From Basidiobolus meristosporus CBS 931.73 (Eukaryota > Fungi > Basidiobolomycota), in assembly GCA_002104905.1 (NCBI GenBank), contig MCFE01000622.1, positions 1-51,964 on the forward strand: a stretch of 51,964 nucleotides of DNA. The letters run 5' to 3'. The notes under the pieces are model-generated. The model made no database searches. It was not told where the DNA came from and saw only the letters and a program-made list of their open reading frames with translations. Positions 1 to 51,964 of this stretch are shown in pieces. The number at the start of each line of letters is the position of its first letter. The first letter of the stretch is position 1. The position numbers were made by a program, and so were the translations under genes.

Positions 1-165
1 TAAACAGGGCTGTAAACCATTACAGCAATGTCATCAGCTAATATCCTGCATTCCGGGAAGTATTTGTGTATCTTTCTCCGGGTACCCAGGTGATGTACGC
101 GACATCGTTTTCAGCGTGACCACAACAAAAAAGGGCTGTCAGATAGACAGCCTAAGCTATCAAAC
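1..165 (+). repeat. Non-coding direct repeat upstream of copy A (partner at 2732-2895)
   Basis: Shares ctaatatcctgcattccg.gaagtatttgtgtatctttctccgggtacccaggtgatgtacgc...aaagggctgtcagatagaca with 2732-2895, roughly 85-90% by eye. Confidence 0.9.
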
Positions 166-420
166 AATTGGCACTAATATTGATGGGCTCCCTTTTGGCC
201 TAATCATTGTATTTCCAAGTTTTCAATGGGCGATGTGCAGGCTATAATACGGCATTGCAAAAGCCTCATCGTCTGACATCCCGCAATTTGTGAAATATTT
301 GAATATCCTTCACCAGTTGGTTTTGTGCCATATTTGTGAATACCTAAATCTGGACAATCTTGGTTACCCATTTGGCGCTGATTTCCATCAGCATTTATCC
401 CGCTTGCGTGCAATACCATA

Positions 421-480
421 GAGATAAAAGTTTAACCATCAAATAGTATTCGATATCATCCAAATCTAGGAATGTACCGA
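421..480 (+). promoter_or_regulatory. Conserved upstream element of the membrane-protein array (example at copy A)
   Basis: agagataaaagtttaaccatc...tattcgatatcatccaaatctaggaatgtacc is near-identical at 10951-11010. Variants occur at ~3123, ~4765/4835, ~6810, ~9232, ~12810/13100-13220, 16868-16935 (minus strand), ~18172 and ~19250. Confidence 0.65.
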
Positions 481-648
481 GAGAAATTCTCTAGACCTCA
501 ACAACCACGGCAGATGACAGACATGATTTATCACTATTGAAGGTACCTCAATGGCATTGGGGTTCAACAATCCCTGATCAAACCACTACGTTGCGAATAT
601 AAATGCATCGAAGCTGCTCATCTTGCCTTCACCTTCTAGAATCAATCA

Positions 649-1815
649 ATGGCGGTTGTTTACGAACTGAACAACACAGTATTTTTAGTGTTGTGTGGAC
701 TTTCTGGATTCTGCAGCATAATACTCGGTTCCTCTCTTGCAGGAACTTTGGATATTAGGGATGTGGACCATCCTGAAAATACTCACAATAGTAACATCAA
801 AATGGATATGATATTACCATTATCTGTAATGCGACACTTCATCACACAGCTTATTGGGATCGAGTTGATCAAAACCAACAAAAAGTCTTTGAAAACGGTG
901 GTTCAGTCTGTCTTCGAGGGAAGCGCTTACTTGGTGAATCCCCTGGTGCAAAATAGCAATATAGGAATATCAGTTAGCGCCGAGAAATATGAAAGTAAAC
1001 CGAATCCATCCAAGAAACTTGAGTTGTCGCTAATAGATCACCCGGATATACGCATGGCAGTGGAATCTGGATGTCTAACAAGAGTGAAGGAAAAAGACGT
1101 ACCTTTGCTGATGCGCAGAGATCTAGCGGTGTATCGTATATCAGGGAACAGATTTATCTCTTACCTGGGAAGTATAACCGCACTGTGTGTGACCTCCCTG
1201 TGGATTCATTGCATCTATGTAGTTACTCGAAACTTGCAGAATCATAATGGCACACCTGGAGCTAAGAGGATCATGGTTCTAACGATTCCGTTGCTTTTTA
1301 TCCCACTACTCTGTAGAACATCATTATATAAGGGTCCTGTAATTGTCCATGTCGAGGATGATGATGGTTGTTCCAAAAGCATAAATTTCACTGAGTCAAA
1401 AATCCGTGGCAATGAATCCGATGAGAGGAACACAAGAGACGGCTCTGACGTAGGCGATTTGATTTATCAGAAGATGCTCATCCGTTATAGGATTCAGCGA
1501 ATCGTGGGCTCACTGTTCTTTATGCTGCTATTTTATGCAGTATACTTTGCGATATCTGCAATAGCTTCTATGGATACTGATACCGATTCGACAGATCAGA
1601 ATTCGTACTGGTATATATTTGGTTATTATGTTATAACTTTCACCAAACTCTGCAGACTTGCGGAACCAATGGTCCATTGTCTTTTGTGCTACATTTCGCT
1701 AGGTAAAGTCGTTTTTCATCAGCGAAAACCATTGCAAGTACTCTCGATGTGTGAGAAAATCTTAACAGTGATATATTATGTAGTTACCCCTTCGGCAAAT
1801 TTTAGCGCAGTGTAG
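649..1815 (+). CDS. Uncharacterised multi-pass membrane protein, array copy A (388 aa)
   Basis: Intact intronless ORF with family motifs RHFITQLIGIELIKT, QSVFEGSAY, KKLELS, SLYKGPV, RYRIQRIVGSL, LAEPMVHC. About 5-7 hydrophobic segments; TATAAA at ~597. Confidence 0.85.
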   Translation: MAVVYELNNTVFLVLCGLSGFCSIILGSSLAGTLDIRDVDHPENTHNSNIKMDMILPLSVMRHFITQLIGIELIKTNKKSLKTVVQSVFEGSAYLVNPLVQNSNIGISVSAEKYESKPNPSKKLELSLIDHPDIRMAVESGCLTRVKEKDVPLLMRRDLAVYRISGNRFISYLGSITALCVTSLWIHCIYVVTRNLQNHNGTPGAKRIMVLTIPLLFIPLLCRTSLYKGPVIVHVEDDDGCSKSINFTESKIRGNESDERNTRDGSDVGDLIYQKMLIRYRIQRIVGSLFFMLLFYAVYFAISAIASMDTDTDSTDQNSYWYIFGYYVITFTKLCRLAEPMVHCLLCYISLGKVVFHQRKPLQVLSMCEKILTVIYYVVTPSANFSAV

Positions 1816-2731
1816 GAAATAAAAGGCAATTTCTGTATACTTCAGATGTATACACCACGCTCATATTTGTCACAGTCAAAGCTGGTGATAATCCAGTAAA
1901 TGAAGACCAAGTTCCAAAACCCAGGCAGGAAGTTTTATCTGCATTTGTTACCGGCCTGGGTGGGTAGATAGAATTATCTGCTACGGTGACTATGCAGAGC
2001 CAGCAGTACATTGTCTAGAATGTCTGTTCCGACTGTGCATGGCGACTTTCTCCAATAGTCGTATCTTGAAAGCACTTTCGTATTGCGAAAATGGCTTGCA
2101 TTATATAGATCTCCTTCTATTACCTATGGCATTCTTTACCTTTTGAAAAAGCATCAGCATTAAATATAAGACCTGTAGATCTATGTTGCCGCGATGGTAC
2201 CTTCGGGAACCCTAATGATCATTAAAGGCTTCGATTGCGATCTACCATCATTAATATCGCATCACTCTCGTACATATCAATACCACGAATGTTGAAAAAC
2301 ATGCCCTAATAATGAGCCACAAGTTCGTTTTATTTGCATCATATTGTTTCATTCATTAATATAGTAAAGGGCTTCAGAAAATAGCATACAAAGGTTTCTC
2401 TTCTACAATAACGATGCCACGAATGGAAATGGATTGTACTTGAGTAAATTCATAAAATCGGTGAACTAACATCAACGCTCCACTCAAACAATGTGACCAG
2501 TATACTATGATGGTCACAAACACTTTCAGGAGTATTCATGTATATATATATGGTTGCACGCAATGGTGTGGTAATACTAGCTATATGGTATGTTTGAAGT
2601 GGACTATATAATAGCTTATTTCAGCACACTGTCTGTGATGTATCTGGACAAGTATGATGCAACGTATATCGTGGTAGTGGTTAAGAGGCCAAAATCGTTC
2701 GGTAATCCTATTCTTTCGACTGTTCAAAATA

Positions 2732-2895
2732 TAAACATGGCTATAAATCATTACCGCAACGTCATCAACTAATATCCTGCATTCCGTGAAGTATTTGTGT
2801 ATCTTTCTCCGGGTACCCAGGTGATGTACGCAACAACGTTTTCAGCGTGACCACAATAAAAAAGGGCTGTCAGATAGACAACCCAAGTTATCCAA
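2732..2895 (+). repeat. Non-coding direct repeat upstream of copy B (partner at 1-165)
   Basis: Direct alignment to 1-165. Confidence 0.9.
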
Positions 2896-3303
2896 TATAA
2901 GGCTTTATAATTTCTGGCCTTCCTATTGAATGATCCTGTGATTTCCAGAATACTTAGCTGGCCAATACATCCTACACGTATGAATATTGTTGTGTAAGGC
3001 GGATCGGTATGGTAAAATATGAGTATCATTATTCATGTGCTATCCGCCTGGCTCTGATAAGTCTATGGGCTGTCCACATGGTACTGGTAAATCCTAACAA
3101 TATATCAATACCACACTTCGCGGGGTAGAAGTTTATCCATCAACGAATGTTCGATAGCATACAAATCTAAGAATGAATGGATAAAACAGTTTCCGATTCG
3201 AACAGGCACATGATATGTTATTCAATTTACAGATAAATCCATTTGATTACGAGTATAAGAGCTCTCACATACTCTGGCATTTACGATACAACCTGATTTA
3301 ATT

Positions 3304-4422
3304 ATGCTTGACTACGTTTTGAAAGACACCACATTAAAAGTACTGTTTTCGCTTTCTTCGTCCTCATCCTTGATACTCCTACTCTTTTTTGGGGCGAAAC
3401 GCATTGTTTTCGAAGCAAGTTATGGTAAAAAAAGCGCCACTGGCGACTATGAGAGGGCTATAACATTCCCATTATTTGCGGTTCGATACTACATCACACA
3501 GTTGGTGGGAATTAAGTTGGTCAAAACTGATCAAAAATCGGTGAAAATGGTGATTCAGTCCGTCTTCTCAGGAAATGCCTTCTTGGTGAATCCTCGCCCC
3601 CAAAATCGCACAAGTACTGCAGTTGCCATTAAGAAGCTTGAGTTGTCACTGCTGGATCAACCGACCACTCGCATAAAACCAGAATACAGATCCTTGATCA
3701 GGGTAAAGGAAGAAGACGTACCCTTGCTACTGCAAAGTGATCTATCGGTGTATCGCATACCCAAAAACAAGATTGTTTCTTACTTTGGAGGTATAGGCGC
3801 CCTGTGCGTGATATCCCTGTGGATATATAACCTTTATATAATTATACGAAGCCTGAAAAGCCTTGGCTACATACCCGGAGCTAATGCGAACACAAACCTA
3901 ATGTGGCCGACCATGTTCATTCCTCTTCTATGGAATACCTCAGTATATAAGGGCCCGGTGTTTGTCGCAGTTAATAGCTGTCCCAAGAATTTGGATTTCA
4001 TTGAGCCACAAGCCCATAGCAACGGATCCAATGTAAGGTGCACCACAGAAAGCACAGACATAAGCATTTCGACTCAAAAAATACTCGTTCGTTATAGAAT
4101 CCAGCGACTCTTGGGCTCGCTACTTTATATGATCTTGTATTATGCAGTATACTTTGTAATAGCCGTATTAGCTACTATGGACACTATCATCGATACTGCA
4201 GATGAGAACCCACACCTTACTATGTTTGTTAACGGTTGTCTCGTTTTTCTCAGTTTCTGTAGACTTGCGGAGCCGATGGTACATTGCATTTTAAGCATCA
4301 TTTTATTAGGTCAAGTGGTCATTCATCACCAAAAACTATTACTAGTTCTCTCGATATGTGAGAAGATCTTATCAACGATCTATATTTTCGTTTTGCCTAT
4401 TGCAAATTTTGCCGTGGTATAA
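3304..4422 (+). CDS. Uncharacterised multi-pass membrane protein, copy B (372 aa)
   Basis: Intact ORF with RYYITQLVGIKLVKT, KKLELS, SVYKGPV, RYRIQRLLGSL, LAEPMVHC. Confidence 0.85.
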   Translation: MLDYVLKDTTLKVLFSLSSSSSLILLLFFGAKRIVFEASYGKKSATGDYERAITFPLFAVRYYITQLVGIKLVKTDQKSVKMVIQSVFSGNAFLVNPRPQNRTSTAVAIKKLELSLLDQPTTRIKPEYRSLIRVKEEDVPLLLQSDLSVYRIPKNKIVSYFGGIGALCVISLWIYNLYIIIRSLKSLGYIPGANANTNLMWPTMFIPLLWNTSVYKGPVFVAVNSCPKNLDFIEPQAHSNGSNVRCTTESTDISISTQKILVRYRIQRLLGSLLYMILYYAVYFVIAVLATMDTIIDTADENPHLTMFVNGCLVFLSFCRLAEPMVHCILSIILLGQVVIHHQKLLLVLSICEKILSTIYIFVLPIANFAVV

Positions 4423-4908
4423 TATAATAAATGGTCTCAAAAACCGGTAAATAAAGTTTGGACTCTTACTATACAAGAATATAAGGGATATATACAACTC
4501 AATTTGAATACGTACACCTATTAGCACATGCAGTCACTCGATCATGTTAAGATCCATTTCCAGAAATCCGGAATCTCGGAAACCCATAAACCAACGCCCA
4601 CATGGTTCGAATATCTCACCTAATTAATTCTTTTACGCAGGGAAAGTTATCCAATACTAGCAAGATAAAAGAAAACGTGACTTTGGCGTATGCACGGACT
4701 GTCCGAATGACTGTGTTTAGTCTCAATGATTGAGAGATAAATTATTGGCCACCAAGGAATATTCGATACCCTTTAATCTAAAAATGTACGAATAAAGTTA
4801 TGCTGTTCTTTTGGAGGTGAAGGTGAACCTGCAAGGAATATTCGATACCTACACACAAGAATGCACAGAAAAAATTGGTTCGATTTCAAAACACACGGCA
4901 TATGATTA

Positions 4909-5873
4909 ATGGATGCTATAGCTGTGTTGGGGGTTTTATTCATTTCGCGGTATATGTGAGATCAGTTTAGACCAATATCGAGCTATTGCCTTTCCATTGT
5001 TTGCAGTCTGACTTCTTGTCACAGAGTTTGTGGGGATTGAGTCAATCAAAACCGGTCAAGAATGTACGAAAATGGCGATTCAGTCTGTCTTCGAGGGAAA
5101 TGCATTCTTTGTTGATCCTCGTACGCAAAGCGACATGACAAGCATTAAAAATGGCGCTGGGAAAGATCAAAGCAAACCAAACCCATCGAAGAAACTTTTT
5201 AGTATCAATTGATGAACCGAATGCTCGCATAACAACAGAATATGAATATCTGACAAAGGTGAATGAAGAAGGTATCTATCTGCTACTACAAAGTAATTTA
5301 TTGGTGTATCGTATAACTGAAAACAAGACTATATCCTACGTGAGCAGTATTGGTGTTCTCTGTATGACGTTCTTCTGGATGTATAGTATTTATGTAATTA
5401 CATGAAGCCCGATGAACGTTGGTTACATAAGTGGAGCTAAAAAGATCAGTATAAGGACATTAATCACTGTGAATGCAGATGATTGTCCTATTAGTATATA
5501 ATATATAGAATCATCCAATGTAAACAAGAAAATATGGAATTCCAACACCGATAATTTGACTCAAAAAGAAGCTCTCATTCATGTTCTCGGCTCATTGTTC
5601 TATATGATCTTGTTCTATTCAGCATACTGTAGATATGCAGTATTGGTTGTTCCTGAGGTCAATGCAGAATCCACAGAACAGAAAATGATCGGTTTCCCAG
5701 CGTTTTTTCGGTACAGTGCATGTCTAGAGCCAGCGACGTATAGCATTCGATGTTTGATCTCCTTGAGTCAAGCAAAATTCAGTCGACCTCAATTATCGCT
5801 TTGGCGTGAGTTTGTTATTTCACTCATACATGCCATTCTCATACCCGCGACAAATTTACTTCCGTCGTTGTGA
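4909..5873 (+). pseudogene. Degraded array copy C
   Basis: Family motifs are split across frames with stops: AIAFPLFAV*LLVTEFVGIESIKT, IQSVFEGNAF, LLVYRITE, VLGSLFYMIL, CLEPATY (ORF pieces 5030-5212, 5151-5405, 5556-5873). Start approximate. Confidence 0.8.
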
Positions 5874-7033
5874 AAGAACGTGTTGCCAAGCAAATTAATT
5901 ATAGAGAACCCAATCACTAACTCAACGCTACGATCTAGTGATCGGAGAGTGAATAAAGAGCGATGAAAAGCTTTGAAATGAGTGACCCGTTTCTCGTACG
6001 GGGCTGTTGGTGCATTGCATATTACTAGGTCAAGCATTTTTTCGACACCAAAAACTGTTGCATCTTCTCTCAATTTGTGAGAAAATTTTAACAGGGGTTC
6101 ATCGAATTGTTTACCCTCTTGCAAATGCAACCGCACTATAAAGCATTAATGGACTTCAAGTATTAGAATACACAGTTCTTAAAAACGTTATATATATATA
6201 CTGATTTTGTGCCACTGTAGCTTGTTTCTGTGTATTCCAAGAGTTGGCACCACTACGTATACAATGTTCTGACTTCACTCTTGTACAGGAATGTGTAACC
6301 GTGAAGTTGATAGCTTAGCACCCAACTTACGCGATTAGCATATATAGAAGTGCTATACACAAGGTTGTATTTAGCACTTTATCATGATCTGCCAAGACGT
6401 AATAAGATTTTCAATTCTTGAAGTGCATACACTCTGCTGTACGAATACTCCCATATGAAATAGAACAATAAATGCTTTGAATACAAATTTGACAGAGGCT
6501 GAGAAGCCAATACTATGTAAGGTAATGACTGCGACATTTTCCCTGATTGTGTATTTCAATACAACTAGCCCAAGAATCTAAGTCTAAAATGGCAATAAGC
6601 GCATGTGTAGTTTTGTGCCTATGCTGAGCACAGGCAGCCACAGGCATGGTCAATGTTTATTCAATGAGATCACCTATGAATACTTGGCAGTTTAAATTTC
6701 AAACGATCCACAAGGTTCTGAGATTGACCTATATTTGAATGAGACTGTTTAAGGCATATCAGAATGGGCCTAGTAGAAATTGTTATGAAATTTGCCACTA
6801 CCACACCTGTGAGGGTAAAAGTTCATCCATTGGAGAGAATGTTTTACCTTCCCTAGCATTGAATAGATGCGTATTTTAGGACCTGATAGGTATTGGATAT
6901 AAAGTACTCTGAGTACTCTGCTTCACATATTTCCGGATAACAGCATTATTATCTGATATGTGTAGGAGAATCAACAAATATAAAACCTTTCACATGCCTG
7001 CTCCTGACTTTGAACTTCAAGCCTGCAGTTAAT

Positions 7034-8188
7034 ATGTTTGACTCGGAGTTAAGTGAATATGTGCTTTTGGTGCTTTTTTGCCTTGTTGCTTTCTTTAGCT
7101 TGATGCTTCACTTTAACCTCATAGTGAAAAAAATCGTTTTCAATAGAAACCGGCGGGAGAAACCAACCTGCAGGGATTATGATCTAGCAGTTGGATTTCC
7201 GATATGTGCACTTCGACACTACATCACACAGCTTGTGAATATCGAGCTGATCCCAACTAACCAAAAAGTCCTGAAAGAAGTTATTCGATCTGCCATAGAG
7301 GGTAGTGCTTACTGGGTTAATCATCCCGAACGAGATAATGCTGCAAATGCCTCAAGTAGCACCGAGAATACCGACATTGAATCAAAATCATCCAAGCTGG
7401 TCCTATCGCCAGTAGATCAGCCAGACATTCGCATATCCACAGAATATGGACCTCTGATCAAGGTGAAGGATGAAGACATACACTTGCTATTGGAAAACGA
7501 GATATCGATATCACATGTACCAGAATCGAAGCTGCTTTCTTACCTGAAGAAATTGGGTTTTTGGTGTGCACTACTCTACTGGGTGTATGTAATTCACGAG
7601 ATTTTCCAGAGCTGGCTGAGCCTCGGCTACGTAACCGATGGTCAGATCCTCACAAATCTAACGAATCCATTCTTCCTTATTCCGCTTCTGCACAACACCT
7701 CGGTGTATAAGCCGATGCTATTTATCACCGTAGAAACTGGTGATTTTCCTCCAAGCATGGCTTTTGCTAAACTGGATGCACGAGATGAAAAATCCAATAC
7801 TTGTGATGCAAGCAATACACCGGAAATTCCTGGTTCAAGCAAATCAATGCAGAGGGAAGCCCTTATCCGATATAGCATTCAGCGAATTTTGGGATCCATA
7901 CTGTACATGATCCTATATTACCCACTATATTTTGGATTGGCTGCATTGACTACTTCGAGAGCCGATACTGCCTTTAGCCAAGTGGAATTGACCTACCTAA
8001 TATTCATCAGGTACTGTCTACTTGCAGAACCGATTGTGCCTTGCATCCGTAGCTTAGTTACATTAGGGCAAGTAACGTTTTATCATCCAAATGTATTACG
8101 ACTACTCTCATGGTGTGAATTTATCTTAATGCATGTACATGCCATTCTTTTACCTATTTCATCTATACTATGGATTTTCTTAATTTGA
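7034..8188 (+). CDS. Uncharacterised multi-pass membrane protein, copy D (~384 aa)
   Basis: Intact ORF with RHYITQLVNIELIPT, SVYKPM, RYSIQRILGSILYMILYYPLY, LAEPIVPC. ATG 7034 chosen over TTG 7010 because of the TATA box at ~6979 and family alignment. Confidence 0.85.
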   Translation: MFDSELSEYVLLVLFCLVAFFSLMLHFNLIVKKIVFNRNRREKPTCRDYDLAVGFPICALRHYITQLVNIELIPTNQKVLKEVIRSAIEGSAYWVNHPERDNAANASSSTENTDIESKSSKLVLSPVDQPDIRISTEYGPLIKVKDEDIHLLLENEISISHVPESKLLSYLKKLGFWCALLYWVYVIHEIFQSWLSLGYVTDGQILTNLTNPFFLIPLLHNTSVYKPMLFITVETGDFPPSMAFAKLDARDEKSNTCDASNTPEIPGSSKSMQREALIRYSIQRILGSILYMILYYPLYFGLAALTTSRADTAFSQVELTYLIFIRYCLLAEPIVPCIRSLVTLGQVTFYHPNVLRLLSWCEFILMHVHAILLPISSILWIFLI

Positions 8189-8559
8189 GAAATGAACTAT
8201 TATCAAATGCTCTCAATGCTGGCGAACCATAGCTTAATAAACAGAGGCATTGAAATTATGTAAAGTAAATAAAGAGCACTAGCTAGTTTGACGATATGTA
8301 TAGAAAATGGATAGTAGTTGTAATTATCGACTGTGAGTGTTCCAAGTTTTCAGCATACTACAAAAGATCTTCATGATGTATGTGGTAGATTCAACGGAAG
8401 TAGCGATGTAAATCATTTTGACAGAAGGATCACTAAATCACAAATTCACTTTAACTGTTGCGAAAGGTTTAAATGATTTAGTGCATCAGTCAATATCTTT
8501 ATGACTGATATTTTAGGCGACTACAGGAATGCCAAAGATAGATTGATATTTTCTGTGTA

Positions 8560-9105
8560 CAGCATCCTTATATCAGGGCCTCCTGTCGCCATGGACATTG
8601 ATGATTGTCCCTTTGGCATGGAGCTTGGCACCTGTATCAATGAATTCAATATATGCAAGACAAAAGCAAATCCTGTTATTGGCGATTTGAATCGAGTTAT
8701 TTATCCACACTAGCTACTATGGCTTTTGTGACTGTATCTACAGCTCAGCAACTGAAACACTCCAATTTTTTTATTTCATACCTCGAATTAGAGTCAGTAG
8801 ACTTGCGGAATATAATGCATCATGTAGTATTGTTCACTAGATACAATATCAGCCCTTTTATACCAACTATTTAATTGTGCTTAAATGGGGTTGTAAATAC
8901 TTTAATACTACTTCTTACTTGGTATCTCGCAAAAAGAAGATACCATATAAACTGTATTTGAAGATGACACACCAAAATCATCCAAGAAACTTGAAATGTC
9001 GCCGATAGATATGTCGAACGCTTGCATCATGAAAAAAATCGATATTTGACAAAGATGAAAGTTGGCACATTGAGAAGATATCGAAATATCGGGCCATTGT
9101 TTGAA
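8560..9105 (+). pseudogene. Highly eroded family fragments
   Basis: Short matches: GPPVAMDIDDCP (~8575), LATM (~8712), RLAEY (~8800), PKSSKKLEMSPID...RYLTKMK (~8970-9060). Boundaries approximate. Confidence 0.55.
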
Positions 9106-9436
9106 GCACCAATGATGAACATGTTTTACGATCCCAAAAGATGGGACCTAATCAATATAGAATATTAGTCCACTGGCCCACCACATGACTTTGGTAAGCT
9201 TCGGGAACAGATCAATCAATGCCATATTCCAGGGAGGTAAACATTCAACCTTTGAAGAACATCCGATATCATCCAAATCTGAGAATCCACGGTTAATATT
9301 ATATTCGATTTGAACGGGTATGGAACGCTTGCAAGCTGGTGTTGTGGGTGCTTCAACTGAATTCCATATAAATCCCGTGGAATTGAAATAACGAAGTCCT
9401 CAAACAACCACTTTCGCATTTAACTCTAGGTTGAAT

Positions 9437-10595
9437 ATGTTCGACTATCGTCTGGACGACACTGCATTTGGAGTGTTGCTTCTACTCTCAGGATCCACTA
9501 GCCTGCCTCTCTTCTTCTTCCTTCTAGTGAAACGCAAAATATTCAACAACGATGAATTCATCTCCCATGTCAATTGCTTTTGCTATTCAATTTCCAGTAC
9601 TTGGAGTGCGGCATTTCATCACACAGCTTGTGGGAATTGATTTGGTCAAAACTGACCAGAAAATCAGGGGAATGGTGGTTCAGTCCGTCTTCGATGGCAA
9701 TGCCTACTTGATTGATCCTCAGGCGCTAAATAGCAGCACAGACATTGCAGATGGCACTGAGGAAGTCAAAGGTGAACCAAAAGCATCCAAGAAGCTTGTC
9801 TTATCAGCGGTTGATCAATCTGCAACTGGCATGACCATAAACTCGAGATATTTGACGAGGATGAAAGAAGAAGATGTACCCCTGATACTAAGCAGTAATC
9901 TATCGGTGTATCGCATACCAGAATCCAAGGTTATCACCTACTTGGGAAGTATAGGCTCGCTGTGCGTAGCTTCTCTGTGGATATATAGCATTTGTGCAGC
10001 TAAACGAAGCCTGCAAAGCCTTGGTTACATACCTGGAGCTAGCATGATCGAGTTTCTAATGTGCCCGGTGCTCTATTATCCATTTCTGTGTAAAAACTCA
10101 TTATACAAGGGTCCCGTTTTTATCAATGTGAAAGTTGGCAATTATCCCTCCAGAAGGGATTACTTAGAGCCTGACACAAATAGTAATGGACCCGGTGTGT
10201 GGAAGTCATAAGTAAGTGCTGACGTTCTCGATTTAACTCATCAGAAGTTGCTCCTCCGCTATAGGGTTCAATGAGTTGTAGGCTCGCCCGTCTATATGTT
10301 ACTATATTATCCAGTATACTTTGCAATAGCCGCACTAGCTACTATGGATACTGGCACTGTTCCTATAGCTTGTGGACCGTTATTATCCAAGTTCAATTAT
10401 TGGTTTAATGCTTATATCACATTCTCTAGACTTGCGGAGCCGGTAGTGCATTGCCTTGTATGTTTCATACTATTAGGTCAAGTAGTCAATCGTCATCCCA
10501 AGCCGTTGAAAGTACTCTCGATATTTGAGAATATCCTCACTGTGATATATGTTTTGGCTTTAGCTGCTTCAAATATTTTAGCTATAAGACATTAA
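9437..10595 (+). pseudogene. Array copy E, frameshifted with premature stops
   Basis: Frameshift near 9580 relative to copy H, TAA at 10209-10211, and TGA at ~10272 where paralogs have CGA (RIQR). Otherwise full length. Confidence 0.85.
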
Positions 10596-11162
10596 AGTGT
10601 CTCAAAACAATATGTTGACAGCGATAAGTCTCACAATCACAACAATTAGAATTCTTCATTTTCTATGCAGTGGTTGACTATTTCATATATCTGATGTATG
10701 GCAATATTATGACGTCATAATATTACATCATCTATGTTAACAAATATGATCAGTGCGTGTTTGGAATGGCAATCAGTGCATGTGTACTTTCATGCCTATT
10801 CTGTTCACAGTCAGTCACTGGCATCACATATGAGATCTATGAAATATCTCGATAAATTATGATTCAGGCAGTTCACTCTACAATCCAGGGAGCGCTTACT
10901 TCGTTATATGACGAATATTCAACTAGACTAGGGCTCTCGGTAATGCGCCACAGAGATAAAAGTTTAACCATCGCATGATATTCGATATGATCCAAATCTA
11001 GGAATGTACCAACAAATTTGCTCTCGACCTGAACAGCCACGGCTAATGATAATCATAGTTCATCTCTATTAAATATGCTTCAATAGTGTTCAGCGAACTC
11101 CTGCTGAAACCACTACATAGTGTACCTCTGAAAATCTTGCTTCTACGTTTTTACATAACTCA

Positions 11163-12317
11163 ATGATGAGTGACTATAGACTGGACAACACTGCATTTAA
11201 TGTGTTATATGGCATTTCTATATTCTCCAGTGCAATACTCAAAATAACTTGGGATAGTCGCAGTGTAAATCATCCTGAAAATTACCTCAATAGCGACTAC
11301 GAAATGGCTATGGTATTTCCATTATACGCCATCCGTCACTATATCACGCAGCTTGTGGGCACTGAGTTGGTCGATATTGATCAAAAATCATTGAAAACGG
11401 TGATTCAGTCTGTCTTCGAGGGACGTGCTTACTTGATTACTCCTATAGTGCAGAGTAGTAAAATAGGCACCGCAGAAGGCACTGAGAAGGTTGAAAGTGA
11501 ACGAAACCAGTCCAAGAAGCTTGAGCTATCACTTTTAGATCACCCGGATACTCGCATGACAGCAGAATACAAATCTTTGATGAAGGTGAAGAAAGAAGAC
11601 ATACCCTGGCTACTGCAATGTGATCTATCGGTGTATCGTATGCGAAAAATCAAGATTATCTCCTACTTTGAAAGTGTAGGTGCACTCTGTGTGACATCCC
11701 TGTGGATCCATAGCTTATATGTAGTTGCACAAAGCTTGCAGAATCAGATTGGCTTACCTGGAGCTATGAAGATCACACGTCTAATGATTCCGTTGCTTTT
11801 TATTCCACTCCTATGTAAAACCTCATTATCGAAGGGCCCCGTATATATCACAGCGAAAGTTGATGGTTCCCTCAAAGGCAAAGGTTTCATTGAGTCAAAC
11901 ATTCGTGGCAATGGAATCAATGCGCAGAAGGCAGCAGATAGTTCCGAAATAGGTGAATTAACTCCTCAGAAAATACTCATCTGCTATAGGATTCAACGAC
12001 TCTTGGGCTCACTACTCTATATGATTTTGTACTACGCAGTGTACTTCGTAATAGTCACATTAGCTACTCTTGATACCGACCCTGACTCTACAGACCTGCT
12101 TATGTATATTTTTAGGCTTTCTTATTGTCTTGTATTTATCAGCAAATCCTGCATTCTTGCGGAGCCAATGGTTCATTTCCTTTTGTGCTCTACTTTGCTC
12201 GCCAAAGTAGTTTTTCATCAGCAAAAACTATTGCAAGTACTCTCGATATGTGAGCTGATACTAACAAGGATACATCTTATTATTCTTCCTTTTGTAAATG
12301 CTACTGTACCGATATAG
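11163..12317 (+). CDS. Uncharacterised multi-pass membrane protein, copy F (384 aa)
   Basis: Intact ORF with all family motifs; upstream element most similar to that of copy A. Confidence 0.85.
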   Translation: MMSDYRLDNTAFNVLYGISIFSSAILKITWDSRSVNHPENYLNSDYEMAMVFPLYAIRHYITQLVGTELVDIDQKSLKTVIQSVFEGRAYLITPIVQSSKIGTAEGTEKVESERNQSKKLELSLLDHPDTRMTAEYKSLMKVKKEDIPWLLQCDLSVYRMRKIKIISYFESVGALCVTSLWIHSLYVVAQSLQNQIGLPGAMKITRLMIPLLFIPLLCKTSLSKGPVYITAKVDGSLKGKGFIESNIRGNGINAQKAADSSEIGELTPQKILICYRIQRLLGSLLYMILYYAVYFVIVTLATLDTDPDSTDLLMYIFRLSYCLVFISKSCILAEPMVHFLLCSTLLAKVVFHQQKLLQVLSICELILTRIHLIILPFVNATVPI

Positions 12318-13368
12318 TTATCGGCTTTACGATCCCAGTGTATCGTACCTAACCATGATACATATAATCTTATTGCCTATTGAAAGCTGTGCCACTTTAG
12401 CTTATTTCTTTATATTCTAAGAGTTGACTCCACCTCGGTTCATAAAGGTGTGTCTGTTTGCTATTTATCATAACAGCTGGCAAGATATCACAGGGTTGTG
12501 TTGTACAATCTCTCAAAGTACGACCTACTATGTGGATATTCCAATACGAAGTAGTACATTAGATGCCATTAGATTCATGATACAGGTTGAGAAGCCTAAA
12601 TCATCTAGTATAAACCAGAGTTGCAAGCGGATGTAAGTTACATGAACAAAACAATTGGACATGAGTTATCCGAAATACATAAACCGGGTACCAATCAGAT
12701 GGGATTATATGAAACCAGGCTCAAGAGTTTAATCCCAGATTGTCAACGTGCCACCCGCATGGTTCTGGTTAACCCCGAGTGATAATCAATGCCATTCATA
12801 GAAGGCAAATGTTAGCCCATTAAAGAATAGTCGATATCATCCACATGGAGGAATGCACTGATAAAATCGTATTAGGCTTTATCACGTATAGAATTTCTCT
12901 CACGTATTAGTTGGATACATGTATTGTCATTATGAAATACGCGAGATTCTTTCATCATCCACATCATAACTCCATACATTCGTCTCCCATATTGTGCAAT
13001 ACCTGGGTGTATACGTCACTTGAATTTGTCACGGTAAAATTTTATTATTTTCCCCCATACGAATTTTACAGGGCAAGGTGCCATCAATCCCATACTTCAG
13101 AAGGTAAACGTTTAGCCTTGTGAGAATATTCAATAGCATCCAAGTCAAAGTATCCACCGATAATATTGTATTCAGAACAAACGATGATTGATAGCAACTA
13201 AATCTAGGAATATACGGATAAAATCACTTTTGAATTCAGCAGGTACACCATATGGTTAATATCATTCGTTGCTTTGTACATAATTCTACCCACTCCCGCA
13301 TTCACTATCCAATGTCCATCATACTTTTAATACATTTTATTGTTTTGGCAGCTGCCAATTTTACCAAA

Positions 13369-13660
13369 ATGCAAGAATATGAAGAGCTAGACTATGATTT
13401 TTACGGCACTATATTTGCAGTGTTACTCGGACTTTCCTTGTCTTTGAGTCTAATATTCTTGAACAAACTTTTCAAGAGACCCGATGCTTTCAAAATACTA
13501 AATTATCGTCTAATAATAAGAATAATAATCCTGATAAGCGAGTCGCTTTCACACAGAGCAATCTCTCTCTTGCTATGGCATATTCATTAGCCGGAGTCCG
13601 ACACTATATCACGCAGCTTGTAGGAATCGACTTGGCCAAAACTGACAACAAATCTTTATT
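13369..13660 (+). pseudogene. 5' fragment of a family copy
   Basis: DYDFYGTIFAVLLGLSLSL, a frameshift, then AGVRHYITQLVGIDLAKTDNKSL, then abrupt truncation. Confidence 0.7.
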
Positions 13661-13888
13661 GAGTCAGATCTCCACCGGTAGGACTTGCTTTTGACTTCCT
13701 CGTATTGACTCCATTACTATAGGTGTCAGACTCAATTTAATCCGTGCTGGAGACATAATCATCTCCTTCCACAGCGACAAACACAGGGCCCTTATATAAG
13801 AAGGTTTTACATAACAGAGGGGGAAAGATAAGCGTGTTCATTAGAAACATGATCCCATTTGCTCCATTTGCTCCAGGTATGTAGTCTT
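13657..13888 (-). pseudogene. Internal fragment of a family copy, inverted
   Basis: Minus strand reads DYIPGANGANGIMFLMNTLIFPPLLCKTFLYKGPVFVAVEGDDYVSSTD*IESDT...GDLTQ*. Confidence 0.75.
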
Positions 13889-13902
13889 AGTACTGACAAG
13901 CC

Positions 13903-14053
13903 TTTTATTAGTTGCACATACAACATGCTGAAATTCCCTACAAGTCCATATCAACATCCATGTGGGCCACGGCGCATTTCTAATAGATTTGAATTTAACA
14001 GATGGGATATGGTAGATGATGAGCAAGATGATATGTATATATATATATATATT

Positions 14054-14100
<47 letters not shown>

Positions 14101-14268
14101 CATAATGAAAATGAGAGAATACAGCCATTGCTAAACTTGGCAAATCCTAATCCATTTTCTCGTTATGCTTGTCACCTATCCACCAGGACCATGTCATGCA
14201 GAAAGAATAATTATGCATCAATTTCAGAAGCAAATAGCCAAGCGAGAGCATCATCGATGCCCTCCAAC
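13903..14268. repeat. Left inverted repeat (IR-L): 3' tail and 3' flank of copy G, with (TA)n and (TG)~20 microsatellite
   Basis: Reverse complement of 17174-17520. About 100 bp (14097-14200) is identical. Confidence 0.92.
14036..14096. repeat. Compound microsatellite (TA)n-(TG)~20
   Basis: Directly visible; a shorter (CA)n partner lies at ~17346-17368. Confidence 0.95.
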
Positions 14269-15280
14269 GACGAATTATTTCTTCATCTGAGGCAATGTAG
14301 CAAAGAATACAATACAGAACTGGTTCTGCAAGCAAACAGTACCAGTAAAATACCCCCAAACGAGTCGTTTGCTGCCATTTAGCTAGGGAACTTAATCCAA
14401 AGTATGCTAGATAAAATGGAATCATGTAGAGGAACGAACCCAGGAATCGTTGAATCCTATACCAAGTGAGCACCTTCTTTGGGTTTGGAACGTCTACCCC
14501 AGGGTGTTCTTTTGACCGAATCTCATTAAACATGAACTCTTCGTCCGGCTTAACTGAAGATTTACTCAAGCAAGGATCATCACCAGTTTTCAGAGTAATA
14601 AACACGGGCCCCTTGTATATGGAATTGTTATAGAAAAACGGAATAAACAACGCCGGACGCATTAGATCTATAGCATCCCGACATTCAGGTATGCAACCCA
14701 AGCTCATAAAGCCATGAACTATTACATAAGCTTCAAACAACCAGTAGGAAAGTACGCACAGACAGCCCAACTTCGAGAGATAATACAAGACTTTTGAATC
14801 GGGCAGATAATATACGGATATATCATTCTCTAGCAGCACGGGTATGTCTGCTTCCTTCACTTTTGTCAAATATGTATAATCTGTTGTTACGCGAATGCCT
14901 GGCTGATCGATTGGCGACAATTCAAGCATGTTGGATAGTCGAGATTTGGAATCTTCAATCACAATTTTTCCCGTATCGCTTTCTTGAGTGAGAGCACCAA
15001 CCCAGTAGGCAGTACCGTCGAGGGCTGAGCGAAGAATCACATCCATGGATCTTTGGTCTGCTTTGGTCAACTTACTACTCATGAGCTGTGTAATATACCT
15101 TCGGACTACGGTCGCTGGATTTAGGGTAACTAGATCAATGCATTCTCTAAACGTGTAATACCGTGTAGTGGCGATATTAAACCTGACAACAGGACTGCAA
15201 AGCCACAAAAAGTACGAAATAAAGATGGCAGAAGATCTTAACACAGTATTTGTAGTGCCGTTCAGTTGTAATTCAATCAT
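14147..15280 (-). CDS. Uncharacterised multi-pass membrane protein, copy G (~377 aa), inverted
   Basis: RRYITQLMS, SIYKGPVF, WYRIQRFLGSFLYM, LAEPVLYC. ATG 15280 (MIELQLNGT) chosen from the TATA box at ~15325 and the family N-terminus. Confidence 0.82.
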   Translation of the reverse strand: MIELQLNGTTNTVLRSSAIFISYFLWLCSPVVRFNIATTRYYTFRECIDLVTLNPATVVRRYITQLMSSKLTKADQRSMDVILRSALDGTAYWVGALTQESDTGKIVIEDSKSRLSNMLELSPIDQPGIRVTTDYTYLTKVKEADIPVLLENDISVYYLPDSKVLYYLSKLGCLCVLSYWLFEAYVIVHGFMSLGCIPECRDAIDLMRPALFIPFFYNNSIYKGPVFITLKTGDDPCLSKSSVKPDEEFMFNEIRSKEHPGVDVPNPKKVLTWYRIQRFLGSFLYMIPFYLAYFGLSSLAKWQQTTRLGVFYWYCLLAEPVLYCILCYIASDEEIIRRWRASMMLSLGYLLLKLMHNYSFCMTWSWWIGDKHNEKMD

Positions 15281-15610
15281 TAGTAAGGACTGATGTCCAA
15301 CAAACTGCCATGAAGTCGGCCTTATATACATCGATTTCCTACCACCTGTTACATTTCCGTGTCTGGATTTGGATATAGGTGAGCCACACGATTAACCCAT
15401 TTCCATCCACCCATTCCTGAGTCTCAACTGAAAAAACATTCCCTGATAGTCGAAATCTCACATATCCAATTACGCAATTCGTGAGCCTTACCGCTGCCAA
15501 TGTATTACTACAGGCTTTACGAATTTATACTCATATCTGAGTGGAGCGGCGAATATTGTTATTGCAACGGACCACACTCTGTACGCCAATTTTTGAGACA
15601 CTTTAATGTC

Positions 15611-16771
15611 TTATATAAATAAAGCATTTGTAATAGACAAAACAAAACAGTATATCGGAGTGAGGGTATTCTCAAATATCGAGAGTACTTTCAACAGCTT
15701 GGGATGACGAATGACTACTTGACCTAATAGTATGAAACATGCAAGGCAATGCATTACTGGCTCCGCAAGTTTACAGAATGCGATACTAGCATTAAACCAA
15801 TAAATAAACTTAGATAATCGCGGCCCCAGAGCTATAGGAACAGTGTCAGTATCCATAGTAGCTAGTGCGGCTATTGCAAAGTATACTGCATAATACAATA
15901 ACATATAGATGAGTGAGCCTACAACTCGTTGAATCCTATAGCGGAAGAGTAACTTCTGGTGAGTTGAATTGATAATATCAGAGCTTGATTTTGCCTTCCA
16001 CACATCGAGTCCATTGCTCTTGATATCAGACCCGATGTAATCCTTACTGAATGGGCCATCATCACCTTTCACATCGACAAACACAGGGCCCTTGCATAAT
16101 GAGGTTTTACACAGAAGGGGGATAAACAACCCTGGTAATATTACGTGTCTGATAAGTTTAGCACCAGGTATGTATCCAAGGCTCCTCAGGCTTTGTGTAG
16201 CTGCACAAATGCTATATATCCACAGAGAAGCTACGCACAGTGAGCCTATACTTCCCAAGTAGGTGATAACCTTGGATTCTGGTATGCGATACACCGATAG
16301 ATTACTGCTTAGTATCAGGGGTACATCTTCTTCTTTCATCCTCGTCAAATATCTCGAGTTTATGGTCACGCCAGTTGCAGATTGATCAACCGCTGATAAG
16401 ACAAGCTTCTTGGATGCTTTTGGTTCACCTTTGACTTCCTCAGTGCCATCTGCAATGTCTGTGCTGCTATTTAGCGCCTGAGGATCAATCAAGTAGGCAT
16501 TGCCATCGAAGACGGACTGAACCACCATTCCCCTGATTTTCTGGTCAGTTTTGACCAAATCAAATCCCACAAGCTGTGTGATGAAATGCCGCACTCCAAG
16601 TACTGGAAATTGAATAGCTGAACGGTAATTGATATGGGAGATAATTTGACGCTCATCTATCTTGAAACTTGCACGTTTCAATACAAGAAAGTAGATGATC
16701 AACAGGTTGAGACATAGTGGGAGTAGAAGTAACACTCCAAATGTAGTTTCATCCAGACCGTAGCTCATCAT
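15611..16771 (-). CDS. Uncharacterised multi-pass membrane protein, copy H (386 aa), inverted
   Basis: Intact ORF with all motifs; TATA box at ~16815 and upstream element at 16868-16935 on the minus strand. Confidence 0.85.
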   Translation of the reverse strand: MMSYGLDETTFGVLLLLPLCLNLLIIYFLVLKRASFKIDERQIISHINYRSAIQFPVLGVRHFITQLVGFDLVKTDQKIRGMVVQSVFDGNAYLIDPQALNSSTDIADGTEEVKGEPKASKKLVLSAVDQSATGVTINSRYLTRMKEEDVPLILSSNLSVYRIPESKVITYLGSIGSLCVASLWIYSICAATQSLRSLGYIPGAKLIRHVILPGLFIPLLCKTSLCKGPVFVDVKGDDGPFSKDYIGSDIKSNGLDVWKAKSSSDIINSTHQKLLFRYRIQRVVGSLIYMLLYYAVYFAIAALATMDTDTVPIALGPRLSKFIYWFNASIAFCKLAEPVMHCLACFILLGQVVIRHPKLLKVLSIFENTLTPIYCFVLSITNALFI

Positions 16772-17173
16772 GATAAGAGTTGGAGTTCAATACAAAAGCA
16801 ATTGTGTGGGTGCTTTTATATTCAGATTCCATTATCCGTAACTGCTGAAATCGAATACGATTTTTTCCGTGGATGCTTTGATTTGGATGATTTCGAATAT
16901 ACTACAATGGGTAAACATTTACTTCCCTGGAATATGGCGATATCCACATTTCAAGGTGGTGATTGTTGATGATGCTATATCAATGTTTTCCGCAAAATGC
17001 AGGACAACTTATAAGGGGACCCAGATATTGTTGAGCTCACTATCAAGTGTGCGGTTTATGATGACATTCAAATAGCAACTTGGCGTCATAACAATATTTT
17101 TTGCGAAATATAGAACAATACAGGGGGATTTTGTAGAAAGCCCATAAATTGCTTAACTCGATATTGAGTGTGT

Positions 17174-17520
17174 GTTGGAGGACATCAATGATGCACTCGC
17201 TTGGCTATGTGTTTCTGAAATTGATACATAATTCTACTTTCTTCATGACATGGTCCTGGTGGATAGGTGACAAGCATAACGAGAAAATGGATTAGGATTT
17301 GCCAAGTTTAGCAATGGCTGTATTCTCTCATTTTCATTATGATTTACACACACACACACACACACACATAAATATATATACATATACATATCATCTTGCT
17401 CATCATCTACCATATCCCATCCGTTAAATTCAAATCTATTAGAAATGCGCTTTAGCCCACATGGATGTTGATATGGACTTGTAGGGTATTTCAGCATGTT
17501 GTATGTGCAGCTAATAAACA
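17174..17520. repeat. Right inverted repeat (IR-R), carrying an in-frame alternative C-terminal tail of copy G
   Basis: Plus strand 17175-17295 reads WRTSMMHSLGYVFLKLIHNSTFFMTWSWWIGDKHNEKMD*, versus the G tail WRASMMLSLGYLLLKLMHNYSFCMTWSWWIGDKHNEKMD*. Confidence 0.92.
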
Positions 17521-18382
17521 GCCTACCAGTGTTGTGTTGCGAGTAGTAGGATGTTAACTTTCAAAATAACACAACGGCCTTAACTAAGGAATGTATCCTG
17601 TTTGCAGCATGATATAGCTCGCCTTTACACGTCACAATCGAATTGAAGCTGAATAGCGTAGCAGGTTTTTTTTGCCATAGTTTTCTACGACCACTTACAT
17701 TGTGCTATAGTTTAGAGGCTTTTGAAACTTGCAATACCAATGATGTGGTCAACTTAACCCAAACGGGATGTGCATCCGATGCAATGATCAGTAAGCTATG
17801 GGTTCGCAATTGTTCATTATCTGAAGGGATATAGCATACTTGAGACAAGCCACATTGGCTACATTAGAGGTTGATGCCGAATCCACAAATTAGAATAGAT
17901 AGATAACCTCACCTTGATTGTATTATACTCTATGGAAGTTGTTACGATGTATAATATACATTCACTTGTTAACCGCTCAACTCCTGAACTCTCTTTTAAA
18001 TTGTTCTGCATTTTGGAGAATATATTATTGTAGCATCATCGACAATCACCATTTTGCCATGTGAACATGGCTGTGTTAGACAAATCAATATAGCAGATTG
18101 CGAAAATAGAGTTCGTTGGTCCACCGCATGACTTTGGTAAGCTTCGTGAACTGCTCAATCAATGCCACATTCCAGGGAGGTAAACATTCAACCTTTGAAG
18201 AACATCCGATATCATCCAAATCTAAGAATCCACGGTTAATATTGTATTCGCCTTGAACGGGTATGGAACGCTTGCCAGCTGGTGTGTAGGTGCTTAACTA
18301 AATTTCATATAAATCCCCTGGAATTGAACTAGCAAAGCCCTCAAATAACCACTTTCGTAGTTAACTCCAGCCTTACGTGATT

Positions 18383-18930
18383 ATGTTCGACTATCGTCTG
18401 GACGACACTGCATTTGGAGTGTTGTTTCTACTCTCAGGATCCATTAGCAAAAGCATCCAAGAAGCTTGTCTTATCAGCGGTTGATCAATCTGCAACTGGC
18501 ATGACCATAAACTCGAGATATTTGACGAGGATGAAAGAAGATGTACCCCTGATACTAAGCAGTAATCTATCGGTGTATCGCATACCAGAATCCAAGGTTA
18601 TCACCTACTTGGGAAGTATAGGCTCACTGTGCGTAGCTTCTCTGTGGATATATAGCATTTGTGCAGCTACGCAAAGCCTGAGGAGCCTTGGATACATACC
18701 TGGAACTAGCATGATCGAGTTTCAAAAGGGCCCGGTGCTCTATTATCCATTTCTGTGAAAAACCTCATTATACAAGGGCACCATTTTTGTCAATGTGAAA
18801 GTTGGTAATTATTCCCCCAGAAGGGATTACTTTGAGCCTGACACGATATTCGAGAACATCCTCATACTGATGCATGCTATATTTTTACCTGCTACAAATA
18901 TGATTATGACAAGCCATCAAGATGCTTCAA
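18383..18930 (+). pseudogene. Array copy I, chimeric with two internal deletions
   Basis: Promoter 18110-18380 matches 9165-9435. Relative to copy E it lacks ~9502-9777 and ~10178-10519, and it contains copy-H-like patches. End approximate. Confidence 0.85.
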
Positions 18931-19400
18931 AAATTGGCTTACAAAGTGTGGTCTGTTGTGTTGCAATCGCAATATTCGCAGTTCCACTTAGATAGGAGTG
19001 TATTGATCTAATCTCCATATAGTAGATATAGAGAGAATTGATGATACTTGTGACTTCGGAACTTCTCACGTCTGAGAGTTCGCCTGGATACTCATTTAAT
19101 AATCGGTCAAGCTTATTTGTAAAAGGTTACATTATGCTACTCCAGTTATATATCAGTAGTATTCATGGATATGAATATGGGGTTATAAGGATTATCCAAG
19201 TGGTCCTGGTAGGATCCAACAAAAGATCTATCAATGCCGTTTTTAGAACGGTAAAGGTATAGCCGTCAAAGAACATCCGATACCATCCTTTAACGATGAT
19301 ATATAGAATCAGCAAGCACGCCATATGATTGCTGTGCTAAGGATAGGATATAAACCACTCATACGCCATTCTTGTGTACCATTTCCAGCACTTATTCATT

Positions 19401-20534
19401 ATGGTCGACCTGGGGCTAAATGGAACTGCATTTGCAGCGCATTCTATTCTTGTTTTGCTCTTAACCTCGATACTTCACGCCATCCATTTAGACAAACGTA
19501 TTGTGATGGCAATGACATATTTATCCAGCCGGCCTATGGATTCTACCATTAGCGACTACGCTCTAGCTATTCGGTATCCATTATGTGCAGTCCGATACTA
19601 CATCACCCAACTAGTGGATATTGATCTGATTAAAACCAGCCGGAAGCCCTTGAAAATAGTGATGCAGTCTATTTTTGAGGGTAGTGCTATCTGGGTTAAC
19701 CCCCTCGCACTTCGTGGCATAAAAAGTGTTGCAAGTAGTCATGAGATAGACGATCGTGAGCCAAAATTTTACAAGAAGCGTACCCTCTCGCTGATAGTTC
19801 GACCAGATAATCGCATAACAATAAAACACGGACCATGGGAGCAGGTAAATGCCGGATCCGTATCTTTACTAGTGGAAAGCAAGCTGTCAGCGAGTCATAT
19901 GCTGGAAACGAAGCTCACCTATTACCTGAGACGTATAGGTTGTCTGTGTGTTACTTCATACCTGATACATGGCATCTATGCAATTATTCAAAGCTTAAGG
20001 AACTTTGGCTATATACCTGGGGCTCACAAGATCATGGGTTTGATATCGCCGTTTCTTTTTGTTCCTTTTCTATGCAATACATCAGTATTCCAGGCCCCTG
20101 TTCTCGTTACGGTGGAAGTCGATGACTGCTCCGTGCACAATCAGGGTCAAGGATCCAATTCAAGCAAGACAGAAGAAAGCTCCAAAATGGATAGCTCAAC
20201 TCAACGGGCGATGCTCATCCGCTATAGGATCCAACAACTCGTGGGCTCGCTACTCTTCATGTCCCTGTACTATGCAGTATTCTCGCTAACCTTATCATTA
20301 TCTGCTATGGATAATGATTCTGACGCAATAAGTCATGTACTTTACTATTATTTAATGCTTGGCAGATTCAGTAAGATTGCGGAGCCAATGGTCCACTGCT
20401 TTTTATGCTTCATTTTATTAGGACAAGCAGTCTTACATCAAGGACAACTATTACAAGTACTCTCAATGTGTAAGTATGTCCTAATAAGGATACATACTAT
20501 TGTTTTGTTCGGGGCATACTTTGCCCTTCTTTAA
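19401..20534 (+). CDS. Uncharacterised multi-pass membrane protein, copy J (~377 aa)
   Basis: RYYITQLVDIDLIKT, QSIFEGSA, RYRIQQLVGSL, IAEPMVHC. ATG 19401 (MVDLGLNGT) follows the TATA box at ~19349. Confidence 0.85.
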   Translation: MVDLGLNGTAFAAHSILVLLLTSILHAIHLDKRIVMAMTYLSSRPMDSTISDYALAIRYPLCAVRYYITQLVDIDLIKTSRKPLKIVMQSIFEGSAIWVNPLALRGIKSVASSHEIDDREPKFYKKRTLSLIVRPDNRITIKHGPWEQVNAGSVSLLVESKLSASHMLETKLTYYLRRIGCLCVTSYLIHGIYAIIQSLRNFGYIPGAHKIMGLISPFLFVPFLCNTSVFQAPVLVTVEVDDCSVHNQGQGSNSSKTEESSKMDSSTQRAMLIRYRIQQLVGSLLFMSLYYAVFSLTLSLSAMDNDSDAISHVLYYYLMLGRFSKIAEPMVHCFLCFILLGQAVLHQGQLLQVLSMCKYVLIRIHTIVLFGAYFALL

Positions 20535-21669
20535 AATATTAAATGATTCCAATATTTCTGAACATCCCAGTCTCCTGCGTGGTTAACTGTAATCGAATAC
20601 CTGTTGGTAGATATTGTGGAATGGTCATAATGAATTTGTCTATCTGAGTAGAACACAACAGGAATGTCATTTAATATGATCGATGTTCGGCTAACCTTGT
20701 TTCTACATCATAGGAAATGCTGCGAATACTCAGATCAGAACAACCTCTAGTGTCCCATTTGGTATTCAATAACTTTCTTAAAGAGAGCTAAAAGGGGAAG
20801 GTATGGTTGACCACTACATAAGCCCTTGCCAATAGGGATTTTAGTAGTGAGTTCCGTTAAGGCTATCACCACCTTCGATATTCCGAGTAAATTACCTGTT
20901 GGTTACTTTAGGACTATGTAAGCAAGCATTGATGAACTTCTCATCTGGATCGTCAATATCATATATTCATAAACTCAGGCGGCCAATTTAGACTATCTTG
21001 GTGTAACGTGCCTGCAAATATTAAAATACAGACTACCGGGAATATACTGTGATCTACCGGGATGCCAACATGGCACTGTATGGACATTAGAGTGGCTTGA
21101 TTAAAATGTGATTTGACCTCAGCATAATCAAATCACACAGGGAGTAATCCGTATGTATAAAATAATACCAGTTTGTGGGATATTAACTGATATTGATTCA
21201 CTTTTGTTATATGAAGAGACACTGCAACCTTCATCGAATCTTCCGGTCAGTAAAGGCTAAGGCATGTTGGGTTGAATCGCAGTATGCACATTTTTGTTGA
21301 CTATTTTGCCTAAAAGGTGGTAAGTGGACAGTATACTATTGTGAATGAAAGCTTACCCATGGTCTACAAATACCTTGATCTACACGATTAGCCTTTTATT
21401 GGATTCGAAAGTCTTGAAACTGTCAGTAACAACTTACAAGTGACTTACTATAGTGGGTTAGTGAGTAAATATATTAAATTTCAGTACAAACTTTACAAAT
21501 ATATAAGATAATTGTGATCAAGGTATGGAATTTGTGTAAATAATATCTAGCCTATTGAGTGTAGTCAAAGTATTGGACTTCATTCAGTACTTTCGTAATG
21601 TCTGAGTCAGAGTGTACCATATGCACTTCATTGAAGGTACATTTGCATTTACAGTTTATTTTGAATGTG

Positions 21670-22310
21670 TTGTAAAAATTTGTAATTGCACCTAAATATT
21701 CACCTAGCTTAGTCACTTAGATCATTACCTACAAATCTTTGAGAATTCTGAGCAAGTTCCTTGTTGGGATATACTTGGAATATTTTCACCAAAACACCAG
21801 GTACCCAGAACATGAAATTTCGATAAGTTGTCCAAACAGCCCCAAACTTTGCACACATGTACTTGAGACATTCCTAAACATATTCTGTGAGTTTTTTGCC
21901 AAGACCGTGTAAAAGTATAAATACTACTTTTCCATTCAATAAATCATTAAGTGAGAGCTGCTGTAATATTCTGAGGAGTATTGGAAGTGATGTGGAGAAC
22001 TAGAGGATTTACTTATTATTCACTTGTAGATTTATTGATCAAAACTACGGTATATATACTTTTGATAAAGTAGGGCAAATAAGCTGGTAAAGTTTGTTAA
22101 GGAAGCTCTCAAAAACAAGTGTGTAAAGTTTGGGGTTGTTTGGGCAACATTGAGAAAAGTCATAATCTGGGTACCTGATAATTTGGTGGAAATATTCTAA
22201 GTAAATCCCAACAAGATATTTGGTCAGGACAGAATGCTAATCACAGAATAAGATCTCTGTGACTAAGTTAGCATGAGTATTTAGGGGACAACTTAATAAT
22301 TACAACAAAA
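21670..22310. repeat. Degenerate palindrome / foldback (MITE-like), arms ~290 bp
   Basis: 21670-21960 is reverse-complementary to ~22020-22310 (for example ccaaacagccccaaactttgcacac versus gtgtgtaaagtttggggttgtttgg, and ttgttgggatatactt versus aagtaaatcccaacaa). Confidence 0.75.
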
Positions 22311-22659
22311 ACCACATAATCTACTTGCACTCCTTATCACTTCCAATATCTCCAAACTCCTACAACAAAATGTAGCGAGATATACTTGGAGTTTCAAGCT
22401 CAAATAGTTATTTGTCACAGTATCCAGTGTTAATCATCAATCAAAGCATATGCTTCATACATTGACAGTGTTGTGGAGGGATAGGAAATGATTTCAAAAA
22501 CCGGTAAAGGTTCCCACATAAAAATTTACTAGTTGCAAAAATAGTATTTATGCTTTACAGGCTTTGATAACATGAGCATGTAGAAAGTGTTCCAAGTGTC
22601 TTGGCAATATGGGGAGTGATTGGGAAAACAAGTCAATTATGAGGCATTCACTTAATGAT

Positions 22660-22850
22660 TTATCAAATGCAAATGCGGTATATATATTTCTACAAGGTCT
22701 TAGCAAAAAAACCCAATCGAATATGCCTGAAAGTTTCTCAAAAGCATGTTTGCGGTGTTAGGGGGCTTTTGGACTACCTTGAAAATTTTCATGTGCTGGG
22801 CACACGACATCTTGGTGAAAGTATTTGGTGTATATCCCAACAAGGAATAG
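22660..22850 (+). repeat. Third copy of the palindrome-arm repeat
   Basis: ggtcttagcaaaaaaac...ttttcatgtgctggg...ttggtgaaagtattt..gtatatcccaacaagg aligns to the arm sequence. Confidence 0.7.
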
Positions 22851-23369
22851 GAGCAGGAAACAGCAAAAATCATAAACTATGACCAAAGTGAATAAGTTAA
22901 TATAAGTATCTGGGTGTAAATACAAAACTTGCAATAATTAGAAATGGTATTTGGCTTACATTTATAACTATCAAGCCTATCTACTAGCTTATGTGCCTGT
23001 ACTTAGTACTCCAGATTTTGAGTTGTTAAAAGCCAAAACTATATTCACCCCCAAAATCCGGTACTATTGATACGTGAGATAGGCTTTATTTAATGTTTTG
23101 GGGATCCTTGAAGAACAGATTCCATGTTGCATTCATAAATTCACTGAAGTAGATTGGTCAACAGTGACTACATGACCTATCGATTGTTGATTAGACCAGA
23201 CGGAAATTTGCCACCAGCTGAAGGGACTTTTAATCCGATGCAGACGAACAATGTCCACAGGCATAATGGAACCTAGTGCCCCGAATGAAATGTCCCAAAC
23301 ACTATATCTAGGAAGAACATGGCAACACTCGATCTTAGGTATCATCTCTACTCATCGGGGAGCGTCATC

Positions 23370-24369
23370 ATGAAGTTTCTTCTCCTCTCTGGTCTGATAT
23401 TAGGTTGTAAGGCCAATCATTTCATACGTCCTGATTCAGGGATCTTTGGCGGGACAGAGGTGTACCCGCCGTTCAGTTATCCCTGGATGGCCATGATATT
23501 GACTCGCACGTCTGCAACCCAGGCCACGCTCTGTGGAGGAACTCTCATTGACCGGGAAACCATATTGACCGCCGCTCATTGCGTAGATATGGCCGCTTCC
23601 CCCGATATAGTGATGATACAACTACACCGTCACAACCGGTCCCGAACGGTGCGCGAAGAAAACGGCTTTGTGTCTGGCGTCAAGTCGATCATCATTCACC
23701 CGGAATGGGAGAGGGAGAAGCTGGTAAACGACTGTAAGTGATTGACCACACTGAGCTTCCTATGCGTGACCACTCATTCTGCAACTCCCTAGATGCCATA
23801 TTGAAGCTGACTTCCCCCGCACCGCACGAACCAGTAATTACCTTGGATGATGGGACAATGTCAGTGGCAGGTAGTAATGTACGTGCACTCGGGTGGGGAA
23901 GGATTGACGAACAGCGAGCGGCAGATACACTTCAACAAGTGAATCTACAAATCTTCCCCCACAAGAATTGTGAGAGGCGCCTCCGAGGGTTCGACGCGCG
24001 GTATACCCTCTGCGCGGGAACGAAAGACGGAGGAGAAAGTAAGTGGGCCGGATTCCAGTCAATGCAACACCATACGTTTCTATCCTAACCTCAACCCAAC
24101 AGATATCTGCTTTGGAGATAGCGGTGGCCCGTTGATACAAATGAACGAGAACGGTCCACCGATATTGGTGGGGGTGACAAGCTTCACTCGAAATTGCGAG
24201 CCGGACTTTCCATCAGTAAGTGGGCACCCCAATACTCCTCGGATGTGATTGCCTGACAACGTCCGTCTAGGGATTCGCCAGGGTGGCTGCTCGCAAAGCG
24301 TGGATAGAAGGCCATCTCACTCCGCGCACATCCAACTCGCCGTTGGCGAGGGAGATCTCTGAATCGTAA
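23370..24369 (+). CDS. Secreted S1 (trypsin/chymotrypsin-fold) serine protease, ~273 aa, 4 exons
   Basis: Signal peptide MKFLLLSGLILGCKA, mature IFGG, LTAAHC, NDYAILKL, GDSGGP. Exons 23370-23733, 23793-24038, 24103-24215, 24271-24369, with GTAAGT donors and AG acceptors, all in phase. Confidence 0.92.
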
Positions 24370-26212
24370 ATATACCACAGAAAATCGGCAATGTAACTTG
24401 TGACTAGGGACACAGCAGGAAGTCCACCAATCACCCAAACCAAGTCTACCATCAGCACATACCAGTCCAATATCAACTGTTCGTGTCACTGTCCTCGCCG
24501 CTGCTTGATTCTTGGGCAATTCCAGGTGCGAAGATCTATTCGCAAAATCTATAATTAGTCGGAATCCGAAATCATCTGCCCCTGTACCACATGAACGAAA
24601 CCCACCCTTCCCCTAATCAACCATCATGTTGTCTATAGAAGCCTAATATAGCGATTCCAATTTGAGCTCCGTTTGTGTTGGGTGGTTCCCACGGATTTCT
24701 CTCCATATTGGAGGGTACTAGAGTGAGCGATAGAGATGTGCCTGGTTGACTCATAATTGGACATCCTGAAGAGATGATCGCTTATTTTTGCCCGGACCAA
24801 TATAGTAATATAGTGTTGGTTGCAGTAACTCGAGTGTTACGGACAATAACACCGCGCTACAATCTGAGTGGTGGAAATGATGGGCGGCTTTTCTTGCCCA
24901 AAAGATCCTTAACCTGTTGACTTCAGATAGTTGGCCATGGTGGTTTCTCCGCCAAGTATTTTCACGAACCACGTCTTGTAGAAACCTGGCAAATCAAGGT
25001 CCATCGATTAGGAAGATCCTATTTTGGCAAAGGAGACTACACTAGAAATCACCACCCCAATAACACTACCGGTCAAACTGGCTCTGGCATACAATCCCGA
25101 TATCCATCTAGTTCCAAATTGATATATTTATGGATCAGGTGATACTTCATGATCCTTAAAGATTCCTTAACAGATTTGTCAGACTTGGTGTACAGGAGTG
25201 GACGAAGAGGCTACCTGGCAAATGCACGCGCATGCGTCACTCCCCATCTATGGAATGCAGATGTGGTCTGAAAAGAGCATATTGCGGGATTCAAACAAGC
25301 CCGAAATGCGCAGTAACTGTTGAGAACGTACTTTTGCATGATGAGTAATACCTACGTCAGTGTGAAGTGGGTTGGAATTAGCAGGCTAGGCAAGTGGATA
25401 CAGGTGTTGGTTAAATCGATTGCCAAGACCACCTAAAGTCCATTCAGCTTCAACCGAGCGAATGCAATGTATGGCATCTCCCAGTCTATGGTATACGGGA
25501 GCTGGGGTACCGTGACACTCTTGATGCTAAATCTCTCCATCGAGCTAATGCGGTGCATTAAAAGCCAATGACTGGGATGGTGACCCTTTGAATATGAAAC
25601 ACCCGTGATATTCAAACATCCATGACAGCTGAATGTCAACTGGCATACACGAGCATGCCTGATTTCGATACTCGCCTGCGGTTTCAAATACTGCAATGTA
25701 GAAATTAATCTTCATTTTGGTTTCCCTTTCTAAACCCGTTGCCGAGCTCCATTTGCTACAGATTTAAGTGGCTCTTATGGTGTGATATGGCTTAATGCCT
25801 TAGGAACGTTCTTCCTTTTGGAAGAATCAAACAGATTTCGTGATACATACTGACACTGTGCCCTTGGTGTATGGGTGAGTTGAGCAGAGGCCTGATATGG
25901 TCAACGGCGCATAGCGAGTGCTAAATGCTCCCAAGCATGAGTGACTCGAAAAAAACAACTAATACAGGTTTTTGTATTGCGAACGTGTTTGTCGTACGTA
26001 CCCGATTCGGAAACTTGCTGGATGTCGTCATTGGCAAGATTCCCACTAATTTTTATGGTCCAGCAACGAGCTGGTTGCTAGGCATGCGCCCTGATCCCAA
26101 AATCGAGTTGGGTGTTGGTGGCGCGCAAATACTGCATGGTCTACGATAAAAAAGCAGATTGCATGTTTATTTAGAATCCAGATTGATCGCGAGATAAAGC
26201 AACAAAGGCATT

Positions 26213-26842
26213 TTAAGTGCTAGCTTGACATACAGTGGGTAATTGGCTTATGTATGGACATTGTTTAAGATCAGGATACTGTGGAGAATATTGGTTGTAT
26301 AAGTCTAACCAACCCTTTCCACAGCTCGTTGAGCAAGTTTCTTGGGTTGGGACAGGAGGCTGGAGATTGCTTGTGTCAACATTGGGATGCTGTTGCAAAT
26401 ACGCTTGGGCTTCTTCAACTGAACAATAGTTATTGCTGGCAGTATCTTTCAAACAAAGCATGGCTCGAGCAGGCGAATAGTTACGAATAAAGCTACTAAA
26501 TGCCTGAACCAATGGGTTCTGAGCATCACTTCCCTGGCAGCTGCTTTGAATATCTTGCTGAAGTTTAGTGAGAAAATCTGTCGAGCATGTTGGTGCTGTA
26601 CAGATGTCGTTTACAACTTGTGAGATCTGCTGTTGCGAGGCGGCTGGGTTTTGTTGGATCTGCTTGATCAAGGGCAACACCTGTGTGATTGGTAGACATC
26701 CTTGGTCGGAATGTGTTAGTTCGATCCCTAGAGCGACTTGCATACATCCAAATGACGGCAAGGGTAAGTTTGCATCTGCTATGGGTGCAGCGTTAATGAA
26801 ATTTAAGATTGGGATGATTACGGCGACAGTTGTGAATCTCAT
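26213..26842 (-). CDS. Secreted cysteine-rich protein (~209 aa)
   Basis: Signal peptide MRFTTVAVIIPILNFINAAP and spaced Cys pattern (CTAPTCS...SSC...MLCLKD...NYC...TCSTSC). TATA-like tataaa upstream at ~26910. Confidence 0.8.
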   Translation of the reverse strand: MRFTTVAVIIPILNFINAAPIADANLPLPSFGCMQVALGIELTHSDQGCLPITQVLPLIKQIQQNPAASQQQISQVVNDICTAPTCSTDFLTKLQQDIQSSCQGSDAQNPLVQAFSSFIRNYSPARAMLCLKDTASNNYCSVEEAQAYLQQHPNVDTSNLQPPVPTQETCSTSCGKGWLDLYNQYSPQYPDLKQCPYISQLPTVCQAST

Positions 26843-28142
26843 GGTTACTTTTAGTGTGTACAAAGGGTTACGGTTTTTATGACTGGCCTTTGGAAGTAGC
26901 AAAGCTTTTATAGCTGCCGTAAATGTAGTTAGTCAAGGACTTGATCGTGACTCATTCAGGCCTTCAAATGCGCATATGTTGAATAGAATGCTGCATGACG
27001 TACGACCAAATTTACCAAACAAACGTTGGAACAGAAGCCCAAGAGGTTACTAATCAGTCGAATCATCAATCTTGGCATGCGAGAGAGCCAAGAATGCGGT
27101 AAATAGAAGGCGGGTTCCACCTACTCCAGTGCTGTACTATTCCGGCTGTTGTTGAGTATCCCATTACGTCTGGAGGGGTAAATGATGAGACACCAAGCTA
27201 ATCATCTTCTGCTCAGGAAAGCCTCAAACTATGAGGCCAATAGGGATGCTTCTTGCTCTCCAAAGCTATACCGAGGTACAGTCAAATATGCACTAAGCGT
27301 CAAATCGCAAATCGAATGACTCAGTACCATGGAATTATGCGATGCAGTATACTGACTCGGCCTCTCTGCCATCATCTGTATTGTCCAATACGGACTCTAT
27401 TTTGTACAGGATGCTTCGAGGTCGGTAAGGCACATCCAAACTGTCCCAAGGAATACTGGCAGAGTAAATGCCCTCTAGTTTCACCAATGTGTAGATGATC
27501 GGCTGAAAGTGCCCAAATGGGCTCAAGAGTAATATATTCTCTCAGCAATACTTGGCCTCTTGCAGGTCGCGATTCAACTCCGGGCTAGCTCTGCGACAAA
27601 ATATAGTATAGCGGTTCCACCCGTCCAATAGCAACGATACATCCTTCTGTTTATGGAATTGAGGTTGGGCAAAATGAACTTTAGTTATTACACGAGAGTG
27701 TAGATACAAATCCCAACCCCCAACCCATATTCATTTATCCATACGTATATAACAAATCGGGTTGGCGTTTCATTCGATATCGACTGAATATGGAATACTT
27801 GGTTAACGATCGAGGCCACCATTGTTACACAACAATTAAACATTCGTTTTTCATTTTCACGGGCACTTCAAGTTTCGAGTAATTGGAATCAAATATCTCT
27901 ATCAAACAATTTAGAAGTTAGAGCAGATTGGCAAATCAACTAAAAGATAAGTCCCACAAGATAACAATACCATTTAGGTACAATGTCCTTTCCATTGTTG
28001 TACAGCCAAGGCCTTTTCGATGGCAAAGGTTATTTACAGTTTTGTCTGCAATTCGAGAATTCTGCAAAGCTCAGATTATTTAAATAGTGGGGGCTAGCCG
28101 ACATTTAGAGCCATCACTCCATCCATTGCACCCTACCTTGCC

Positions 28143-28828
28143 ATGAAGTTTAACACCACCGTAGCTACTTTGGCTTTCATCGCCATCAGCGCCAACCAAG
28201 CCTTGGCTCAACAATCTCCCTGCGAAGCCAAGTGCGCTCCTGAGGATATGATTTGCCGTGCCAAGTGCTTCAATGTCCCTGCCCCTCAAGTATCTGACAG
28301 TAAGTTACCGCCTTGGTTATGGGTAACTTCGTCACATCTCTAACTTTCTTTACAGTTAATGCCACTCAAGAGTGCGTCTCTAAGTGTGTTGATCCTGCTA
28401 CAGCAGCTAAATGCTTCCAAGATTGTATTGGAAGCAACTGGGGTGAACTTCTTCCCACTGAGCCACCTGCCGAGAGCTCTGCTGCTCCCAGTAGCAAGCC
28501 AACTGATGCTAAGCCTAGCTCAGCCAACCCATCCCAAACCAATGGTGGCAGCAGCGCCAAGCCCACCTCCGCCGCTACCCAGGCTTCCTCTGCCGCCTCC
28601 CAAGCCTCTTCTGTTGCTTCCTCAGCTGCTACTCAAGCCTCTTCTGCTGCTTCATCTGTAGCTTCCCAACTTTCCTCCGCTGTCTCATCCTCGGTTGCCC
28701 GCCCATCCGCCTCTCCTGCTACACCCTCAGCAGGCCAAACACCCGCCCCCACTTCCGGCGCTAGCTCTGTTGTGCTCAGCGCTGGCCTCTTGTCAGCTGC
28801 TGGTGTAATTGCCCTTGCATTGTTCTAA
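28143..28828 (+). CDS. GPI-anchored Ser/Ala/Pro-rich cell-surface protein with Cys-rich N-domain (~209 aa)
   Basis: Signal peptide, CEAKC...CRAKCFNVPAP...ECVSKC...CFQDC, S/A-rich stalk and hydrophobic C-terminus. Exons 28143-28299 and 28356-28828 (56-bp GTAAGT..AG intron). Confidence 0.85.
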
Positions 28829-29595
28829 GTCTCATCAAATAATAATTAATGAAATAAACCCTGAAGCTCAGAAGGCTTAACGTTAACACACATGAACTCT
28901 CAATTCTATTTTATCGGATTTTAGTGGATTCTTCGGTCATGCTTTGCATAGCTTCGTTTCACTGGGTAGGTGATATGCAAGGTTGCGAATGGTAGCATCT
29001 CCGGGGAATCTAGCAACAATGTGATATGGTGTCAAGGATGCACACTTCACAGCTATTTTGGAAGGATGACCAGCTGATCTTTGCAGGCCACTTGTCGATT
29101 GAAACGGGTTTGATGTAGTGGGTAGAGCTAGCATACGCATTGGAGTTCCAAGAGCGCTGTCGGAAATTATGTAGGAGAAATAGTCTGGTAAATACGAATA
29201 AGCCGATTAGGCATAAGGTATACTAACGATGAATTCTTACTACAAGTCAAGGATGTGAAACAATGATTCTACGCGCTAGGTGCACACGTGCCTCGCATTC
29301 GCTTCAAACGGATTATACAATATAGTTTCCAGACAGGCCATTGTTTGTTTCCTTGGTGCTGAAGAGATGGAGAGTTTGTATGGCAGATATGAAACTACTG
29401 TTTATTACTTAAGCCCGTGGCCCTCCTCTATGCTCCCAAAATTAGCACTCCGATTCATCCAACCAAAGCTCAGGTCCTTGTAAGAATCACATCAGAACTA
29501 GTCACTTGCTGCTTATCTAGGCTAGACCCCACCGACTACAACTATCGTTTGATCCTACCTCCAACCTTCCCAGCATCAATCACAACAATCCGAAC

Positions 29596-30756
29596 ATGAT
29601 GGAGCAGAAATATCGTTATATCAGGGAACTTGGCAAGGGGGCTTATGGTCTAGTTAGGTCTGCAAAGTGTCTAGCCACTGGAGAGGAGGTTGCCATCAAG
29701 AAGGTGACCAAGATATTCGACAAAAAGCTTCTGGCCAAGCGGGCATTGAGAGAGCTGAAGCTGTTGAGGCACTTCAATGGCCATGAGAATGTGATCTCTG
29801 TGTACGATATGGAGCTGATGGACCCGACCAAGTTCCAAGAAATTTATCTAGTGCAAGAGTTGATGGAGGCTGATCTCCATCAGATAATCCGTTCTAAGCA
29901 GACCTTGACCAATGCACACTACCAATACTTTGTTTATCAGATTTGCCGCGGCCTCAAGTATATTCATTCTGCCAATGTTCTCCACCGGGACTTGAAGCCA
30001 GGGAATCTCTTGGTCAATCGGGATTGCGAGTTGAAGATATGTGATTTCGGACTGGCCAGGGGATTTGTGGATGCCACCAAAAATGAGACCGGCTTTATGA
30101 CGGAATATGTTGCCACTCGTTACTACAGAGCGCCGGAGATAATGCTCTCCAATCAATCCTACACCAAGGCGATTGATTTATGGTCGGTGGGCTGTATTTT
30201 CGCGGAGTTATTGGGGGGCAAACCTTTATTCAAAGGAAGAGACTATGTGGACCAACTGAATCAGATTCTCGGAATCCTAGGCACTCCGGACGATGCCGTT
30301 TTAGAAGGGATGGGTAGCGAGCGAGCCAGGAACTACATTCGCAGTTTGCCCAAAATGGCCCGGATCCCATTTGCTCAACTATTCCCAAAGGCTACTCCAT
30401 TGGCGCTGGACCTTTTAGATAAATTCCTAAAGTTCGATCCCAAACAGCGAATCACCGTAGAGGAAGCACTGGCCCATCCCTATCTAAAGGCTTATCACAA
30501 CCCCAGCAATGAGCCAGTTCACAGCCAGGAATTTGACTTCTCCTTCGAGACTGTAGAGGAGATGGCAGATATTAGACAGCTGATTGTTATGGAAGTTGAC
30601 TCATTCAAATCAGAGTTGAGCAGTGCCCACGACGACCAATCATCCTCCAGCAGTGATGATTTCTCGGCAGTCACCATAAGCGAACCAGTCTTCATGAACG
30701 CCAAAGGCCACCCACAAGACAGTTCATTCGTTCAGCAAATACCTACACACGTATAA
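29596..30756 (+). CDS. MPK1: MAP kinase, Slt2/Mpk1 (cell-wall-integrity) type, intronless (386 aa)
   Basis: [31 protein letters not shown] activation motif, [33 protein letters not shown] typical of Slt2/Mpk1. Confidence 0.9.
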
Positions 30757-31925
30757 TTACCGATGTGCCTGGTCAGCCATATTGGTTTTCTTGGCGATAT
30801 CTATTGAATGCTGAATGTGGTTGTTAATTATTCTGCCTCTTACGCCTGCACCAACATATTTAGTTATTCTACATAGATGCAGTGTTACGACATTTAGAGC
30901 TACATTAAATATACTGAACTTTTCATCACGGATATTGTATTGTTCCCCACGATTAGTAGACTTGGCCAAGTAGTTGAGTTCGTATCGAATCTATCAAGTT
31001 GAGCATTGGGCTGAGTGTTGGAAAGGATTTGGAGAACCAAATGTTGTGTTTCTCCTGTTGACGGAATGTGGTCTAACTAAGGATTTATATGCTTTGGAGA
31101 ACATAGTAAAATCAACGAAAAAAATGGTTTATTTAGGCATGTTTGGAAACTTTGAATACTCCATAGTCTCAATAATACAATGGGCGAGTTGGAAAGTTTC
31201 GACAACTTCCACCAATTTAAGTTGGTAAATGTTTGGTGAATTAAATTAAAAGTCACTTTAGATAGGTGAATAATTCTCTGGGGTGCTGAACAAATACATG
31301 GTAATTTCTTACCTCCTCAATGACATGTTGCGCAGTAATGAGCGAGATTCAATGCTCCCAAGGTATCCTCAGGATTCCACGGACTCGCTAAAATGGAGTG
31401 CATTTATTTATCGAGTTCTTACACTGCCTCCATTTGAGGCATTAATCATATGGGATCTATTACTATAAATGTTAAGAAGGCTACAGTACTGCTCTCATTT
31501 TGAGTGCTTCAGGGTATGCTTGAGTGAGAGTGTTTTCCTGCCCACGCCTCAACGGCAACCTTATCTCGACGGTGGACATCTCGGACAGGGGATAATTCCC
31601 CTCTTGTAACGTAAGCTAGATTGATGCCACGAGCGATCCGAACGCCACGGAGCCTTTCGCAGGCGCTGAGTCTACCAGCAAGATGATATCCCATGTATGG
31701 AGCTGGCTGGAAAAGGAAATCTGGTCACGTTATCAACAGATTATTCGGGTCAAGGGAGGTTGAAAATCCCACTTCGGTGTTCCTTTGGTAACTTCTATGA
31801 TGTCGGATAGAACATGGAAATTTCTTTGGATGGCGGGGCTGTTGCGTAAGCACGATGGAATTTATTTTTCACGAATGTTCCGAGCATGAATGACTTGTGG
31901 GATAGGGTTGGTTGGCAATGAAGGT

Positions 31926-34296
31926 CTACATGTTCAATATTACGATGTTATAGCTAACACAGAAGAGGAGTAGCACCACCGATGCCACGAGAACACATAG
32001 GAACCAAATGTGTTGGCGCTTGTATCCAGGAATCTCGCCCCACCACCAAAACAAATGCTGGGCGAATGCTACGCTAATCATTAGATTAATGAATGGGAAC
32101 AAAAACACCAAACGTACTGGGAGTGGTAGCCTATGGTAGCTAGCCAACTCGATACAACCGTATCGGTAAATCACAAGTCCAATTAAAGTGGCAAATCCCA
32201 TGTATGACCACGCCAGTAAGCCTGGTACATGTGGGAGTAGCTGGAACGAGAAATTGTCCTCCGTCTTCTCGTAATCCTCTAGGACAGCATCATCTGGGAT
32301 GACATACTTCTTCTTCAACTCCTCCAGACGTTCCCGCTTTCTCTTTTCCTCCTCGGTTTTGCTTTGGATTTGTTCGAGTGTGTCGTCCTCTTCTTCATCA
32401 TCCGAGTCCTTGGCCTTTTTACCCTTCTTAGGCTTCGCGGATTTCTTCTTGGCTTGCTGATCGGTTTTCTTGGTGCTATCCTTGGGCTCTGGAGGGGATA
32501 TAACACTTACTACCATACAAATGGTGTAGTAGATACCCTGCACCAGCATAATACCACAGGCCATGACGAAGGCGGTTATTTGGAAGATTCTTCTCTCTTG
32601 CACCTCAAGGCGTTCAAACACAATTGGGTGATCAAAGGCACCTCCGTACAAATAGGTAACTTCACCAAGTGAGCGGTCATATTTGAAAGTGAAATGGCGT
32701 TTGCTCATGTAACCAGGAGAAGCAGGATCAAAGACCTTGAAAGTGTGTTGGGCAACCTCAAGCAACTTGATTTCACGTGTTCCGAAGATTGGTTCTAACG
32801 ACTCAGGAATCAGAATGCCAATGATATTATCGGCATAGGCCTTGACCTTGACCTGCTGGTTGAGAGCAGCCAGTTTCTCAAAGGAAGAATGGGAGATACT
32901 GATAGGCTTGAAACTGGCTATGTACACATCAGCACGGTTGTCCCAATGGGGTACAAGACTGAAAAACTCCTCGTCGTAAAGATTTTCTTCGGCGGCAGAC
33001 TCATAGAAATAGTTTAGGAATCCCTCGATAAAATTCTTGCGGATGGTGTTGTTGTTGGTGTTGTATGATAAGAATATGCCAAGATTTTGCTCCGGGAATA
33101 GAGAAAGCTGGCTGCTGTGACCAACCAACTCACCACTCTGAGAGATCATTCTCAATCCTTTTCCATAGTTTGTTTCGAAGAAGCCGTAGCAAGTGCCATC
33201 AATGGCATCGTGATGTGCGAATTGACGGGCGTGCATCATTTCGACAGTATCAGAGTCAAGAAGGCGGCGGTTTTCGGATATCTTTCCATGGTTCAGGTGA
33301 GCAATCATGAATTTGGTGATATCGTCAGCGGTACTGGCCAAAGAGCCTGCTGGAATAAGCGCAGAATAAAGATCAGGATTTCTCTCGAATTCCCCGGTCT
33401 TCGGGCTCTTACGATAGCTCTTCGACATACTGTATTTGTCAGAAGAGCTCAATTTTACCATCGTGGGATCAGAAGCATTGTGAGGAGCAAAGGTACTGTC
33501 GCTCATTCCCAAAGGCTCCAAAACATTGAGGCGAACATACTCGGTGAAAGGAAGTTGAGTTATCTTGCTGATAGCATGTCCAAGTAAAAGATAGCCATGG
33601 GGTGTATAACTTTGAGCCAAATCGAGTTCGCGAACTCTAATCGGGAAGTTCTCGAGAGCAGGGAGCAATGAAGCCTTAATCTAGAATCAATTACTTAGTA
33701 AAAGAAATCGCACTTGGGCACGGTGTAAGTGGCCTTACGTTTTGAGGTTGATTAGTCACCGCCCCGAGTAACTTGCCATCCAAGCCAGAAGTATGTGTAA
33801 GCAGATTAGCTGCGGTTACGTTTCCAGGGTAGTTGTTTGAGTAAAGCACGAATTTATCCTCATCCCCTTTCGTCAAGTATACGTTGATATTTTGATTCAG
33901 ATCAAGGTGGCCGCTTTCGTAAAGCTGTAGCAACGAGGTCGCGGTAAAAGCCTGTGAAACTGGGCCGACCTGAACAACGGTGTACGATGGATCAGAGGGG
34001 ATACGCTCCTCCAAGTTGGAATAGCCATATCCTCCTTTGTATAGTACGGTGCCGTCTTTGACAATCGACACAATCGCACCTGTGAAAGTAGGAAGCAAAA
34101 ACAAGATTGAGTACAACGTTTGACAAGAATTGAGATCTGTTGGGCTAAACTAACCGGGAAGTTCACCCTGTTCAACTAGTTGATTAAAGAACTCATCAGA
34201 GTACTTCTTCACTTCATCTAAGGTTATTTCACGTGAAGCAGCTTGCCCGAGTAAGATAGACCCGAGAGCAAGTAATGTAGGTGTGAGGAAAAGCAT
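31926..34296 (-). CDS. Beta-lactamase/AmpC-family (serine hydrolase-fold) membrane protein, catalytic motifs lost (~745 aa, 3 exons)
   Basis: Exons 34296-34155, 34079-33739, 33680-31926 (total 2238 nt, in frame). Signal peptide; LPGAIVSIVKDG..Y.GGYG, LLTHTSG, PAGSLASTADDITKFMIAHLN; four C-terminal TM helices. Confidence 0.88.
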
Positions 34297-35557
34297 GTTC
34301 TCTCTACCAAAGAAAAGGCTAGAGATTACAAGAAAATGGTGCGAAATTTGACGCGTTCGGTGATTATTTAATGCTGTAGCCTAACTTTCGAAACAGTCAC
34401 GATTCCATGCAGACTTTCGATGTGCTGACCAATGCCTAGATTCATTTTGTCCAGAATGACGGTAAATGGTAGCACTGGAATGGATTTTTATTTGTTGAGG
34501 AACGTTCTGTGTAAACTAGGCCATATATTGGCTTGGAATAGAATAAAGTTTTCAATTGGCTGGCTTGGACGGAGTTCCGAAATTATACATGAAAGCCCGA
34601 AATGTGTGTTGTGATCCTCAAAAAGAATTAGGAGAATATCAGTCAAAGGGCTGGATACTGATTAGTGCACTCGGAGTATGAGACTTCATGTACGGCCGAG
34701 CACGATATGAGCCAGAGTTGATGCCCTAAGCCACAATTCTGAGAACAAATAAGGGCACCTGGTGAGATTCATTGGTATCCACCATCCAATGATTCTTTTT
34801 ACTGTTTCTGGGAGGTGAGTCGTCGACATCCAAATCCTATCAATGCCCACCAATCACACTTACAACGAAGGTGTATGTCCAATACTGCTATTTCTAGCAA
34901 CTGAGAGATAGTGCGCGCCACACCACACAATCATAGTTAGTTACGGGTTCACTAAACCAACTCTAGTCACAATCACTAAAGTCATGAGTCTTATAGTACG
35001 AGCCAAAGACCATATACAGGCATATTTGATCCAGCAGCTTTAACATACATAAGTTCATCTCGTTTGCTACGGAATCCTATGACTGTCATGCAGCCCATAT
35101 CCGTCGGCCAGAGGAGTTCCATCTACGCTCCATTCTCATGAGCCACTGTAATTGCAGTTCAATTTGAGATGTGCAGGCTGAATGTTAAGCCGCCTCAAAG
35201 GATTGAATGTTGCGCATAGAAATATCATTGCATAGGGTTAGCCACGTATGGGAAGCATAGGAAGCTTCTAGATGGGATCTTCGATCCCGATCGAAGGTGA
35301 CCTACTGACAAAAACCCCGGGAATTATGGGATCAAGACGTCTGATCTGAATTTCGATTGGAAGTAGAAGGCGTGCCCTAATTTGCGCGGATCTCAAGGTG
35401 ATACTGTCCTAAAAAGTGTCCTCAGCCTATCTTGCAGGTATATGTGTATATGGATTTGTCTGCAAAGCCAAGCCGTAAGCCCACTTGAACCTGAGCTATA
35501 TAAGCCATAAAATGGTAGATGCCCTCATAAAACTACCTGTAGATAAAGGCATCATCA

Positions 35558-36269
35558 ATGACTACTCCTTATAACCACGGACAGTATCCAGCAGGCGGTG
35601 CTTCTTATATCCCACCGCCGGGATACGGCATATATCCCTCGTATGGTGAGCAAAATCCTAAAGCATTGGCCTTTTCATCCACAAAAGCGCTTCAATCTCA
35701 ATACAAAAATATATCCTATATGCTGCTCTGTCTGCAGATTGTATGGCCGTATTTGATTGGAATACCTATTTGAATCCCCATCAATTAATATGCCTTTATT
35801 TAGGCATCAAGCTTGCTGAATATATTGACTCTCTATAGATCCATATCGGCCACTCAGCAGATTCCTCTACACCTAGCATTAAGTATACTGCTTCTGTGTG
35901 CGAGTGGATTGCGTTTACTGGCATGTGTCTTTGGGATTGTGGGGATATATAGGGTAGGTGGACATATCGTACATAGGTGATGCGATTTTTCTTATCTTTT
36001 GAGTCTTAGGAATCGTACAGATACCTCTACGCTTATTTGGCTGTGATTGGGATTCAATTGGTTCTATCAGTGGCCTGTATTGTGCTCTCTTTCATTGTGG
36101 GTAATGTTGGCACTGGGGTGTCCATAACAGTCCAAGTAAGTGCGACCTTTCCAAGTATATTTCATCGCATAAGTACTAACTGGTTCGAATGCAGATCCTG
36201 ATAGACAGCTATTTCTTATATCTATTTTACCATCAGCTAATCTATTACCAGTCTAATAGAGCCATCTAA
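35558..36269 (+). CDS. Small 5-exon membrane protein with N-terminal PPxY motif (~149 aa)
   Basis: Exons 35558-35645, 35738-35748 (11 nt), 35804-35953, 36010-36135, 36195-36269 join in frame (450 nt). Three to four hydrophobic segments. Confidence 0.65.
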
Positions 36270-36868
36270 ATGTCTATATAATATGTTGAGAATATCCGTC
36301 TCACTCTTTACATGTGGACTCCTAACATACACCTGTATTGTGAATTCATAGTGGTTTGCTACCTAGCAATGCTAATTATATCATTTCCAATCAATATTTC
36401 ACAAATCACACATGTAATTAAATTCAAGGTTATCATGGCTAGGTTACAGGTGGATCACAAATTCACAGTACTTCTACGGATTACGATCAGTCCCGGGAAA
36501 CACAACGTAGTTGGGCCAGATCATGTTTGATAGAAGGAGAATCTTAACGATATGGTTTTATATAGGGTGCCAGCATTATTACTGATCTGTGCTCCACATC
36601 TCAATGGAGTTGCGCTATCCTGCCATGAAAGTTTGGTATCATGATTTTGAGAGCTCATTCAAACAGAACGCCGATATTTGTCCTAAATACAATCAGTCAC
36701 TAAATGCACCCTTTGTGATTGCTCATTAGTAATGATAAATTGTATAATGGTTACTTTGCATAGCTCATCACAGGGCCGTGAGAACGTTGTGTGACGTAGC
36801 CTTGCAGCCTTCTTAATAGATGCCATGCTGTAAACTCGCACTTGAAGCTTCCCAACACTCTCTAAATC

Positions 36869-38539
36869 ATGTACCGATATGGTTTTAGCAAATCTTGTCC
36901 TGAACTCGTTTCAAGAATCCACACTCCGTTATTTCAGCAAAGGAACTGGTCCCGTAGTTTAACAACGGCGAAAACAAACGTCGTGGCAAAAAAACCTGCT
37001 TACGAATCAAGGTAGCACCACTTTCTAGAGTTCTTTTGGAAACCCTCTCCATTGTTAAGCCCACGTCGCAACATAACAGGACCACCTTGACGGAGACTAT
37101 TCTTCCAAGCCATACTGATGATCGTGGTTTTGCGTATGGCGGCCAGATACTAAGCTGGATAGATATTGCTGCAGGGATTGCCGCAAAAAGGCACGCCTCT
37201 GTGTTTAGTGTACGTGTGTTTGTTCTAGCCAATCATTATACCCAAACACTAACTTGAGGGCTATCTTAGGTCACCAGAAGCATGGATAGTGTTCATTTCT
37301 TGCATCCAGTAAGCCAAGGGGATATATTGATTCTGAATGCTTCCGTCAACAGAGCTTGGAATACTTCTATGGAGGTAAGTGAATGACTATTTCGACGGCG
37401 TTGAGTTTTCATTAATTTAAACCATTACAAGGTTGGAGTTAGAGTGGAGACCGAAGACCTCGTTACTGGAAAAAGAACGCATTGTAAGAACGCTCAAACA
37501 TTTCATATATTGCCCATATTCATATACTTCTAGGTTGCTACGCGTACTTGACATTTGTGGCTTTGAACCCAGAGACTGGGAAGACTACTACCGTCCCGAA
37601 AATCATCCCTGAAACTGAATCAGAGAAAAAGAGATATGAACAAGCTGAAGAGCGACGCCAGCGACGACTATCTCGCTTCCAACCACGGGATAACGAAGAG
37701 AAACGGGAGATCATGAACTCCCTTGCGAAAGAGGAATGGAAAAACGAGGACCTTTTGAGTAATGATATTCCCTGACTCCAATGCTCACCCACCCATTCAT
37801 TCTTTTATGAAAAACAGTTCAGTCGCCAGAATCCAAGGGCTGCGTGTGCTCCAAGCCCAATGTCTTTACAGCAAGCAAGACCATTCAGGATTCGTACTCC
37901 GAAGTAGTGGAGCTTGTTTTACCCCAAGATGCCAATACCCTACAAATCACATTTGGTGGCAAGATAATGCAGTGGATAGAGTATTGTGCGATTATAAGCG
38001 CCAGTCGTCATTCCAGATCTTACCTCATAACTGCGAGGTAGGTTGAAGCATTGCTGTTTGACGCTCCAAAGCCAGCGCTGCTAATGCATGCATCAAATGT
38101 AGTGTGGACACATTGCAATTCTACAATCCTACTTATGTCGGCGATATCATCACAATCCGCTCATTCGTGTCTGGCGTATTTAATTCGAGCCTGGAAGTAT
38201 CCGTAGTCGTTGAAGCTGGTAAACACATTCAGACAAATATAATCAGTTATTTAAGAATGACTTCATGAACCCCATATCTAGAGAGTCCACTCGATTCGAC
38301 AAAGCGGATCTTGACCAACGACGCTTATGTAACAATCGGTAATCCCAGCTTGTATTGCACATTATCGGAAGAGTCTAATGAATCCTATTACAGTTTCCGT
38401 TGATAAAGCCAACTACCCATATGGTGGATTGCCTGCACTAAAGCCAAGAAACGAGAAGGAGGAAAGGTATATTGCTAAAAGTGTTGAGCGAAGGGCAAAC
38501 AGACTTCAAGAAAGACTGATGATATCCAAAAATCACTGA
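36869..38539 (+). CDS. Double-hotdog acyl-CoA thioesterase, multi-exon
   Basis: Two hotdog domains: ILPSHTDDRGFAYGGQILSWIDIAAGIAAKRHA...SMDSVHFLHPV...SME|VGVRV, and VLPQDANTLQITFGGKIMQWIE...SVDTLQFYNPTYVGD. Several GT-AG introns (37210-37269, 37375-37431, 37484-37533 and others). 5' end uncertain. Confidence 0.85.
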
Positions 38540-38804
38540 TATTGAACCATTGGTAAAGTAACACAGAATGATAACTATTCTCGAACCCAATAAACCACAG
38601 AGCAAAGCACAGCTTTGCTATTCCTCAAAACAAACGAAATCAAGAGCAAGTCTGTTGGTCATATGGATCACTGCAACCTACGAACTCTGCTTCTGTGAGT
38701 GGTGCCGGGATAGTGCACGTGACAAGTTCCCTTTATTACATATCAGAAAATTTGATCAATAGTAAAATATGAAAATAAACTCTAATGGGATAACAATCAG
38801 TGCG

Positions 38805-40581
38805 TTAAGCTTGAGGCTTTTCGTATGCAGCATTGTGCACTTTTTGTGCGCGACCTGAAGGATCCGCAGGGCATCCCCAATCTCCACGGGGGATCCATCT
38901 AACTACAGACTCTGTACAAGCATCTTGAGGGAAGTGTTGCTCAAAAATCTCACGATACCAGTATGCTTCCTTGGTCTGAGGGGTGTCCTTTGGCCATCTC
39001 TTAGCAGCGTTAGCAAACTTCTCATCGCTAACCAATTCTTCGGCTTTTGATTTCAATGAATCAATCCAACTGTATCCCACCCCGTCCGAGAATTGTTCTT
39101 TTTGACGCCACAGGATGCTATCGGGAAGGTATGGTCTGAGATGTGGGTCATCGGAAGTATCGAAGGCTTTACGGATGATGAATTTCTCCATACGCCTAGT
39201 ATCTCCCCCGAATAGTTTCTCATTAGGGTCAACGTTCATAGCTATCTCCAAAAACGATTTGTCTAAGAAGGGAACTCTAGCTTCAACCCCCCAGGCCATT
39301 GTAGACTTGTTCGCACGCAGGCAATCGGATGTATGAAGGTTCTTTACACGTGCAACAGTCTCTTCGTGGAAAGAGGCAGTGTCTGGAGCTGCATGGAAAT
39401 AAAGATATCCACCAAATACCTCATCAGACCCCTCACCAGAAAGCACCATCTTTACGCCCATGGCTTTGATCTTGCGGCTTAACAAATACATTGGAGTGCT
39501 GGCACGAACAGTAGTAACATCGTATGTTTCAAGATGGTAAATGACATCAGCAATGGCATCATGACCCTCTTGAAGGTTGAATGTATATTCGTGATGGACA
39601 GTTTTCAAGAACTTCGCTGCCTTCTTAGCAGCAATCAAGTCTGGTGAGCCAGGAAGTCCAATCGAGAATGAATGCAGACGAGGCCAGGTGTAGAGGCCAC
39701 TTGGATCCACATCGTCGTCAACTTCAATAGCTCTCTCCACAGCTAGTTTAATCGACTCACGACAAGCAATTGAGGCAATAAGACTTGAATCCAAGCCACC
39801 ACTGAGAAGAACTCCATATGGCACCTCACTCATCAGTCTCTTACGAACAGCCTTCTCTAAACCTTCTCTCAGTGCTTTGTAGTCAATTGGGTTTGTAGGA
39901 ATTTTCTTGCCATCCCACCAGGAAGGAGTGAAATAGCGAGTTGTTTCCCCGGTGGCGGAATCGTAGATGTGTCCAGGAGGGAAAGCGATGATTCTGTCAC
40001 ATTCTTCGTTAAGAGCTTTGAGTTCGGAAGAAAAGTAAACAGTCTCAGGATAGGCCGAGTTCCAGCCTTGGTAGAGGGTAGTGATACCAATAGGATCACG
40101 AGCAGCGATGAAGCGATTCTTTTTGGTATCCAGAAGAACGAAGCTGAACATACCGTCAAGCTTCTTTACTACCTCAGCATCAATCTCGTTATAGAGATGA
40201 AGAATAACCTCGCAGTCAGAACGGGTCTTCATCTCAGTAGCATTCTTCAAGCTCTTTTCCAAAGCTTTGTGGTTGTAGATCTCTCCATTGACAGATAGAA
40301 TGAGTGTTTCATCATCATTCACAATTGGTTGAGCACCAGAGTCAACACCAACAATGGCCAAACGCTCATGGCACAATATATGGTTATTCTTGATTACGCA
40401 TCCGTTCCAATCAGGACCACGGTGTCTAAGTCTGTGAAGGCAAGATCATAGGCAGTCAATAGGGATACATGTCTACCATGTTGATTATAACATGCACGTA
40501 CTTCTTTGAAAGCTGAAGGGCACGTTGGCGGTAGGCTTGGACATCGCCTTGGTAGTTGAAGACAGCGAAAATGCCGCACAT
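38805..40581 (-). CDS. ASN1: Asparagine synthetase (glutamine-hydrolysing), 568 aa
   Basis: N-terminal MCGIF (Ntn amidotransferase), [42 protein letters not shown]. Exons 40581-40502 and 40431-38805. Confidence 0.96.
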
Positions 40582-42352
40582 TATGAGTTACTATTTAAAG
40601 AGACGGAGTTTAGTCAATGATGGAAAAGCTCAAAGATTAAGCGCAAGTTTTGCGCTATATATGCCAAAACTGACCTAATCTTTCGGCTCGACTAGGGATG
40701 CGACGATTGTGGATGCCTCCGGTATGGCCTGCTTTATGTATAATTTCCAACCAGGCAATGCCCATGTAATCGTCCCAAGATGACCAAGATCCATGCTATC
40801 ATGAACTGATTGGAGTGTCGGAATTAGCTACAATCAGATATATCAATTAGCTAGAATCAACATAAAATCTAGCTGGAAAGACTCAATCCAACAGATCACT
40901 GATGAACTATCTAAAATAGAAATGTCTGTTAATTGTACTCTCACATCTTGGAAACCGGCAGACAAATATGGTAATCAAATTTACCACCCAAGAGCATATT
41001 TCTATCCAACCCAATTATAATCTGATTGATAGGCTCATGTAGAAGCGATGAGATCAAGACACTAGATCGCAATGATGCAAGCATTACAATTGAGGGATAA
41101 AATGTGAATATCTCCAAGAAGCATGGAGGAAGCTAACCATTGCTGCTAAGCCCTAGCCTCGCAGAAAATCAAATGCTGCCCACGTTGAACTTGGTCATTG
41201 CAGTGTATGGCTACTGTACATTATTGCGGAGAGCATCACTTCAATATGAGTCATCTTTCATGCTCATGCTTCCTAATGACTCATATTCTGTAGAATCTAC
41301 AACTAGATCTTCATACCATAGTAGCATAGCGGCAGGCAGGTATCACAAAGAATCCCAATCTACATGCTCGTTCATCGGGACTGGGTAGAGATGCTCGAAA
41401 ATCCATGCATCATTGGCATTGTAAACATAGGGAGACGTGAGAAAATCTTCTGCTGATGAAGGTGGTGCCGTAAAAACTATCTTTAAAACCGTTGGTAGAT
41501 CTATTCTCAAGTACCATCATCGGTGGAGCAACAAATGACCAATCGGAGGGGCGTATTTGGTCCTTTCAGGCTTACTTCATGTATATTAAACAGATAATCT
41601 ACGAAGAACCAGATCGTTAGCAGGTGGCGGCTTTTCGATAATTTGTACATTCGAATGCAACTTGGGCGGAAATAACTAAACTAGTACAAGTATTTAACCC
41701 AACTACAACGAGCCCTTTGCATGTAATTGTATGTTGCTACGACTTTGATGCTTTGAACAGCACTTTGTGGGTTGTTATTACTATATGATTCGATACATTA
41801 TGCTGTCGCATAAAGGTATCCTAGGGGTCTTGTGTACGCTCACAATTACTCTAAATGCAGCAGGCCCTATGCTTCAATGACGAAGATACATGTTTTGTGA
41901 TGATTTCTATTCAACCATCATTAGTCACATCAGAAACTGTTCATATACTAAGCCCTTTCAATTATTGACATATTGCTCAGTAATTATACCCACGCGGGTT
42001 TTGTTTTTGAAAGATGGAAATTAGCTTCTTTATTAAACACTGTCTAATCTTCAATGATTTGTACAAGAGGTTCTCTTATTAGCGTTGCACAACCAGAGGA
42101 AACCCAAGAGCCAGTTAACTGGGATCTTGATTTCGACTTGAAGGTGCACTATGATTTTCTGTCAAACACTCATAGTACAGAGTTTGAGCGTCATATATAA
42201 ATAGTAGACAACCTGGATGATTTCAACAGTCCTGCCGAGATTGTGGATCCACATCACGGAACATTGTGGTCGACTGGTCTTTTCTCCAGTAGGGAATTTG
42301 GGATTTTATAATCGTTTATTAATATTCAGGTAGCAGAAGAGAGCCAACTTTG

Positions 42353-43147
42353 CTACATTTTGGGCTTACGGAGGCGCGCAAATACTCCATCCAAAGCTTT
42401 AACGGTGCGGGGTAGCGATAATAGCTCGAAACCACCTTCTGCTTCTTTGGTGAGCCTCTCCTCGTTACCCCAGACATCTGCAAATTCGTTACGTAAGAAA
42501 CCTTTGGTGACCTGTCTACCAGCATCAGGTGTCTTTAATAGCTGCTTCATAATGCCCTCTGCTGTTGGCAGAACCTGATCATGCTCCTTGACAATTTCAT
42601 CAATTAGTCCAATCTCCTTTGCTTGCTTTGTATCTAGTAGTACTGCGAACTGAAGGATTTTGTCTGCTTTTCCTTGGCCGATAATCGAGGACATAAGCTT
42701 GATCCATATATTGGGGACAGAAATACCAAGAGCAACTTCGTTTAAGCCTATGTATCCGTCCTCAGACATTACCCGATAGTCACAACACATTGACAAGCAA
42801 CAACCACCAGCTGGGCAAGCACCCTTGATTGCAGATATGGTGATAAGTTTGGAACGGTACAGTCTAGCTAAGAATTGATTCGAAATCTTCCAGAACTTAG
42901 TATACCGTTCTTTAGAAGTCTTGGGGGCGTAAAGCTCCAGTAAGTCATTTCCGGCGGTAAAAATAGGACGGCTAATGCCAGATTGGAAAATAACGCCACG
43001 GACTTTGGGATTGTTCTCCAACTCATCTAAAGCAGAAAGAAGTTGCACCCAAACGTCCATATTCATAGAGTTTACAGGCTCGCGCTTGATAGTGATAACA
43101 GCATACCCATCCGATTTGATATCGGCAGTAACATATTGAGAAGGCAT
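42353..43147 (-). CDS. ECI1: Crotonase-family enzyme, delta3-delta2-enoyl-CoA isomerase-like (264 aa)
   Basis: PVNSM, IFTAGNDL, AIKGACPAGGC.LSMCCDYRVM, IGLNEVALGI. Confidence 0.85.
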   Translation of the reverse strand: MPSQYVTADIKSDGYAVITIKREPVNSMNMDVWVQLLSALDELENNPKVRGVIFQSGISRPIFTAGNDLLELYAPKTSKERYTKFWKISNQFLARLYRSKLITISAIKGACPAGGCCLSMCCDYRVMSEDGYIGLNEVALGISVPNIWIKLMSSIIGQGKADKILQFAVLLDTKQAKEIGLIDEIVKEHDQVLPTAEGIMKQLLKTPDAGRQVTKGFLRNEFADVWGNEERLTKEAEGGFELLSLPRTVKALDGVFARLRKPKM

Positions 43148-45114
43148 GGCTTAGGGAAAAAGCTGAGGGTTAACGTACAGATTTCTTGCAAAGGAATATT
43201 TGGTATATATATGCTACTGTCAACTCTTCCCCTAGTGAGTCACAAACATTGGAACACATGAAATCAATGTCCTTCGGCGATTTCATCATCAGAAACTAAG
43301 CCTCAGTAACCATGGGTAAATGAAGAAAATCCCTACAATATCCATGCTTAATCATGGGAATTTTGTGAGAAAAAGCCAGAAAAATTCCCACATATTGAAA
43401 ATAGGCGTGTTGCAACAGTTGAGTAGCCAATAAAGGTAATTCGTATTGGTCAGCCAGAAAACCCTCATTCGATTGCACGTATATCAATTGCATGTGTGAT
43501 TCTTCATCACCCAACTTCAGGTCTAGGGTTTTGACAGCAAATGGGCGATCCGAATTAAAGGAAGGATCAAAGCCATATTCAGTGTGCATATGACATGAGG
43601 CCGAATCTAAGATCTCTGAAAGCTTGGCCATTTTCACATAATTTTACCACGACAATTTTAATCCCGATTATCACGAGGGCAAAGCTTCAGAGTAACCGCT
43701 AGAGCCGCAATATACTTTGATAACTGATGTATCTTGGCACTGTAACCGATCAGTGGACACTTGCTACACTAACATGTCTAATCGTACTCAGTACCCAAAA
43801 CGACCCTACATACACCCGCCTTCGTATCATCTGTACAGACATACCACAAGTCGGAATCCCAATAGGTATTGTTTACCCCAAAGTCAACGAGGAGCAAATA
43901 GCTATGTATGGAGGAAATACAAAGGCTGTATTCGCAGAGTGTGTTTATTCACACCTGACCACTGTTGCATTCAGTAGCAAGGTTGGTCACAGGTTGAAGA
44001 TTAAGCCTGAGTGTGATTTTCACATGAGAGCAGAAATTGATAAAGACATTTGTTTCACTGTAATTTTAACTCAACAAGTTGGATAAGGATAATATGGTTT
44101 GAGTACCTGAGTGACGCCTATAATTAGTGCTCCACCAGATGGGTATTGATGCGGGTACATATTGATTTCAGTGAGAAAACCAAGCTGTAAGGGAGACTCA
44201 GCTATTAGAAGGTTCTACCTGGCCATGCGCCCGAATCTGCTGGAGCATGCTGAGCTCCTAATAGTGCCGTTTCTGGAAAATACCTCGCAAACCATGAGAT
44301 CACCAACCTCTTGGTCATATTACGAGATTGCTCAGGTTTCTGGGCATATATGTTCAGGTGAGACCGTCTGAAGAAACACAACCAAGTCGAGTAACTGTGT
44401 CTGTTCCAAATTGGTCACATTCAATTTAAACAGTTCATGCTTGGTCATCTGACCCAAGCAGAATGCATGGTTGGAATTGTTCGAAGATATTAATCTAGTA
44501 GGGGGATTATGCCATGTTGAACTGCGCATCTATCAGCGATGGAGGTGATTGGTAACGCTAAACGTCGTCACCAAATGCGGGGTATTGTTTGACCTTGATG
44601 GAGCTTATAGGTAAGAAAATAGTTATTTTGGTTGGATAACAGTAAAATATTGAGCACGCATGGAAGGTAGAAGCGTTTAAACTTCCGAGGAATATCTATA
44701 CCTTGCTCTTGTTGCTATTGATTGCCAGTTGGCTAAGTGATGCGAAACCTGTACTACCTGCGAAAAAGGTCACCGTCAGAGGGCAACCTCATTAGCGTAA
44801 GGAATGCATTAATCAGTGTATTTTTGGAATTCGAGGGGTCATTAGGTGAGACCAAACTATCCAAAAATAATGCCAAACAATTGGTGCTACGATTGGTAAA
44901 CATTTTAAACAGTGGACCAACTTTTTTCGTTTAAAGCAGACTATCGTCCGGCATTGTTCGGTGACAATTCTACACTTCAACTCTGGAAGGCTATTATCGG
45001 TTAATTGTTTGCGTGTGCATCTTTAGCATTCCCTCTCACTTTGCCTGTTCTTTTAACAATACTTGCAACAAACATATTCAATGCTGTCTCCGTTAGCGCA
45101 GTTCGACAACACAT

Positions 45115-46305
45115 ATGAAACCCCCAAATATAGCTATCAGGATTTTTCGAGTGAAGGTAAGGTGTTATACCGGTTCAAACACAGTCTACGCTGCTTTAAC
45201 GAACAGTGAAGAGTCCCCAGGTAGCCCGGAGGAACAATACCCTTCCCCACCAGTTGAACAATTGCCTCAAAAGAAGAAGCCAGGAAGAAAGCCGAATCCT
45301 GCCTCCCCAGCTGTACGTAAAGCACAAAATCGTGCAGCCCAAAGAGCCTTTCGCGAGCGAAAAGAGAGGCACCTCAAGGAGTTGGAGGTGTGTGTGAAGG
45401 AGCTGCGCGACAACCAACATAATGTTCATAGTGAGCTTCAACGAGAAAACCAAAAATTACGTTATCTGATTCAAATACTGAAGAACGATAACGTACAATT
45501 ACGCAGCATTATATCCGGATTTGGATCTTTGACCGAAAAAGCATCAAGTAGGGAAATGATTTCACCTGCAAATGGTATAGCGGCTTCCTCCTTTATACCT
45601 TCAAGTGGGACAAGCATGGAAGGCTCCATTATCACGCCGGTTCCTTTAGCTAGAGGTTACCTTACCCCGACTTATCAGGAAGAACCAAATACCTTTTCTG
45701 GATTATCATCGGGCAACGGTTCAGACCCTGGATTATACGGCAGCCCTTGTGCATCTAGGATGGATTGCTATACACCAGCGTCTTTTACATCTTATACCCA
45801 CTTTGATTCCGAAACCTGCTCGTTCGACAGTAGCGAGAGATCCTTGGGCTCACAGACGGAGGATGATCTTCAGCAGGACATGTTAGATGGTAATATACAT
45901 ACTGTGTTTCCCGACGGAATTACTCTCACTATTCCTCCGCCTGACTTCGGTCGCCTTAGTGGTGGAGTTGCCATTAGCTTGATACCCGAAGTCCGAGAGC
46001 CTAAATATATGTTCAAACACTACGATTCCAGGATTGACAAAGTTCCCAGTGAGAAGTTGAAGGAATTGATGATAGAGCAACAGGGTAATTACGATCTTGA
46101 TGAACTCTGGGATCTCTTTATGACCAAAGCCATATGCCATGGCGATCCTCAAGACCCTTCAGCCTGGGAATTGCCTGATGAATTCTATACAAGATTCCCA
46201 ATGCTGGTAGATCCTGCTCTGAAGGCAAGAGAGAGAATGCGGACTGCATGGTGGCGTTTGAATGGGAGGATCAAAGCTGGTGACAAGATTCGTAGCTTTG
46301 TCTAA
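45115..46305 (+). CDS. bZIP transcription factor (AP-1/Yap-like basic region) with conserved C-terminal domain resembling DUF3425-type proteins
   Basis: KPGRKP...RKAQNRAAQRAFRERKERHLKELE followed by leucine heptads; C-terminal YDLDELWDLFMTKAICHGDPQDPSAWELPDEF. Start codon uncertain (possible donor at ~45157). Confidence 0.85.
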   Translation: MKPPNIAIRIFRVKVRCYTGSNTVYAALTNSEESPGSPEEQYPSPPVEQLPQKKKPGRKPNPASPAVRKAQNRAAQRAFRERKERHLKELEVCVKELRDNQHNVHSELQRENQKLRYLIQILKNDNVQLRSIISGFGSLTEKASSREMISPANGIAASSFIPSSGTSMEGSIITPVPLARGYLTPTYQEEPNTFSGLSSGNGSDPGLYGSPCASRMDCYTPASFTSYTHFDSETCSFDSSERSLGSQTEDDLQQDMLDGNIHTVFPDGITLTIPPPDFGRLSGGVAISLIPEVREPKYMFKHYDSRIDKVPSEKLKELMIEQQGNYDLDELWDLFMTKAICHGDPQDPSAWELPDEFYTRFPMLVDPALKARERMRTAWWRLNGRIKAGDKIRSFV

Positions 46306-47491
46306 TACTGAATCCAATTATGTTTCTTGCTATCGATTTCAAGACATTCCAGTCATCATCACTTTAGATCCACTTGGCCTTATCCTTTGTAAACCCTCAT
46401 CGAACATCTCAATACCTCTACCGACCATCAGTTGTACAGCATCGACTATTCCTTGTATATTTTTGCAAATCAAGTTATCACCAGTATTCGTTTCCTTCAA
46501 CCGAAATCCCGTGAAAACATATGCCACTTTCAATAGCAGTTCAGCAATAAAAATGAAGTGTTACTTCACAAATATACACAGGGGGTTTCCACATGATCAA
46601 GCGCATCATATGCATCCTTCCTAAGCCAGTGCCCCTGGCTGAGCACATGAAATCATATGAACTCTCAAGATTCTGCTAACATTTAGTTGATTTGTTACAC
46701 TGTGAACACAGCAGTGCTGATATGTTGATCAAGCGACTGAAAGTTATCAGAAATTCAACTATTGCCATATATATCAATGGGAAGCAGAGTTACTCCTATT
46801 GGTATAGTGTTTCACAAGCACATTCCTATGACCATAACGTGCTTAGATTTGGTGAATCCAAATATGTTCCGTTGATTAGGCTTAGGCCCAGTTACTCCTG
46901 AGCCCAGTCCCAAGGAGACAACAGGTTGTGACTGGATTCCCAACTCGCCATAGTTAACTCGACCAAAAAAGATGTATTTCGCCATTCATCACAACGCATG
47001 ATTTTCGTGCTATGCATCTAGGTCATTTCTAACCTGGTATCAATTCGCTGAATAGTAATCGCTACAAAGATGTTCTCAACCTCCCGAAACAATCCTCATA
47101 ATACTGAACCGTTACCCAAGAGAAGATCCGTTTGAATTTAACCATATGCAGTATCTTACGGAAGGGCCACCTGTTCCATTCACCCATTGCGAGCTCCGAT
47201 TTACTAGTTGCTGTATATTTTGAGATTCTGGAGTCATCCTTGTTTATCAATCCAATAACTATGCTAAGAGTGCCAGTATCAAATGATAATACACTTGGGG
47301 AGAATGTACAGTGTGAGAACTAAATTATACGTAATACGATATATACTAATCAAGTGTTTGTATAAGAATTAGCGGAATAGCATAGGGTTGATGGGGGGGG
47401 GGAGCCTCCTAATACATATAGAAGATACCACCTGAAGGTGTGTTTAGACATAGTAACCCTGGATTAGTCGACAAGTCATCAGCTTGCCCGA

Positions 47492-48815
47492 TTACAGCAA
47501 GCCGCATTGCTTCAAGTTATCCTCAATCATGATGTCGTTCACTGCTGCCATCACAAAGCCAATCTGCTGAGTATCTGTGGCACACGTAAAGTGTGTATAT
47601 ATCTTCTTGCTACTTATATGATTGAGTGATTGGAAGCAGTTAGCGATGAATTCGCAGGCCTTGTCATAATCCTCTCCGCCTAGGTGTAGTATTAACTCAG
47701 TTAGTGAGGGAGAATACACAGAGCAACATGAGCCTGGATTTACCGTCGTAGTCCAGAAAATAATCACTCATTGGGGATGTTATCAGTTTTTCTCTGAACA
47801 GATCTATCTTGTTTAGGAACAACAGTACGGATGTTTTGGTAAACCATCGTGAATTGCAGATGGAATCAAATAATGTAAGCGCCTCTTGCATGCGATTCTA
47901 ATCCATACTACTGATAAATAAATAGACTCCGCATTGATTTGATGTATGCCTGAATACTTACCACAGTGTCATCCTCTATTAGATTCTGATCGTATTCACT
48001 TATAGCTACCATAAAGACGATTGCCGTTACATTTTCGAAGCAGTGAATCCATTTCTTGCGCTCAGATCGCTGCCCACCAACATCGAGTATGCGATATGTC
48101 ATCTCACCCATAGTGAAGGCAGTTTCTGTCATCCCTGTAGTTTTCACACGAGAACGTAGTACATCTTGATCATTGGGTATGTAGTTAGGCTGCCCTATCC
48201 GTTCAATACATTCAAAATAACTGGTTCCCGAATACAAATATTAGAAGGAGCGTGGTCAATGCGGATATTCTTTAAAAATCTTACTATCTGGCTGAGTCAT
48301 TCAGTTGATATTCTCGCGAGCGGTGAAAGCATTCCTGCACGCCCTTATCTGCCCAGAGACATTTGATGGCTTCCGTTATCTCGCTAGCAAGAGACTCTCC
48401 TTCGATTTGTTCAGGGAGCTCCATTATTATATCTACATGAGTTGAGTATTTTTCGTTTTCTAAGGAGATCTCCATGATTTCCATTGCTTCTAGTATAACC
48501 CTCATGGATTGGGCAGCGTTGGAGAAAATCACTTCTCTGTAGGCTTCTCGCTCGTCAACGCTGTAGCTTCCTTCATGGATTAGCTTCATTTGCTTGATTA
48601 AGGTGCTTTTTCCAGATTCACCAGCACCTAATAAAAATAAAGAGTTAATCTATCGTCTGCTCGGGAATGAGTCGAATGGCCGAATCGCCTAGAAAGCAAC
48701 CTAGAAGTAGCATTTTGACGTCGTTCTTGTGGGTAATACGATCATTTTTCAGTTGATTTTCAATCACATCATTGGTGTGTTTACCGTCAACTTCCTGACT
48801 GGCGCAACAACCCAT
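47492..48815 (-). CDS. Heterotrimeric G protein alpha subunit (Gi-like fungal group I), 5 exons
   Basis: MGCCAS lipidation site, [38 protein letters not shown]-terminal CGLL. Exons 48815-48701, 48627-48285, 48220-47962, 47897-47744, 47679-47492. Confidence 0.95.
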
Positions 48816-50529
48816 TTCTATAGTACTAATCGAGTAAGAAGGTGATGATTCCAATGCTGTTAGCGGAAGCACAAATGCCTGCGTTGCCGTTTTGATGGAA
48901 GCCACATACCTCTCGTGTGTTGAAACTACTGTGGCGCCGGAGTTAAGGCAATTGGAACAAAAAGGTGGAATAACAGATCTTGGGAAAGTAACCTTAGGAG
49001 CAAGCTAAAGTTCAGATTGGAAATTTATAGAAACTGCGAGCAATTGATGCCACAACAGATATGGGGATATTGGATGATGATTTGGAGTAGCGATGTACTT
49101 GGAAGTAATGTTGCATACGAGGTTTAAATTGCCAACATACTAGAAGTTCAATGGCAGGGATGGTGAACCAAAAAAGACCATAATTACCTCACCGAGCCCC
49201 TCATTTTGCTAGCCATTAGTTATTGGATTCACACCTATTAATAGTTATGTCGCATTTTGATCTATGATAATCAAGTACAATTCCTCATGAAACATCATGT
49301 GAAATCGATCTTTGCCGTCATTAGCAACCTATTGGCGTGCTAATACACAGGGTGATCCCCAAACATTAGCTCGAAATCCACTCAATCCCCAACTAAAGCC
49401 AATATCAACATCTTGAAACTTCGATATGCGCTTCGCTGCTTTGGCCACTCCAGTCGGTAAGGAGGTCAGCTTGTAAATATCCTATAATACAAGTTTCTAC
49501 TGCACCCCATCTGATCCATCGGAGAGTCATGGCCACCCATGGATTGGTATGCATATGAAATGGACTGTTACTTGTATCGGCAATTACATTGCGTAGTAGC
49601 GGGCCTTGATAAAAGGTGCTATTGTACAAGAACAAGCGCAACGAGATCCCACGATAATGAAGGGCTGAGAATTCGGCTAGTACAGTGCGGAGAATAACCT
49701 GACACTAGGTTATTATGCTCGTCAGCAAAAATATTCTGTACTGGACTTTGCGTGCACTTGCTATGTGGCGCTATCGATTTAATATATACCAATCGGTTCC
49801 TTGAAATGTGTCGAGATCTGGATGCTTCTGAGGAACAATAGTGATCAGAGCTGTTTGGATATATTGACCATGTATTCCACATTTGCATTTTCTGCACACT
49901 GATTATGGGGCTAAATGGGTTAGACATTGGCATCAGAGATTGAAAGCCTATTTGACTAAATGTATTTTAGGGTGATCAATACTCTGCTCAGTCCTGTAAT
50001 TAAGCGTCAATGTGCTACTAGTTGGTAGATATGATTTGACTGGATGTCCTAAAAAGGTACATAACATTACGGTTTCATATTATATTGAGTGAGCCAGAAA
50101 TCAGTATGAGCCAGCTCACAGAGATGGTACTATATGAAGCACATATTTTTGGGAACAGGGGGCTTGGATAAATACTACGAAGTTGAGATTTGACTCCTGC
50201 TCCAAAACACTAAATTGAAATACTGTACGCACACTCCTGACAACCCAGAATCAAACTGGTATGAAATGGCCTGTGTAAGGTCTAACATGATTGGGTAGAG
50301 TTTGGGGCTTACCACAGTCATTGGAGTTGCCTCAAATATTCAGAGCTTTCATATCAGGTTCTGATTAATACTAGCCCAGGTAGAGTTGTTAAATAATACA
50401 AGCAGTATATTATCAATATCTACACAGTATTGTGATTCAAAAACTTCAACAAATACTCAGAAAAGTGCTGTTAGGAACAACACTACAGGAAAATATATTT
50501 AAGTGCCATATGTTGCAAGAATTTTGTAA

Positions 50530-50730
50530 ATATTGGAAGTGATTAGGAGAACAAGTAAATAATGTGGTTCTCACTTGATTGATCATTGAATGCAAAAGTG
50601 GTGCTTATACTTTGACATGGTCTTGGCAAAATAAACATGCAGGATATACTTAGGAAAGTCTCAAGAGCATGTATGCAATGTTTGGGGCGGTTTGGACAAT
50701 CTTAAGAAATTTCATGTTCTAAGTACCTGC
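50530..50730 (+). repeat. Subtelomeric copy of the 21.7-22.9 kb repeat family
   Basis: ctcacttgattgatcattgaatgcaaaagtgg...ggtcttggcaaaa...tttggggcggtttggacaat...atttcatgttctaagtacctg matches the reverse complement of 21790-21960. Confidence 0.8.
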
Positions 50731-50734
50731 TGTT

Positions 50735-50885
50735 TTGGTTAGGTAAGGGAAGGGAAAGCCACTAAGGAAGGTGAAATCCTTGTTTGAATTCAGATAAGCT
50801 TAATGATAAACAAAGAAGCCAGCTGGGAATTTAAAGCTAACACAGTAAAGACTAAGCTGAATACAAATAATTCTAAGCTGAAGTT
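50735..50885 (-). repeat. Telomere-associated unit 3 (proximal, short, diverged)
   Basis: Minus strand ctggcttctttgttt...gatttcaccttccttagtggctttccctt resembles the 3' ends of units 1 and 2; bounded distally by gttagggg. Confidence 0.6.
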
Positions 50886-50889
50886 AGGG

Positions 50890-51333
50890 GAGGGAAAGTC
50901 ACCAAGGTAGGTGAGGGTTAGGGGGGGAGACAGTCACCAACAGGTGAAATCTTTATTTCAGTTGAATCAAAGAAGCCAGCGCTCCTGTTGTAGCTTTGAT
51001 ACAAGAGTGTGTAGCTGAGGGGAATTTGTAGGTAAGTTAATAAGAAGTGATGATAGTTCTTCAGTGCTCAAGACACTGTTCAGTGGGAAGGGGGGTAGCA
51101 AGAGAGGTAAGAATGACTTGTGATCAACATTAATGAGGGGAATGTGATAAGGATTGATATTCATCATAAAGGGAGTGTGCTGCTGCAGATATTGCTGCCA
51201 AACATCTGTCAAGTACTTCAAGTAGGCCAGCTTGGGTTTTTCTGACTGCAGAATAAATTCAGCAAACTTCTTGACTTCAGGATCTCCAAGTATAGTTCTC
51301 CAGCAGGAGCCAGGTGTAGTGTGGTGTGTTCTC
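50890..51333 (-). mobile_element. Telomere-associated unit 2: 5'-truncated ORF-bearing repeat, possible terminal retroelement 3' end
   Basis: Frame open from 51332 to stop 50967 (121 aa, RTHHTTPGSCWRTILGDPEVKKFAEF...ERWLL*), starting right at a (TTAGGG)3 tract. Near-identical to unit 1. Confidence 0.5.
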
Positions 51334-51351
51334 TTAGGGTTAGGGTTAGGG
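51334..51351 (+). repeat. Interstitial telomeric tract (TTAGGG)3
   Basis: ttagggttagggttaggg lies between units 2 and 1. Confidence 0.9.
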
Positions 51352-51707
51352 GGGAGGGAAAGTCACCAAGGTAGGTGAAATTTAGGGTTAGGGGGAGACA
51401 GTCACCAACAGGTGAAATCTTTATCTCAGTTGAAACAAAGAAGCCAGCGCTACTGTTGTAGCTTTGATACAAGAGTGTGTAGCTGAGGGGAATTTGTAGG
51501 TAAGTTAATAAGAAGTGATGATAGTTCTTCAGTGCTCAAGACACTGTTCAGTGGGATGGGGGGTAGCAAGAGAGGTAAGAATGACTTGTGAACAACATTA
51601 ATGAGGGGAATGTGATAAGGATTGATACTCATCATAAAGGGAGTGTGCTGCTGCAGATATTGCTGCCAAAGGTCTGTCAAGTACTTCAGGTAGGCCAGCT
51701 TGGGTTT
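51352..51707 (-). mobile_element. Telomere-associated unit 1: shorter 5'-truncated copy capped by the telomere
   Basis: About 350 bp, roughly 90-95% identical to unit 2. Frame open 51707-51450 (KPKLAYLKYLTDLWQQ...KLQQ*). Confidence 0.5.
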
Positions 51708-51742
<35 letters not shown>

Positions 51743-51964
51743 GGTTAGGGTTAGGGTTAGGGTTAGGGTTAGGGTTAGGGTTAGGGTTAGGGTTAGGGTT
51801 AGGGTTAGGGTTAGGGTTAGGGTTAGGGTTAGGGTTAGGGTTAGGGTTAGGGTTAGGGTTAGGGTTAGGGTTAGGGTTAGGGTTAGGGTTAGGGTTAGGG
51901 TTAGGGTTAGGGTTAGGGTTAGGGTTAGGGTTAGGGTTAGGGTTAGGGTTAGGGTTAGGGTTAG
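51708..51964 (+). repeat. Telomere (TTAGGG)n, ~43 units
   Basis: G-rich strand runs 5'->3' to the window end, with one TTTAGGG variant at ~51720. Confidence 0.99.

Follow-up and report, generated by a model that had tools for sequence, protein, structure and literature searches.

A subtelomeric gene array of predicted six-helix membrane proteins, apparently restricted to Basidiobolus

What kind of protein is encoded by the diverged, repeated genes that occupy the first 20 kb of this DNA, could it be a receptor repertoire, and are its copies maintained as genes or merely decaying near a chromosome end? The window, by which we mean the whole stretch of 51,964 nucleotides analysed, is a complete 52-kb scaffold of Basidiobolus meristosporus CBS 931.73, one end of which is a true telomere. 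Basidiobolus species live in amphibian and reptile guts, B. meristosporus being a frog-gut fungus, and can infect people. To our knowledge, little is known of how they sense or resist the gut environment, and either question could reasonably be approached through a rapidly diversifying membrane family that has a conserved core and lies close to a telomere.

Layout of the array and traces of its history

Open reading frame (ORF) analysis, combined with tblastn searches of the window using the seven intact proteins as queries to locate pseudogenes and fragments, places seven intact intronless paralogs (~380 aa), three pseudogenes and at least five fragments between positions 649 and 20,534. This content, within 20 kb, agrees with the initial annotation of the locus. 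Beyond 20.5 kb of the window, the same tblastn searches returned zero family matches. Because the scaffold terminates in a telomere, the array lies 31-51 kb from the chromosome end. The features are as follows:

649 to 1815, forward strand: gene A, intact, 388 aa (ORF)
1961 to 2143, forward strand: C-terminal fragment (tblastn, A residues 338-386, 41% identity)
3304 to 4422, forward strand: gene B, intact, 372 aa (ORF)
4961 to 6138, forward strand: pseudogene C, heavily decayed (tblastn; 4961-5861 plus a tail at 6007-6138)
7034 to 8188, forward strand: gene D, intact, 384 aa from the first ATG (ORF; bacterial-code start at 7010)
9437 to 10586, forward strand: pseudogene E, full length (tblastn)
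11163 to 12317, forward strand: gene F, intact, 384 aa (ORF)
13533 to 13724, forward strand: fragment, residues 41-102 (tblastn)
13638 to 13883, reverse strand: fragment, residues 197-275, in opposite orientation to the 13533-13724 fragment (tblastn)
13892 to 14268, no strand assigned: left arm of an inverted repeat, holding the last ~40 codons of G and a (TG)20 run
14147 to 15280, reverse strand: gene G, intact, 377 aa from the likely ATG at 15280 (ORF extends to 15331)
15611 to 16771, reverse strand: gene H, intact, 386 aa (ORF)
17174 to 17530, no strand assigned: right arm of the inverted repeat, holding the G-like fragment
17176 to 17292, forward strand: G-like C-terminal fragment (tblastn, 79% identity to G residues 356-394)
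18380 to 18960, forward strand: pseudogene I, internally deleted (tblastn match 18435-18920)
19401 to 20534, forward strand: gene J, intact, 377 aa from the first ATG at 19401 (ORF opens at 19374)
51708 to 51964, forward strand: telomere of 43 TTAGGG repeats, at the scaffold end distant from the array (Tandem Repeats Finder)

The seven intact ORFs span 372-394 aa and align co-linearly from end to end, with no gaps pointing to introns; the other six share 30-55% identity with A. In the tree, A and F are sister genes (support 100/99), D is the deepest branch within the window clade, and G is the most divergent copy, with a branch length of 1.52 and an odd C-terminus.

The three pseudogenes are in different states of decay. 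Pseudogene C survives as pieces at 4970-5197, 5163-5855 and 6022-6132, in frames 2, 3 and 1, with 30-57% identity to F (tblastn). In E the frame shifts near codons 49-52, and two in-frame stops follow at codons 261 and 282; I retains the start region, then residues ~118-250, then a C-terminal remnant, with one stop. Entered in the tree as main-frame translations with X at each stop, I and E group together (support 98/94). The arms of the inverted repeat are 91-92% complementary and bracket the reversed G-H segment (repeat search). A 421-nt tract of 99.3% identity is common to intact H (16198-16618) and pseudogene E (9582-10002), and a second conversion tract in H (16164-16422) is common to pseudogene I. 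Conversion thus occurs between family copies, and intact H has taken part in it with pseudogenes. The array has evolved by duplication, one inversion, pseudogene decay and conversion between copies, and with traces of all four processes visible, the birth-and-death evolution first proposed for the locus holds.

Relatives and distribution of the family

When 1.84 billion protein representatives were searched exhaustively with the window profile, 11 matched, every one of them from Basidiobolus: five correspond to gene models in the window and six belong to a sister subfamily, whose full-length matches to the profile have E-values of 3e-40 to 5e-20. The sister subfamily comprises K493DRAFT_314992, _301710, _315231 and _315232 in B. 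meristosporus and K7432_005796, _003868 and _010964 in B. ranarum. Its members resemble the window copies in length, in having six hydrophobic helices and in their motif set (P..R..ITQ.V.I, RS..DG.AYWV, KEDIPLL, IP.L, PVFV.LESD, RY..Q..GS and E..VH are common to both); they share 21-25% identity with H, and the split between the window clade and the sister subfamily has support of 100/100. Since _301710, _315231 and _315232 share one contig, a second array is suggested in B. meristosporus. Among the annotated proteins found, no B. ranarum member of the window clade appeared. In all, the family has been amplified to at least 12 genes in two subfamilies.

No meaningful match emerged from Pfam, NCBIfam, PDB sequences, Foldseek, VIA-align or the ESM Atlas, in keeping with the earlier failure to assign the family. 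NCBIfam gave a single SecD/SecF scrap with an E-value of 0.14. The best ESM Atlas feature score, 0.88, fell on unnamed ciliate and diatom clusters, a range that shuffled proteins also reach; no named cluster matched, and structure TM scores were at most 0.28. Literature searches on Basidiobolus in connection with GPCRs, gustatory receptors and gene-family expansion turned up no mention of the array family. Two foreign sources were also considered and rejected: bacterial and archaeal contigs held no relative, a collection that lacks fungi and so bears on a prokaryotic source only, and a viral origin is opposed by a best Foldseek E-value of 1.5 against BFVD and by native composition. Taken together, these searches indicate a genuine orphan family, restricted to Basidiobolus and without a match to any described family or fold. 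Fungal genomes often contain multigene families of this orphan kind; if this family and its fold are truly isolated, a class of membrane protein was invented or radically remodelled within one genus.

In public collections, the exact 384-aa product of D is present as an annotated NCBI/UniRef protein and the exact 377-aa product of G is already annotated. The JGI model K493DRAFT_307493 fuses pseudogene E to gene F, K493DRAFT_307496 is a truncated J with a foreign C-terminus, and A and B are missing from the protein collection in the form read here. Public annotation of the locus is therefore unreliable, and comparative studies would undercount the family.

Selection and promoter elements

Pairwise dN/dS among the intact copies is 0.36-0.75 (0.75 being G against A), and all 21 pairs stay below 1. 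The degree of constraint varies with the structural element, and no region exceeds 1, with dS near saturation at ~1. These ratios indicate that the intact copies are kept by moderate purifying selection. A 380-codon frame open seven times in DNA of 40% GC, together with dN/dS below 1 in every pair, is far beyond chance, and the dS values of the intact copies (~0.6-1.7) imply that they are old.

Upstream of the genes, TATA boxes stand at -51 in A (TATAAAT), -55 in D (TATAAAA), -49 in H (TATAAAA) and -52 in J (TATAAAC), relative to the ATG, and 48 nt 5' of the ATG at 15280 in G; that of B is degenerate (TATAAG), and none occurs within 150 nt upstream of F. Motif search also found a shared upstream element:

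424 to 440: shared upstream element, gene A
3125 to 3141: shared upstream element, gene B
6815 to 6831: shared upstream element, gene D
10956 to 10972: shared upstream element, gene F
13104 to 13120: orphan copy of the element, near the fragments at 13533-13883
16906 to 16922: shared upstream element, gene H
19251 to 19267: shared upstream element, gene J

Judged from these motifs, most copies own a TATA promoter and the common upstream element.

These data bear directly on whether the array is instead a repeat, decaying or selfish, that does nothing for the cell, its ORFs still open through recent duplication and conversion in the subtelomere. Such a repeat would account for the pseudogenes, which make up 3 of the 10 full or partial copies, for the further fragments, for active gene conversion and for relatively high dN/dS (0.4-0.5, and 0.75 for A against G). 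However, old copies have all retained frames of 372-388 codons under dN/dS below 1, constraint follows structural elements, the promoter elements are conserved, the sister subfamily persists in a second species and no transposon features were seen at the array, so that we consider this explanation extremely improbable. An unlikely further possibility is a contingency-type repertoire of variable, outward-facing six-helix channels or sensors, in which conversion drawing on pseudogenes and fragments would create new variants and single copies would be deployed via the shared promoter element; if true, an early-diverging fungus of the gut would possess a surface system that generates diversity, with a fold not yet seen elsewhere.

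Predicted architecture and comparison with known systems

Six hydrophobic peaks are common to all members. A further helix at residues 45-68 is charged and highly conserved, its mean hydropathy peaking at just 0.74; it could instead be membrane-embedded, making seven spans. Charge bias (net -1.1 at the N-terminus, +1.5 in the flank after TM1) points to an external N-terminus and likewise assigns the C-terminus to the outside. N-x-S/T sequons precede TM1 in A, G and J, as first reported, and also in P0008 (three) and P0010. The predicted topology is accordingly one of six TM helices with a short N-terminus and the C-terminus both outside, cytosolic loops of ~135 aa (loop 1) and ~55 aa (loop 2), and outer loops of ~10 and 15-25 aa. 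AF2 on the seven window copies alone was useless (pLDDT 39); with the sister subfamily added (14 sequences), the best model reached a pLDDT of 61 and the remaining four 42-53. In this model TM4 and TM5 are long and extend into the cytosol, and loops 1 and 2, each holding a disordered, variable, acidic, Ser-rich insert, are predicted to build jointly a small four-stranded alpha/beta unit in the cytosol.

The fixed motifs noted at the outset in these diverged paralogs are real: R62, I65-T66-Q67-L68, S87, G91, L126-S127, Y280, I282-Q283, G287-S288, M292, Y296 and A338-E339-P340 (A numbering) are invariant among the window copies. Across both subfamilies together only four columns are invariant (M1, P218, G285, S286). 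Constraint is highest in TM3, TM4, TM5 and the amphipathic juxtamembrane helix (R-x-Y-I-T-Q-L-V); change is fastest in the outward TM4-TM5 loop, in TM1 together with the N-terminus, and in TM6 together with the C-terminus. TM5 carries a near-invariant mid-membrane Glu, usually as E-x3-H; D has Pro and G has Tyr in place of H341, which limits near-invariance to the Glu.

The reading that we regard as probable is that of an orphan Basidiobolus family of six-helix proteins in a subtelomeric array, under purifying selection, whose conserved TM3-TM5 core has a possible role in solute handling or sensing. Our guess as to function is a core centred on the buried glutamate that serves as a channel, transporter or sensor. 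Within that reading, we tentatively propose that the TM3-TM5 core, with its buried Glu/His, would bind or conduct a small charged solute or sense within the membrane, that the cytosolic alpha/beta unit would couple it to the cell interior, and that specificity would differ from copy to copy through the variable outer face and the peripheral helices. Comparison of sub-alignments by hhalign gave no internal 3+3 helix repeat (probability at most 0.9%), although sequence-level repeats are often undetectable; together with the few conserved charged residues, this makes a thin case for a transporter. The same conservation could belong to a membrane-embedded enzyme, for example one modifying lipids or the cell wall, with an active site formed by the TM5 Glu/His and juxtamembrane polar residues: the most conserved positions (R62/T66/Q67, G285-S286, E337, H341) are within the membrane or border it, and the alpha/beta unit could hold a substrate or cofactor. 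Yet none of the four columns invariant across both subfamilies is typically catalytic, D and G lack H341, the searches matched no enzyme family or fold, and divergence to 30% identity inside one array is rare for enzymes, which leaves an enzyme decidedly unlikely.

With six predicted helices, both ends outside and large cytosolic loops, the proteins fit neither a GPCR nor an insect-type 7TM channel. The initial annotation had raised the possibility of a lineage-specific sensor or recognition repertoire with a loose GPCR-like resemblance; lineage specificity stands, since the profile search found the family in Basidiobolus only, but a 7TM receptor does not agree with the six helices predicted. 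A seven-helix repertoire would take residues 45-68 as the seventh span, in N-out/C-in orientation, and detect external ligands, different ones for different copies, via G proteins. It draws on the N-terminal sequons and N-out orientation, on the resemblance of an intronless, fast-diverging tandem array to animal chemoreceptor families, on a G-alpha gene 27 kb from the array, which is probably a coincidence, and on the fact that class A GPCRs and rhodopsins alone could be aligned structurally over the whole length, at noise level and from a middling-confidence AF2 model. Across the 14 members, no GPCR family profile (Pfam 7tm_1/2/3, STE2, STE3, Git3, HlyIII etc.) matched at E<=10, and the C-terminus is predicted outside. 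The fungal GPCR-like classes (Ste2/Ste3, Git3/Gpr1, PAQR, Pth11, RTA1-like) are likewise polytopic, with a short outside N-terminus and sometimes a sequon; the array family differs in matching none of their models and in its predicted topology. A GPCR-like repertoire is thus, in our judgement, very unlikely.

Highly improbable, too, is a very remote member of the 7TMIC superfamily (insect OR/GR, i.e. odorant/gustatory receptors, GRLs, DUF3537, PHTF) acting as a ligand-gated tetrameric channel. Such membership is recommended by the automatic UniRef names of two B. ranarum homologs ('Odorant receptor' and 'Gustatory receptor'), and the likeness extends to length (~380 aa), much longer intracellular than extracellular loops, an outside C-terminus, TM4 and TM5 projecting into the cytosol, and tandem, fast-diverging repertoires. 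Superfamily membership is recognised by seven TM domains, an intracellular N-terminus and longer intracellular loops; divergence is so great that sequence searches routinely miss members, and the TM7 motif is weak outside insects (PMC9998090). Fungal members known so far come only from chytrids and Blastocladiomycota (bioRxiv 10.1101/2023.08.30.555482). The array family, in contrast, has six clear spans, with a seventh only if 45-68 is counted, an N-terminus predicted outside from charge bias and the sequons before TM1, and a predicted beta-containing cytosolic unit, foreign to 7TMICs. Its last helix reads L-S-x-C-E-x-I-L-x-x-I-Y/H-x-x-V, without Q-F, it shows no match to the TM7 motif TYhhhhhQF or to Pfam 7tm_6 or 7tm_7, and no structural match was obtained.

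As a gene array, rather than as a protein, the locus has parallels elsewhere. Animal intronless chemoreceptor arrays and the yeast subtelomeric PAU/FLO-type families evolve by birth and death with gene conversion. The proteins are unrelated and no region here has dN/dS above 1; the parallel is a comparison and not a claim of homology. What the Basidiobolus array has in common with these systems is tandem duplication, inversion, pseudogenes, fragments and a mosaic tract that an intact gene shares with pseudogenes, all within ~50 kb of a telomere.

Gene content and upstream signals of the array

The array encodes a genus-restricted membrane protein family, under selection and independently promoted, in a dynamic subtelomeric setting. 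The window is an entire scaffold of 51,964 bp. Within its first 20.5 kb we found seven complete ORFs of 372-394 aa, alignable over their full length without intron-like gaps, the others being 30-55% identical to A. Gene coordinates were set by eukaryotic ATG starts, a choice in keeping with the TATA boxes that lie at -48 to -55 from exactly these ATGs in A, D, G, H and J. A tblastn search with the seven proteins located pseudogenes and fragments of the family, and returned no match in the remaining 31 kb. The features are as follows:

649-1815 (+): gene A, complete ORF
3304-4422 (+): gene B, complete ORF
7034-8188 (+): gene D, complete ORF, product identical to an annotated protein
11163-12317 (+): gene F, complete ORF
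14147-15280 (-): gene G, complete ORF, product identical to an annotated protein
15611-16771 (-): gene H, complete ORF
19401-20534 (+): gene J, complete ORF
4961-6138: pseudogene C, decayed and split over three frames
9437-10586: pseudogene E, frameshift near codons 49-52, stops at codons 261 and 282
about 18380-18960: pseudogene I, internal deletion and one stop
1961-2143, 13533-13724, 13638-13883 and 17176-17292: family fragments

ORFs, alignment and tblastn thus bear out the initial annotation, which had described seven intact intronless genes, three pseudogenes and fragments; its fixed motifs all recur in the aligned array proteins, and the N-terminal sequons of A, G and J are present. The window's own proteins are public K493DRAFT models of B. 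meristosporus CBS 931.73, two of which are wrong: K493DRAFT_307493 (671 aa) joins pseudogene E to gene F by splicing (9552-12317), and K493DRAFT_307496 (347 aa) truncates gene J (19401-20534) and adds an unrelated C-terminus. The protein collection lacks the exact products of A and B as read here.

The TATA box is degenerate before B and has been lost from F, where none is found. About 230 nt upstream of the ATG, most copies carry the 17-nt core GTAAAAGTTTANCCATC, part of an approximately 55-nt block with a conservation of 58%, versus 41-47% in its flanks. One core precedes each of A, B, D, F, H and J, and an orphan precedes the 13.5-kb fragment (424-440, 3125-3141, 6815-6831, 10956-10972, 13104-13120, 16906-16922 on the minus strand, and 19251-19267), while gene G has a poor match to the element. 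The window contains 8 matches to the core against 0.72 expected, a number reached by no shuffle. Because of the TATA boxes and this shared element, each copy looks, from its upstream sequence, to form its own transcription unit, with control shared among the copies.

Array dynamics and chromosomal setting

Genes G and H run opposite to the other copies and are bracketed by inverted repeats (13892-14268 and 17174-17530) that are 91-92% complementary. In each arm lies a C-terminal coding end of the G type, and the left arm also includes a (TG)20 tract at 14056-14096. These repeats look like what an inverted segmental duplication would leave behind; we saw no sign of a programmed inversion or switch of the G-H segment. 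Gene H (16198-16618, -) matches pseudogene E (9582-10002, +) at 418 of 421 positions, and H (16164-16422, -) is nearly identical to pseudogene I (18448-18703, +). A sharp break near H codon 200 is common to all three, past which H is only 67-71% identical to E while E and I are still alike. The near-identical tracts and their shared break establish recent gene conversion, in either direction, between the intact gene H and oppositely oriented pseudogene copies at a distance of 5 kb. The dN/dS of H versus E is 0.71. Birth-and-death evolution, as originally proposed, is therefore evident from duplication, pseudogenes and fragments, to which gene conversion with pseudogenes is now added.

The rest of the scaffold consists of ordinary fungal genes, several visibly intron-split, which encode a trypsin-like protease, a DUF7729 secreted protein, a MAP kinase, a beta-lactamase-fold protein, asparagine synthetase, enoyl-CoA hydratase, a bZIP factor and a G-alpha subunit. 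The scaffold closes with (TTAGGG)x43 at 51708-51964, a true telomere, so that it represents a chromosome end and the array lies 31-51 kb from it. A telomere-repeat-containing 39-nt unit occupies 51340-51418, just inside this tract. With just 648 bp of scaffold ahead of gene A, the array may extend past the assembly on that side. GC3 of the array genes (0.41-0.46) equals that of their neighbours, and nothing points to a foreign origin. Adjoining the array are a secreted Cys-rich DUF7729 protein (26213-26902, -) and a Ser/Ala-rich protein with a 33-nt tandem repeat (28313-28828, +), whose hydrophobic C-terminal tail could be a GPI-anchor signal.

Family reach and predicted protein anatomy

A profile HMM of the seven copies, scored against all of the 1.84 billion sequences that represent about 15 billion proteins, gave 11 matches, every one from Basidiobolus, which supports the lineage-specific reading. 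Five are models from the window itself and six are more distant (E 3e-40 to 5e-20): K493DRAFT_314992 and, on another contig, K493DRAFT_301710 and _315232 of B. meristosporus, and K7432_005796, _003868 and _010964 of B. ranarum. K493DRAFT_315231, a near-twin of _315232, was found in the latter's 90%-identity cluster. Word-based protein searches brought no members beyond this set, and no relative turned up when bacterial and archaeal genomes were scanned. In a maximum-likelihood tree of the seven genes, pseudogenes E and I (X at stops) and the seven other proteins, the window's nine sequences group together, apart from the remaining seven proteins, which make up a sister subfamily; each group has 100/100 support. 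The window clade branches in the order D, G (long-branched), J and B, followed by A paired with F and by H grouped with E and I. As no B. ranarum protein falls within it, the array looks, on present sequences, like an expansion specific to B. meristosporus, an absence to be read with the poor annotation of the family even in B. meristosporus and with library clustering that would conceal orthologs above 50% identity.

Averaged over both subfamilies, the hydropathy profile has six peaks, which coincide with the helices of the AlphaFold2 (AF2) model. Modelling from the seven window copies reached pLDDT 39, and from a 14-sequence alignment of both subfamilies pLDDT 61 and pTM 0.59, with membrane helices at pLDDT 70-86.

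Hydropathy spans and AF2 helices (residues of the gene H protein)
TM1: about 12-34; AF2 8-36
TM2: 172-195; AF2 167-197
TM3: 207-228; AF2 204-222
TM4: 283-305; AF2 264-304
TM5: 322-352; AF2 317-353
TM6: 360-385; AF2 357-385

Net charge is -1.1 at the N-terminus, +1.5 after TM1, +1.3 before TM2, +2.2 before TM4 (RYRIQR), -1.8 in the TM4-5 loop and +1.4 in the TM5-6 loop, and N-x-S/T sequons lie ahead of TM1 in 5 of 12 full-length members, with three in K7432_003868. Together, charges and sequons predict six spans with both termini outside and with cytosolic loops 1 and 2. In the AF2 model a P-V-F-V strand that opens loop 2 pairs with three loop 1 strands (92-96, 141-144 and 157-162); these four strands plus two helices would form a small cytosolic alpha/beta unit, which needs both loops on the same side, in agreement with the predicted topology. 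Loops 1 and 2 each contain, in addition, an insert that is acidic, Ser-rich, variable and modelled with low confidence (97-140 and 237-265).

The most conserved stretch overall, F-P-x(4)-R-x-Y-I-T-Q-L-V (55-70), is helical, and because it is charged and weakly hydrophobic (peak 0.74) we read it as a juxtamembrane amphipathic helix. Across both subfamilies only M1, P218 and G285-S286 are invariant, and P229, V230, Y278, L292 and a mid-TM5 Glu (E337) nearly so; a His at E337+4 is kept in most copies (Pro in D, Tyr in G). The two most conserved juxtamembrane segments, R-H-F-I-T-Q-L-V-G (60-69) and R-Y-R-I-Q-R-V-V-G-S (277-286), are alike, a likeness that is not significant (hhalign E 0.06-0.2), and no internal repeat is detectable within the protein.

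Pairwise dN/dS among the seven genes is 0.36-0.75 in all 21 pairs, mostly 0.4-0.5, and dS is 0.6-1.7, indicating old copies that are constrained, if loosely; that the array is a functionless repeat is possible but less likely. The tightest regions are TM4 (0.25), TM3 with the PVFV strand (0.30) and TM5 (0.31), and the highest values belong to the outward-facing TM4-5 loop (0.81), TM6 plus the C-terminus (0.73), the loop joining TM2 and TM3 (0.67) and TM1 together with the N-terminus (0.60). No region exceeds 1, in a comparison that near-saturated dS and a set of just seven sequences make blind to site-specific positive selection.

Relation to known families and possible function

Searches of Pfam with each of 14 members (E<=10) and of NCBIfam yielded only scattered noise, a profile search of all PDB sequences one scrap at E=2.2, Foldseek of the whole 14-sequence model against PDB a best E of 0.47 (TM about 0.2), and BFVD and ESM Atlas no usable match. 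Lying outside every known family these searches can see, it is, within their reach, new as a protein family. Orphan families of this kind are not rare in fungal genomes. The initial annotation thus holds as to an unrecognised, lineage-specific membrane family in birth-and-death evolution, but not as to its resemblance to GPCR-type 7TM receptors, a reading that fails on the six predicted spans, the charge bias and the lack of a family model match, and for which the fold score of the model is low.

Very little of the protein is predicted to face outward, and conservation is highest inside the membrane and in the cytosol, which makes the protein less like a classical ligand-binding surface receptor. 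Tentatively, it might be a channel, transporter or intramembrane sensor whose core is built around the buried TM5 Glu, usually with the His; the cytosolic unit would then serve in coupling or regulation, while differences between copies would reside in the variable outer loop and the peripheral helices. Membrane-embedded enzymes are possible but less likely than such a channel, transporter or sensor.

It is highly improbable that the family is a remote member of the insect odorant/gustatory receptor superfamily (7TMIC). The idea stems from UniRef, which gives K7432_005796 and K7432_003868 the automatic names 'Odorant receptor' and 'Gustatory receptor', yet neither Pfam 7tm_6 nor 7tm_7 matches, and the names are apparently machine-predicted and of unclear provenance. 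Of the published hallmarks (PMC9998090) only long intracellular loops are seen here, and not seven spans, an intracellular N-terminus, structural similarity or the TM7 motif. A small probability is kept for this reading because 7TMICs are notoriously hard to detect and our AF2 model is only middling. Membership, if true, would be remarkable, given that in fungi 7TMICs have been reported from chytrids and Blastocladiomycota alone (bioRxiv 10.1101/2023.08.30.555482).

Follow-up and report, generated by a model that had tools for sequence, protein, structure and literature searches.

An inverted repeat enclosing two genes of a Basidiobolus membrane-protein array is probably the scar of an inversion and not a switch

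In a subtelomeric, plus-oriented tandem array of membrane-protein genes of the fungus Basidiobolus meristosporus CBS 931.73, two genes, G and H, lie on the opposite strand between the arms of an inverted repeat of ~365 bp. Both arms can be read as an end of gene G, and the original prediction left two alternatives, a fixed inversion scar and a live, shufflon-like switch. Here, we analysed this locus in a window of 51,964 nucleotides, positions 1 to 51,964 of contig MCFE01000622.1, and found that it is probably the fixed structural scar of a one-off inversion, later partly converted. Of the two alternatives, the scar fits the data, while the switch fails on the geometry of the tails, on the promoters and on the repeats, which are short and ~10% diverged. 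The features of the locus are given in Table 1.

Table 1 Features of the G-H locus, with positions in the window.
Feature	Position	Strand	Description
Broken copy F, N-terminal fragment	13533..13658	+	~residues 39-88
Decayed family fragment	13638..13883	-	~residues 197-280, with stops, just outside IR-L
IR-L	13892..14268	-	last 40 G codons (14268 down to 14147), then ~255 bp of G 3' flank including (TA)n(TG)20.5
Identical core	14074..14198 = 17368-17244		125 bp, longest identical run between the arms
Gene G	14147..15331	-	annotated model 14150-15280, 377 aa
Inner variant tail	14199..14268	-	9 mismatches, 8 amino-acid differences, identical tracts <=13 bp
Gene H	15611..16771	-	386 aa (annotated model 385 aa)
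H upstream region	16772..17173	-	inside the inverted segment
IR-R	17174..17530	+	orphan G-tail copy 17174-17295 including stop, then 3' flank with shorter microsatellite
D'	18117..18920	+	partial D-like copy with internal deletion
Pseudogene D tract	9574..10020	+	98-100% identical, inverted, to H 16178-16628

The scaffold ends in a telomere, with telomere repeat from position 51708, and the locus is ~34 kb from it. A strand survey of the family members places A, B, C, E and I on the plus strand and leaves G and H, bracketed by the repeats, as the only intact minus-strand members, which had been proposed from the sequence. The statement is true of intact genes but not of fragments, as the decayed minus-strand fragment lies outside the repeats. 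G is a divergent member, with ~33% amino acid identity to its paralogs. H is a mosaic of conversion tracts common to D and D'. Within the upstream region of H, the segment 16848-16938 is similar to the upstream regions of D and D', while no relatives of the segment 16939-17173, which ends with GTGTGTG at the junction with IR-R, were detected.

The proteins of this family had no match in Pfam when 11 members were searched, even at E = 1. A profile search of the PDB with the family gave 0 matches, and the ESM Atlas gave sub-threshold matches only. The AlphaFold2 model, with a mean pLDDT of 52.9, was too poor for a fold search. Of the 11 family representatives given by an exhaustive HMM search, 10 were traced, and every one comes from Basidiobolus, six of them from other scaffolds or from B. 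ranarum and four from this scaffold, which suggests that this membrane-protein family is lineage-restricted and specific to Basidiobolus. Two of the B. ranarum relatives carry the automatic UniRef names 'Odorant receptor' and 'Gustatory receptor', for which no support was found. A homologous-protein search with G returned G itself alone, and the 90% clusters of G and of H have one member each.

The repeat search found two adjoining pairs of arms, 14051-14268/17174-17391 (218 nt, 91% identity) and 13892-14076/17346-17530 (185 nt, 92% identity), which are merged by blastn into a single alignment of 13904-14268 with 17518-17174 (365 bp, 90.1% identity). In a MAFFT alignment, homology drops abruptly at 14268/17174 and at 13892/17530. 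These three comparisons agree with the inverted repeats of ~350 bp that had been predicted. The arms differ by 23 mismatches and one 20-bp gap in 377 columns, and this gap corresponds to the length difference of a (TA)n(TG)n microsatellite, which has TG x20.5 in the left arm and AC x11.5 in the right arm. A weak plus-strand match to the family at 17747-17962 (E = 0.002) had suggested homologous truncated genes beyond both arms. When the outer flanks were aligned directly, no similarity was found past the outer arm edges, and this idea was rejected.

Palindromes that arise as artefacts are near-perfect and are usually located at contig ends. The repeat described here is located mid-scaffold, it is diverged and its arms are 2.9 kb apart, so it is not a missed-adapter palindrome. 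The locus is known from one assembly and its context is repetitive and subtelomeric, but an inversion produced by a mis-join or by a chimeric read is very improbable, since the arms are 10% diverged, their microsatellites are unequal and the 2.9-kb spacer is unique and holds two intact ORFs. Moreover, the assembly is a PacBio assembly (PMC7466969), with reads that greatly exceed the arms in length.

Each arm contains an in-frame, indel-free tail of 40 G codons, and both tails end with the same TAG stop codon. Inside the repeat, 8 residues distinguish the two tails (A/T, L/H, L/V, L/F, M/I, Y/S, S/T and C/F), and the codon at the edge adds an R/C difference. This codon comparison reproduces what had been described for the tails, including the clustering of ~8 differences near the inner edge. 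Nine of the codon differences are non-synonymous and one is synonymous, as would be expected if one copy had drifted without constraint. The tail in IR-R is an orphan, with in-frame stops directly upstream and no gene body there. In a low-confidence model, the tail region falls in the final helix predicted for the family.

The 125-bp core extends over a portion of the TG tract and ~50 nt of the 3' flank into the gene, where it includes the stop codon and the last 16 codons of G. About 101 bp of it is non-microsatellite sequence, in line with the predicted identical core of ~100 bp beside the (TG)n/(TA)n tract. An identical run of this length has a probability of ~8e-4 under uniform mismatches, and a Fisher test of the core against the rest of the arms gave 2.7e-4. 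A 39-mer from the core is found in exactly two copies in the window, one in each arm, and an exact scan of JGI metagenomes for it gave 0 matches. Outside the core, the inner coding part of the arms is 12.9% diverged and the non-coding outer part 6%, a difference that is not significant (p = 0.11). From this pattern of identity, a later gene conversion is the best reading of the core, and this would imply that the conversion from arm to arm was recent and that there has been at least one recombination between the arms. Since the parts outside the core are 6-13% diverged, concerted evolution of the arms is weak.

The pair of arms at G is not special in this array, as the inverted repeats that H makes with D and with D' exceed it in length and identity. 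Compared with the G pair, the inverted tract common to H and D (~450 bp) is both larger and better matched, and in D' the segment 18448-18708 is 96-99% identical, inverted, to H 16159-16422. Because mosaic tracts of 98-100% identity link H on the minus strand with D and D' on the plus strand, conversion between inverted copies is shown to be routine in the array.

The geometry of the locus is such that recombination between the arms would flip the segment 14269-17173 and restore its plus orientation, which was correctly predicted. It was also predicted that G would receive the other tail by this flip, and this part does not hold. Simulated crossovers at 14100, 14160 and 14198 left the 377-aa G protein unchanged, and those outside the core likewise returned an identical protein. 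G was altered solely by simulated crossovers within identical tracts of <=13 bp. G keeps its own tail in these flips because the codons that vary are situated between its body and the core. Furthermore, the upstream regions of G and H travel inside the segment, so that its orientation leaves the pairing of promoters and genes unchanged. No on/off promoter logic is seen at the locus, and no silencing landmark is adjacent to the invertible block.

These results bear on the reading of the locus as a live, programmed device for switching or diversity, in which either the inversion itself or the use of the orphan tail as a silent conversion donor would alter the last helix of G. Two in-frame, indel-free tails with a common stop, which differ at 8 residues in the last predicted helix, are what such a device would contain. 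In bacterial shufflons and in the G segment of phage Mu (Gin/gix), DNA inversion swaps C-terminal coding ends on a constant body, and it does so with a dedicated site-specific recombinase and short crossover sites located between the constant and the variable coding parts. In contrast, homology at the present locus stops exactly at the constant/variable boundary, where a crossover site of this type would be needed, so the variable residues stay joined to the body of G. A Pfam scan that covered 12 large, uninterrupted ORFs of the scaffold gave no recombinase domain. There is a single donor, and the cluster of G has no member with the variant tail, but other data for the species seem to be missing from the database. 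A programmed device is thus the least credible of the readings considered here, and we regard it as extremely unlikely.

Fungal inversions that do operate as flip/flop systems provide a second comparison. In the mating-type switching of Ogataea polymorpha and Komagataella, a segment also lies between inverted repeats and is inverted by recombination of the arms. In Ogataea, the repeats are 2 kb and identical, and an induced inversion places MAT genes under centromeric silencing or releases them from it (PMC5720833). Unlike in Ogataea, the arms at the present locus are 365 bp with 90% identity, of which only 125 bp are identical, promoters and genes move together, and no change of expression or product is predicted from the upstream regions and the simulated flips. 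Another likeness is the 24-kb flip/flop of Saccharomyces cerevisiae chromosome XIV, where inverted paralogous sequences homogenised by conversion also flank an invertible segment of a fast-evolving family linked to a chromosome landmark (the Centroid gene family). Its inverted repeats of ~4 kb are almost identical and under continual concerted evolution, and no flip was seen in ~53,800 mitoses (PMC9731477); here, 125 bp are homogenised, in a locus known from one assembly.

The same precedent, which is driven by homogenisation of the inverted repeats, lends some plausibility to a polymorphism with rare flips, in which crossovers in the core would let both orientations segregate among strains with no programmed function. 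The perfect core and the (TG)n tract that adjoins it speak for such crossovers. However, even the ~4 kb of the precedent were mitotically stable, the identical stretch here is far shorter, and the rest of the arms has diverged. Mitotic recombination in yeast is limited by the length and the identity of the repeats, and a divergence of 2% alone causes a ~5-fold drop (PMC6511840). We consider this polymorphism improbable. The broader proposal that the locus still recombines at a low rate, either with orientations segregating among Basidiobolus strains or with the orphan tail as a silent conversion donor of variants for the last predicted helix of G, is slightly less probable still. Since a conversion tract is present, the arms have interacted, and an occasional crossover with re-inversion may occur over evolutionary time.

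The reading that we favour, a fixed scar, would involve the following steps. A block with H and G would have been inverted once within the plus-oriented array. The right-hand break would have been a staggered one that spanned the final 40 codons of G and ~240 bp of 3' flank; alternatively, a replication template switch would have copied the same stretch. The stretch would thereby have been placed at both ends of the block in opposite orientation. The copy in IR-L would have moved with the block and kept G intact, while the copy in IR-R would have stayed behind and become a dead orphan tail, with a spacer of normal length before the next plus-strand copy. The arms would then have diverged to ~90% identity, and gene conversion would later have re-homogenised the 125 bp beside the microsatellite, leaving an arrangement that is probably stable at present.

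Several observations are consistent with this course. An otherwise unique sequence is duplicated in inverted orientation at the ends of the segment, over 365-377 bp, with sharp homology boundaries and one non-functional copy. The spacer from the stop codon of IR-R (17293-17295) to the start of D' (~18380) is ~1.09 kb, within the range of the other intergenic spacers of the array, and this normal length suggests that IR-R sits at the ancestral position of the 3' end of a plus-oriented G. The ancestral plus orientation of the block itself would follow from the plus bias of the array alone.

This arrangement is similar to the staggered-break duplications of the Drosophila melanogaster group (Ranz et al. 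2007, PMC1885836), in which an ancestrally unique stretch of gene and flanking sequence occurs, in inverted orientation, at both ends of the inverted segment. The Drosophila duplications range from 46 bp to 1.9 kb, with a median of 321 bp and an identity of 88 +/- 5.4%; duplication at one breakpoint was found in 12/18 cases, and one copy is usually non-functional (PMC1885836). The repeat at G is likewise a few hundred bp long, 90% identical and one-sided, with one non-functional copy. The two cases differ in that the fly genes are single-copy while the fungal genes belong to a subtelomeric array of paralogs. At its left junction, the fungal locus also has extra fragments, a sign of further events, and its arms contain a conversion tract of later origin.

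A single clean event cannot explain everything at the locus. The decayed minus-strand fragment and the broken plus-strand copy F adjoin IR-L, so more than one rearrangement has occurred at the left junction. No family similarity was found across the predicted ancestral junctions (16939-17173, both strands), and neither of the simple reconstructions yields an unbroken gene there. A single ancestral order was rejected, as there are no family residues at the junctions and the history comprises more than one event. The divergence of the inner coding part of the arms, nominally higher than that of the outer part, would also count against the scar, but the difference is not significant.

It is also conceivable that the inverted repeat came first and that the G-H block was turned around once by a later ectopic homologous recombination between its arms. 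In that case, the orphan tail would be what remains of a former inverted partial copy of G, or of a plus-strand G-like paralog that lost its body. The result would still be a fixed scar. The array is rich in partial copies in both orientations, its inverted paralogs demonstrably exchange sequence, and the identical core indicates at least one recombination between the arms. However, this history requires two events where one is enough, and homology stops sharply at the inner edge of IR-R, with no decayed G-like body upstream. We consider it unlikely, though the strongest of the alternatives to a fixed scar left by a staggered break or template switch.

The finding is an ordinary one and opens no long-standing question. 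It does carry a caution, as in-frame alternative gene ends within inverted repeats resemble a switch. The decisive criterion is the position of the variable residues relative to the stretch that can recombine, and at this locus it rules out the swapping of tails. Should low-rate recombination prove true, the locus would be a eukaryotic, recombinase-free analogue of cassette variation of C-termini in a subtelomeric, orphan, receptor-like family. As a probable scar, it is a tidy fungal case in which an inversion spared a gene by duplication of the 3' end of this gene, and it illustrates how, in a subtelomeric birth-and-death array, gene conversion acts on paralogs of opposite orientation.

G and H, two paralogs of an array of membrane-protein genes, are the only intact minus-strand copies in the array and, as originally predicted, they are bracketed by inverted repeats, IR-L and IR-R. 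The tandem array spans 649-20534 and each paralog has about 386 aa. The window is one complete scaffold of 51,964 bp whose last stretch (51708-51964) consists of 42.7 TTAGGG copies, so the array region is subtelomeric, at 31-51 kb from the chromosome end. Just inside the telomere repeat, 50923-51690 contains a direct repeat of 300 bp in two copies with 97% identity and a separation of 468 bp. An assembly artefact at the G/H locus is very improbable, since the CBS 931.73 genome was obtained by PacBio sequencing (PMC7466969).

Paralog copies of the array and arms of the inverted repeat
Feature	Coordinates	Strand	State
A	649-1815	+	intact
B	3304-4422	+	intact
unnamed copy	4961-6129	+	broken
C	7010-8188	+	intact
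D	9437-10586	+	broken (pseudogene)
E	11163-12317	+	intact
F	~13533-13658	+	broken
IR-L	13892-14268		left arm
G	14147-15331	-	intact
H	15611-16771	-	intact
IR-R	17174-17530		right arm
D'	18117-18920	+	broken, partial
I	19374-20534	+	intact

The arms of the repeat are 365 bp long, 90% identical and about 34 kb away from the telomere repeat. Their 377-column alignment contains 23 mismatches and a single 20-bp gap, where a (TA)n(TG)n tract differs in length between the arms. The homology stops abruptly at the inner and outer edges, and direct alignment shows no similarity beyond the outer edges. IR-L comprises the last 40 codons of G, followed by roughly 255 bp of 3' flank. IR-R has an orphan copy of this tail on the plus strand, with in-frame stop codons directly upstream, where no G-like body was found. 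Codon comparison agrees with the prediction of two in-frame, indel-free tails that share a stop and differ at about 8 residues: 8 residues inside the repeat and the edge codon give 9 non-synonymous codon differences against 1 synonymous, a ratio as expected from an unconstrained orphan copy. The nine variant positions all lie at 14199-14260, between the body of G and the core. This core, predicted as an identical stretch of about 100 bp next to a (TG)n/(TA)n tract, is a 125-bp identical run (14074-14198 = 17368-17244). Such a run has a P of about 8e-4 if mismatches are evenly spread (Fisher test, 2.7e-4). Every descriptive point of the original prediction was borne out. Divergence is 12.9% in the inner part of the arms versus 6% in the outer part, which is not significant (p = 0.11). 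The core, which has the TG microsatellite at one of its borders, is best explained as a later gene-conversion tract.

Copies in opposite orientation often undergo conversion in this array. H and D are 98-100% identical, in inverted orientation, over about 450 bp (9574-10020 vs 16628-16178), and 62-76% identical over much of their remaining length. H and D' are likewise 97-100% identical over about 270 bp (16159-16422 vs 18448-18708), with adjacent stretches again at 62-76%, and the identity among these three copies is a mosaic of conversion tracts. These inverted repeats are longer, more identical and better substrates for recombination than the G pair, which is therefore no specially maintained element.

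When inverted repeats recombine, the sequence inside the crossover point remains attached to the inverted segment. Inverted versions of the segment were constructed in silico with the crossover placed at six different positions. With an exchange at 14100, 14160 or 14198, the 377-aa G protein is the same as at present. Residues of G are altered only by crossovers inside the variant zone, and the complete IR-R tail needs an exchange in the last 8 bp of homology. Because identical tracts in the variant zone measure 4-13 bp, and mitotic recombination in yeast is limited by repeat length and identity (2% divergence caused a drop of about 5-fold in one assay; PMC6511840), the core is the only plausible exchange site, and an exchange there leaves the protein unchanged. 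The upstream regions of G (15332-15610) and of H (16772 to at least 16938, homologous to those of D and D') are inside the inverted segment, so its orientation re-wires no promoter. A flip thus provides neither an alternative product nor on/off logic. The proposals that recombination gives G the other tail, and that the cassette is a live shufflon-like switch, were not upheld, and a programmed tail-swapping switch is scarcely credible. No recombinase domain was found in 12 large ORFs, a scan that was not exhaustive.

The MAT switch of Ogataea polymorpha uses two identical 2-kb repeats and moves genes into centromeric silencing (PMC5720833), and the flip/flop region of Saccharomyces cerevisiae chromosome XIV has almost identical, continually homogenised 4-kb repeats, yet about 53,800 mitoses and 950 meioses yielded no flip (PMC9731477). 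The G/H arms, in contrast, are far shorter and less identical than either pair. A rare flip/flop on an evolutionary timescale is quite unlikely.

Of 29 fixed inversions in Drosophila, 17 have inverted breakpoint duplications of unique sequence, with a median of 321 bp and an identity of 88 +/- 5.4%. For 12 of 18 cases the duplicated stretch originated from a single breakpoint, and as a rule one of the copies is dead; the mechanism given is staggered breakage with subsequent fill-in and end joining (PMC1885836). The G/H repeat agrees on every count (size, identity, one-sidedness and dead copy), which favours the fixed inversion scar of the original prediction: the locus is probably such a scar, in which duplication at the breakpoint was later followed by a conversion tract. 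The staggered break would have fallen inside the coding sequence of G, and G would have survived it because the duplicated stretch took its 3' end along. IR-R is separated from D', the next plus-strand copy, by a spacer of about 1.09 kb, a length in keeping with the array's other intergenic spacers, which suggests that G originally lay at IR-R in plus orientation. Both this arrangement and the present-day stability of the block are inferred from a single assembly. That the repeat existed beforehand, and that ectopic recombination then inverted the G-H block, is unlikely.

At the left junction, which is messy, the plus-strand N-terminal fragment F directly abuts a minus-strand fragment (13638-13883) that covers family residues ~197-280, contains stops and lies immediately beyond the outer edge of IR-L; 13533-13883 is a second, smaller rearrangement scar. 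The 9-bp unit CCATTTGCT is repeated 2.3 times at 13855-13875. On the right, no family similarity was found in 16939-17173, so neither simple reconstruction produces an unbroken gene at the predicted ancestral junctions. More than one rearrangement event has taken place at this locus. The upstream region of H meets the inner edge of IR-R at GTGTGTG (17168-17175), at a distance of about 170 bp from this arm's (AC)n tract; speculatively, this could be breakpoint microhomology with the nearby TG tract or a templated insertion. Between IR-R and D', the plus-strand segment 17747-17962 has weak similarity to family residues ~264-326 (E = 0.002) and is probably a very decayed family fragment.

The family had no match in a Pfam search and no sequence relative in a PDB search. 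It has just 11 representatives among 1.84 billion proteins; 10 of these were traced, either through listings or because they map to the scaffold of the window, and every one is from Basidiobolus. The AlphaFold2 model is helical, of low confidence (mean pLDDT 52.9) and too poor for testing the fold; its final helix corresponds to the last 40 residues. Two distant members from Basidiobolus ranarum (P0007 and P0008) have the automatic UniRef names 'Odorant receptor' and 'Gustatory receptor', which have no support from Pfam, the PDB profile search or the ESM Atlas. The 671-aa annotated model P0002 (ORX84051.1), which matches the window at 11121-12107 and 12493-12633, joins copy E to additional upstream and downstream pieces; this public gene model probably extends too far. 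On a 137,095-bp scaffold of the same genome (P0010-P0012), ORX95030 and ORX95032 are 200-aa proteins of the C-terminal half that share one 90%-identity cluster, and their accession numbers flank that of the full-length member ORX95031. Here, at a second locus, a family gene may lie between duplicated 3' halves. No other copies of G or H were found in protein collections, and an exact scan of JGI metagenomes for a 39-mer of the core gave no match.

Follow-up and report, generated by a model that had tools for sequence, protein, structure and literature searches.

A membrane-anchored S12-fold protein of Basidiobolus meristosporus as a probable lineage-specific pseudoenzyme within an old fungal family

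Gene structure and domain organization

The stretch of Basidiobolus meristosporus DNA analyzed here at its full length of 51,964 nt (the window) carries a gene for an S12-fold protein on the minus strand (34296-31926), located approximately 17 kb from a telomere. The gene consists of three exons with 745 codons and encodes a 745-residue product; no further copies of the family were found in the window. The open reading frame and both splice sites were intact, in line with the uninterrupted frame and two introns of a preliminary description of this DNA. Exon 1 ended in phase 1, within a Gly codon (donor G/GTTAGT), and an in-frame TAG was present directly after the donor in intron 1. The features of the locus are as follows.

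34155..34296, minus strand: exon 1, with the ATG at 34296, a signal-like hydrophobic N-terminus and the first helix of the mature protein
34080..34154, minus strand: intron 1, 75 nt, GTTAGT...CACAG, phase 1
33739..34079, minus strand: exon 2, which encodes the N-terminal portion of the beta-lactamase (S12) domain, with the degenerate SxxK motif (P-V-S-Q) at 33963-33952
33681..33738, minus strand: intron 2, 58 nt, GTAAGG...TTCTAG, phase 0, with a branch-site-like TACTAAG
33680-31929, minus strand: exon 3, with the stop codon at 31928-31926
33006..33680, minus strand: exon 3 residues 1-225, which form the C-terminal portion of the beta-lactamase domain, with Y-T-P at 33608-33600 and Q-S-G at 33140-33132
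32589..33005, minus strand: beta-rich middle domain, exon 3 residues ~226-364, on the basis of the AF2 model of the ortholog P0144
32496..32588, minus strand: TM helix 1, exon 3 residues 365-395, from a hydropathy scan, corresponding to helix 526-557 in the ortholog model
32223..32495, minus strand: TM1-TM2 loop, Lys-rich then acidic, ~90 aa, DSDDEEEDD...KKYVIPDDA...DYEKTE.NFSF
31929..32222, minus strand: TM helices 2-4, exon 3 residues 487-505, 518-544 and 554-584
35633-36263: upstream neighbor, gene of unassigned function, matched at B. ranarum locus L002
36830-38526: upstream neighbor, 4HBT thioesterase gene, matched at B. ranarum locus L002

The protein was analyzed exon by exon, and its fold was modeled on the ortholog P0144 from Basidiobolus ranarum. 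Using a cut-off of 27 bits, PF00144 matched both exon 2 (E = 4e-16, 59.5 bits, profile 19-109) and exon 3 (E = 8e-17, 61.8 bits, profile 142-313), and the copy was assigned by homology to the Pfam PF00144 (Beta-lactamase) / MEROPS S12 fold. In HMMER alignments with solved structures (2qmi, 4gdn, 7v21, 4y7p and 2dns), the catalytic motifs aligned with the degenerate residues. These results agreed with the preliminary description, in which the fold had been recognized as that of a beta-lactamase without the catalytic Ser and Lys, P-V-S-Q standing in place of SxxK.

The four C-terminal TM helices and Lys-rich/acidic insert between TM1 and TM2 that had been described earlier were also present by hydropathy, and the signal peptide of that description corresponded to an N-terminal signal-like hydrophobic segment (MLFLTPTLLALGSILLGQAA), as judged by eye. 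The insert was approximately 90 aa long, and the 86 aa scanned contained 19 K, 14 E and 11 D. In the ortholog model, the Lys-rich part of this loop had a pLDDT of <50 and was followed by a helix. The TM3-TM4 loop contained a conserved WWWGEIPGYKRQH, of which the W and R.H/Y recurred in the bacterial homologs examined. No Pfam family matched the loops and TM region of the B. meristosporus copy at the curated cut-off; the only match, to FAM176, was weak (19.7 bits; cut-off, 31.5).

The middle domain of the ortholog (AF2 model) was located where Pab87, IS11 esterase and SurE cyclase have a second, C-terminal domain, and Foldseek aligned the model with their structures (2qmi, 7spn and 6ksu, respectively) over 510-522 columns. 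An export-signal-like N-terminus, an S12 domain, a second beta-rich domain and C-terminal TM helices together represent a bacterial-type membrane-anchored architecture. As previously stated, an AmpC-like domain with C-terminal TM helices is known in bacteria, and the arrangement of a beta-lactamase domain, a beta-rich domain and four TM helices was found in hundreds of bacterial proteins.

Loss of catalytic residues and comparison with B. ranarum

Two B. ranarum genes shared approximately 60% identity with the B. meristosporus copy over the full length, together with three exons, identical intron positions and phases, the signal-like N-terminus, S12 and middle domains, four TM helices and the charged loop. 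K7432_006522 (P0144, 746 aa; P0002 is a short isoform) at locus L002 was the positional ortholog, and K7432_002755 (P0001) at locus L001 was a paralog. The tblastx comparison at L002 was collinear, with 80-97% amino acid identity for the 4HBT thioesterase and ~60-70% for the other upstream gene, whereas synteny with L001 was rejected because nothing was shared beyond the gene itself. All 47 codons of exon 1 aligned with those of P0144 (57% identity), and the phylogenetic tree grouped the copy with P0002 (branch lengths of 0.28 vs 0.27 for the ortholog).

In contrast to these relatives, the B. meristosporus copy had degenerate catalytic motifs; inspection of the codons confirmed all three replacements reported in the preliminary description. 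The SxxK position was CCA GTT TCA CAG (P-V-S-Q), while both B. ranarum proteins retained S-I-S-K. The YxN position was TAT ACA CCC (Y-T-P), instead of Y-S-D in the ortholog and Y-S-N in the paralog, and the HxG position was CAG AGT GGT (Q-S-G), instead of H-G-G in both. The nucleophile Ser, general-base Lys, Asn of YxN and His of HxG were accordingly replaced by Pro, Gln, Pro and Gln, respectively, with at least 5 nucleotide changes in the four catalytic codons (12 sites); the Tyr of YxN, second Ser of the first motif and Gly of HxG were kept. In the family alignment (88 members), Ser, Lys and Tyr were each conserved in 88/88, His in 87/88 and Asn in 83/88 sequences, and none of the 142 complete relatives inspected had lost Ser or Lys. 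As judged from its primary structure, the copy falls outside the S12 serine hydrolase enzyme class with regard to each of the SxxK, YxN and H/K-x-G motifs.

Among 105 columns with at least 85% conservation across 85 bacterial homologs, departures confined to the B. meristosporus copy were S87P, K90Q, S188T, N189P, S203T, I302L, H343Q, L449I and L741I, and every non-conservative departure private to this copy was a catalytic residue (Fisher p = 0.003). This pattern indicated a "surgical" loss, in which essentially all of the structural residues of the fold are retained while the four catalytic ones are gone. The catalytic residues have disappeared from this copy and are kept by its active relatives, as would be expected of a pseudoenzyme.

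The loss is confined to the B. meristosporus lineage because the positional ortholog in B. ranarum keeps the motifs; as SxxK is kept by both the ortholog and paralog, we consider it to be young and lineage-specific, having occurred after the split from B. ranarum. Conservation of the motif loss, which the preliminary description had raised for orthologs, was thus not found in B. ranarum. The B. ranarum relatives with intact catalytic motifs, on the other hand, had the charged TM1-TM2 loop and four TM helices to the same degree and in conserved form; the earlier view of the Lys-rich/acidic loop as a sign of repurposing was thus not borne out, and the loop and TM module are not specific to the dead copy.

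Family origin, selection and probable role

Introns matching 1 and 2 in both position and phase were found in L001 and L002 as well as in a chytrid gene (L044), which lies among eukaryotic genes, and the family is therefore old in fungi. These comparisons place the copy in an old fungal family of membrane-anchored S12 proteins (class C beta-lactamase / DD-peptidase fold) that is represented in Basidiobolus and in a chytrid; paper searches found no literature on such a family in Basidiobolus. The charged TM1-TM2 insert was absent from the chytrid homolog and the bacterial homologs examined. In word searches, eukaryotic relatives were limited to the B. ranarum ortholog and paralog and a single chytrid gene, and a metagenome scan yielded only bacterial-type relatives with ≤38% identity. 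The fungal sequences formed a single clade on a long stem with an SH-aLRT of 96, a value subject to a long-branch warning, and no bacterial sister or donor clade was supported in trees with either fungal group omitted. Recent bacteria-to-fungus HGT was rejected because of the introns in common with the chytrid, the conserved fungal synteny and the lack of a supported bacterial sister. Any bacterial origin would thus be ancient, and an ancient origin is plausible because all of the other relatives seen are bacterial; the bacterial derivation suggested in the preliminary description may hold to this extent at most. This corrects a tempting reading in which the gene would belong to the bacterial imports that have been reported for Basidiobolus.

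Since estimates of dN/dS by NG86 and YN00 failed or were saturated, our own ML codon model with three taxa was used instead. Pairwise ML dN/dS values were ~0.12-0.15. In the three-taxon model, the omega value was 0.156 on the B. meristosporus branch and 0.086 on the other branches (p = 0.095 for the difference). Omega = 1 on the B. meristosporus branch was rejected for the whole gene (p = 1.6e-4) and also when only the beta-lactamase domain was considered (omega 0.10; p = 2e-4), but not for the region after this domain (p = 0.145). Because synonymous sites were saturated (dS >1.5), these omega values are rough and recent relaxation is possible; furthermore, the branch omega pools selection before and after the loss. 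In Tajima relative-rate tests, changes private to B. meristosporus were in modest excess in the beta-lactamase domain (46 vs 26, p = 0.024) and overall (102 vs 74, p = 0.04), and were mostly conservative. These results suggested that the rest of the protein, including the dead domain, is constrained at an omega of about 0.15: neutrality is rejected for the branch, within which the periods before and after the loss are inseparable. The preliminary description had regarded retention of SxxK in orthologs, combined with relaxed selection on this copy, as the mark of a decaying gene; the former was observed, while neutral evolution on the branch was rejected.

On balance, the gene probably encodes a lineage-specific pseudoenzyme in an old fungal family, functioning as a non-catalytic binder or as a partner of active members. 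In the architecture of this family, a signal-like N-terminus precedes the S12 domain and a beta-rich second domain, which are followed by four TM helices, the first two joined by a charged loop. After the split from B. ranarum, Ser, Lys, Asn and His were replaced by Pro, Gln, Pro and Gln in this copy, with the Tyr and essentially all structural residues kept, and the remaining protein, dead domain included, would have been held by purifying selection. If the N-terminus is a signal peptide, the S12 domain would be located outside the cytoplasm (at the cell surface or in the lumen) and the Lys-rich/acidic loop in the cytoplasm, and acyl-enzyme formation would no longer be possible. The protein would then most likely be a non-catalytic binder of the ancestral ligand class, such as D-amino-acid peptides or esters, or alternatively a partner of still-active family members; any trafficking or signaling would use the TM and loop module common to the active relatives.

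Functional loss after the divergence from B. ranarum, leaving a young pseudogene that is now decaying and whose frame is open only because too little time has elapsed, is an unlikely explanation. Retention of all or most of the catalytic residues in the B. ranarum ortholog and paralog, a 1.8-fold excess of B. meristosporus-private changes in the beta-lactamase domain, a C-terminal half for which omega = 1 was not rejected and a subtelomeric position are in keeping with decay, whereas the rejection of omega = 1 for the whole gene and beta-lactamase domain, 744 codons without a stop, intact signals of both introns and the mostly conservative nature of the private changes are not. Under neutrality, a stop-free frame would have a probability of 0.014 if divergence were 5%, falling to 2e-4 at 10%. 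In addition, neutral evolution long enough for at least 5 substitutions at the 12 catalytic-codon sites would have introduced many stops (joint P < ~1e-5 at any divergence, by a rough Poisson estimate).

Somewhat unlikely, too, is a purely non-catalytic partner, namely, a dead copy that hetero-oligomerizes with an active paralog and regulates or localizes it, with no ligand binding of its own. Solved relatives oligomerize (a Pab87 octamer and LACTB filaments, according to the titles of the structure entries), the copies share a conserved TM and loop module, and two paralogous loci are present in B. ranarum, so that the B. meristosporus genome probably contains more copies. It is highly improbable that the protein still acts as an enzyme through a rewired active site in which, for example, the Ser left in P-V-S-Q, or the remaining Tyr together with another base, is used. 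The YxN Tyr, the HxG Gly and the second of the two Ser in the first motif are kept, and constraint on the beta-lactamase domain is strong; on the other hand, neither Ser nor Lys varies in any of the 88 aligned or 142 inspected relatives, and four catalytic positions have changed at once, with Pro now at the position of the nucleophile. A receptor or sensor role for the B. meristosporus copy is purely conjectural. In its most specific form, a membrane-anchored surface S12 D-peptidase or esterase would have turned into a non-catalytic receptor that, in the animal gut, traps bacterial D-amino-acid peptides, lipopeptides, peptidoglycan fragments or beta-lactams and reports them to the cell via the conserved acidic/basic cytoplasmic loop; this is distinctly improbable, but, if true, would represent a fungal sensor of bacteria made from a penicillin-binding fold.

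If the copy is a lineage-specific pseudoenzyme, as we favor, a switch from an enzyme to a pseudoenzyme has been caught between two sister fungal species. Because the intact ortholog provides a natural control, the function retained after the loss of catalysis is open to direct comparison.

Comparison with known systems

Bacterial membrane-anchored S12 proteins (~640-670 aa; uncharacterized and named 'CubicO group peptidase, beta-lactamase class C family') have the same domain order, including the C-terminal TM helices. In comparisons with exon 3 and with the paralog P0001, they showed 25-38% and 30-41% identity, respectively, over up to 75% of the query, and an Atlas structure matched ortholog residues 19-746 (TM 0.73/0.86). 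They differ from the B. meristosporus protein in that the catalytic motifs were intact in all those inspected, introns are absent, and the TM1-TM2 loop of the homologs examined is short and basic, without the ~70-aa Lys-rich/acidic insert.

ClbP, the colibactin-activating S12 peptidase (7mdc and 3o3v), likewise has an S12 domain followed by C-terminal TM helices, and matched the ortholog in sequence (E = 1e-13) and by Foldseek (E = 1e-17), with only the catalytic domain aligning. On the other hand, ClbP, which has three TM helices, is active and lacks the second beta-rich domain. Pab87 (2qmi, also the best sequence match), IS11 esterase (7spn) and SurE cyclase (6ksu), in which a PBP-like domain is joined to a C-terminal beta domain, were among the best structural matches and covered both extracytoplasmic domains; however, they are soluble and catalytically intact, and lack the TM module.

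The connection of a PBP-fold extracellular domain to TM helices and a cytoplasmic loop also resembles BlaR1/MecR1. The sensor domain of BlaR1/MecR1 must keep the active Ser, which is acylated by the drug, and the cytoplasmic part is a zinc protease. A sensor of this type was rejected for the B. meristosporus protein: the acylatable Ser is replaced by Pro, and no Pfam family matched the loops and TM region at the cut-off, so there was no zinc-protease match.

Dead members of the penicillin-binding/beta-lactamase fold are already known in bacteria. MipB of Pseudomonas aeruginosa has an AmpC-type fold without SXXK, with degenerate YXN and KTG motifs and extra C-terminal beta domains; it is envelope-associated and has been proposed to form part of a polymyxin sensor (PMC10936184). 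MipB, a bacterial lipoprotein, lacks TM helices and acts with the barrel protein MipA (PMC10936184). Its likeness to the B. meristosporus protein is a functional analogy only, in which MipB serves as a precedent for a dead AmpC-type fold in an envelope sensor complex.

Gene structure, degenerate motifs and predicted architecture

The window gene consists of three exons and encodes a product of 745 residues.

Features of the window gene
34296-34155, minus strand: exon 1
Intron 1, minus strand: 75 nt, phase 1, canonical GTTAGT...CAG
34079-33739, minus strand: exon 2
33963-33952, minus strand: codons of the first motif, P-V-S-Q (SxxK position)
Intron 2, minus strand: 58 nt, phase 0, canonical GTAAGG...TAG
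33680-31929, minus strand: exon 3 (stop 31928-31926)
33608-33600, minus strand: second motif, Y-T-P (YxN position)
33140-33132, minus strand: third motif, Q-S-G (HxG position)

The window protein was analysed exon by exon, and a fold model was made on its Basidiobolus ranarum ortholog (P0144, the full 746-residue model of K7432_006522). Exon 2 matched Pfam PF00144 (Beta-lactamase) at E 4e-16 and exon 3 at E 8e-17, and the two hits jointly spanned positions 19-313 of the 329-position profile; in NCBIfam, the exons resembled AmpH, D-aminopeptidase, and class C enzymes weakly, below threshold. In HMMER alignments against solved structures, P-V-S-Q was placed opposite S-x-x-K of Pab87, an FmtA-like protein, and LACTB, Y-T-P opposite Y-S-N of alkaline D-peptidase and D-amino-acid amidase, and Q-S-G opposite H-S-G of Pab87. 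The three degenerate motifs reported in the preliminary description were, therefore, confirmed both at the codon level and by alignment to structures. In a MAFFT alignment of the family (n=88), Ser, Lys, and Tyr were present in 88/88, His in 87/88, and Asn in 83/88 members, and no relative without Ser or Lys was found among the 142 complete relatives fetched. Judged from sequence, the acyl-enzyme mechanism of the family is closed to the window protein, which appears to be a real, catalytically dead, membrane-anchored protein of the S12 (beta-lactamase/DD-peptidase) fold.

As described previously, the window protein has a signal-like segment at its N-terminus and four hydrophobic helices (TM1-TM4) towards its C-terminus; the charged stretch noted between TM1 and TM2 measures ~90 residues, Lys-rich at first and then acidic. 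In the AlphaFold2 model of P0144 (88-row alignment; mean pLDDT 86, pTM 0.85), the S12 domain was joined by a beta-rich second domain (~residues 395-520), and the membrane part consisted of a long TM helix, the disordered Lys-rich/acidic stretch with a helix after it, and three more TM helices. Foldseek ranked two-domain PBP-like Pab87, IS11, Lip3 DL-peptidase, and SurE at the top, followed by the FmtA-like protein, LACTB, EstG, D-aminopeptidase, and ClbP; the sequence search was concordant. The nearest ESM Atlas clusters were bacterial, with a match spanning residues 19-746, membrane part included. Given the N-terminal signal, the S12 domain would be extracytoplasmic and the TM1-TM2 loop cytoplasmic. 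In the bacterial homologs whose sequence was read, this loop was short and basic, whereas a Basidiobolus-specific insert of ~70 residues (KK..KAKDSDDEEEDDT...EEK..ERL.EL.KKYVIPDDA..DYEKTE.NFSF) was strongly conserved across all three Basidiobolus copies, dead or alive. The preliminary description proposed a cytoplasmic signalling loop in a repurposed pseudoenzyme; since the intact B. ranarum copies carry the same insert, this comparison indicates that the loop cannot have been gained when the dead copy took on a new role.

Orthologous locus and timing of the catalytic loss

Close relatives in the protein collection were limited to two B. ranarum proteins (~60% identity), K7432_006522 (locus L002) and its paralog K7432_002755 (P0001; locus L001). 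The window was collinear with L002: a 4HBT thioesterase gene (80-97% amino-acid identity) and a gene of unknown function (~60-70%) lay upstream of the beta-lactamase-fold gene in the same order and orientation. L001, with neighbours of the same kind as those of L002, had nothing in common with the window except the gene itself. In the tree, the window protein grouped with P0002, the 708-residue isoform of K7432_006522 (SH-aLRT 85), with P0001 outside, and intron positions and phases were identical in all three genes. By its collinear flanks and this grouping, the window gene is the positional ortholog of K7432_006522 in a different Basidiobolus species.

P0144 matched the window gene exon for exon; P0002 opens with residues read from within intron 1 (MLIYLLPFLG...) and has no signal-like exon 1, so its start is probably mis-annotated. 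In B. ranarum, a dCMP/cytidine deaminase gene (L002 7047-7733) sits between the 4HBT and unknown-function genes. The corresponding window gap (36263-36830 vs L002 6470-8065) is only ~570 nt and gave no deaminase match, which suggests that the window locus has lost this gene. L001 and L002 (GCA_040143965.1) share the order cation ATPase, dCMP deaminase, small unknown gene, and beta-lactamase-fold gene, the proteins of the latter being 64% identical, which suggests that the two loci arose by an old duplication, either segmental or of the whole genome. The window ends in a telomere (51708-51964; 42.7 TTAGGG copies), ~17.4 kb from the gene, with a degenerate 39-nt unit containing TTAGGG just inside it (51340-51418). 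Since the neighbours include a protein kinase (29596-30756), asparagine synthase (38805-40376), enoyl-CoA hydratase (42353-43147), and bZIP factor (45115-46305), as well as the 4HBT thioesterase, this subtelomeric stretch is not made solely of fast-evolving families.

Both B. ranarum proteins retained S-I-S-K and H-G-G, while the YxN position read Y-S-N in P0001 and Y-S-D in P0144. The four catalytic replacements therefore arose on the branch of the window gene; conservation of the loss among orthologs, raised in the preliminary description, was not found. Y-S-D (P0144 residue 189) occurred in only 3/88 family members, and constraint on the YxN motif may have been loosening before the remaining losses of the window copy.

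Departures from the bacterial consensus (105 alignment columns with conservation of 85% or more in 85 bacterial homologs)
Window protein: 35/105 (one is a split-codon artefact)
Ortholog P0144: 26/105
Paralog P0001: 24/105
Chytrid homolog P0085 (Quaeritorhiza haematococci): 27/105

Departures unique to the window protein were S87P, K90Q, S188T, N189P, S203T, I302L, H343Q, L449I, and L741I; in these columns, all non-conservative ones were at catalytic residues, and change was enriched at catalytic columns (Fisher p = 0.003). Hallmark stretches of the fold (LLTHTSG, PAGSLASTADD..KFMIAHL, and DGTCYGFFETNYG) were retained. The catalytic loss thus looks young and surgical, and the window protein is best regarded as a lineage-specific pseudoenzyme within an old fungal family.

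Origin of the family

Hundreds of bacterial proteins (640-670 residues; 25-41% identity to the Basidiobolus proteins) had this architecture, and a metagenome scan added relatives of this bacterial type only. The eukaryotic members found were the Basidiobolus genes and a single Q. haematococci gene (L044 8001-12170, ~4.2 kb), which has several introns and is flanked by ribosomal L7Ae and RasGEF genes. Its product, P0085 (834 residues), has intact catalytic motifs and differs from the Basidiobolus proteins in long extra inserts and the C-terminal hydrophobic region. Both Basidiobolus introns have counterparts in the chytrid gene, homologous in position and identical in phase: intron 1 (phase 1) within the Gly codon of P-G|A preceding the VKDG strand, and intron 2 (phase 0) at S162|I163 of P0144, corresponding to S232|V233 of P0085. 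By these two shared introns, the fungal genes descend from one intron-bearing eukaryotic gene, which either is older than the chytrid/zoopagomycete split or passed between fungi. The fungal proteins formed a single clade (SH-aLRT 96, with a long-branch warning), and trees omitting either fungal group gave no supported bacterial sister. The gene is not a fresh bacterial import of the kind described for Basidiobolus; the possible bacterial derivation raised in the preliminary description is plausible for the family but would be ancient. Bacterial imports in Basidiobolus have been the subject of a previous study (PMC7466969), and the S12-fold family in this genus was not found in the literature searched.

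Selective constraint and possible roles

Pairwise dN was 0.26-0.30, with saturated dS (>1.5) and ML omega of ~0.12-0.15. A codon model for three taxa (GY94 type, F3x4) was coded for this analysis and allowed the window branch its own omega; run with a single ratio, the code gave an omega of 0.105, in agreement with the Biopython pairwise ML values.

Branch-specific omega (rough values: three Basidiobolus sequences only, and saturated dS makes branch length and omega trade off)
Whole gene: window 0.156 vs others 0.086; difference p 0.095; omega = 1 rejected (1.6e-4)
Beta-lactamase domain: window 0.10 vs others 0.074; difference p 0.46; omega = 1 rejected (2e-4)
Middle domain + TM part: window 0.32 vs others 0.075; difference p 0.025; omega = 1 not rejected (0.145)

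The suggestion of dN/dS below 1 accordingly held for the whole gene and beta-lactamase domain, under saturated dS; for the middle domain plus TM part, omega = 1 was not rejected (p 0.145). That the window gene is a young pseudogene finds some support in a modest excess of window-only changes in Tajima-type counts with P0001 as the outgroup (102 vs 74 overall, p = 0.04; 46 vs 26 in the beta-lactamase domain, p = 0.024), and a very recent relaxation of constraint is conceivable. These changes were mostly conservative and mildly enriched near the motifs (8/34 columns vs 38/304 elsewhere, p = 0.07), and terminal branches in the protein tree were equal (window copy 0.28, ortholog 0.27). Against a pseudogene stand the rejection of omega = 1 for the whole gene and beta-lactamase domain and the retained frame: a random point change creates a stop in 3.8% of cases in this frame, and the probability of an intact frame under neutrality is 0.014 at 5% divergence and 2e-4 at 10%. 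At least 5 nucleotide changes fall within the 12 sites of the four catalytic codons. Taken together, the frame-retention odds and these changes make neutrality of the whole gene since the loss unlikely at any divergence (joint probability <1e-5, a rough Poisson estimate), and decay is an improbable explanation. We conclude from these comparisons that purifying selection has probably acted on the whole gene, dead domain included, for the greater part of its separate history, if not the whole of it, with the fold and membrane module kept under constraint.

Relatives have D-amino-acid peptides, esters, lipopeptides, or cell-wall fragments as substrates, and the window protein may still bind the kind of ligand that its ancestors processed while no longer cleaving it. 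Alternatively, it may partner active family members, which we consider unlikely, if slightly less so than decay, while a rewired enzyme is very improbable. Either binding or partnering would use the TM and cytoplasmic loop module common to the active copies. A bacterial precedent for a dead protein of the AmpC-type fold is MipB of P. aeruginosa, a proposed component of an envelope complex that senses polymyxins; all three of its motifs are degenerate (PMC10936184), as are those of the window protein.
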